Source: an uncultured archaeon
Lineage (GTDB): Archaea > Iainarchaeota > Iainarchaeia > Iainarchaeales > Iainarchaeaceae
Assembly: GCA_964577555.1 (NCBI GenBank)
Contig: CAZNZM010000002.1
Span: 33,012-65,011 of the forward strand
Reading direction: 5' to 3'
DNA: 32,000 bases
The stretch's first letter is position 1, and every line of letters starts with the position of its first letter. Below the pieces are notes generated by a model. That model searched no databases. It saw only the letters and a list, made by a program, of their open reading frames with translations, and had not been told where the DNA came from. The position numbers and the translations under genes are program-made. This document shows, in pieces, positions 1 through 32,000 of this stretch.

Positions 1-339
1 GTTGTTTCAAATTCGAGGCGTGATTTTATTAATTGGGTTCTTGGAAGGGTTTGCAATAATTGTAAGTTTGATGTTGTTGTTTCGGCTGATGATGTTGTAA
101 ATGGCAAGCCTGATCCTGAGTGTTATTTGAAGGCGGCTTCTATTTTTGGTGTCAAGCCTGAAAATTGTGTGGTTATTGAGGATTCTGTTGCCGGCGTGCT
201 TGCTGGAAAGTCTGCCGGCATGAAGGTTGTGGCTCTTACTCATACTCATGACAGGATTTTTTTGTTGGATGCCGATCTTGTTGTTGATTCTTTTAAAGAG
301 CTTTCAGTTGAAAAGTTGAGGGGGCTTTTTGTTGCTTGA
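1..339 (+). CDS. HAD-superfamily hydrolase, C-terminal fragment (gene starts upstream of the window)
   Basis: Frame 1 is open from nt 1 to the stop at 337-339. The translation VVSADDVVNGKPDPECYLKAASIFGVKPENCVVIEDSVAGVLAGKSAGMKVV shows HAD motif III (K-P-x-P) and motif IV (EDSxxG), typical of subfamily IA phosphatases. Confidence 0.8.
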   Translation, partial: VVSNSRRDFINWVLGRVCNNCKFDVVVSADDVVNGKPDPECYLKAASIFGVKPENCVVIEDSVAGVLAGKSAGMKVVALTHTHDRIFLLDADLVVDSFKELSVEKLRGLFVA

Positions 340-982
340 AGCCGTGATTTTTGATTTTGATGGCGTGATTGTTGATACTCCTGGAATTTATTTTAAGCAT
401 ATGAAGAAATTGTTGCAAAAGTATCATGCTGATATTTCCAATGAGGATGTTTCAAATCTTGTTGGCAGGCATTTTGAAGAGGAATTGGATTATATAAATA
501 AAAAATATGGTTTGAATATTTCGCTTTATGAGTTTGTGGCTGAAACAATAAATTCTGCAAAGGAAGACTTTGCAAAGCTTGTGCTTGATCCTTGTCTTAA
601 AAATTTGCTTGTTGAGCTTTCACAGTTTGGTGTCAAGTTGGCAATTGCTTCAAATGGGCCTAAAAGCAATATAGATTTTATTGTTTCGCGTTTGGGTGTT
701 GGAAAGTATTTTTCTGTAATAATTTCAGGCGATGATGTTGAAAATTATAAGCCTTTTCCTGATGTTTATCTTGCCGCTGTTGAAAGGCTTGGCGTGTCTA
801 AGAGAAATTGTGTTGCTGTTGAGGATACTTTGATTGGCTTGAAGTCTGCTCAATCTGCGGGTTTGAAGGTGGTGGTTATTCCAAATGAGTTTACTGTTTT
901 TTCGGATTTTTCTGGAGCCAGTCTTGTTGCCAAAGGTTTTAATGGTTTAACTTATAAGGTTCTTAATGGGCTGGTGGAATGA
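329..982 (+). CDS. HAD-superfamily hydrolase, subfamily IA (beta-phosphoglucomutase/phosphatase-like)
   Basis: 217-aa ORF with nucleophile motif VIFDFDGVIVDT (DxDG), ASNG, KPFPDVY and VEDTLIGLKSAQSAG. The TTG start overlaps the upstream HAD paralog by 11 nt. The stop overlaps the next start (ATGA at 979-982). Confidence 0.85.
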   Translation: MLLEAVIFDFDGVIVDTPGIYFKHMKKLLQKYHADISNEDVSNLVGRHFEEELDYINKKYGLNISLYEFVAETINSAKEDFAKLVLDPCLKNLLVELSQFGVKLAIASNGPKSNIDFIVSRLGVGKYFSVIISGDDVENYKPFPDVYLAAVERLGVSKRNCVAVEDTLIGLKSAQSAGLKVVVIPNEFTVFSDFSGASLVAKGFNGLTYKVLNGLVE

Positions 983-2202
983 AGATTGCGTTTTTTTCTG
1001 ATACTCATCTTGGTTTTGATGAAAAGGGTGAAAGGGCTGATGATTCTTTTCTTGCTCTTGAATCAGCTATTGAACTTTCAGGCAATCATCGGGCTGATTT
1101 GATTGTTATTTCTGGGGATATTTTTGACATGCGAATTCCTTCTCATTCTGTTCTTTACAAGTCTATTGTTTCTTTTTCCAAGGCAAAGAATTTTTCTTCC
1201 AATGTAATGCTTTCAATTGGAAAGGCTGGTGAAGAGAAGTCTATTTCGTTTTCAGGCATTCCGATTTTAGCAATTCATGGGAATCACGAGTATTTGGGCA
1301 AGGGTGTCAGGTCTGCTCTTGATTTGCTTGATCTTTCTGGTTCGTTGATTTATTTTCATGGAGCCAAAATAGTTGCAAGAAAGGGCTCTGAAAGAGTTTG
1401 TATTTTTGGGCTTGGCGCTGTGCCTGAAAAATCGGCTCTTGATGTTATTAGGTATTGGTCTCCAAAGCCGGAGGAAGGTGCTTCCAATGTTTTGGTTTTG
1501 CATCAGGGTTTTAAGGATTTCATGGCTGTTGATGACGAAATGATTGCTTCGCTTAGCTTGGATGATTTGCCTAAAGGTTTTGATTTGATTGTGAATGGCC
1601 ATTTGCATTGGAGTAGTATTCAGGATTTGGGTGGTTCGATTTTTCTTCTTGCAGGCTCGACAATTCCTACTTCTATTAAAAAGCTTGAAGCTGAAAAATT
1701 GAAGGGTGTTTTTTTCTTTGATACTGTTTCCAAGTCTCTTGATTTTGTGGCTTTGCCTTTTCAAAGGAAAATGTTTTATCATAAAATAGTTTTTTCAGAT
1801 GCAGATGCTGACAAAGTGCTTTCGGAATGTCGTAGTTTTGTTCTTGGTGATTTAAGTGTTTCTGGTGTTTTGAAGCCTCTTATTAGACTTAATCTTGTTG
1901 GCACTTTGAAAAAGGGTCTTTCTAATGCCGATGTTGATTTGGGCCCTTTTATTAATGAATTTTCTTCCAAGACTTTTCTTTCTGTTTCAAAGAATTTTTC
2001 TTCTTCTTCGTTTAAAACAAAAATTTCCGAGTTAAGGGAGTTGCAGAAGGAGAAACTTTCAATTGCTTCTGTTGGTTTTGAGTTGTTGGAAAAAAATCTT
2101 GCTGAAACCGATTTTGGGAAGGAGTTTGACGCCAAAAAACTTTTTGAATTGCTTGGGTCTGACGAGCTTGATGAGGCTATGTATCTTTTTTTGAAATCGT
2201 GA
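979..2202 (+). CDS. mre11: Mre11/SbcD-family metallophosphoesterase (DNA double-strand-break repair nuclease)
   Basis: 407-aa ORF with the calcineurin-like phosphoesterase motifs in order: FFSDTHLG (DxH), SGDIFD (GDxxD), IHGNHE (GNHE), VLHQG and NGHLH (GHxH). No Rad50-like gene is adjacent. Confidence 0.7.
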   Translation: MKIAFFSDTHLGFDEKGERADDSFLALESAIELSGNHRADLIVISGDIFDMRIPSHSVLYKSIVSFSKAKNFSSNVMLSIGKAGEEKSISFSGIPILAIHGNHEYLGKGVRSALDLLDLSGSLIYFHGAKIVARKGSERVCIFGLGAVPEKSALDVIRYWSPKPEEGASNVLVLHQGFKDFMAVDDEMIASLSLDDLPKGFDLIVNGHLHWSSIQDLGGSIFLLAGSTIPTSIKKLEAEKLKGVFFFDTVSKSLDFVALPFQRKMFYHKIVFSDADADKVLSECRSFVLGDLSVSGVLKPLIRLNLVGTLKKGLSNADVDLGPFINEFSSKTFLSVSKNFSSSSFKTKISELRELQKEKLSIASVGFELLEKNLAETDFGKEFDAKKLFELLGSDELDEAMYLFLKS

Positions 2203-2699
2203 TTTGTTTTTTTTGTAGAATGTTTTTTGTTCAAATCATTTTTTTTAATTTTTTTATTTTTTTTCGCTGGCTTTTTTTAGAAGTTTTTTTCAAGATTTTT
2301 TTATTGGTTTTTTTGTTTTTTTTAATTTGTTTATTTTTTTTGCGAGCCAAGTATTTTAAGTGTGTTTTTTTGTGTGAAACTTTTTTTTTGTGATTTGTGT
2401 TTTTAGGTAATTTGTTTTTTAGACATTTTTTTATTTTTTTAATTATTTTTTTAAAAATAATTTTGTTTTTTTGCGAGCCGTTTTTTTGTTGTTTTTTTTT
2501 GGATTCTTTTTTGCGGGACGATTTTTTTGTTATTTTTTTGTGAATTTGTTTTTTTTAAGTTTGTTTCGGAATTATGTTTTTTTTGTGCAATTTTATTTTT
2601 TTGTGGTTTTTTTTTGGCTATTTTTTGCGAGCCGTTTTTTTTTAATTTTGTTTTTTTGTTTTAGCCACTTTTTTTGTCATTTTTTTTGAATTGTTTTTT
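2203..2699 (+). repeat. T-tract island A (non-coding, T-rich on + strand, three exact GCGAGCC cores)
   Basis: 497-bp spacer between two converging 3' ends. It consists of runs of 5-10 T separated by short G/C words. GCGAGCC occurs at 2342-2348, 2473-2479 and 2627-2633, each flanked by T runs (T7-GCGAGCC-G-T7 at 2466-2487). A hand count of 2221-2280 gives 41 T in 60 nt. Confidence 0.8.
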
Positions 2700-4079
2700 T
2701 TATTCTTTTTTTAGGAATTCGGCGTAGTTTACCATGTGCATTATGGATTTTGCCGCTGAGCCGGGGTAGTCGTATGTTGTGAATCCGTGTTCTTCTATTT
2801 TTTTTAGTTGTTCTGCGGTGTATTCTCCTCCTACTGCAACAACTATTATTGGTTTGCTCGTGTTTTCTCTTGCTTGTTTTAGTATTGTGAGTTCGTCCGC
2901 GTTTAATGTTGAGAGTGTGAATAATATCATTATTACTATTATGTCTACGTTGTTGTCTTCTATGCATGCTTTGATTGCAATGTCGTATTTTTTGGCGTCT
3001 GCGTCTCCTAAAAGGTCAAGCGGGTTTGAGATTTTTATTTTCAGTTCTTGTTCTAGTTTTTCTTTTGTTTTTTCGCTGAGTGTTGCTAGTTCCATTTGTC
3101 TGTTTATTATGTGGTCTGCCATTACTATTCCGAATCCTCCTCCGTTTGTGATTATTTGTACTTTTTTGCCTTTTGGGAGGGGTTCGTTTTCAAGTATTTT
3201 TGCTGTTGAAAACAGGTCTTGTATTCCAAACGCTGATATTATGCCTGCTTGGTGGAAGACTGCTTCGTATACTTTTGCCGATCCTGCGAGTGAGCCGGTG
3301 TGTGAGATTGCTGCTTTGCTTGTTTCTTCGTGTTTTCCGCCTTTTAGTATTATGATTGGTTTTTTTTTGGCGACTTTTTTTGCTGTTTCAAAAAATTTTC
3401 TTCCGTTTTTTGCTCCTTCTAAGTACATTGTAATGACTTTTGTTCCTTTGTCTTCTCCAAAGTATTCGAGTAAATCTGATTCGTCTATGTCCATTGCGTT
3501 TCCGTATGATGCGAATTTGTTTAATCCGAATCTTTGTGTTGCAGCCCAGTCGAGTATCATTGAACCAAGTGCTCCGGATTGTGATATGAATGACAAGGTT
3601 CCTTTTGCAGGGCTTTTCATTCTTGTGTTTTCAAAAAACGTGGTGTCTATTCCGCTTTCTGTTGATTTTACTCCTACGCAATTTGGGCCCATTACTCTTG
3701 TTTGAGGGTATTTGTTTATTATTTGTCTTATCTTTTCGGTTAATTCTTTTTCTCCTGTTTCTGAAAATCCTGCGCTTATTATTATTGTTGCTTTTATTTG
3801 CATTTCTGCGCATTCTTCAAGTGTTTTTGGGACGAATTCTTTTGGCACTGCGATTATTGCAAGGTCTATGTTGTCTGGGACGGCTTTTATTGAGGAGTAT
3901 GCTTTTGTTCCTTGTATTGTAGTGTATTTTGGGTTTATTGGGTATGCTTTGTCTTTAAGAGCGTTTTTTATGTTTTTAAAAATAGTGTATCCTACGCTGT
4001 TTTCGTTGTTTGAGGCGCCTATTACTGCAGCGGTTTTTGGGTTGAAGAATTTGTCTATTGATTCTATGTTTTGTTTCAT
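2700..4079 (-). CDS. acdA: Acetate--CoA ligase (ADP-forming) alpha subunit / CoA-binding succinyl-CoA-synthetase-like protein
   Basis: 459-aa ORF. It has the N-terminal CoA-binding motif PKTAAVIGASNNENSVGY, MGPNCVG, FISQSGALG and the phosphohistidine-loop-like AISHTGSLAGS. Length and motif order match ACD alpha subunits. Confidence 0.8.
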   Translation of the reverse strand: MKQNIESIDKFFNPKTAAVIGASNNENSVGYTIFKNIKNALKDKAYPINPKYTTIQGTKAYSSIKAVPDNIDLAIIAVPKEFVPKTLEECAEMQIKATIIISAGFSETGEKELTEKIRQIINKYPQTRVMGPNCVGVKSTESGIDTTFFENTRMKSPAKGTLSFISQSGALGSMILDWAATQRFGLNKFASYGNAMDIDESDLLEYFGEDKGTKVITMYLEGAKNGRKFFETAKKVAKKKPIIILKGGKHEETSKAAISHTGSLAGSAKVYEAVFHQAGIISAFGIQDLFSTAKILENEPLPKGKKVQIITNGGGFGIVMADHIINRQMELATLSEKTKEKLEQELKIKISNPLDLLGDADAKKYDIAIKACIEDNNVDIIVIMILFTLSTLNADELTILKQARENTSKPIIVVAVGGEYTAEQLKKIEEHGFTTYDYPGSAAKSIMHMVNYAEFLKKE

Positions 4080-4231
4080 AATTGATAATAAATATTTTAA
4101 CGATTATTAAGCTTTCTAATTGCATGAAGTTTGGTGTAATTTCAAGAATTGAGTTGTTTTATGTTGTTTTACAATTGTTGATTGGGGTTAAGTGTTTGTT
4201 TTTTTTCTTTTTTTATGGGCGCGGGAGGGCA

Positions 4232-4558
4232 ATGCCTTTTAGTTTGTTTGATTTTCCATCTGATGCTTTGTTTTTTGATTTTGTTTTTCATGAGTTGATG
4301 CATGTTTTGATAGGTTTGCTTGCTTTGGTTTATGGAATGAACGTTCCTGAATTTAGGGTTGGTTTTTTGCTTCCTCGGATTTTTTTTGCTGTTTTTATTC
4401 ATAATTTTTTTTATTGGTTGACTAATGTTCATCCAAGCGTTATTTATTCTGTTATTGATTTTGGTTCTGATTCGGTAATTTTATTGAGTTTTGTTTTTAC
4501 TGGCTTTTTATTGGGTAAGTGGAATAAATTAAAAGCTTTTAAAGTTCCTTTTTTTTAG
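4232..4558 (+). CDS. Small hydrophobic protein with an HExxH motif (hypothetical)
   Basis: ATG at 4232 is preceded by GGGAGGG (4223-4229). The 108-aa product MPFSLFDFPSDALFFDFVFHELMHVLIG... has about 3 hydrophobic segments and HELMH. The track ORF opens at 4082, but that extension lies in the divergent promoter region. Confidence 0.45.
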   Translation: MPFSLFDFPSDALFFDFVFHELMHVLIGLLALVYGMNVPEFRVGFLLPRIFFAVFIHNFFYWLTNVHPSVIYSVIDFGSDSVILLSFVFTGFLLGKWNKLKAFKVPFF

Positions 4559-4876
4559 TATTTTTTTTGTTTGTCTTTTGGCTTGTTTTTGCAAGCCATG
4601 TTTGTTTTGTAAGCAGTTTTTTTGCAGAGACATTTTTTTCATTTTTTTTGAAATTAATTTTATTTTTGTATTTGTTTTGGCTGGTAGTTTTTTTGTGAAG
4701 CCATTTTTTTTAGGCATTTTTATTTTTTTGATCTAAATTATTTTTTGTCTTTTTTTTGGTAAAAAATGTTTTTTTATTGTTTGCTTTTTTGCAAGCTGTT
4801 TATTTTTTTTGAAAAAATAATTTTTTTGTTTTTGGTCGTTTTTTTTTGCGAGCCGTTTTAGGCAATTTTATTTTTT
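4559..4876 (+). repeat. T-tract island B (non-coding, T-rich on + strand)
   Basis: 318-bp spacer between converging 3' ends (small membrane protein gene on +, top6A on -). GCGAGCC at 4848-4854 is preceded by T9. Variants are GCAAGCC at 4591-4597 and GCAAGCT at 4791-4797. Confidence 0.75.
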
Positions 4877-5965
4877 TTATGGTAAAAAGTCTTCTTCTTT
4901 GATTTTTTTTGGCACGTATTCTTCTGTTATGAATCTTATTCCTTTTTTGCTTAGTGCTTCTAATTCCAGTTTTACTGCTTTTTGTCTCATGTTTGTGAAT
5001 TCTTCTTTCCATTGTTTTGCTTGGAACCATTCGTAATTTTCCATTTCTTTTAGCCTTTTAGCGTCTAGTTGGTTGAGTTTGATTGTGACTTCTTTTGGTA
5101 TTTTGAATTTTTCAATGTCTAGTGTTGTTAGTCCTACAAATTTTGCTGCTGGAGTTGCCAGTTTTTCTTCTGAGTATGAAAGCGATATTGAGCCTTGTTT
5201 TATTACTGAGTATATGTACATTCCCCATGGGTCTGCATCGCAGAGCACGTATAATGGCAAGCCGTATTCTTTGTTTAGTCTTTGTGCAAGCCTTCTTTCT
5301 CCTCTTCCTGGTTGGCCTCTTCCTGTTAGTATTATGCATTTGTGTTTTTTCCAGAATTGGTCTTCGTTGAATCTTCTCCATACTGCGTCTTTTTCAATGA
5401 ATAGTATGTATTCTGCGTTGACTTTTTTGAATTCTATGTTGTCTGGTTCAACGTTTGATGGTACGCTCCATCCGCCTGAGCCCATTTTTGTTAGGTCTAT
5501 GTTGTCTTTTCCGTCTCTGAGTTGTATGTCTCCTGCGATTATTCCTTTTGCTGAAGCCGCTAAGTGTAGTTCTTCTCTTAAGAGGTCTAGTGATGCTTCT
5601 ATGTCTTCGATGCATGGGTCTGATTCTGATTGTTCTTCAAAGGTGTTTTCGTTTGTGCCTTCTATTGTGTGTTTTAGTGCGTAGTAAAGATCCCTAATGC
5701 TTACTGTTGCTTTTGCTTCTATGACTTTTTTTATTTCTGCTGCTACGAGTATTGTTTGCATGAATTTTCTGCTGTGTGCAATGTTGAGGAATTGCCTCTC
5801 TGACATTTTGTCCCCGAGTTTTATTGTGCCGGTTTTTTTGTCAAAGAAGACGTTTCCTAGTGTTCTTACTGGCACTGCGTATGTTGGTCCTTTTCCTGCT
5901 TCTATTTGTTTTAGCAGTGTTGTTCCTATGTTTTCAAGTTTTTGTTGTACCTCTTTGTCCGCCAT
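4877..5965 (-). CDS. top6A: DNA topoisomerase VI subunit A (Spo11-like)
   Basis: 362-aa ORF. The catalytic-tyrosine region is VSIRDLYYALKH, and the Toprim acidic cluster is YVLCDADPWGMYIYSVIKQGS. It lies 2 nt downstream of top6B. Confidence 0.95.
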   Translation of the reverse strand: MADKEVQQKLENIGTTLLKQIEAGKGPTYAVPVRTLGNVFFDKKTGTIKLGDKMSERQFLNIAHSRKFMQTILVAAEIKKVIEAKATVSIRDLYYALKHTIEGTNENTFEEQSESDPCIEDIEASLDLLREELHLAASAKGIIAGDIQLRDGKDNIDLTKMGSGGWSVPSNVEPDNIEFKKVNAEYILFIEKDAVWRRFNEDQFWKKHKCIILTGRGQPGRGERRLAQRLNKEYGLPLYVLCDADPWGMYIYSVIKQGSISLSYSEEKLATPAAKFVGLTTLDIEKFKIPKEVTIKLNQLDAKRLKEMENYEWFQAKQWKEEFTNMRQKAVKLELEALSKKGIRFITEEYVPKKIKEEDFLP

Positions 5966-5967
5966 TT

Positions 5968-7704
5968 TTACTCACTCTCTTCTTCAAATCTTTGTTTATT
6001 TTTTGTTTTTTCTTTTGCTTTTTTTTCTTTTTCTTTTATTTTTTCAAAATTTTTTTCAATTTCTTCTTCTGTTGGTTCTCCTTTTGCTTCTAATTCTTTT
6101 TCTTTTTGTTCTTCTAGCTTAAGGTGTTTTAGCACTATGTTGTGGAGTTTTTCTTCTATTTCTTTTTTGTTCTTTTTTGTCAGTTCTGCTATTGCTGTTG
6201 CTACTTCGCTTGCGTATTTGTAGTACATTTTTCTTTTTGCTTCTTTTTCTGCTTGTCTTCTTACCATGCCAACGTAGTGGTATATTTTTCTTCCTGTTTC
6301 CATGATGGCTAATCTCAATTCTTCCATTATTTCGTCTTCGTCGCTTATTGCTTGTTTTCCTGCGCTTGTGTATGGTATGTGTACTGATATTAGGTTGACA
6401 AATATTGTGAGTGGCGCGTTTTCATAGTCTTTTAGTCCGTATCTTTTCCAGTCAATTGTTTGTATTGCTTTTGTTATTGCGCATCCGCCTTGATCGAATA
6501 GCAGTGGCGCTCTGTTTGCGAATCTCATTATTTCTATTTTTCTTGTTTTTTGTCCTTCTTCGTTTGTTTCTCCTTCTTTGCCTGCATTTCCGCCGTATGC
6601 TATTCCTACTTCTATTTGGAATGGAAATCCGCCTTTATATACTGCTGGTTTTCTTGTTACAACTGAGATGAATTCTGGTTTTACTATTGATTCGAGGCTT
6701 TTTTTTATTCTTTCTTCTCCTATTGGCAAGAGTCCGTCTGTGCGTGGCGCTATGAATGTCATTTTTTTGAATTGTTGTATTATTTCTTCCGCTTCTTCCC
6801 AGGTTAGTTGGTGGGGGTCTTTGTTGAGGTCAAATTTTAGGTTTTTTTGCATTTCTTCGATTGATTTGTCGCCTATTCTGTCGAATGTGTTTTTTAAAAA
6901 GGTTGAGACTTTTTTTGCTTCCGTGTACTTTGCAAGGGTATAGACTTCGTCCACGTTTACTCCTTTTGGATGTGGTTTCATTTCTATTGGTTTTCCAGGT
7001 AGTTCTTTGAGTGTTCTTTTGAAAATTGTTTTTTCTCCTGTGGGTTCTATGAATATTATTTGTGCGTGCGGGTTTGCTATTGCTGTCCTTCTTAAGTATT
7101 CTAATGGTGCTTGATCTGAATTTACGTATTTTACTCCTTTGAATTTTGCTTTTATTATTGTGCCTCTGAATTCTTTGTTTATTTCTTGCAAGTTGGATAT
7201 TTTTGGTTCGTTTTTTTTAGGGTCAATTGTGAGTTCAAGGCTTATAGGTTTTCCTTTGCCTGTTCCTGTAATGACTTGTACTGCTTTTCCTGTTGTTATT
7301 TGTGATAGCATAGTGCATCCTGATGCTCCGATTCCTTGTTGTCCGCGTGTTTGCATCATTCTGTGGAATTTTGTTCCTGCTAAGAGTTTTCCAAGAGCTT
7401 TGCCTACTGTTTCTTGTGTCAAGCCAGGCCCGTTGTCTTTTACAATGACTTCGTAATATTCTTCTCCAAGTTCTTTGATTTGGACTTCTACGTCTGGCAA
7501 TATGTTTGCTTCTTCGCATGCGTCTATTGAGTTTGTAACATATTCGTGGACTATTGTTGTAAGTGTTTTGATTTTTCCGGTTAATCCTAGCATTTGCATG
7601 TTCTTTTTGAAGAATTCGGCCACGCTGTGTTCTTTGAATTCTTTTGCTATTTCTTCGGCTGTTTTGCCGTTGCTTTGTATGTTTTCTTCTGCCATTTTTT
7701 TCAC
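5968..7704 (-). CDS. top6B: DNA topoisomerase VI subunit B (GHKL ATPase)
   Basis: 578-aa ORF with Bergerat-fold motifs EYVTNSIDACEE (N box), VKDNGPGL (G1) and GQQGIGASG (G2). It ends in a K/E-rich acidic-basic tail. The GTG at 7704 overlaps the KH gene stop (GTGA); the ATG at 7695 is an alternative start. Confidence 0.95.
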   Translation of the reverse strand: MKKMAEENIQSNGKTAEEIAKEFKEHSVAEFFKKNMQMLGLTGKIKTLTTIVHEYVTNSIDACEEANILPDVEVQIKELGEEYYEVIVKDNGPGLTQETVGKALGKLLAGTKFHRMMQTRGQQGIGASGCTMLSQITTGKAVQVITGTGKGKPISLELTIDPKKNEPKISNLQEINKEFRGTIIKAKFKGVKYVNSDQAPLEYLRRTAIANPHAQIIFIEPTGEKTIFKRTLKELPGKPIEMKPHPKGVNVDEVYTLAKYTEAKKVSTFLKNTFDRIGDKSIEEMQKNLKFDLNKDPHQLTWEEAEEIIQQFKKMTFIAPRTDGLLPIGEERIKKSLESIVKPEFISVVTRKPAVYKGGFPFQIEVGIAYGGNAGKEGETNEEGQKTRKIEIMRFANRAPLLFDQGGCAITKAIQTIDWKRYGLKDYENAPLTIFVNLISVHIPYTSAGKQAISDEDEIMEELRLAIMETGRKIYHYVGMVRRQAEKEAKRKMYYKYASEVATAIAELTKKNKKEIEEKLHNIVLKHLKLEEQKEKELEAKGEPTEEEIEKNFEKIKEKEKKAKEKTKNKQRFEEESE

Positions 7705-8234
7705 AATTCAAATTTTTGATTGTTGTAATGTCTTTTTAAAGATTCGTATGCCATGTTGTGTGTTGCTCCGCCCAAGAGCATTTCTATTGCGCTTTTTGCT
7801 TTTTCGACTCCTTCTGGTTTGCCTATTATTGATATGGTTTTGCCGTAAACCGATATTTTTGTTCCTGTTTCTTTTTCTATTTCTTCTCTTGCTTCTCCTT
7901 TGCTGCCTATTACTCTTCCTTTTTTTGCTTTCATTCTGTTTTCGCTTTTTCCGAGTATTTCTCTTAATTCAATTATTTCGAGTGTTGTTTCGTCTTGCAG
8001 TAGTTTGAAAGCGTTTTCCGGTGAAAATCCTCGCCCTATTGCTTTTACTATATTCATTGCTTTGAGAAAGCCGATTGGGTTGCCTTTCATTTGTATTTCG
8101 ACTTCTCCTGAATTGCTGTCAATTTCAATTTTTGTATGCGTAGTTTTGGCTATGTATGTTTTTGTTTTTCCTTTTTGTCCTATTAAGACTCCTATGCGTT
8201 CGTGCGGTATCAAGAGAAATTCCGTGTTTTGCAT
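7701..8234 (-). CDS. KH-domain RNA-binding protein (two type-1 KH domains, Pno1/Dim2-like)
   Basis: 177-aa ORF with two GxxG KH loops (GVLIGQKGKTK and GRVIGSKGEARE). A KH protein next to a RIO kinase and aIF-1A is a common archaeal neighbourhood. Confidence 0.8.
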   Translation of the reverse strand: MQNTEFLLIPHERIGVLIGQKGKTKTYIAKTTHTKIEIDSNSGEVEIQMKGNPIGFLKAMNIVKAIGRGFSPENAFKLLQDETTLEIIELREILGKSENRMKAKKGRVIGSKGEAREEIEKETGTKISVYGKTISIIGKPEGVEKAKSAIEMLLGGATHNMAYESLKRHYNNQKFEL

Positions 8235-8282
8235 TTTAATGATAAAATATGTTGAAGTATTATTAAGTTATTGTCTTTCCTG

Positions 8283-8667
8283 AATTTTAAAAAGTGCTTT
8301 GCAGGTCGTTTTTTTTATTTTTCTATTGTTTTTTTAGTCATTTTTTTTGTCTATTCTGGTTTTTGTCTCTTTTTTTTAATTTTTTTCTTTTGTGTGTTTT
8401 TTTTCAAGCCGTTTTTTTGTTTTTTTTGGTGAGCCTTTTTATTTTTTGAATTTTGTTTTTTTTGTTTTTTTTTGGCGAGTCTTTTTTTTCTATTTTTTTG
8501 CTTTATTTTTTTTGTTCTTTTCAGTGTTGTGTTTGTTTTTTTATTTGCAATTTGTTTTTTTTGTTAACTGTTTTTTTTTGACAATTTTTATTTTTTTTAA
8601 GTTTTATTTTTTTAGGCTGTTTTTTTTGGATTTCTTTTGGTTGTTTTGGCGATTTTTGGAGTTTGGT
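8283..8667 (+). repeat. T-tract island C (non-coding, T-rich on + strand, shares a near-identical block with island D)
   Basis: The spacer lies between the rio 3' end and the KH gene 5' end, both on the - strand. CAAGCC at 8405-8410, GAGCC at 8431-8435 and GCGAGTC at 8475-8481. Positions 8431-8481 match 19146-19196 at 50 of 51 positions. Confidence 0.8.
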
Positions 8668-9441
8668 TTATTTTTTTTCTATTTCTTTTTTTCTTTGTTT
8701 TATGTCTGAGTACATTTTTTCGTAGTTGGTTTTAACTCCTTTTTTTGCAAAGTATGTTGACATGTTTAGTATGTCTCTTTCAAAGAATTCTTTGCTTTTT
8801 GGGTGTGAGGTTATGACTGCTTGTGCAAAATCTATGAACCATAATTTTTTTTCTTTGACGAGTATGTTGTATTCTGAAAGGTCGGAGTGTATCAGGCCAG
8901 CCATGTAGTATTTTACTATGAAATTTATTGTTTGTTCGTAGTAGTTTTCAAGTTCTTTTGGAGTTGGGTTTGTTTCTTTGAGCCTTGGTGCTGGTGTTGA
9001 ATTTTTTCCGATGAATTCCATTACTACTATGTTGTTTTTGAATGCTAGTGGCAGCGGGACGTTGAGTTTTGCGTGGGTTGCTTCAAGGAGGTTTTTGAAT
9101 TCTTTTTTTGCCCATGAGTTTATTAGGTTTCTTATGTCTGTTTTGATTTTTCCGAATCTGTGGTCTCCTGCAATGTATTCGTTCATTCGTTTGAAATTTG
9201 TTGTTTCTTTTTTGTATATTTTGACTGCTCTTGTTCTGCCAGCCAAGTCTGTTGCGGCAAATACGTGTGCTTCTTTTCCTGTGCTTATAATGTGTTCAAG
9301 CACGTCAAAGTGTCCTTTTTGTGCTAGGTCATGTATTGTGTCAAGTGTTTGTTTGTCAAATACTTTTGCAAATGTTTTTCTATCTGATTCTTTTTTGAAT
9401 CTTTTTTCTAAAATCGGGTTGTCTTCGTATTCTATTTCCAT
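8668..9441 (-). CDS. rio1: RIO-type serine/threonine protein kinase (Rio1-like)
   Basis: 257-aa ORF with RIO signatures ISTGKEAHVF (STGKEA), AVKIYK, LIHSDLSEYNIL (HxDLSEYN) and FIDFAQAV (IDxxQ). Confidence 0.9.
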   Translation of the reverse strand: MEIEYEDNPILEKRFKKESDRKTFAKVFDKQTLDTIHDLAQKGHFDVLEHIISTGKEAHVFAATDLAGRTRAVKIYKKETTNFKRMNEYIAGDHRFGKIKTDIRNLINSWAKKEFKNLLEATHAKLNVPLPLAFKNNIVVMEFIGKNSTPAPRLKETNPTPKELENYYEQTINFIVKYYMAGLIHSDLSEYNILVKEKKLWFIDFAQAVITSHPKSKEFFERDILNMSTYFAKKGVKTNYEKMYSDIKQRKKEIEKK

Positions 9442-9488
9442 GTTTATATTTGTTTTGGGATTTGATTAAAATTAGTACTATAGGTGGT

Positions 9489-9812
9489 TTATGTTTGGAA
9501 TTTGTTTAAGTAGCCGTTTTTTTTGAGGTGTTCTACTTGTGTGCCTATGTATCTCCAAACCACGTCCGCTTTTGATGGTTGGAAGTCCCATAATTTTATT
9601 ATGACAATGTCTCTTTCTCTCAGCCATGTTTTCTTTTTCATTCTTCCAGGTATTCTGCATATTCTTTCTTTTCCGTCTTCGCATAGTATTTTGACTTGGT
9701 TGGAGCCGTGGAGTTGTATTACTTGTCCGAACATTTCCAGTTTGTCTTTTTTTGGCATAACTATTTTTCTTAAATGTTCTTCTTGGATTTCTTGTTCGTT
9801 TTCTTCTGTCAC
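9489..9812 (-). CDS. eif1a: Translation initiation factor aIF-1A
   Basis: 107-aa ORF. The S1/OB core is GQVIQLHGSNQVKILCEDGKERICRIPGRMKKKTWLRERDIVIIKLWDFQPSKADVVWRY. Confidence 0.92.
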   Translation of the reverse strand: MTEENEQEIQEEHLRKIVMPKKDKLEMFGQVIQLHGSNQVKILCEDGKERICRIPGRMKKKTWLRERDIVIIKLWDFQPSKADVVWRYIGTQVEHLKKNGYLNKFQT

Positions 9813-9814
9813 TT

Positions 9815-10105
9815 TTACACCTTGATTATAATTGCGTGTTCTATTCCGCAGATTTTTATTATCTCTTTTTCGTTTATTAAACCTTCTTTGATGGCTGTTT
9901 TTATTGGTTCTTTGCCGAACAAGTTTATGCTTGTGGCTTCTTTCATGAGTTGTGCGAGTTTTTTGTGGTTTGTTTTTTCTCCTTTATAGAATTCTTCGGA
10001 AATTTGTATGTCGTATTTTTCATCTTTGAAATTTTTTCCAATAAGATTTTCTTCGCAAGCCGCGAGTATTGTTTCGTTTCCCATTTGGTGTATTTTGTAG
10101 TACAA
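9815..10105 (-). CDS. Small conserved archaeal protein, DUF424-like
   Basis: 96-aa ORF packed between aIF-2beta (4-nt gap) and aIF-1A (2-nt gap). The pattern ILAACEENLIGK...ISEEFYKGE resembles the DUF424/COG2412 family. This assignment is from memory of the family pattern. Confidence 0.5.
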   Translation of the reverse strand: MYYKIHQMGNETILAACEENLIGKNFKDEKYDIQISEEFYKGEKTNHKKLAQLMKEATSINLFGKEPIKTAIKEGLINEKEIIKICGIEHAIIIKV

Positions 10106-10109
10106 TATT

Positions 10110-10517
10110 TCACCCTAGTTTTTTGAGCGGGCTTATTGCGCCGCATGCTGTGCATTTCATTACTTTTACCCCGCTCTTGTCAATTATTTGGGTATCTGGC
10201 TTGCCACAAGCGTGGCACAGGACGTATTCTTTTAAGTAGCTTGCAAAGAGTTTTGTTATTGTGTCTTGGTAGAATTTGCCGCTTAATATGAGTTTTCCGT
10301 CTTCTATTGTGCCTGCTGTTGCGGTTTCTTTTGTTAGATATTTGTAAAATTGTTTTTCATCTCTTGAAATTGTTTTCATTGCTTGGCTGAAGTTTTTTAT
10401 TATTGTTTTTTTGCCTTCTATTGTGCTTTGCATTGTTGGTAATTCGAATCTGTCTTTTGAAACGGTTTTTTCAGGCAGGCTCATATAAAGCCTTTTGAGC
10501 ATAGAGTCATAATCCAT
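10110..10517 (-). CDS. eif2b: Translation initiation factor aIF-2 beta subunit
   Basis: 135-aa ORF with the C-terminal C4 zinc ribbon VLCHACGKPDT...MKCTACGA. The N-terminal MDYDSMLKRLYMSLPE is typical of aIF2-beta. Confidence 0.9.
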   Translation of the reverse strand: MDYDSMLKRLYMSLPEKTVSKDRFELPTMQSTIEGKKTIIKNFSQAMKTISRDEKQFYKYLTKETATAGTIEDGKLILSGKFYQDTITKLFASYLKEYVLCHACGKPDTQIIDKSGVKVMKCTACGAISPLKKLG

Positions 10518-10593
10518 GCTAATTTAGTGTTGAAATAGGCTTTTAAATAATCCTTGGGTTTGGTTTTGGAATTGTTTTTGGTTTTATTGTTGT

Positions 10594-10962
10594 TTAAGGT
10601 GATAATTCCAACTTATATGTTGCCAAAGTTAGCAATGAATTGCTGTGTCTGACAATAAGGTACCAGGTATTATCTCTTTCTGCAATTTGTACTTGTATAA
10701 AAGGTTTTTCTTGAAATTGTTTTTTTAAATTAGTTGGAATGGTAAAATTTATCTGCTTTCCTTTTGCATTTGTAAAAACTTTTCCTAAATCTAAAGTAGC
10801 AATTACTCCATTAGTTATTACTCTAATGCCATCTACTACCTTGTTTTCTGGTTTTATTCCTCTTAATACTACTATTGGCGCCGGTTTTATATTTGGCATT
10901 TTGTGTTTAGGTCCAGGTTTAGGCTCTCTGCCTCGTCTTCTTATTCTTAATATATTTCGCAT
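10594..10962 (-). CDS. Hypothetical protein with a basic N-terminus, no family recognised
   Basis: 122-aa ORF. On the - strand, TTTATATT (10986-10993) lies about 24 nt upstream of the ATG at 10962, consistent with a leaderless transcript. An internal ATG at 10899 is an alternative start. Confidence 0.45.
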   Translation of the reverse strand: MRNILRIRRRGREPKPGPKHKMPNIKPAPIVVLRGIKPENKVVDGIRVITNGVIATLDLGKVFTNAKGKQINFTIPTNLKKQFQEKPFIQVQIAERDNTWYLIVRHSNSLLTLATYKLELSP

Positions 10963-11224
10963 TAATAAGGCATATCATTGTTTCTAATATAAATAGCTTT
11001 ACTTTTTGTTGGTTGTGTAGAAATCTTGTTTGCTTTTTAAGCAAGTTTCGCTTATTCTTTTTGATTTTTCAAAACAAAAGCAAGTTAATTTTTCTTATCT
11101 TATCTGGTTTATAAGTTCCAAAAATTAATTAGTTTGCATTAAGTAAATTATCTGTGTATTGATATAGAATAAAAGTGGTGCTTTTAATTAATGGTAATTG
11201 CACTGGCATAGACGCTTCCCAGCG

Positions 11225-11232
11225 TTTATATT
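11225..11232 (+). promoter_or_regulatory. Archaeal TATA-box candidate upstream of mcm
   Basis: TTTATATT lies 32 nt upstream of the ATG at 11264. GGTGGGGG (11252-11259) could act as a Shine-Dalgarno sequence. Confidence 0.45.
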
Positions 11233-11263
11233 GTGTTTTAAGAATAAACTGTGGTGGGGGAAA

Positions 11264-13378
11264 ATGTACGGGGAAGCAGAGAACAAGAAAGTTTCGTTGG
11301 ATGAAAATCCGCTTGTTGAGAAATTTGGCGAGTTTTTAAGGCATAAATGTTCTAAGGAAATTGAGAAGCTTGCTCAAAAGTATCCTGAGAAGAGGAGTCT
11401 TTTGGTTGATTTTAAGGAGCTTGAGCGTTTTGATTTTGAGCTTGCAGATGAGTTGCTTGTAAATCCTGACGAGTCGATGGAAGCGATTTCAGAAGCGATA
11501 AGCCAAATTGAATTGCCTTTGCTTGATGAAAAAAAATTCAAGCCGCATGTAAGGTTTTACAATATTCCTGCTGAAAAAAGTCCCATACTTAGAAAACTTA
11601 GTGCTGAGCATATTGGCAAGCTTATTTCTGTTGAGGGTGTTGTAAGGCAAGTTACTGAAGTGCTTCCTAAGTTGAAGTATGCTTTGTGGCGATGCACTAG
11701 GTGTGATGCAACTTATAAGATTCCGCAATCAAAGAATTATTCAAGGGCTCCTAATTATTGTGCTGAATGTAAGCAGAAGGCGTTTGAGTTGATTGAAGAG
11801 AAAAGCGAGTTTATTGATTATCAAAAAATTCAGATTCAAGAGCCTCTTGAGTATTTGAAGGGCAATCAGCAGGCTACTAATCTTGATATTTATGTGAGTG
11901 ATGATTTGGTGAATAAAGCAAGTCCTGGTGACAGGGTAAAAATAACCGGGGTGCTTAGGCTTGTTCCTCCGAAAGAGAAGAAGACTGTTTATGGAAGGTA
12001 TTTGGAGGCTGTGTATATTGAAGAAACTGCGAAGGAGTTTGAAGAAGTTGAAATTACTAAGGAAGAGGAAGAGGAAATAAGGAAGCTTGCCGCGAATGAA
12101 AATATTTATGAAATGTTGATTCAAAGCATTGCGCCTCATATTTATGGGCATGAAATAATGAAAGAGGCTATTGCGTTGCAGTTGTTTGGCGGGGTTAAGA
12201 AGGTTTTGCCAAATGATCAATTTGTTAGGGGTAATATTCATGTTTTGCTTGTTGGTGATCCTGGAATGGCGAAGTCTGCTGTTTTGAAAGCAACTAATAG
12301 TATTGCTCCTAAATCAATATATATTGCTGGTAAGACTTCAAGTGGTGCTGGTATTTCTGCTACTGCTGTAAAGGACGAGTTTGGTGAAGGTGGTTGGACT
12401 TTGAAGGCTGGTGCGCTTGTGCTTGCTTCTGGTGGCATGGCGATGATTGACGAGTTTGATAAAATGGATTCTGAGGATAGGAGTGCTATGCATGAAAGTA
12501 TGGAGCAACAAACCATAAGCGTTGCGAAAGCTGGTATTGTAACAAAATTTAGAACCGAGACTTCCATATTGGCTGCTGCTAATCCTAAATATTCCAGGTT
12601 TGACCCTTATAGGCCGTTTATTGAACAAATTGATTTGCCTGCGTCTCTCATAAGCAGGTTTGATTTGTTTTTTATGATTAGGGACATTCTTGACAGGACA
12701 AAGGATGCTGAAATAGCTGGGCATATACTTAGGACTCATAAGGCTGGGGAAATGATGTTGCAGTTGTCAAAGAAGGGTGTTCAGAGCAAATCTGAAGAGC
12801 TTGAACAAATAAAAGAGCAAATCACTCCAAGGATTTCAGGGGAGATTCTTAAAAAATATATTTCTTATGCCAGGCAGAATGTTTTTCCGATTTTGAGTGA
12901 TGAATCTCTTAAAGAGCTTATGGAGTTTTATGTTGGTTTGAGGGATCAGGGTAGAAAAGAAGGTTCTTATAGTGCTACGCATAGGCAACTTGAAGGTCTT
13001 ATAAGGCTTTCTGAAGCCAGTGCGAGAGTCAGGTTATCTGATGTTGTTGAAAGGCAGGACGTGGAGCGTGCAATAAGGTTGGTTAGGGCTTCGTTGCAAG
13101 ATCTTGTTACTGATCCTGAAACTGGAAAAATAGACATTGATATAATCACTGCTGGGCATACTCATACTACTCTTTCAAATTTGAAGAAGATATTTGATAT
13201 AATAAAGGAGAAGTGTCAGACTAATGACATGGTGTCAATAGAGGAAATAATTGCTGAGGGACAGGCTCAAGGCATTGATGCAAACAAGGTAAGGGATTTG
13301 ATAGAAAAGTTGCAAAAGAAAGGTGAAATTTATATGCCTAGGAATGGTTATTATAAAGCTAAAGGCGAGTTTAATTAA
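11264..13378 (+). CDS. mcm: Minichromosome maintenance (MCM) replicative helicase
   Basis: 704 aa from the ATG at 11264. It has a C4 zinc finger (CTRCDATY...CAECKQ), Walker A GDPGMAKS, Walker B MIDEFDKM, the arginine-finger SRFDL and a C-terminal winged-helix-like tail. No intein-sized insertion is present. Confidence 0.95.
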   Translation: MYGEAENKKVSLDENPLVEKFGEFLRHKCSKEIEKLAQKYPEKRSLLVDFKELERFDFELADELLVNPDESMEAISEAISQIELPLLDEKKFKPHVRFYNIPAEKSPILRKLSAEHIGKLISVEGVVRQVTEVLPKLKYALWRCTRCDATYKIPQSKNYSRAPNYCAECKQKAFELIEEKSEFIDYQKIQIQEPLEYLKGNQQATNLDIYVSDDLVNKASPGDRVKITGVLRLVPPKEKKTVYGRYLEAVYIEETAKEFEEVEITKEEEEEIRKLAANENIYEMLIQSIAPHIYGHEIMKEAIALQLFGGVKKVLPNDQFVRGNIHVLLVGDPGMAKSAVLKATNSIAPKSIYIAGKTSSGAGISATAVKDEFGEGGWTLKAGALVLASGGMAMIDEFDKMDSEDRSAMHESMEQQTISVAKAGIVTKFRTETSILAAANPKYSRFDPYRPFIEQIDLPASLISRFDLFFMIRDILDRTKDAEIAGHILRTHKAGEMMLQLSKKGVQSKSEELEQIKEQITPRISGEILKKYISYARQNVFPILSDESLKELMEFYVGLRDQGRKEGSYSATHRQLEGLIRLSEASARVRLSDVVERQDVERAIRLVRASLQDLVTDPETGKIDIDIITAGHTHTTLSNLKKIFDIIKEKCQTNDMVSIEEIIAEGQAQGIDANKVRDLIEKLQKKGEIYMPRNGYYKAKGEFN

Positions 13379-13379
13379 C

Positions 13380-13389
13380 TTTTTTTTGA
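13380..13389 (+). terminator. Oligo-T tract directly after the mcm stop
   Basis: CTTTTTTTTG (T8) begins 2 nt after the TAA at 13376-13378. Archaeal RNA polymerase terminates at oligo-T. Confidence 0.45.
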
Positions 13390-13474
13390 AGTTATTTAAT
13401 TTTTTAAAACCATTTCATCAGAATCATAGAATTTGGTTAAATAGTAATAAATATGGCATATTCTAATTAGTTTT

Positions 13475-14419
13475 ATGCAATTATTTTCTGTTTTGCAAAT
13501 AATAATCGGTTTTATAGTTTTGGCTAAAGCTTCAGAGTTTGCAATTCATAGGGCTTCTGCAATATCTCGCCATTTCGGGCTTTCTGAATATATGGTTGGT
13601 TTTATAGCAGTTGGCTTGCTTTCCGTTTTGCCTGAATTGGGTATAAGCATTATGTCGGCAGTTGAGGGCGAATCGCAATTTGGTTTGGGTGTATTATTAG
13701 GAAGCAATATAGCTGATTTAACTTTGGTGGTTGGAATTGTCGCGCTTTTTGCAGGACAAATAAAGATGAGGGATAAGTTGATAAAGAAAGCCGACAAGTT
13801 GCTTTTGTCTATTTCAATGCCTACTCTTTTGTTGTTGGATGGTGAATTATCGGCTTTTGACGGTTGCATTTTGTTGTTTTGTTTTGTTCTTTATGCTCAT
13901 GGAATAATAACTTCGGAGCATCCGTTGAATAAGCAAGTATTTAGAGTTAGGGTTGATGTTTTGTGGGAACTTGTAATGTTGTTTGCTGCTATAATAATAG
14001 TTCTTGTTTCAGGTCATTTTATAACAGATGGTGCAAAAGTATTGAGTTTGAATCTTGGCCTTCCTTTATTTGTTATTGGCATTGTTTTGGCAATAGGAAC
14101 TTGCGCTCCTGAATTAATTTTTTCAATAAACGCTGCAAGAAAAAACAAGTTGGAACTTGGTTTTGGCGACATAATAGGAAACGTGTTTGCCGATGCAACT
14201 GCAGTAATAGGCATTATATCAATAATTTCTCCGATAAGGCCCAATCCTCCTGAAATGGCAATATCCAGTGGCATATTCATGTCGTTAAGTCTTGCAATTT
14301 TAATATTTATTTTCAATCAAAAAGGCAGCTTAGGAAAAGCTACAGGCGTGGTTTTGATTATTATTTACATAATTTTTCTGGTTGCGCAATTCTTTATTGA
14401 TGCATTGTTGCTTTATTAA
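13475..14419 (+). CDS. Ca2+/cation antiporter, CaCA family (YrbG-like)
   Basis: 314-aa polytopic membrane ORF with two alpha-repeat signatures, GLGVLLGSNIADLTLVVG and GDIIGNVFADATAVIG. Confidence 0.8.
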   Translation: MQLFSVLQIIIGFIVLAKASEFAIHRASAISRHFGLSEYMVGFIAVGLLSVLPELGISIMSAVEGESQFGLGVLLGSNIADLTLVVGIVALFAGQIKMRDKLIKKADKLLLSISMPTLLLLDGELSAFDGCILLFCFVLYAHGIITSEHPLNKQVFRVRVDVLWELVMLFAAIIIVLVSGHFITDGAKVLSLNLGLPLFVIGIVLAIGTCAPELIFSINAARKNKLELGFGDIIGNVFADATAVIGIISIISPIRPNPPEMAISSGIFMSLSLAILIFIFNQKGSLGKATGVVLIIIYIIFLVAQFFIDALLLY

Positions 14420-14426
14420 GAAATTT

Positions 14427-16613
14427 TTAGAGTATTTTGATTTTTTTTGCTTTGCCGCCGCAATATTTTGTTATGTTCTCAAAAATTTTTTCAAGAGCAG
14501 AATTAATTTCTTCTTGTGAAGTATTTTCATTGCCTTGGACATAAATTAAAATATTTTTTGTTGAGTTTGTAACTTTTGTTTGTTCGCATTGTTTTATGTC
14601 CATTCTGCATAAAACGATTTTGTTATCTACGAATATGTATTCTCCTTTTGGTATACTGCTTTTTTCAGTGGAGCCCATTGGTGTAAAATCTTCATTGCCA
14701 TTAGAGATTGTTGCCTTGATGTTGCCTGAAATTTTGTCAAGGTCATGGCATCCTACAACAAGCCCTTTGGTTAGCGATACAATGTTATAAGAATCTACTG
14801 CGGTATTGATGCTTGGCAGTTTTCCAGCCGTACTTACTATTTCAACCAGATTGGAAATGGCGTTTTTTGTATTTTTTACTCCGAGTTTGTTGTAAATTTC
14901 GTAGTATCCTTTTACTTGTTTAGAATTAATGGTTTTGGATAAATCAAGCTTTTTGGTTTCCATAGATATTTTTTTTTCAAGCCCTTCGTGTTTCTTTTTG
15001 ATTGAAACTCCTTCAACTATTCCCGCGGATATTTTTAATCCAATGTTTTTTAAGTCTCTTGAAATGGAAAAAGAAATGTCTTTTGTTTGAGTTTCCTTTT
15101 TTTCTTCATCAATTTTCTTGAATAGTATTTCTTTTTTTCCGAGTTTTGTTCCGGGTTTGAGCAAATTAAATTTTGCTTCAAAAAACGCGCCTTTACTAGG
15201 AGTGTTGCAATTCAATTGTTTTAATATTTTTTCAGAAGTTGAAGGAATGAATGGCCATAATAGTATTGATATTATTCTGATGGAATCAAGTACCGAATAG
15301 AGTGTTTTTTCAGCTTCTTTTCCTTCAAGTTTCCACGGTTCTGTGTCGTTTATGTATTTATTGCATTCCGCGATGAATGAGAATATTTCTGCAAGAGAAT
15401 TATGTGTTTCAAGTTTTTCCATGCATGAAGAAATTTTTTCCAAATCAAGTTTTGATGAGAGCCTTTCATCGGTTTTTGCATCAGGAACAATTGAATCAAG
15501 TTTTTTTTCCGAGAGTGAAATTACTCGGTAAACCAAATTTCCTAGCGAATCAGCCAGTTCGTTGTTATGTCTTTCAATCAAAGCATTAATTGAAAAATTT
15601 CCGTCTTCTCCAAGCGGGATTTCTCGGAGCAAATAATATCTTACTGCATCAACTCCGTAATTTGAACTTATTTCTATTGGGTCAATCATTTTTCCTGAGC
15701 TTTTTGAAAGTTTTTCCCCTGAAGCGGTGTTTATGAATCCGTGTACGAATACGCGCTTTGGAGGTTCTATGTTCATTGCAAAAAGCATGCATGGCCAAAT
15801 TACGCTGTGAAACCAAAGAATGTCTTTGCCAATAACATGGATGTCTGCTGGCCAGAACTTGTCAAATTGTTTTGAAGGATAATCAATGCCTGAAATATAA
15901 TTAAGTAATGCGTCAAACCATACATAAATAACGTGTCTTTTGTCGTGTTTTAACGGTATTCCCCATGAAAAACTTGTTCTTGAAACGCTTAAGTCTTTAA
16001 GCCCTTCTTTAATCCTGTTAATTATTTCTTGCCTTCGCCTCACGGGAAAAATAAATTCCGGGTTTTTTTCGAAATAGTCCAAAAGTTTTTGTTGATACTT
16101 TCCCATTCTGAAAAAATAACTTTCTTCGCTTAAAGGTTCCGGCTTTTTTTTGTGTATTGGGCATAACCCGTCAATTAAATCTTTTTCAAGGTAGAATGCT
16201 TCGCATCCTGTGCAATAAAGTCCTTCGTATTTTCCCAAATAAATGTCTCCTTTGTCCATGACTCTTTGAAAAAGCATTTGGCATATTTCTTCGTGCCCTT
16301 TTTCAGTCGTCCTTATGAATCTGTCGTTTGAAATGTTCCAAGCTAAGCAAAGTGATTTAAAGTGTTCAACTTGCAAATCAACGAATTCTTTTGGCTTCAG
16401 GCCTGATTTCATTGCGGCTTGTTCAATTTTTTTTCCGTGTTCGTCTGTGCCTGTCAGAAAAAATACTTCTTCTCCTTTGAGCCTGTGCCATCTTGCCAAG
16501 CAATCCGCAATTACTTTTTCGTAGGCGTGCCCTAAATGGGGTTTTGAATTTGGGTAGTCAATTGCTGTTGTAATATAAAATTTTTCCGGCTTGGGTTTTT
16601 TGGGATTTTTCAT
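14427..16613 (-). CDS. metG: Methionine--tRNA ligase fused to a C-terminal B3/B4-type domain
   Basis: 728-aa ORF with HIGH motif PHLGHAY, zinc knuckles CTGCEAF...CPIH, and KMSKS motif KLSKSSG. The last ~215 aa (ISFSISRDL...KLPSINTAVDSYNIVSL...GCHDLDKISGNI...GEYIFVDNKIVLCRMDIKQCEQTKVT) follow the pattern of free-standing B3/B4 (PheRS-beta-like, COG3382) proteins. Confidence 0.9.
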   Translation of the reverse strand: MKNPKKPKPEKFYITTAIDYPNSKPHLGHAYEKVIADCLARWHRLKGEEVFFLTGTDEHGKKIEQAAMKSGLKPKEFVDLQVEHFKSLCLAWNISNDRFIRTTEKGHEEICQMLFQRVMDKGDIYLGKYEGLYCTGCEAFYLEKDLIDGLCPIHKKKPEPLSEESYFFRMGKYQQKLLDYFEKNPEFIFPVRRRQEIINRIKEGLKDLSVSRTSFSWGIPLKHDKRHVIYVWFDALLNYISGIDYPSKQFDKFWPADIHVIGKDILWFHSVIWPCMLFAMNIEPPKRVFVHGFINTASGEKLSKSSGKMIDPIEISSNYGVDAVRYYLLREIPLGEDGNFSINALIERHNNELADSLGNLVYRVISLSEKKLDSIVPDAKTDERLSSKLDLEKISSCMEKLETHNSLAEIFSFIAECNKYINDTEPWKLEGKEAEKTLYSVLDSIRIISILLWPFIPSTSEKILKQLNCNTPSKGAFFEAKFNLLKPGTKLGKKEILFKKIDEEKKETQTKDISFSISRDLKNIGLKISAGIVEGVSIKKKHEGLEKKISMETKKLDLSKTINSKQVKGYYEIYNKLGVKNTKNAISNLVEIVSTAGKLPSINTAVDSYNIVSLTKGLVVGCHDLDKISGNIKATISNGNEDFTPMGSTEKSSIPKGEYIFVDNKIVLCRMDIKQCEQTKVTNSTKNILIYVQGNENTSQEEINSALEKIFENITKYCGGKAKKIKIL

Positions 16614-16813
16614 AAAGAAAAATTCAAGGAAATTTAATTTAAATATGATTGGAAAGCAAAAAAATTCCTAAATTAATACTTTTTGCCAGATAATGGCTTG
16701 CGTGAAAATGTTATCTTTTTTTTGCGAGCAGTTTTTCAATCAAGTATTTTATTTTTTTGTACGACGTTGTTAAATAATTATTTTTTATTTAGTTGTGTAT
16801 TTGAGTTATATTA

Positions 16814-17437
16814 ATGTCGAGGATAAGGGATTTGAGGGATTTAAAAAACGAGGAAATGTTTCATTTTCCTTCTTGGTTAAAGTATTTTTTTATTATTGCT
16901 TTTTTGTTGCTTTTTGCCTATTTGGTTTTTTCAAACATGGTTTTTGTTAAAAGCTTTGTAATAGGTTATGGTTTGTTGGGTCTTTTTGTAGGTTCAATAA
17001 TAGCTAATGCAACCGTGCTTTTTCCAGTGCCTGTTGTTGATGTTGTTTTTCTTGCACTTGCCGGCGATTCAACTTCTATTTTTGAAGCAATTTTTTTGGG
17101 CTTTGTCGTTGGTTCTGGTGCGGCGATTGGTGAAATGAGTGCTTATCTTGCCGGGCTTTTTGGGATTCAGGCTGCGGAAAGGGTGAAGAAAGCAGAGTTT
17201 GATAAAATGAAAATAATAAGGGAAAAAATCAGCAAGTTTGGCGGTTATTTCATTTTTTTCTCTGCTTTGGTGCCTTTTCCTTTTGATATAATCGGCATAA
17301 CTGCTGGCTTGATTAAGTTTGATTATCGCAGGTTTTTTGTTGCTGCTTTGGCTGGCAAACTCGCTCGTTATGTAATTCTTTCGTTGGCTTCATTTTATGG
17401 AATTCATACGATTAAGTCTTTTTTTGGTATTGCGTGA
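16814..17437 (+). CDS. DedA/VTT-domain membrane protein (YqaA-like)
   Basis: 207-aa hydrophobic ORF. GLFVGSIIANATVLFPVPVVDVVFLALAG and GAAIGEMSAYLAGLFG fit the DedA-superfamily re-entrant loop pattern. Confidence 0.55.
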   Translation: MSRIRDLRDLKNEEMFHFPSWLKYFFIIAFLLLFAYLVFSNMVFVKSFVIGYGLLGLFVGSIIANATVLFPVPVVDVVFLALAGDSTSIFEAIFLGFVVGSGAAIGEMSAYLAGLFGIQAAERVKKAEFDKMKIIREKISKFGGYFIFFSALVPFPFDIIGITAGLIKFDYRRFFVAALAGKLARYVILSLASFYGIHTIKSFFGIA

Positions 17438-17439
17438 TT

Positions 17440-18267
17440 TTACAAGAAAATAATTTTAAGTATTATAAATGTTGCAATCATGAATGTTGATTGTACTGGT
17501 AGTGCTGGCAAGGGTGTTTTCTTTTTTGAACTCGTATCTATTGTTGTCATTAGTCCAAGCATGGATGCAAAAATTATTGTTCCTGAAAATAGTAATGCGT
17601 ATTCTGTTTGGTAATTTTTTTTTGCTTCTGCGAGAATTGATACTGCGAATGTCAATGGTATTACTAAATCTCCTGTGCCTAGTTCGAATTTTTTTTCTTT
17701 TGTCGGTATTGCAAATGTAAAAGCCAGGTTTTTGTCTATAATTCCTTTTGCAAGCGCCACCATGTGTTTTGTTTTGAAAACCGCTATATAATCGTATATT
17801 GCAAGCAAAATTATGAATATTGCTATTGCGTCTGCCCCAATGCTTGCTCCTATTAGTGCTCCTGCTCCTGCAGTGGCAATTATGCTTGTTATGTTTCTCA
17901 AAAAAATATTTTTTGCGAATACCAGCCTTGCTGTTATTATTCCTATTCCTGCCCCTAATATTAAAAATTCTGGGGGGTTGTAAGGCACTAAAATTATGAT
18001 AATAGAACTGAATATTGCAATGCTTTCAATTATTTTGAATATTATGTATGAAAACAAGTTTGGCATTAATTTGAGCATTAAAAGTATTATTCCTGTTATT
18101 ATTAACATCCAAATTAGTAATGCTATGACATTAACCAAAGAGTTTGGGTTTTCTTCTATTATTATTGCTCTTATGTTGTTTTTTGTCAGGAAATTGCCTG
18201 CGCTTAAGCCAAGTATCATTGTGGTTGCGAAAATTAGTGATAATTTGTAGTTTATTTCTTTGTTCAT
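17440..18267 (-). CDS. Presenilin/signal-peptide-peptidase homolog (intramembrane aspartyl protease, A22 family)
   Basis: 275-aa polytopic ORF with the three diagnostic motifs in order: YD (LAIYDYIAVF), GxGD (LGTGDLVIP) and PAL (PLPALPV). Confidence 0.85.
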   Translation of the reverse strand: MNKEINYKLSLIFATTMILGLSAGNFLTKNNIRAIIIEENPNSLVNVIALLIWMLIITGIILLMLKLMPNLFSYIIFKIIESIAIFSSIIIILVPYNPPEFLILGAGIGIITARLVFAKNIFLRNITSIIATAGAGALIGASIGADAIAIFIILLAIYDYIAVFKTKHMVALAKGIIDKNLAFTFAIPTKEKKFELGTGDLVIPLTFAVSILAEAKKNYQTEYALLFSGTIIFASMLGLMTTIDTSSKKKTPLPALPVQSTFMIATFIILKIIFL

Positions 18268-18352
18268 GTTTCATTTTTAGACAACAATTATTTAATTGTT
18301 TTCCTTGGCGGTTTGTTGATTATGTATTTGTTAGTTTTGTAGTTTGTTTTTT

Positions 18353-19015
18353 TTATTCGAATATTTTTCTTCCAATTCTTATTACTGTTGCTCCTTCTTC
18401 TATTGCTATTTCATAATCGTTGCTCATTCCCATGCTGAGGTGTTTTAAATTAAGGTTTTCTTTTATGTCGCATAATTTTTGGAAATATGGCCTTGCTTCT
18501 TCGGGGTTTTTGACCAATGGTGCTATTGTCATGAGGCCTATGAATTTTACGTTGTTGTATGGCAGGTTTTTCATTGTTGTAAGCATTGATTCCACTTCTT
18601 CTGGTTTCATTCCGTATTTTTGCGGTTCGTTTGATGTATTAACTTGCAGAAAAATGTTTTGTATTTTTTCGATGTCGAGGCTTGCGTAATGTATTTTTCT
18701 TAGCAAGTCAAGGCTGTCAACCGATTGTATGTAATCGCACATTTGAACTGCTTTTTTTACTTTGTTGCTTTGCAAGTGTCCTATAAAGTGTATGTCTGTT
18801 TTGAGTTCTTTTAAGTCAGGGTATTTTTCTTCGAGTTCTTGTATGGTGCTTTCGCCTATGTCTGTAATGCCGTGTGAAACAGCTTCTTTTATTTGGTTTA
18901 TTTCTCTTTCTTTTGTTGCCGCCACTATTGTTATTTCTTCTGGTTTTCTTCTGACTTTATTGCATGCCTTGGCAATTGTTTTTCTTATTTCTTCAATGTT
19001 TTGTTTTATGCTCAT
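18353..19015 (-). CDS. YggS-family pyridoxal-phosphate homeostasis protein
   Basis: 220-aa ORF. VAATKEREINQI and HFIGHLQSNKVKK are characteristic of the YggS/PROSC family. Confidence 0.85.
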   Translation of the reverse strand: MSIKQNIEEIRKTIAKACNKVRRKPEEITIVAATKEREINQIKEAVSHGITDIGESTIQELEEKYPDLKELKTDIHFIGHLQSNKVKKAVQMCDYIQSVDSLDLLRKIHYASLDIEKIQNIFLQVNTSNEPQKYGMKPEEVESMLTTMKNLPYNNVKFIGLMTIAPLVKNPEEARPYFQKLCDIKENLNLKHLSMGMSNDYEIAIEEGATVIRIGRKIFE

Positions 19016-19345
19016 GTTTATTATTTTATTGCGTCATGTTTTTATTATTCTTGGCTTAATTGTTTTTTTTGTCTTTGTTTTGTTTTTTTTTTCAAGCCGT
19101 TTTTTTGTTTGTTAGTTTTTTTAGTTATTTTTTTGTTTTTTTTATGAGCCTTTTTATTTTTTGAATTTTGTTTTTTTTGTTTTTTTTTGGCGAGCCTTTT
19201 TTTGTCATTTTTTTTTGTAAGTCATTTTTTTCTTGTTTTTTTTTGTGGATTGTTTTTTTTATAAGCCAATTATTTTTTTTGTTTTTTTGGCGAGCGTTTT
19301 TTTTGGTATTTTTTTTGAAATTTTGTTTTTTTTTCTTTTTGGTTT
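19016..19345 (+). repeat. T-tract island D (non-coding, T-rich on + strand)
   Basis: The spacer lies between the aIF-5A 3' end and the yggS 5' end, both on the - strand. CAAGCC at 19093-19098, GAGCC at 19146-19150, GCGAGCC at 19190-19196, AAGCC at 19262-19266 and GCGAGCG at 19290-19296. It shares a block with island C. Confidence 0.8.
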
Positions 19346-19759
19346 TTATTTTGTCTCGCCTTTTTTGCCTACTACTCGTATTAGCGAGCCCCATTTTATG
19401 TATTGTACTTCGTTTCCGCTTGCAAGCCCCGTAACGTCTTTCGGTTTTTCAATTTCGTTTATTGAATAATCTTTTGTGTCCATTATTTGTATTCTGTCTC
19501 CCATTATTGCTACTACTTGTGCGTCGCCTTTTTCAATTATGGGAATTTCAACATCGGCATCCACCGGTTTGAGAAGTGTTTTTTTGACGTCTCTGAATAT
19601 TCCCATTCCTGTGGCCCTGATTTTTGCCGCTCCGTGTTTTCCCGGTTTTGATTTTTCAACGCCTTTTATTTGACAGGGTTCTCCTTCAATTAGCGCGTAT
19701 GATCCTTCTTTAAGGTCTCCTGCGTATCCGAATTTTTTTTCTCCTTCAGTTATTACCAT
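19346..19759 (-). CDS. eif5a: Translation initiation factor aIF-5A
   Basis: 137-aa ORF with the hypusine-site loop SKPGKHGAAKIR. AGGTGA lies 8 nt upstream of the ATG on the - strand. Confidence 0.92.
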   Translation of the reverse strand: MVITEGEKKFGYAGDLKEGSYALIEGEPCQIKGVEKSKPGKHGAAKIRATGMGIFRDVKKTLLKPVDADVEIPIIEKGDAQVVAIMGDRIQIMDTKDYSINEIEKPKDVTGLASGNEVQYIKWGSLIRVVGKKGETK

Positions 19760-19904
19760 TTTTTTTCACCTGCATTGAAATCGCCTTAGTTAATTTTAAA
19801 TAGGTTTGCAAAACCCCTTGTATTTGTCTTTTAATTGGTTTTTAGGCTGTTTTTTTGCCCTTGTGTGAGTTTTTTAATGGTATTTCGGTATTACTTATAT
19901 TGTT

Positions 19905-20357
19905 ATGTTCAGGTTTGTTAAGAGAATATTTGATAAAGGCAATGATTGTCGTAATCTTGCCGTTTTTATTGATGGCCCAAATATTTTGAGGAAGGATTTG
20001 GGTGTTAGTCTTGCCGATATTAAGAAAAATCTTGAAAAATTTGGAAAGGTGAAGATTGGCAGGGTTTTTATGAATCAATATGCTTCTGAAAAACTTGTTG
20101 AAGCTGTTGTGAATCATGGTTTTGAGTCTGTGATTACTGTTGGTGATGTTGATGTTTCAATGGTTGCTGATGCTGTTGAAGCAGTATTTAATCCGCAGAT
20201 TCACACTATTGTTTTTGTGACGAGGGATTCGGATTTTTTGCCTGCTATTATAAAAGCCAAGCGTGAGGGAAAGGAAACAATTGTTATGCTTACTGAAGAG
20301 GCCAGTTCTGTTTCTCTTAAAAATAATGCTGATCATGTTATTTTGCTTGGGAAGTGA
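19905..20357 (+). CDS. NYN-domain (LabA/DUF88-like) predicted RNase
   Basis: 150-aa ORF. LAVFIDGPNI and VFVTRDSDFLPAIIKAKREGKE match the acidic residues of the NYN/PIN-like fold. Confidence 0.65.
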   Translation: MFRFVKRIFDKGNDCRNLAVFIDGPNILRKDLGVSLADIKKNLEKFGKVKIGRVFMNQYASEKLVEAVVNHGFESVITVGDVDVSMVADAVEAVFNPQIHTIVFVTRDSDFLPAIIKAKREGKETIVMLTEEASSVSLKNNADHVILLGK

Positions 20358-20363
20358 TTTTGC

Positions 20364-20858
20364 ATGAATCTTCCTGTAGGTGATATAATTGGAAGGGGTA
20401 TTAATTTAAAGGAAGTGGATATTCGTAAGCTTATTGAAGGTTTTTATGACAAGGGTTTTTCTGGTTATCTTGTTGCTTCTCTTTATGGTTTTGATTCGGT
20501 TGAAGAGGGCGTATTGCTTTTCAAGGATGGTTTGCTTATTGCCGCTATTTACGAGTATGAATTTTATGGAATAACTATTTTTGGCGATGTTGCTTTGCCA
20601 CATATATTCAATTCTTTTGCTGCTGATTTTATTGTGGCTGATATAGTGTCTCTTTCTAATCAGCAAATTGATCTTGTTACTGCTTTTAATGATAAAGCTA
20701 AGTTGAATAAGGTTTTGCAAAAAGGCGATGTTGGAAGGTTAATGGTCAAAGCGTTTTCTAAAGATCTTGCCAAATCTGTATTGTCCAATTTGGTAAGTTC
20801 TGCAGAGGACAAGGCTGAGATTTTTAAGAAGCTCGGTTTAGCTGGTTTGGGTGAGTGA
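20364..20858 (+). CDS. Hypothetical protein (possible PATAN/DUF4388-like or DUF2226-like fold)
   Basis: 164-aa ORF. The pattern GFSGYLVASL...EGVLLFKDGLLIAAIYE...GDVALPHI resembles small regulatory domains found with polarity or positioning ATPases and GTPases. The family call is tentative. Confidence 0.35.
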   Translation: MNLPVGDIIGRGINLKEVDIRKLIEGFYDKGFSGYLVASLYGFDSVEEGVLLFKDGLLIAAIYEYEFYGITIFGDVALPHIFNSFAADFIVADIVSLSNQQIDLVTAFNDKAKLNKVLQKGDVGRLMVKAFSKDLAKSVLSNLVSSAEDKAEIFKKLGLAGLGE

Positions 20859-21319
20859 TTGTGTTTAGGGGTGCCAAGCTGTTTTTGAAAAAGTTTGCTG
20901 AAAAAATTCTTGATGTTGATGATACTTCTAAGCCAGAGTCCCAGTTGCGTTTGTTGGAAGGTTATTCTGAGCGTTTCAAGTTTGAGTATGATTTGTCAGA
21001 CATTGATAATTTTTTGAAGGTGTTGAAGAAGAAGCATCTTGTTGATGAAATTGTTGTTTCGACTTTGCATGGCAGTGCTATTGGTTCTACTAATGGCGAT
21101 TCTGTTTCTCAGGCTGTTTCTAGTGCAGCGCTTTTCAATTATGTAAAGTCTGAGCTTCCTAAAAGCGAGGCTTTGATTGTAAAGTCTAATGGTTGGCACA
21201 TGATTTTTAATTATGGAAAAAAACTTTATATAGTAAAGGCTTCTAGTAATCTTAATATGGTTGAGTTGAAAGCATTGGCCCGCGAAATAGAGTCTTTTCT
21301 TGAAAAGAATGCTATTTAA
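20855..21319 (+). CDS. Roadblock/LC7 (MglB-like) domain protein, tentative
   Basis: 154-aa ORF whose GTG start overlaps the upstream stop (GTGA at 20855-20858). LVDEIVVSTLHGSAIGSTNGD...AVSSAALFNYVK...ALIVKSNGWHMIFNYGKKLYIVKASSNLNMVELKALAREIESFLEK fits the alpha-beta-alpha Roadblock layout. Confidence 0.45.
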   Translation: MIVFRGAKLFLKKFAEKILDVDDTSKPESQLRLLEGYSERFKFEYDLSDIDNFLKVLKKKHLVDEIVVSTLHGSAIGSTNGDSVSQAVSSAALFNYVKSELPKSEALIVKSNGWHMIFNYGKKLYIVKASSNLNMVELKALAREIESFLEKNAI

Positions 21320-21371
21320 TAGTTGCTTTTACATAACGTTTTAATAATCTAAATTCTATAAATACTTTGGC

Positions 21372-22181
21372 TTGGTGTTTTTTGTGGTAAGGGTAATTTC
21401 GGTAATTTCAGGCAAAGGCGGGGTGGGAAAGACCACTATTGCAGCCAATCTTGGCGTGGCTCTTGCAAAGAGAGGGCTTAAAGTGCTTCTCATTGATGCG
21501 GATATTGCCATGGCTAATACTTCTTTGCTTTTGAATATGCAGAATTCTCCGATTACTTTGCATGATGTTCTTTTGGGCGAGGCTTCTGTGCAGGACGCTA
21601 TTTATGATGGTCCTGCTGGTTTGAAATTTATGCCTTCTGGTCTTAGTCTTGAAAATTATCGCAGGGTTGATTCTGAAAGGTTGCAGTCAATAATTGATTC
21701 AGTGAGGGTTCAATTTGATTTTATAATTTTGGATTGTGCGGCTGGAATTGAAAAGAATGTGCTTGCCGCGATTTCAGCTTCTGATGAAGTTCTTTTGGTT
21801 GCTATGCCTACTAGTCCAAGCATTGCTGATGTTTTAAAAGCAAAGATTACTGCCCAGCGTCTTGGTGCAAAGCCGATTGGAACTATTTTGAATTTTGTTC
21901 GTGATGAAAGGGGCGAGGTTCAAAAGGATGAAGTAATGAAGATTTTGGAGCTTCCTGTGCTTGGTTCTGTGCCTTATGACGACGAAGTGAGGCGCAGTTT
22001 TATGCAGGAAAATATGATGCCTTTTATTTTGAGGTCTCCTTCCTGTCCTGCTGCTGTTGCATTGCAAAAGATTGCTGCAAGGCTTGCTGGTTTGCCAATG
22101 CTGCAAGAAGAGAAGAAAACGGGTTTTTTGAGCGGTTTTTTAAATAAATTGTTTTCTATTTTTAAAGGTAAGCCAAAGTGA
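21372..22181 (+). CDS. minD: MinD/ParA-family P-loop ATPase with a C-terminal amphipathic helix
   Basis: It has the deviant Walker A ISGKGGVGKTT, switch regions LLIDADIAMAN and ILDCAAG, and the C-terminal KKTGFLSGFLNKLFSIFKGKPK, which resembles a MinD membrane-targeting helix. The true start may be the GTG at 21384, about 27 nt after TATAAATA (21355-21362). Confidence 0.85.
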   Translation: MVFFVVRVISVISGKGGVGKTTIAANLGVALAKRGLKVLLIDADIAMANTSLLLNMQNSPITLHDVLLGEASVQDAIYDGPAGLKFMPSGLSLENYRRVDSERLQSIIDSVRVQFDFIILDCAAGIEKNVLAAISASDEVLLVAMPTSPSIADVLKAKITAQRLGAKPIGTILNFVRDERGEVQKDEVMKILELPVLGSVPYDDEVRRSFMQENMMPFILRSPSCPAAVALQKIAARLAGLPMLQEEKKTGFLSGFLNKLFSIFKGKPK

Positions 22182-22196
22182 TGGGGGGTTTTTAGT

Positions 22197-22415
22197 ATGA
22201 GTGGAAGGCCATTTGATCTTTTGAGTGCGGCAATAGGCAAGGATGTTATTGTTGAATGCAAGGGGAATGTTTCTTACCGTGGCACTCTTAAAGCATTTGA
22301 CGTGCATATGAATGTTGTTCTTGAGAATGCTGAAAAGTTTGAGAATTCCGACCCAAAAAATAAGTATGGCAAGCTTCTTATTCGTGGCGAGAATGTTATA
22401 CTTATTAGTCCTTGA
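22197..22415 (+). CDS. Sm-like archaeal protein (LSm/SmAP)
   Basis: 72-aa ORF with an Sm1 motif (VIVECKGNVSYRGTLKAFDVHMNVVLENA) and an Sm2 motif (LLIRGENVILISP). Confidence 0.9.
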   Translation: MSGRPFDLLSAAIGKDVIVECKGNVSYRGTLKAFDVHMNVVLENAEKFENSDPKNKYGKLLIRGENVILISP

Positions 22416-22420
22416 TTTTT

Positions 22421-22514
22421 GGGCCCTTAGTGTAGAGGCTAACACGCGTGCATGGCATTAAGTTTGAACTTACCAATGTGCACGATACGCCGGGTTCGAG
22501 TCCCGGAGGGTCCA
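22421..22514 (+). tRNA. tRNA-Ala(GGC) with a 21-nt intron at the canonical 37/38 position
   Basis: The hand-folded cloverleaf has acceptor GGGCCCT/AGGGTCC with the G3:U70 alanine identity pair, D stem GTGT/ACAC, anticodon stem CGTGC/GCACG and T arm CCGGG-TTCGAGT-CCCGG. The anticodon GGC is at 22454-22456. The intron 22458-22478 folds into a relaxed bulge-helix-bulge. No CCA is encoded, and a T-run follows. Confidence 0.85.
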
Positions 22515-22660
22515 TTTTGCATTTTTTTTAAAGTTTGGTGCTAAAAATATTGGTTTTAAGCAATCGCTTGTTTTTCCGGATTTTTAAGTTGTTTTACAAT
22601 AAAAAAATCCATTTTTTTTGGCACCCCTCAATAATTAATAATAGTATTTCGTAAAATAGT

Positions 22661-24349
22661 ATGACTTCCATGTTGTTTCCTGCCAATAAAAAGAAAATTC
22701 TTAAGGAATCGATTACTAGGTTGTTGCAATTAGGCATACCTGACTTGGATATTATTCAAAATCTTCAAAGTGTTGGAGTTCCTGAATCTCTTGCAAAGTC
22801 TATTTTAAAGGAAACTAAGGAAGAGTTGGCTGGAAAACAATCCAAACAATCTTTAAAGCCTGTTTCTGAAATTAAAAATTTGGTTGCTTCTGGTGAAAAA
22901 CAAGTTGAAGACAAACCCGTTTCAAAAAGCGATTCCGAATCAGCAGTTTCTGGTGATGTTGAATCTGAAGAAGAATTGATTGACGAGTTTTATGATGATA
23001 GGGAAAAAGAAGATGATTCTAATTTGCCCGATTCTCTCAGCGAAATAAAAAAGTCAATAGTTGAAGATAAGGTTGAAACGGATTCCAGTTCTGGGAAAAA
23101 AAATTCTTCTTTGGAAATTGAGACTTCTGTTTCTCACGAGGCAAGCGATGTTTCTTCTCTTTGGGAGAAAGGCATACTTGCCACTGTTGATGCAAAGTTA
23201 ACCGAAATGGAGCGAATAAGAGATGAATTGGACAAGGTTCTGGACCAAAAAATTTCAGAGAAAATGAAGGTTGAAATTAAGAAAGTGGAAGCTGTTCTTG
23301 AATCTGAACGCGCTCTTTTTTACAACAAAATAGACAGCCATCTTGAATCAAAGGCCGAAGAATTAAAGAATGTGATTGCTGCACAATCCAAGCAGTTGCA
23401 GGATGTTAATGCCAAGGCTGCTGATATTCTTTCCAAGGTCGGAGTTGAAAAAAAGTTTAATGCGGAGCTTTTGAATAGTTTGAATGAAAAAATTGCCAGT
23501 ATTGAGACTTTGCGTAGCCAAATGCTTTCTCAATTGAATCAATCCCAACTTGAACAGAGTTTGAAGTTCAAAAATTTTATGGATGAATCTGCAAAAAGGC
23601 GTGAGGAACTTGAGGCGAGAATTTCGAGGGCTTTGCAACTTGAATCAAAGATAGCTGAAGGGCTTATTGAGGACGCCAAGAATCGTATTGAGGAGATGAG
23701 GCTTGACAAGGATGCAGAGCTTTCAAAGAAGATTAACGAGAAAGTTAAGGAGCTTGATGATATTATTGCGAAGATTGATCCGAAGGGAATTGTTGAAACC
23801 GGCAAGCGCATTAAAATTCTTGATGAACAAGTAACCAAAAAAATAAGCGAGATTGACGCATTGTTGGAAAAGAAGTTTAATGATGCTGATCGTAAGATTG
23901 AGGAAAGCATTTCTGAAATGCAGGCCGCTTTGGAGAAAGCAGAGGATGAGAGGTTTGCAAAATTGAAGGAGGAGTATGCTCAAGCAATGGATGAGATGTT
24001 TAGCCAAGAGCTTGAAATTTGGGATAAAAAAATAAAATCCAAAGAGGAAGAAATAGAAAAGTTGAAGGAGCAGATTGATATTGAAAAATTTAATGCTTCT
24101 CTTGAGTCGCTTGATATTTTTAAGGATCAGTTTGTGAATACTATAAGCAAAAGCATTGATGATTATAACAGGGCTAAAAAGGAGCTTGCTGAAAAAGTTA
24201 TTGCAAGGGACAAGGCGATTAATGATTATTTGAAGAGAATTGATTCAAAGTTGGCTGAGTTGAGCGAGTTTCAGCAAAAGTTTTCAAAAAAGTTTGCCGA
24301 GATGTTGGACAAGACGGAAAGTTCGGTTGAGAAAAAACAAAAAAAGTAG
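22661..24349 (+). CDS. Long coiled-coil protein (hypothetical)
   Basis: 562-aa ORF with three parts: a ~55-aa helical N-terminal domain, a ~100-aa acidic/Ser-rich linker, and ~400 aa of E/K/L-rich heptad-like sequence. No TM segment or signal peptide is present. Confidence 0.6.
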   Translation: MTSMLFPANKKKILKESITRLLQLGIPDLDIIQNLQSVGVPESLAKSILKETKEELAGKQSKQSLKPVSEIKNLVASGEKQVEDKPVSKSDSESAVSGDVESEEELIDEFYDDREKEDDSNLPDSLSEIKKSIVEDKVETDSSSGKKNSSLEIETSVSHEASDVSSLWEKGILATVDAKLTEMERIRDELDKVLDQKISEKMKVEIKKVEAVLESERALFYNKIDSHLESKAEELKNVIAAQSKQLQDVNAKAADILSKVGVEKKFNAELLNSLNEKIASIETLRSQMLSQLNQSQLEQSLKFKNFMDESAKRREELEARISRALQLESKIAEGLIEDAKNRIEEMRLDKDAELSKKINEKVKELDDIIAKIDPKGIVETGKRIKILDEQVTKKISEIDALLEKKFNDADRKIEESISEMQAALEKAEDERFAKLKEEYAQAMDEMFSQELEIWDKKIKSKEEEIEKLKEQIDIEKFNASLESLDIFKDQFVNTISKSIDDYNRAKKELAEKVIARDKAINDYLKRIDSKLAELSEFQQKFSKKFAEMLDKTESSVEKKQKK

Positions 24350-24660
24350 TTTTTTTTGTTTTTGTGAGTTGTTTTTTTAGGCGTTTTATTTTTTTTGTTT
24401 GGTGTTTTTTTTTGAATTTGCTTTTTTTGTGTTGTTTTTTTTGTGATTTTATTTTTTTTAATTCCAAATTGTTTTGTCTTTTTTTGTGGCTTGGATTTTT
24501 TGTTTGAATTTTTGTTTTTTTTGCGAGCCGAATTTTTTTTATTTTTGAAATTTAATTTGTTTTTTTTGTTTGATCTGATTTTTTTGCTGGCATATTTAGT
24601 TTTTTTTCTATTTTTATTTTTTTCTTTTTAATGTTTGTTTTGTTTTTTTTTGTTTTACCA
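24350..24660 (+). repeat. T-tract island E (non-coding, T-rich on + strand)
   Basis: The spacer lies between two + strand genes. TTGAATTTTTG-T8-GCGAGCC (24504-24529) resembles the island C/D core TTGAATTTTG-T8-G-T9-GGCGAGCC. Confidence 0.75.
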
Positions 24661-24662
24661 AA

Positions 24663-24674
24663 ATTATTATATAA
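24663..24674 (+). promoter_or_regulatory. TATA-box candidate plus Shine-Dalgarno for ppsA
   Basis: ATTATTATATAA lies about 35-45 nt upstream of the ATG at 24708. AAGGTG at 24694-24699 lies 8 nt before the start. Confidence 0.4.
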
Positions 24675-24707
24675 CACTATTTCCTCGTAATTTAAGGTGT
24701 TTTTTTT

Positions 24708-27119
24708 ATGGATAAGAAAAACAAGATTGTTTTGTGGTTTGATGAGATTGGTATAGAGGATGTGCCTCTTGTAGGGGGCAAGAATGCTTCTTTAGGTGAG
24801 ATGTATAGGCAGTTGTCTTCTAAGGGGGTTAGGGTGCCTAATGGTTTTGCGCTTACTGCTTTTGCTTATAGGCTTTTTATGGAAAAAACAGGGCTTAGGG
24901 AAATGATAAAGTCAGAGTTGAAGGGGCTTGATACAAGTGATATGGATTCGCTTGCCAAAAAGGGGCATAATATTAGGCAAATGATTGTTAAGGCTCAAAT
25001 GCCTAAGGAAATTGAAGACGAGATTGTTGTTGCTTATAAGAAACTTGAAGACCAATATGGTAAGGGTGTTGATGTTGCTGTAAGGAGTTCTGCTACTGCT
25101 GAGGATTTGCCTGATGCGAGTTTTGCGGGTCAACAGGAAACTTATCTTAATGTGAGGGGTTATGCTGATGTTGTTAATGCTTCAAAAAAATGCATAGCTT
25201 CGCTTTTCACTAATAGGGCTATTTCGTATCGTGTTGACAAGAATTTTGATCATTTTTCTATTGCCCTTTCTGTTGGCGTTCAGAAGATGGTTCGTTCCGA
25301 TCTTGCGTGTAGCGGTGTGATGTTTACTATTGATACTGAAACAGGTTTTGACAAGGTTGTGCTTATAAGCGGGGCTTGGGGGCTTGGCGAGAGTGTTGTG
25401 CAAGGGGCTGTTAATCCTGATCAGTATATTGTTTTTAAGCCAACTCTTGAAAATGGTTTTAGGCCGATTTTGAGTAAGAAGCTGGGCGAAAAGGCTATTA
25501 AAATAGTTTATAGCCATGAGGGGCTTAAGCCTGTAAAAACAGTCAGTACTTCAGAAAGGGAGCGTCACAAGTTTACTCTTTCTGATGATGAAATTCTTCA
25601 ATTGGCCAAATGGGGTGTTGAGATAGAGAAGCATTATACTTCTAAGCGTGGCAGGAAAACTCCTATGGATATTGAGTGGGCCAAGGATGGTCATACTGGG
25701 GAGCTTTTTATTGTCCAGGCTAGGCCTGAAACAGTGCAAAGCCAAAAAGATAGGAGTGTTTTTGAGCAATATGTTTTGAAGGGCAAGGGCAAGGTTTTGG
25801 TTGAAGGTGAAGCAATTGGTGAAAAAATTGGTTTTGGAAGGGCTCGTGTGATTGCTGATGTTTCAAAGATAAGCGAGTTCAGGAAAGGCGAGGTTTTGGT
25901 TACTGATACTACTGATCCTGATTGGGAGCCTATAATGAAAATTGCTTCTGCAATTGTGACTGAGCGTGGAGGCAGGACTTCTCATGCTGCTATTGTTTCT
26001 CGTGAACTTGGTATTCCTGCTATTGTTGGAACTAATAATGCTACTGAAAGGATTCGCACTGGAAAAATGGTTACTGTGTCTTGTGCTGAAGGTGAAAGGG
26101 GCAGGGTTTATGATGGCAAGTTGCAGTTTGAAGTCAGAAAGGTTGATTTAAAGTTTCTTCCAAAGACGCGTACTAAATTGATGATGAATGTTGGGAATCC
26201 TGAGCAGGCTTTGGAGTTTGCTTCTATTCCGAATGATGGTGTTGGTTTGGCTCGTGAAGAGTTTATTGTGAATTCTTATATTAAGATTCATCCTAATGCT
26301 TTGTTGCATTTTGTCGAGTTGAAGGATGAAAAGGCGAGGCATGAAATTTTGAGGTTGACTTTTGGTTACAAGGACAAGGTGCAGTTTTATATTGACAAGC
26401 TTGCTGAGGGTATTGCAATGATTTCTGCGGCGTTTTATCCTAACCCTGTAATTTTGCGGTTTTCAGATTTCAAGTCAAACGAGTATGCTAATTTGATTGG
26501 TGGCAGTCAATTTGAGCCAAAGGAAGAGAATCCGATGATTGGTTGGCGCGGTGCTTCTCGTTATTATGATCCTAATTTTAGAGAGGCTTTTGGTTTGGAA
26601 TGTGCTGCGGTAAAGAAGGTGCGCGAGGAAATGGGTCTTGTGAATTTGAAGGTTATGATTCCTTTTTGCAGAACTGTTGAAGAAGGAAGAAAGTGCATTG
26701 CTGAAATGGCTAAAAATGGGTTAAAGCAAGGCAAGGATGGTCTTGAAGTTTATGTGATGTGCGAGATACCTTCTAATGTTATTCTTGCTGAGGAGTTTTG
26801 CAAGGTTTTTGACGGTTTTTCGATTGGGAGCAATGATTTGACTCAACTTGCTCTTGGGCTTGACAGGGATTCTGGTATTGTGACTCATATTGCAAATGAA
26901 AAAAATGAGGCTGTGAAGCGATTAATCAGCCAAGTTATTAAAGTTGCCAAGTCGAATAACAAGAAGATTGGTATTTGTGGTCAAGCGCCTTCAGATTTTC
27001 CGGACTTTGCCGAATTTCTTGTTGAACAAGGCATTGATTCGATTTCGCTTAATCCTGATACTGTTTTAAAGACAAGGCAAATTATTGCAAAAAAGGAAAA
27101 AGAGCTCAAAATAATTTGA
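24708..27119 (+). CDS. ppsA: Phosphoenolpyruvate synthase (pyruvate, water dikinase)
   Basis: 803-aa ORF with an ATP-grasp N-terminal domain, the phosphohistidine swivel motif GGRTSHAAIVSRELGIPAIVG, and a C-terminal PEP-utilising TIM barrel with GSNDLTQL and ICGQAPSD. Confidence 0.95.
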   Translation: MDKKNKIVLWFDEIGIEDVPLVGGKNASLGEMYRQLSSKGVRVPNGFALTAFAYRLFMEKTGLREMIKSELKGLDTSDMDSLAKKGHNIRQMIVKAQMPKEIEDEIVVAYKKLEDQYGKGVDVAVRSSATAEDLPDASFAGQQETYLNVRGYADVVNASKKCIASLFTNRAISYRVDKNFDHFSIALSVGVQKMVRSDLACSGVMFTIDTETGFDKVVLISGAWGLGESVVQGAVNPDQYIVFKPTLENGFRPILSKKLGEKAIKIVYSHEGLKPVKTVSTSERERHKFTLSDDEILQLAKWGVEIEKHYTSKRGRKTPMDIEWAKDGHTGELFIVQARPETVQSQKDRSVFEQYVLKGKGKVLVEGEAIGEKIGFGRARVIADVSKISEFRKGEVLVTDTTDPDWEPIMKIASAIVTERGGRTSHAAIVSRELGIPAIVGTNNATERIRTGKMVTVSCAEGERGRVYDGKLQFEVRKVDLKFLPKTRTKLMMNVGNPEQALEFASIPNDGVGLAREEFIVNSYIKIHPNALLHFVELKDEKARHEILRLTFGYKDKVQFYIDKLAEGIAMISAAFYPNPVILRFSDFKSNEYANLIGGSQFEPKEENPMIGWRGASRYYDPNFREAFGLECAAVKKVREEMGLVNLKVMIPFCRTVEEGRKCIAEMAKNGLKQGKDGLEVYVMCEIPSNVILAEEFCKVFDGFSIGSNDLTQLALGLDRDSGIVTHIANEKNEAVKRLISQVIKVAKSNNKKIGICGQAPSDFPDFAEFLVEQGIDSISLNPDTVLKTRQIIAKKEKELKII

Positions 27120-27128
27120 TTGTTTTGG

Positions 27129-27201
27129 TGGGCCCGGCAGGAATTGAACCTGCTACCTCCACCGTGTCAAGGTGACGTCATAACCGATAGACCACGGGCC
27201 C
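27129..27201 (-). tRNA. tRNA-Val(GAC)
   Basis: The reverse complement folds by hand. Acceptor is GGGCCCG/CGGGCCC with discriminator A, the anticodon arm is TCACC-TTGACAC-GGTGG (anticodon GAC), and the T arm is GCAGG-TTCAATT-CCTGC. A genomically encoded CCA follows at 27126-27128. Confidence 0.85.
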
Positions 27202-27285
27202 AACAAGTTTTCGTTATTGAATTGGCTTAAATAATATTAAAAAGGTTGATTTTTTCTTTTCATTTGATGTTTTTTTTGAGTTTTT

Positions 27286-28317
27286 TTAGTTTAAAAATTT
27301 TGTTTGGTGGCAACTAAGCGTTTCTTTTTTTTGGGTTGTTTTGACAATTTTTTGTTTTTCTGTTTTGTTTAATTTTTTTAATTGTTTGCAGGTTCCGCAT
27401 ATTTCGCCGTTGCATGGTTCGCCGCATATTATGCATTCTTTGAACTTTGCTTCTTTTTCTTTTTCTATTTTTTTGAGCAGTGGCTTTAATTGTTTGTGTG
27501 CTTCAAGTATTTTGAATTTTGTTCCGGGAAAATTGTTTTCCAGTTCGTTTAGCATTTGTCTGTAATAATTTCTTTTAGCCATCCAAGAGTATGGGCAACA
27601 TTCTTGGCTGTAATATTCTATTCTTTTCATGTTTGCGTATGCTATTATTTCTTTTTCTGGAGTTTCGTAGAGTGGTTTTATTCTTGGAACCAGTTTTTTG
27701 TTTTTTCTTTGTCCTGTTGTTTCTCCGCTTCGTGCAATTCTTGTCAAGTCGTTGTCTGTAATGCTCATTATTATGCTTTGGACTTCGTCGTCTAGGTTGT
27801 GTCCTGTTGCGAGTTTGTCAGCGCCTATTTCTGTTGCTTTTTCGTTTAGTATTTTTCTTCTAAAAACCCCGCAGAATGAACATGTGCTTCCAAGCGATTT
27901 GTCTTTTGTTATTTTTTCCATTGTTTCGTGCATGTCAATTCCTATTTCTTTTTCAAATTTTGCGATTTGGTATTCTATGTTGTTTTTGTCGCAGTATCTT
28001 TTTGCGATTTCTATTGCCTTGTCTCTGTATCCTTTTATTCCTTCGTCAATCATTATTGCTGTTATTTTATTGTGTTTTGTTTTTCCGAATAGTTCGTTCA
28101 GTATGTGTAGCGTTACCATTGAGTCTTTTCCTCCTGATACTCCTACTGCTATTTTTTCTCCGTATTTTAGCATGCCTTCTTTGGCAGTGGTTTTTTTTAT
28201 TCTTTTTTCAAATAGTTCGATGAAGTGCTTTTTGCACAAGTTGTGTGGCCCGTATGGCAAGACTATTGTTGTCTGTTCATTGCATCTGTCGCATTTGTTG
28301 TTTATTTTCAGTTCCAT
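27286..28317 (-). CDS. PP-loop ATPase, TtuA/Ncs6-type tRNA 2-thiolation protein
   Basis: 343-aa ORF with PP-loop VGVSGGKDSMV, an N-terminal CDRC...C cluster, central CSFCG and C-terminal CIICGEPC...CGTC zinc/Fe-S cysteine clusters, as in the TtuA/Ncs6/CTU1 family. Confidence 0.8.
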   Translation of the reverse strand: MELKINNKCDRCNEQTTIVLPYGPHNLCKKHFIELFEKRIKKTTAKEGMLKYGEKIAVGVSGGKDSMVTLHILNELFGKTKHNKITAIMIDEGIKGYRDKAIEIAKRYCDKNNIEYQIAKFEKEIGIDMHETMEKITKDKSLGSTCSFCGVFRRKILNEKATEIGADKLATGHNLDDEVQSIIMSITDNDLTRIARSGETTGQRKNKKLVPRIKPLYETPEKEIIAYANMKRIEYYSQECCPYSWMAKRNYYRQMLNELENNFPGTKFKILEAHKQLKPLLKKIEKEKEAKFKECIICGEPCNGEICGTCKQLKKLNKTEKQKIVKTTQKKETLSCHQTKFLN

Positions 28318-28406
28318 TATTTAGAATTTTGTTTAAAAGGTTTTAAAATACTCGGGTAATTGGGTGTTCATTTTTAAATATTTTTCACTATTGTTTTCAA
28401 AATAAG

Positions 28407-28415
28407 TTTTATATT
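28407..28415 (+). promoter_or_regulatory. TATA-box candidate upstream of rpl15e
   Basis: TTTTATATT lies in the divergent spacer, about 55 nt upstream of the ATG at 28471. Confidence 0.35.
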
Positions 28416-28470
28416 ACTTCTCTATAAGGATTAATTGTCTAAAAGAGGATTTTTTTGTGAAGTGGTTTCA

Positions 28471-29076
28471 ATGAGTTTTTCAAAACATGTTTCAAGTACT
28501 TTCCAAAAAGAGTTCAAGAAGTCTAGAAAGGATGGCGCTTATAATTATGCCGCAATTTTTAGAAATAGGGTTATTGAGCAAAGAAAGAAGGGTGTTGCTG
28601 TTGTTAGGCTTGACGGTCCTACAAATATTCCGAGGGCTCGTTCTTTGGGTTATAAGGCTAAACAAGGTGTTTTTGTTGTATTGGTTAGGGTTAGGAAGGG
28701 TTCTGGGCTTAAAAGGAGGCCTTCTAGTGGAAGAAAGCCAAAGCAAATGGGTATTTCAAAGCTAACTAGGAGGATTTCAAGGCAGTCAATGGCTGAAATT
28801 AAGGCTTCTGCCAAATATCCTAATTGTGAAGTGTTGAATAGTTATTGGGTTGGCGAGGATGGTTTGAATACTTTTTATGAAGTCATTTTAGTTGATACAA
28901 ATAGTCCTTCTGTTAAGTCTGATAAGTCTTTAAAGTGGATTTCTTCTGGTAAGCATAGGGGCAGAGCAGAGCGTGGAAAGACTTCTAGTGCAAGAAAAAG
29001 CAGGGGTTTGAAGCGTGGAAAAGGGCATGAAAAAAATTTTCCTAGTTTGAGGGCCAAGCATAGGCTTGCAAAGTGA
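28471..29076 (+). CDS. rpl15e: 50S ribosomal protein L15e (eL15)
   Basis: 201 aa from the ATG at 28471. It contains RLDGPTNIPRARSLGYKAKQGVFVVLVRVRKG and YWVGEDGLNTFYEVILVD plus a basic tail. The track ORF start at 28435 adds 12 unlikely residues. Confidence 0.9.
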   Translation: MSFSKHVSSTFQKEFKKSRKDGAYNYAAIFRNRVIEQRKKGVAVVRLDGPTNIPRARSLGYKAKQGVFVVLVRVRKGSGLKRRPSSGRKPKQMGISKLTRRISRQSMAEIKASAKYPNCEVLNSYWVGEDGLNTFYEVILVDTNSPSVKSDKSLKWISSGKHRGRAERGKTSSARKSRGLKRGKGHEKNFPSLRAKHRLAK

Positions 29077-29116
29077 ATTTATTGCTATTTAATATTTTTT
29101 GTCTTAATTTTTATTC

Positions 29117-29725
29117 ATGCTTGATTTGACATTTGGTTATTGTCCTGTTTCGGGGTTGGCTTCAAAGCTTAATGTGAAGGCTTTTGTTGTTGCCGGTTTT
29201 TTCAAAAAAGATTTGCCGAAATCAAGTGATTTTGATTTTTATTCGTGCAGTGTTTTTTCAAAGCCTGATTTTTCTGGTTTGAAGAAATCAAGGCTTTTAT
29301 CAGATTTTGTTGCTGTTGATGGTTGTTCTCCTGAATTGTGTGCTTGGGCTGCCAATTCCAAAGTTGATTTGCTTCTTCAGCCTTTTAGCGTTGAAGGAAA
29401 TTTTGTTGATTCTGAAACCGCAGGTATTTTGTCTCGAAATAATGTTTTTGTCGGCATTTTGTTTTCCGAATTTTTGAAGTTGAATGGTTATCAAAGGCAG
29501 TTGTTGTTGAAAAATGCGGTTCAGTGTATTAAGGTTCTTGAAAATGCAGGTGTAAAAATAGTTTTTTTTTCAGGTGCTGAAAACGAGTTTCAATTGCGCT
29601 CTCCTCGTGATTTTTCTTCTTTTGGAGTTTTGTTGGGTTTGAAGCGTGAAAGTGCTTTGAGGTGCGTGAAGCAAAATTTGAGTTTGTTTTTGGGGCGATT
29701 GCATGAGGGTTCCAAGTCAAATTGA
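29117..29725 (+). CDS. rnp3: RNase P protein component 3 (Rpp30 homolog)
   Basis: 202-aa ORF. DFVAVDG, VDLLLQPF, NNVFVGILFSEFL and VKIVFFSGAENEFQLRSPRD fit the Rpp30 TIM-barrel pattern. Its position between L15e and Pop5 matches the archaeal exosome/RNase P superoperon. Confidence 0.7.
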   Translation: MLDLTFGYCPVSGLASKLNVKAFVVAGFFKKDLPKSSDFDFYSCSVFSKPDFSGLKKSRLLSDFVAVDGCSPELCAWAANSKVDLLLQPFSVEGNFVDSETAGILSRNNVFVGILFSEFLKLNGYQRQLLLKNAVQCIKVLENAGVKIVFFSGAENEFQLRSPRDFSSFGVLLGLKRESALRCVKQNLSLFLGRLHEGSKSN

Positions 29726-30245
29726 ATGCGAAGAGTTATTGAAAAAATACGCTGTGCCTGAGAATATTATTGCTCATACTGCTATGGTTAGAAAGGTTGC
29801 GAATTTTCTTGCTTTAAAAATTTCAATGAGGGGTGTAAAAGTTGATTTGGAAGCTGTTGACAAAGGTGCGTTGCTTCATGATTTGATGAAAATGTATTGT
29901 ATAAAGAACGGTTGCAGGCATGCTGCAGAGGCTGAGAAGGTTCTGGCTGGTTTGGGTTATCGTGAATTCGGGTTTTTGTTGAAGTTACATGGCCTTGAAG
30001 AAGTTAATTATTTTGACGATAATACTCCTATAGAAGCTAAAATAATTTGGTATGCTGATAAAAGGGTTAATCATGATAAAGTGGTTTCTATGGATCAGCG
30101 GTATGAGTATTTGAAGGAGCGTTATGGTTCTATTTCAAAGGGAAAGATGGATGAAATAATTGGAACTGAAAAGAATTCAAAAAGGTTGGAAAAAGAATTG
30201 CTTGGTTTGGCAGGTGTTAACGAATCTTTGGAGGGTTTGTTGTGA
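29703..30245 (+). CDS. HD-domain metal-dependent phosphohydrolase
   Basis: 180-aa ORF with IIAHTAMVRKVANFLA (His) and GALLHDLMK (HD dyad). It overlaps rnp3 by 23 nt and the next gene by 4 nt. Confidence 0.7.
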   Translation: MRVPSQIECEELLKKYAVPENIIAHTAMVRKVANFLALKISMRGVKVDLEAVDKGALLHDLMKMYCIKNGCRHAAEAEKVLAGLGYREFGFLLKLHGLEEVNYFDDNTPIEAKIIWYADKRVNHDKVVSMDQRYEYLKERYGSISKGKMDEIIGTEKNSKRLEKELLGLAGVNESLEGLL

Positions 30246-30583
30246 CAAAAGTTAAGAAGTTTGTTAATCCTATTCCAAGGGTTTTGCGTGGCAAGAAAAG
30301 GTATTTAAAATTTGCTTTTTTGTCTTTAAAAAGTTTTTCCGAAAAATCTGTTTGGTCTTCTGTCATGAGTGTTTTTTTTCAGCTTTTTGGCGAGGTTGGT
30401 TTGGCAAATCAGAAGCTTTGGTTTGTGTCTTGGAATCAGGATAAATGTGAAGGTATTATTCGCTGTAGCCATGATTCGGTTGAGCATGTAAAAGCCGGTT
30501 TGTTGTTTGTGCAGGAAATTGATAGTGATAAGGTAATTCCTGTTTTGCTTAAGGTTTCTGGTTCTATTAAGAAGTTGAAGTGA
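30242..30583 (+). CDS. rnp2: RNase P protein component 2 (Pop5/Rpp14 homolog)
   Basis: 113-aa ORF with a GTG start. KKRYLKFAF, LFGEVGLA, EGIIRCSHDSV and KVSGSIKKLK match the Pop5 pattern. Confidence 0.75.
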   Translation: MTKVKKFVNPIPRVLRGKKRYLKFAFLSLKSFSEKSVWSSVMSVFFQLFGEVGLANQKLWFVSWNQDKCEGIIRCSHDSVEHVKAGLLFVQEIDSDKVIPVLLKVSGSIKKLK

Positions 30584-30628
30584 TTTTTTTTGGTTATTAT
30601 TATTTTTTTGGTTTTTTTGAAAGTATTA

Positions 30629-30636
30629 TTTATATA
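30629..30636 (+). promoter_or_regulatory. TATA-box candidate upstream of psmA
   Basis: Consensus-like TTTATATA lies 48 nt upstream of the TTG start at 30684. Confidence 0.45.
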
Positions 30637-30683
30637 CCTTACTATAATGAAATAGTATTGTTTTTCGAAGAGAGTGATTTGTT

Positions 30684-31406
30684 TTGTATCCAAGTTCTCA
30701 GCCTGCAAACTATGATCGTGCAGCCACGATGTTTTCGCCTGATGGAAGGCTTTATCAGGTGGAGTATGCATCTAAAATAGTTTCGCAAGGCACTATGGGT
30801 GTTGCTTGTAAGTTTTCTGATGGTGTTGTTTTTGCTGCTGATAAGAAGATAACCAGCAGGCTTTTGATTCCCGACTCTGTTGAGAAAATTTTTCCTATTG
30901 ATGATCATATTATTGCGGTTTCTGCGGGGCTTGTTGGTGATGCCAGGCGTCTTATTGGCATTGCTAGGCAGAAGGCTCAAGAGAATAGGATTTATTATGA
31001 TAGTGAGATTCAAATAGAGACTCTTGTTAAGGAAGTTTCAAACATAAAACAGCTTTATACTCAATATGGCGGTATGAGGCCTTTTGGCATTTCATTTATT
31101 GTTGGAGGTGTTGATAGTACTGGCAAGCGTCTTTTTGAAACAGAGCCTTCTGGTGCTCTTGCCGAATATCATGCAATTGCCATAGGCAAAAACAGGAATA
31201 AAGCCATGGATTTTTTTGAAAAGGAATATAAGGAGAATCTTTCAAGGGATGCTGGGGTAAGGCTTTTGCTTAAAGCTCTTGAGTTTGGGCTTGACGAGAA
31301 GGAGAAGCTTGACATTAAAAGGGTTCAAGTAATGTATGTTGATTCTTCAAAAAAGTTTACTTCCATATCCCAAGAAGAGCTTAAGTTAATAATTTCAAAA
31401 CAATGA
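30684..31406 (+). CDS. psmA: Proteasome subunit alpha
   Basis: 240-aa ORF with a TTG start. The N-terminal YDRAATMFSPDGRLYQVEYA is the alpha-subunit signature. Confidence 0.93.
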   Translation: MYPSSQPANYDRAATMFSPDGRLYQVEYASKIVSQGTMGVACKFSDGVVFAADKKITSRLLIPDSVEKIFPIDDHIIAVSAGLVGDARRLIGIARQKAQENRIYYDSEIQIETLVKEVSNIKQLYTQYGGMRPFGISFIVGGVDSTGKRLFETEPSGALAEYHAIAIGKNRNKAMDFFEKEYKENLSRDAGVRLLLKALEFGLDEKEKLDIKRVQVMYVDSSKKFTSISQEELKLIISKQ

Positions 31407-31449
31407 GTTTTGATTGAATTTGTTTTTTTTAGGGAAAAGGTAATTTAAA

Positions 31450-32000
31450 ATGGTAAGGGTAGAGGATGCGGTAATTGCTCGGTTTGAACATTCTGGGGAG
31501 AGATTTGAAATACTTGTAGATCCCAACCTTGCAATGGATTTGAAGCATGGCAAAGATGTTGATTTTGATGATCTTTTAGCCATTGATTCTATTTTCAAGG
31601 ATGCGCATAAGGGCGAGGTTAAGAGTGAGGAGTCTTTGAGAAAGGTTTTTGGAACCACTAATGTTTATGATGTTGCGAGGCGTATTATACTTGAAGGCGA
31701 GGTGCAATTGACAACTCAACAAAGGAAGGAGATTGCCGATAGGAAAAGAAAGGAGATAATTAATTTTATTTCAAGAAACGCTATGAATCCACAGACAAAG
31801 GCTCCGCATCCTGCCCAAAGAATTGAGGCTGCTCTTAATGAGCTTAAATTTAATGTTGATATAAATAAGCCTACTCAGGAGTTGGTGCAAGAGGCTCTTA
31901 AAGGCATTAGAAAGTTGCTTCCTATTTCAATGGATAAGCTTAATATTGCGGTAAAAATTCCTGCTGAGTTTTCAGGCAAGGCTTCTGTTATTTTGCATAA
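31450..32000 (+). CDS. sdo1: SBDS-family ribosome maturation protein (3' end outside window)
   Basis: The frame is open from the ATG at 31450 to the window end and is not in the supplied track. The translation MVRVEDAVIARFEHSGERFEILVDPNLAMDLKHGKDVDFDDLLAIDSIFKDAHKGE... matches the FYSH domain of SBDS. Its position after psmA is the conserved archaeal order. Confidence 0.85.
   Translation, partial: MVRVEDAVIARFEHSGERFEILVDPNLAMDLKHGKDVDFDDLLAIDSIFKDAHKGEVKSEESLRKVFGTTNVYDVARRIILEGEVQLTTQQRKEIADRKRKEIINFISRNAMNPQTKAPHPAQRIEAALNELKFNVDINKPTQELVQEALKGIRKLLPISMDKLNIAVKIPAEFSGKASVILH

Follow-up and report, generated by a model that had tools for sequence, protein, structure and literature searches.

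Arrays of T-runs carrying a recurrent GCGAGCC heptamer in five spacers of a DPANN archaeon

In Buchnera and Blochmannia, mutation bias and slippage enrich non-coding DNA in long A/T runs, and these poly(A/T) spacers have strain-variable tract lengths and turn over rapidly. Archaeal transcription termination becomes stronger as the number of U4 tracts increases, and the factor aCPSF1 binds RNA with two U-tracts (PMC8716108). A Diapherotrite with a complete genome exhibits a bacterial-type cumulative GC skew and a single origin (PMC5905446). Here we analysed a window of 32,000 nucleotides (GCA_964577555.1 CAZNZM010000002.1:33012-65011) from a DPANN archaeon with a tiny genome, a relative of Candidatus Iainarchaeum, in which five long spacers prove to be genuine arrays of T7-9 runs that change quickly.

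Composition and motifs of the five arrays

All five islands named in the original prediction were confirmed (Table 1), and their flanking genes are oriented as claimed. Their base fractions on the + strand range from 0.60 to 0.69 for T, 0.11-0.17 for A, 0.14-0.15 for G and 0.05-0.07 for C. The accompanying statement that most gene junctions are overlaps or shorter than 10 nt was too strong, as this applies to only ~11 of the ~32 junctions in the window. The arrays contain 15-33 T tracts each, with 33 runs of at least 6 nt in island A; in island D the array proper begins near 19063. A runs of at least 5 nt number just four over all islands. The T-run lengths are not geometrically distributed: T6, T7, T8, T9 and T10 occur 11, 39, 39, 13 and 1 times, compared to 17.7, 11.7, 7.8, 5.1 and 3.4 expected at T = 0.66. 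The T7-8 mode is restricted to non-coding DNA, with coding T-runs falling off monotonically. Single-base breaks (e.g. T8-G-T9) are frequent and merged runs of 16-18 were never observed, which could reflect selection on run length. Spectral analysis gave a peak at 9 bp that stems from T8G units, and power at 10-11 bp equal to background. Tract spacings spread over 8-22 bp with no 10.5 bp helical phasing, and intrinsically curved DNA of the phased A-tract type was rejected because the tracts do not repeat with the helix.

Table 1. Positions of the islands and of the motifs discussed in the text, counted from the first nucleotide of the window.
Feature	Position	Strand	Description
Island A	2203..2699	+	497 bp, the whole gap between the convergent stops of Mre11 (+) and an ADP-forming acetyl-CoA synthetase-like gene (-); three GCGAGCC
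Island B	4559..4876	+	318 bp; stop of a conserved 144-aa ORF (+) to stop of topoisomerase VI subunit A (-)
Island C	8283..8667	+	385 bp; promoter region of a KH-domain gene (-) to stop codon of RIO kinase (-)
Island D	19016..19345	+	330 bp spacer; start of a YggS-like gene (-) to stop codon of aIF5A (-)
Island E	24350..24660	+	311 bp; stop of a 562-aa coiled-coil gene (+) to promoter of the PEP synthase gene (+)
59-nt block	8430..8488	+	Island C; matches 19145-19203 of island D with one mismatch; contains TGAGCC and GGCGAGTC
59-nt block, island D copy	19145..19203	+	Pairs with 8430..8488 of island C
GCGAGCC, exact	2342..2348	+	Island A
GCGAGCC, exact	2473..2479	+	Island A; context T7-GCGAGCC-G-T7; preceded by AAAAATAATTTT, as is the island B copy
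GCGAGCC, exact	2627..2633	+	Island A; context T6-GCGAGCC-G-T9
GCGAGCC, exact	4848..4854	+	Island B; 23 nt downstream of the TopoVIA stop
GCGAGCC, exact	19190..19196	+	Island D; within the block common to island C
GCGAGCC, exact	24523..24529	+	Island E
GCGAGCC, exact, seventh copy	19384-19390		Inside the aIF5A coding region
Variant GCGAGCG	19290..19296	+	Island D; T7 and T8 on its sides
Hairpin TGGCTTG-TTTTTG-CAAGCCA	4579..4598	+	Island B; 21 nt past the stop of the 144-aa ORF; T-rich sequence next

Taken in the + strand sense, the four-fold degenerate sites of + genes have T.62, A.14, G.13 and C.11, and those of - genes have T.60, A.13, G.18 and C.09; irrespective of gene direction, neutral sites of this strand are thus ~60% T and ~13% A. 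The pooled islands (T.66, A.13, G.15, C.06) match this composition, and their polarity is therefore accounted for without a link to gene direction. Unconstrained DNA here thus turns T-rich on the + strand, the only strand on which the bias makes T-runs possible. Runs of at least 6 nt in the window number 248 for T on the + strand versus 42 for A, and no A-run array was found in ~53 kb of this genome. The bias is extreme, genome-wide and common to the clade: in the closest species representative, L052, the complementary strand has A.70 for genes of either direction. Although the bias of L052 is equal or stronger, it lacks large arrays, and strand bias alone is thus insufficient. Cumulative GC skew rises monotonically over the whole window, with neither an inversion nor origin features. 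An archaeal replication origin was rejected given this monotonic skew, the presence of five islands in 25 kb and the lack of orc1/cdc6 among the called genes.

The six exact GCGAGCC copies predicted in the islands are all present on the + strand, and no reverse complement occurs in the window. The heptamer had been thought to be missing from coding regions, which the copy in the aIF5A gene contradicts. Whole-window shuffles give 0.96 expected copies; Markov simulation of the islands gives 0.011 (first-order) or 0.18 (second-order), far below the 6 observed, a number reached in 0 of 3000 runs. Similarly, the islands hold 14 AGCC words compared to 0.13 expected from independent bases. One-mismatch variants, which had also been cited, are informative only when they lie within islands, as at 19290; over the window as a whole they are common on both strands, with 35 in all or, with the exact copies, 42 matches versus ~27 expected. 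Island C has zero exact copies and carries GCGAGTC and GTGAGCC. The copy at 4848 lies in a module, GCGAGCCG-Tn-(A)GGCAATTTTA-T8, that is also found in island C' of a close relative (see below).

Folding of island RNA did not exceed shuffles, with z-scores of -1.8 and +0.4. The hairpin in Table 1 is the sole convincing pairing of GGCT and AGCC words, and terminator-like hairpins in the islands number two only, both in B. Rfam gave no match in the islands and a literature search on this group yielded no description of such arrays, in agreement with the prediction that this is not a described repeat family.

Turnover and patch sharing

The close relative (ACS 96%, RIO 92% and coding DNA 85-90% identical) differs from this genome at 29.5% of four-fold sites, and both species have the same sharp T7-9 mode with the same cut-off at 10. 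It has no array at junction A, where the stop codons lie 3 bp apart (TGA-TTT-TTA) compared to 497 bp here. An array of ~350 bp (B') is found at junction B and one of at least 455 bp (C') at junction C; at both, arrays of like size are kept in the two species with their sequence turned over. Beyond this relative, genomes with 74% and 66% RIO identity have array-free RIO-KH spacers of 53 and 36 bp, and none of 80 orthologous TopoVI loci has such an array; in L052, the junction downstream of TopoVIA is 66 bp. Because the same junctions are 3-66 bp in relatives, the islands are insertions, not remnants. The assemblies of the close relative disagree on the opening run of island B' (T8A versus T5C). 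Small arrays also exist outside the window, including L001 16812-17005 in a divergent spacer. Judged by these comparisons, the arrays are lineage-restricted and turn over rapidly.

A 59-nt block, 98% identical, is present in both C and D and is probably a recently copied patch, and islands B' and C' have a ~45-nt block in common. The shared blocks are just 45-59 nt, differ from pair to pair, and have both ends within T-runs. In composition-aware alignments the paralogous islands scored 88.9 (C-D) and 90.9 (B'-C'), whereas the orthologous islands scored only 42.7 (junction B, barely alignable) and 47.3, against a token-shuffle null of 25 +/- 5.4 (maximum 38). The islands are thus more alike within one genome than between orthologues. 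With Tandem Repeats Finder we detected numerous degenerate arrays, whose periods span 9-53, copy numbers 2-8 and match rates 59-100%; among them are tandem duplications with periods 32 and 41 in island A. As in simple-sequence or minisatellite DNA, short units lie head-to-tail and lengths are unstable among close strains or species.

Origin and possible roles

We consider it about as probable as not (roughly 0.5) that the islands form a family of self-propagating simple-sequence DNA, restricted to this lineage, and are not a dedicated signal. From the sequence patterns we infer a mechanism in which slippage would keep T-runs near 7-9 nt and the arrays would lengthen as units of 9-53 bp duplicate locally in tandem. 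During replication or repair, the end of a T-run may mispair with the A-run template of another array, and patches of 45-60 nt would then pass from one island to another or enter a bare T-run such as that at junction A, carrying along G/C words including GCGAGCC. Copying primed by a T-run would keep orientation, and all islands and GCGAGCC copies would thus have the same polarity regardless of gene direction. As a by-product, each array would present a stack of 15-33 U-tracts to rightward transcription and, by the known rules of archaeal terminators, should act as a very strong one-way terminator; the leftward genes beside C and D receive no U-tract from the arrays. Some observations count against self-propagation. 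A streamlined DPANN genome would be expected to delete useless DNA, yet the B and C arrays persist. The run-length mode and cut-off common to both species could reflect selection on run length. Finally, an F81-type model estimates that an orthologous GCGAGCC would stay intact only 1-2% of the time over the divergence between the two species, yet both genomes hold several exact or near-exact copies; this persistence under strong mutation pressure leaves room for a selected function.

The arrays might instead be selected one-way transcription barriers, whose many U-tracts stop any rightward transcript and protect the neighbouring unit, with GCGAGCC as punctuation or a factor site; we regard this as unlikely. 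Rightward transcription runs the same way as the inferred replication fork, and the targets would be read-through from + genes and antisense transcripts from leftward promoters. Islands A, B and E lie directly downstream of + genes, U-tract number raises terminator strength (PMC8716108), and the many internal T5-T8 runs of + genes could require a stronger signal. Arrays are also kept at B and C in two species. However, one or two tracts are enough in known systems, against the 15-33 here, and islands C and D lie behind - genes only, providing these with no U-tract. The close relative does without island A, and convergent gene pairs with 2-7 bp spacers occur in the window itself. One or more gene 3' ends border every island, whereas all six divergent-promoter spacers of the window are free of arrays, a contrast (5 of 15 spacers versus 0 of 6) drawn from a sample too small for significance; moreover, the small L001 array does sit in a divergent spacer.

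A non-autonomous mobile repeat, REP/BIME- or MITE-like, could also place near-identical patches at distant loci and make islands more alike within a genome than between orthologues. In such a scheme the GCGAGCC module would move as single-stranded DNA into the lagging-strand template, fixing its orientation relative to replication, and its strictly one-stranded distribution, its resistance to mutation pressure, and the placement of island A exactly between two stop codons in one species only are all consistent with this. We nevertheless find it improbable, since the islands have no recognisable element ends, terminal repeats or target duplication, their shared blocks are short and pair-specific, and there is no consistent hairpin, palindrome or terminal inverted repeat. 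In addition, no transposase or Y1/HUH family appears in the Pfam lists of called genes over ~53 kb, and GCGAGCC is absent from viral contigs.

Equally doubtful is a replication or chromatin cis-element, in which T-runs on the lagging-strand template, interspersed with GCGAGCC, would mark zones of priming, signal fork direction or form histone-free boundaries to which a specific protein binds. The island polarity agrees with the strand bias that marks replication direction, and the heptamer is far over expectation and conserved in two species. Its copies are 131 and 154 bp apart in island A and 100 bp apart between the exact and variant copies of island D, close to archaeal Okazaki fragment length. 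Neutral composition, however, already explains the polarity in full, helical phasing and origin features are lacking in the window, and island A is missing in the close relative, as are arrays in all other relatives. The polar replication element and the protein-binding site of the original prediction gained no support, and no result spoke decisively against them. That the GCGAGCC-punctuated arrays are selected, replication-oriented elements on the lagging-strand template, with the heptamer a putative site for a dedicated protein, is likewise a long shot. If true, they would be priming zones, fork-direction signals or one-way barriers for transcription-replication conflicts, maintained in a lineage whose strand asymmetry is mitochondrion-like.

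Strictly passive decay, in which dead genes or other old sequence would erode by strand-biased mutation without any copying, is very improbable and largely refuted. Of the four hypotheses in the original prediction, neutral decay with strand bias and slippage nonetheless came nearest, as the equal composition of islands and four-fold sites bears out its account of composition and polarity. The decay part does not hold: the islands are insertions of 300-500 bp at junctions of 3-66 bp, their run lengths are not geometric, patches of 45-59 nt are exchanged (including the near-identical C-D block), and the heptamer, which neutral decay should erase, is present 6 times versus 0.01-0.18 expected. 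An encoded product, either a U-rich or A-rich non-coding RNA (the former also proposed originally) or lysine-rich peptides from the - strand, is scarcely credible: gene callers do put ORFs of 39-88 aa in the islands, and the A-rich strand seldom yields stop codons, but the peptides, of low complexity and rich in lysine, show no relationship between species, orthologous islands lack sequence conservation, and neither folding nor Rfam supports an RNA.

Comparison with known systems

Self-propagating simple-sequence DNA would resemble the homopolymer spacers of AT-rich reduced genomes and minisatellite DNA, with which the islands have bias and slippage, variable length and rapid turnover in common. 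They differ from the Buchnera and Blochmannia spacers and from minisatellites in being archaeal, strictly one-stranded and 300-500 bp long, with a narrow T7-9 mode, a recurrent conserved G/C heptamer and short patches swapped between loci. Archaeal U-tract (oligo-T) terminators, with aCPSF1/FttA, likewise have sense-strand runs of at least 4 T just past stop codons, as is true for the + genes at A, B and E, and several consecutive tracts raise termination efficacy (PMC8716108). In contrast, the arrays here comprise 15-33 tracts over 300-500 bp, are missing in almost all relatives, and occupy the same strand for any gene orientation, so that - genes with their 3' ends at A, B, C and D have A-tracts on the sense strand; as originally argued, sense-strand oligo-T termination is unable to explain C and D. 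Bacterial REP/BIME elements are similar in that a short motif clusters in spacers at gene 3' ends, with copies homogenised per genome and presence variable among relatives, whereas the islands show no imperfect palindrome, no alternating orientation and, over ~53 kb, no RAYT-type transposase, and their host is an archaeon. Finally, GCGAGCC is confined to one replication strand like Chi and KOPS, but whereas those motifs are scattered in coding DNA genome-wide, the heptamer is limited to the arrays, save for one coding copy.

Composition of the islands and their genome

The five T-rich spacers of the original prediction (islands A–E) are real and as described, with T at 60–69% on the + strand (island base content T.66, A.13, G.15, C.06). 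The accompanying view that most gene junctions are shorter than 10 nt proved incorrect, as this applies to only about a third. Runs of at least 6 nt in the window number 248 for T versus 42 for A, three smaller arrays of identical polarity lie beyond the five islands, and we found no A-run arrays in the ~53 kb of this genome examined. Run lengths in the islands are far from geometric (T6 only 11, T7 39, T8 39, T9 13, T10 one), and 64% of the runs are followed by a G. Only non-coding DNA shows this T7–8 mode; T-runs in coding sequence fall off monotonically with length. One T-run cluster lies in the coding sequence of the lysine/glutamate-rich C-terminal tail of topoisomerase VI subunit B, and the same tail gives rise to A-run clusters at position 9600–10000 of many related loci. 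In a distant low-GC relative (L053, 18868–19024), A7–9 runs split by CCAAAC/CAACCAAT words form a small tandem array between genes, which loosely recalls the islands and is perhaps an independent case.

Archaeal housekeeping genes fill the window (Mre11, topoisomerase VI A and B, MCM, RIO kinase, aIF1A, aIF2-beta, aIF5A, MetRS, PEP synthase, RNase P subunits and the proteasome alpha subunit), and its TopoVIA is 73–90% identical to proteins of Candidatus Iainarchaeum (Diapherotrites, DPANN). A JGI metagenome contig, Ga0394875_0000113 (149 kb, JGI 3300037501), matches the window, and the islands are 100% identical in assemblies of three further samples, with one mismatch elsewhere in one 5-kb contig. 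Because assemblies from these further samples agree across them, the islands are not assembly artefacts. GC content varies among relatives with similarly close TopoVIA: 35% in the window, 50% in L061 (91% identity over residues 115–362) and 33% in L052, the closest species representative (90% identity). TopoVIA homologues with 49% identity lie on 63–67% GC contigs labelled Polyangiaceae/delta-proteobacterium (L069, L072, L073), and a more distant relative (L162, 2262–5936) encodes a 1224-aa MCM with an intein (domains Intein_splicing and LAGLIDADG).

Positions of the islands and other features in the window, with spacer lengths at the same junctions in relatives
Feature	Position	Exact GCGAGCC copies	Junction	Spacer in window	Spacer in relatives
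Island A	2203-2699	2342, 2473, 2627	Mre11 to ACS	497 bp	3 bp (close relative)
Island B	4559-4876	4848	downstream of TopoVIA	318 bp	66 bp (L052)
Island C	8283-8667		RIO to KH	433 bp (385 bp array)	53 bp (RIO 74% identical); 36 bp (RIO 66% identical)
Island D	19016-19345	19190
Island E	24350-24660	24523
144-aa ORF	4124-4558 (+)
T-run cluster, TopoVI B tail	5999-6056
72-aa Sm-like (LSM) protein gene	22197-22415 (+)			479 bp (apparent)
Intron-containing tRNA (probable), then T8 run	22420-22515 (+)
Convergent stop codons	14419/14427
Convergent stop codons	17437/17440

Against 0.96 copies expected, the window has seven of GCGAGCC, all of them on the + strand. Its excess over island composition was borne out: the six copies found in the islands compare with 0.011 and 0.18 under first- and second-order Markov models of the islands, and six was not attained in any of 3000 simulations. 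The broader word AGCC occurs 14 times in islands versus 0.13 expected. The heptamer had been thought absent from coding DNA, but the seventh copy (19384) is inside the aIF5A gene. As a feature common to the islands it is exact in all except C, which has variants only, and the one-mismatch variants cited in its support are informative inside islands but common on both strands, and so uninformative, elsewhere. No T-flanked GCGAGCC was found in 80 Iainarchaeum TopoVI loci, in which a looser motif pattern matched mostly coding sequence. A metagenome scan for TTTTTTGCGAGCCGTTTT returned 73 unrelated single matches and no arrays, from a collection evidently without the source samples; of two module sequences searched for in viral contigs, one gave no matches and the other chance matches only.

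Insertion at orthologous junctions and probable copying within genomes

Comparison of orthologous junctions (table) shows that the islands are insertions, and the KH promoter segment is still recognisable in the 53 bp RIO–KH spacer of a relative. The close relative, a related species from four other samples, is 96% identical to the window in ACS, 92% in RIO and 85–90% in coding DNA, and four-fold sites differ at 29.5% of positions. Its arrays after RIO (island C', at least 455 bp) and at the TopoVIA junction (island B', ~350 bp) both follow the T7–9 grammar of the window and contain GGCGAGCCG, GTGAGCCAAG and GCGAGCCAAG; at junction A it has just three bases between the stop codons (TGA-TTT-TTA). 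Of the orthologous junctions on which the prediction had been made to depend, B and C carry arrays in this species and A does not; more distant relatives have short spacers at the junctions compared. The 144-aa ORF preceding island B, with a HELMH motif and no Pfam match, has a counterpart of 143–146 aa in the close relative and is probably a real membrane protein gene.

All island pairs were aligned with composition-aware scoring (token-shuffle null 25 ± 5.4, maximum 38). The top scores were within genomes, at 88.9 for C–D in the window and 90.9 for B'–C' in the close relative, and orthologous pairs scored lower (B–B' 42.7, C–C' 47.3): islands are more alike within one genome than across species. 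C (8430–8488) and D (19145–19203) have one mismatch over 59 nt, and B' and C' have a common block of ~45 nt; the ends of these patches lie inside T-runs. A module, AAAAATAATTTT...GCGAGCCGTTTT, is common to A and B, and local tandem duplications with periods of 9–53 bp are frequent in the islands. Run length is also polymorphic: the first T-run of B', after the stop of the 144-aa ORF, reads T8A versus T5C between close-relative assemblies (L163–L166). Two C/T changes in coding DNA likewise separate these assemblies.

Strand bias at neutral sites

On the + strand, four-fold sites are T.62, A.14, G.13 and C.11 in + genes, and T.60, A.13, G.18 and C.09 in − genes. The islands are at the neutral composition of their genome, which is strongly strand-asymmetric whatever the gene orientation; such independence of gene orientation is the mark of a bias linked to replication and not to transcription. 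It is common to the clade: whichever way the genes of L052 point, the complementary strand shows A.70 versus T.11–.14. Several other Iainarchaeum loci likewise have C>G and A>T for genes of either orientation, four-fold asymmetry is also seen in L016, L020 and L045, and GC-richer relatives have C.44–.64 versus G.18–.28 at four-fold sites. In L052 the bias is equal or stronger, yet the T7–8 mode and large arrays are absent. In the complete genome of one Diapherotrite, cumulative GC skew is of the bacterial type with a single origin (PMC5905446). We saw no skew switch in ~13 kb of extra sequence beyond the window.

About 60% T versus 13% A on one strand is a level associated with animal mitochondria, and to our knowledge four-fold asymmetry this strong seems unusual for an archaeon. 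The extreme neutral-site bias may be a more notable result than the arrays themselves; it shows what extent a mutation bias tied to the replication strand can reach in an archaeon, and that such bias can yield non-coding structures whose polarity, regularity and motifs give them a designed look.

Proposed origin of the arrays and their likeness to known systems

We hypothesize, with a probability of about 0.5, that the arrays are self-propagating simple-sequence DNA. DNA without constraint would drift T-rich on the + strand, slippage would hold runs near 7–9 and tandem duplication would extend the arrays. By template switching, T-run ends might now and then prime on the A-run templates of other arrays and copy short patches, together with their G/C words, from island to island or into a bare T-run like the T5 that lies between the stops at junction A, and orientation would be kept because copying is primed on T-runs. 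The interpretation offered with the prediction is partly supported: its fourth hypothesis, neutral decay under strand-biased mutation with slippage, comes closest, as composition and polarity match neutral sites. It is incomplete, and purely passive decay is rejected, because the islands are insertions with recent copies.

Several features count as signs of something more. Both species have the same T7–9 mode with the same cut-off at 10, no merged run of 16–18 nt is ever seen even though single-base interruptions are common, and arrays of similar size stand at B and C in both species with their sequence turned over. Several heptamer copies are kept in both genomes, although by our own F81-type estimate only 1–2% of orthologous copies would be intact after the observed neutral divergence; the heptamer could be regenerated by copying (molecular drive) or held by selection.

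On the favoured reading, too, a functional consequence is likely: each array is a stack of U-tracts for rightward transcription, which it would be predicted to stop. Termination in Methanococcus strengthens as U4 tracts are added, and RNA with two tracts is bound by aCPSF1 (PMC8716108). Leftward genes face only A-tracts in the arrays. T-runs on the − strand can hardly be maintained in this genome, and genes on that strand are followed by almost no T-runs in their own sense. If the heptamer or tract length were under selection, the arrays would represent a strand-polar cis-element of a kind rare in archaea and a way to study termination of genes on the A-rich strand, where U-tracts are hardly kept. 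Some convergent pairs, both in the window (table) and at Mre11/ACS in L163, have 2–7 bp between stop codons, so their transcripts must end inside the opposing gene.

Three rival readings accordingly deserve weighing. Selection for a one-way terminator or insulator we consider unlikely. A mobile REP/MITE-like repeat is improbable: the arrays share with REP/BIME repeats their location and their homogenisation within a genome, but have no palindrome, and no transposase is visible among the called genes of ~53 kb. We give equally little credence to a replication- or chromatin-linked cis-element, which the uniform polarity might suggest; with T-runs possible on one strand only, that polarity at convergent, tandem-minus and tandem-plus junctions needs no special element.

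Other readings were rejected: phased curved DNA (no 10.5 bp signal), structured RNA (folding z-scores −1.8 and +0.4, no Rfam match at either threshold), GGCT/AGCC hairpin pairing (AGCC 14, GGCT 7, convincing stems only one or two), a replication origin (skew monotonic across the window), lysine-rich peptides (low-complexity, not conserved) and remnants of lysine-rich C-terminal tails (island E is T-rich though it follows a + gene). A bacterial promoter/terminator scan was uninformative, the host being an archaeon. In practice, the arrays break metagenome assemblies and draw false gene calls of 39–88 aa. The LSM gene was found only via the gene calls of locus L157, and the tRNA was missed by default ARAGORN and Rfam; with its intron option ARAGORN reports a 17-nt intron and a doubtful anticodon assignment (Gly, acc).

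As the prediction supposed, no described repeat family was found to match the arrays. In one direction they would work like archaeal multi-U-tract terminators, but for − genes the T-tracts are not on the sense strand, and every described terminator is much shorter. Their behaviour is that of simple-sequence or minisatellite DNA and of the homopolymer-rich spacers in AT-rich reduced genomes; what sets the arrays apart from these is strict polarity, a narrow run-length mode, the embedded heptamer and the exchange of patches between loci.

Follow-up and report, generated by a model that had tools for sequence, protein, structure and literature searches.

Near-identical tracts in two intergenic T-run islands of an Iainarchaeota genome: probable recent copying within a dispersed repeat family

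The question raised by this locus is why two separate gene gaps of one archaeal genome carry a 51-nt block of T-rich DNA that differs between them at a single position. The window, the whole stretch of 32,000 nucleotides that was analysed, corresponds to positions 33012 to 65011 of contig C2 in an assembly of 979 kb, 15 contigs and 95.5% completeness. Its gene content is archaeal (aIF-1A, a RIO kinase, a KH-domain protein, TopoVI subunits A and B, MCM, aIF-5A and aIF-2 beta). Island C (bp 8235 to 8667, plus strand, 65% T) fills the entire gap between the stop of the RIO kinase gene (bp 8668 to 9441), which is followed by the aIF-1A gene (bp 9489 to 9812, minus strand), and the start of a gene for a KRR1/Pno1-like KH-domain protein (bp 7701 to 8234). 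Island D (bp 19016 to 19345, plus strand, approximately 65% T) likewise fills the entire gap between the stop of the aIF-5A gene (bp 19346 to 19759) and the start of a gene for a YggS-like PLP-binding protein of the Ala_racemase_N fold (bp 18353 to 19015). The RIO, KH, aIF-5A and yggS-like genes are all on the minus strand, and in the sense of these genes both islands are A tracts. A further stretch of 61% T was observed at bp 5927 to 6248, inside or at the junction of the minus-strand TopoVI A and B genes, and part of its T-richness falls within coding sequence, where it takes the form of Lys/Glu-rich or similar segments.

The block occupies bp 8431 to 8481 in island C and bp 19146 to 19196 in island D, on the plus strand in both. 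As the earlier note on this DNA had stated, 50 of the 51 positions match and the sole difference is T at 8480 against C at 19195; the longest exact run common to the two islands is 50 nt (8430-8479 and 19145-19194). The block represents one tandem unit, core to core. In island C it runs from a first core, GGTGAGCC (8428-8435), to a second and decayed one, GGCGAGTC (8474-8481), and in island D the corresponding cores are ATGAGCC (19144-19150) and the canonical GGCGAGCC (19189-19196). The single mismatch is a C/T change inside the second core, where island C has GCGAGTC, a rare decayed form. Within this genome the two-core arrangement is whole only in islands C and D.

Homology extends beyond the block on both sides, the full tract covering bp 8394 to 8499 of island C (106 nt) and bp 19082 to 19214 of island D (133 nt), again on the plus strand. 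Global alignment of these tracts gave 99 identical columns among the 106 ungapped ones, 7 mismatches and one 27-nt gap. The upstream block that had been described as common to both islands (T run, CAAGCCG, T7, G) was recovered in this alignment, and the T8 of one copy differs from the T10 of the other by a G/T substitution, not by slippage. The 27 extra nucleotides attributed to island D correspond to the single gap; they lie at bp 19109 to 19135 (plus strand) and consist of two short spacer-plus-T7 units, and the T7-G direct repeats on both sides leave the placement of the gap ambiguous by a few bases. Ends of this kind are the mark that slippage or unequal exchange leaves.

Chance convergence of low-complexity T-rich sequence might be suspected, as islands C and D are both about 65% T and draw on one small common set of spacer words. 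The local alignment score of island C against island D was 68. Dinucleotide shuffles (n=1000) gave a mean score of 23.9 (sd 3.7, maximum 41; z = 12), and shuffles that reordered intact T runs and spacers (n=1000) gave a mean of 28.7 (sd 4.3; z = 9). The comparison with shuffled T-rich controls that the earlier note had recommended therefore placed the C/D score far above expectation (z = 9 to 12). Since the maximum was 46 in 1000 shuffles that kept all T runs and spacers, chance convergence is ruled out as an explanation, with practically no probability left to it, and the proposal that the identity reflects recent copying or selection and not convergent low complexity was upheld. Among real island pairs of comparable size (n=1500), a score of 68 or higher was reached by 0.47%.

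A whole-genome scan for 100-nt windows in which T or A reached 62% or more revealed 292 islands totaling 74.5 kb, or 7.6% of the genome, with a composition of 63% T, 14.5% G, 14% A and 8% C. The lengths of their T runs are not geometrically distributed: runs of 6, 7, 8, 9 and 10 nt number 598, 961, 1113, 377 and 61, with a mode at 8 and a sharp fall above 9. Autocorrelation of T-run starts showed a weak peak at approximately 15-16 nt instead of 10-11 nt, and helical A-tract phasing was rejected. Among the long spacers the most frequent is the core word G[C/T]GAGCC with A or G after it, set in a context of T7-8, an optional G, the core and T7. On the T strand of the islands the core was counted 167 times; its reverse complement was absent there, and the reversed word occurred once. 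The other 572 kb hold 24 copies on the T strand and 8 reverse complements; core density is about 50-fold higher inside the islands than outside. The counts of 167:0 and 24:8 show an orientation bias, which may or may not be tied to the direction of replication as in polar words of the KOPS/Chi type; the spread into genes of such replication-oriented words was not found, the core being concentrated in the islands. Position 2 of the core is C or T about equally often and positions 6-7 are C in approximately 90% of copies. This CC is kept though the strand otherwise loses C, which fits selection on the core as well as it fits ongoing copying. No preferred core-to-core distance was found in the islands.

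The search for further copies in the genome that the earlier note had suggested showed that the C/D pair is one of more than 100 shared patches within a genome-wide family. In an all-against-all island comparison with a cut-off of at least 40 nt and at least 94% identity, there were at least 119 inter-island matches, compared with 13 after token shuffling within islands and 5 after genome-wide token shuffling. Matches of at least 50 nt numbered 64, compared with 3 and 1 in the two shuffles, and the longest match was 285 nt at 98% identity. Some of the matches, exact over 55 nt and located at contig ends or beside N gaps, resemble overlaps made by the assembler. When islands near a contig end or N gap were removed, the resulting clean set contained 47 matches among 47 of 258 islands, and 19 of these 47 matches were on the same contig, against an expectation of 17.9%.

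Island C is a mosaic of two such patches. Its bp 8394 to 8488 follow island D, and its right-hand tract (bp 8493 to 8613, plus strand) follows bp 91890 to 92008 of contig C3 of the same genome at approximately 96% identity, the switch of partner falling in a T8 run near 8483-8492. High-identity patches were thus found within much less similar flanks, and adjacent patches were found to have different partners, as would be looked for in ectopic conversion or template switching. The 3' half of the block (T8, G, T9, GGCGAGCC, T7, GTCA, T8) is a module that is also present in at least 8 other islands, and it is canonical in island D and decayed in island C.

Both islands also have the head-to-tail organization of tandem arrays, in that TRF detected degenerate units in island C at 8412-8513 (period 45, 2.3 copies, 79%) and in island D at 19062-19189 (period 53, 2.4 copies, 79%), 19209-19304 (period 44) and 19171-19245 (period 27-28). 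Identity between adjacent units of one island is approximately 79%, compared with 93-98% for the C-D tract. The tandem duplications are therefore older than the inter-island copy, and the higher likeness between islands suggests that a two-core segment was copied ready-made. The conserved T8 and T9 runs of the block had been put forward as an argument for recent copying or selection. Across all shared tracts, 293 T runs of 6 nt or longer have the same length in both copies and 114 differ, at 6.1% substitutions; with 72% of runs kept at about 6% divergence, unchanged T8 and T9 runs are to be expected of a recent copy. The argument consequently stands for recent copying, but selection on run length is not needed.

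Island polarity is uniform within contigs C2, C3 and C4: the plus strand of all islands is T-rich on the first two and A-rich on C4. On C1 the polarity of the islands switches near 148-150 kb. At this point of C1 the A/T skew was also seen to flip, from A-rich to T-rich within approximately 2 kb. Two Orc1/Cdc6-like genes are located away from the C1 flip, at C1:60960 and C4:16076. The base fractions of whole contigs are similarly lopsided (T 0.415 and A 0.244 in C2; A 0.458 and T 0.202 in C4). Gene orientation is balanced on these contigs (85/75, 72/69 and 65/54), and island polarity is therefore not a gene-strand effect. For islands of at least 150 nt, the sign of the island agreed with the sign of the A/T skew in its 15-kb surroundings, calculated with islands masked, in 173 of 181 cases. 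Islands were present at 26% of convergent, 14% of divergent, 14% of tandem A-sense and 10% of tandem T-sense junctions. Such a distribution resembles tolerance at the least harmful sites more than the placement of a designed terminator.

Taken together, the sequence comparisons make it probable that recent copying between two members of a dispersed, non-coding repeat family gave rise to the block. Each island is built of degenerate units of about 27-53 nt arranged head to tail and composed of T7-T9 runs, short spacers and the core G[C/T]GAGCC, with the T runs always on the G+T-rich strand of a strongly strand-asymmetric genome. In such arrays, units would be gained and lost when T runs slip or exchange unequally, the 27-nt indel being a likely example, and we infer that arrays trade segments through ectopic gene conversion or through template switching during replication, starting and ending in T runs. 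The runs could prime this exchange by supplying 7-9 nt of microhomology everywhere and in constant orientation. Exchange that starts and ends in T runs would explain how a D-like tract came to be joined, in the mosaic of island C, to one otherwise found on another contig.

A different origin of the identity would be constraint or concerted evolution acting on a selected functional cis element, in which two cores in T tracts are bound by a putative lineage-specific protein; it might be, for example, a polar signal connected with replication or chromosome organization, or a zone where one of the template strands is primed. Such an element would suit the single orientation of the core (167 to 0), the retention of CC at positions 6-7 on a C-poor strand, the T-run mode at 8 without geometric decay, and the agreement of polarity with the island-masked flank skew (173 of 181). 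We nevertheless consider it unlikely, as the full tract is present only twice, neither the four same-genus genomes nor any other genome searched shows enrichment of the core, and the cores have no fixed spacing. Furthermore, the block lies at different distances from the downstream gene starts in the two islands (178-265 nt in C, 113-199 nt in D), and islands are commonest at convergent junctions (26%, against 10-14% elsewhere), where least regulation is expected. It is also rather improbable that the arrays as such are working polar signals and not junk, with the core in T tracts serving as a priming, loading or strand-marking site; they would then be linked to the replication or repair regime behind the strand asymmetry, and concerted evolution would keep their modules uniform.

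Dispersed copies in the same orientation, a polarity tied to strand asymmetry and a 27-nt indel with flanking direct repeats could also be left by a small non-autonomous mobile element (MITE, REP or PATE-like) with strand-specific insertion into T runs, as in IS200/IS605. This we think quite improbable: neither a Y1 transposase (PF01797) nor a TnpB-type domain (PF07282) was matched in the 95.5% complete genome, although both searches matched in control genomes. No inverted repeats were found in the islands, and in place of terminal inverted repeats or hairpins there are only a few scattered GGCTTG/CAAGCC pairs. In addition, the shared patches vary in length and ends and define no single element, and no copies were found in the viral contigs or other genomes searched. 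The identity of C and D would be an assembly artefact if a repeat had been collapsed or mis-joined, a concern raised by the fact that 12 of the 30 contig ends and several N gaps fall in T-run islands, and by exact 55-nt duplicates beside several of these gaps that look like k-mer overlaps of the assembler. For this particular pair it is a very improbable source, since C and D are internal to a 152-kb contig and have unique genes on either side, and the only N run of C2 is at 2912-3011. The longest exact run (50 nt) is also shorter than the 55-nt overlaps, and the copies differ at 7 positions and one indel. The arrays are, however, the main cause of assembly breaks; they present difficulties to an assembler, and the genome may contain more of them than was counted.

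Recent copying within the repeat family is the reading that we retain, and several other identities for the islands were rejected. Rfam searches of the window identified only a tRNA-Val (bp 27126 to 27201) and no family at the islands, and with folding z-scores of -0.1 to +0.9 on both strands, a structured RNA was dismissed. Protein-coding function was dismissed because the ORFs in the islands are poly-Phe without a Pfam hit and the second core is in different frames in C and D. A hairpin terminator made up of GGCTTG, a T run and GCGAGCC can be drawn at only 15 of 219 cores. Island B was observed to contain a perfect 6-bp hairpin at bp 4580 to 4597 (GGCTTG, T5, GCAAGCC), and a few GGCTTG/GCAAGCC pairs of the genome resemble bacterial-style terminator hairpins. 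A terminator role of islands C and D for their flanking genes was also discarded, as the sense strand of these genes has A runs where the other strand has T runs. Genome-wide, oligo-T of T5 or longer was found within 60 nt past the stop of 76% of genes on the T-rich strand compared with 22% of those on the A-rich strand, so that most genes of the latter group lack such a run; bp 8600 to 8667 and bp 19280 to 19345 serve as examples in the window. By analogy with archaeal oligo-T termination as outlined in PMC2253867, we infer that each run could be a potential terminator on the T strand and that an array would stop plus-sense transcription. Minus-sense transcription from RIO to KH and from aIF-5A to yggS would pass through C and D as A tracts.

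The arrays with their core are restricted to this lineage among the genomes searched. A strict pattern of the core in a T tract was found 37 times here and not at all in 30 relatives, four of the same genus included, and a looser core pattern was found 114 times here and 1-6 times in relatives. Among 185,579 species genomes the core-plus-T pattern gave single hits only, in 77 unrelated genomes, and viral contigs gave 3 singletons. A 34-nt piece of the block had no match in the other genomes scanned, and a scan of metagenome contigs with RIO found no near relative, the best match being 53% identical. The literature consulted on Iainarchaeota GC skew and DPANN strand asymmetry does not describe these arrays. 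Triple T7 arrays, which do not involve the core, gave 1556 matches here, 123 and 89 in two same-genus genomes and 65 or fewer elsewhere. Of the five genomes of the genus, three combine arrays with skewed loci (this genome, G000, together with G001 and G002), and the other two have neither arrays nor skew and a higher GC content. Because arrays and asymmetry co-occur in this way, the arrays may be a readout of a replication or repair peculiarity that drives the asymmetry, but with five related genomes behind it this co-occurrence is only a hint.

Gene order in relatives was consistent with the earlier observation that island C interrupts a normally contiguous set of genes: the order aIF-1A, RIO, KH, TopoVI-B is kept in most relatives (19 loci). 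The suggested check of RIO-KH contiguity gave a gap of 50-140 nt in 14 of the 19 loci, and the larger gaps in relatives contain ordinary, non-T-rich DNA. The yggS/aIF-5A junction of island D was found in none of 20 relatives, and the gap behind aIF-5A in the closest relative is approximately 70 nt. Since the gaps of relatives are short or ordinary, C and D are recent, lineage-specific gap fillings, with C lying inside a conserved gene string. At one same-genus locus (L004, G002:C7:18021-21761), KH and RIO point away from each other across 1.1 kb. The rearrangement breakpoint at that locus coincides precisely with the junction that island C occupies in the present genome.

Unusual as the repeat family is, the block is one of its ordinary products. 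Alone it carries little weight, and it is of interest as one visible trace of sequence exchange among the repeats of a genome-reduced archaeon that devotes 7.6% of its DNA to strand-locked T-run arrays. The arrays are unusual in that their one-orientation core word was found in no other species searched beyond singletons or a few copies, and in that they are also placed inside conserved operon junctions such as RIO-KH. In practical terms they break assemblies, as the 12 contig ends show, and yield spurious poly-Phe ORFs.

Among known systems, the islands can be compared with minisatellites and other tandem arrays, whose evolution proceeds through slippage, unequal exchange and ectopic gene conversion and whose usual hallmark is length polymorphism. 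The islands resemble them in their degenerate head-to-tail units, in indels bounded by direct repeats and in the mosaic of near-identical patches between arrays. They differ in that approximately 290 arrays are dispersed in the gene gaps of a 1-Mb archaeal genome, keep to one strand relative to the skew and have T7-T9 runs throughout. REP/BIME and ERIC sequences are dispersed intergenic repeats of bacteria, and they are likewise short, non-coding, species-specific, mosaic and confined to gene gaps. Unlike these, the present repeats have no palindromic hairpin and no RAYT or Y1 transposase, and are of extreme low complexity. The poly(dA:dT) tracts of AT-rich intergenic DNA in eukaryotes are long A/T homopolymer runs that occur on either strand. 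They share with the islands a concentration of A/T homopolymer runs in intergenic DNA, but the islands have a fixed polarity, a period of approximately 15-16 nt rather than 10-11 nt and an interleaved GC-rich core.

With respect to base asymmetry, the Microgenomates bacterium Ch65, one of the small uncultured genomes with strand composition disparity, is reported to have a G/C strand disparity and no A/T disparity (PMC7143001). There too, whole contigs have one base-enriched strand regardless of gene direction, as the account of its disparity states (PMC7143001). The A/T disparity is stronger here and arrays follow it, whereas that account of Ch65 reports no arrays (PMC7143001). With respect to the T runs, a close counterpart is the archaeal oligo-T intrinsic terminator, which likewise consists of sense-strand runs of at least 5 T. 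As reported in PMC2253867, the histone gene of Pyrococcus furiosus is followed by four consecutive oligo-T terminators. Unlike such terminators, islands C and D lie between genes of the opposite strand and are read as A tracts, and the arrays comprise 20-30 runs over 300-500 nt together with a core word that terminators lack.
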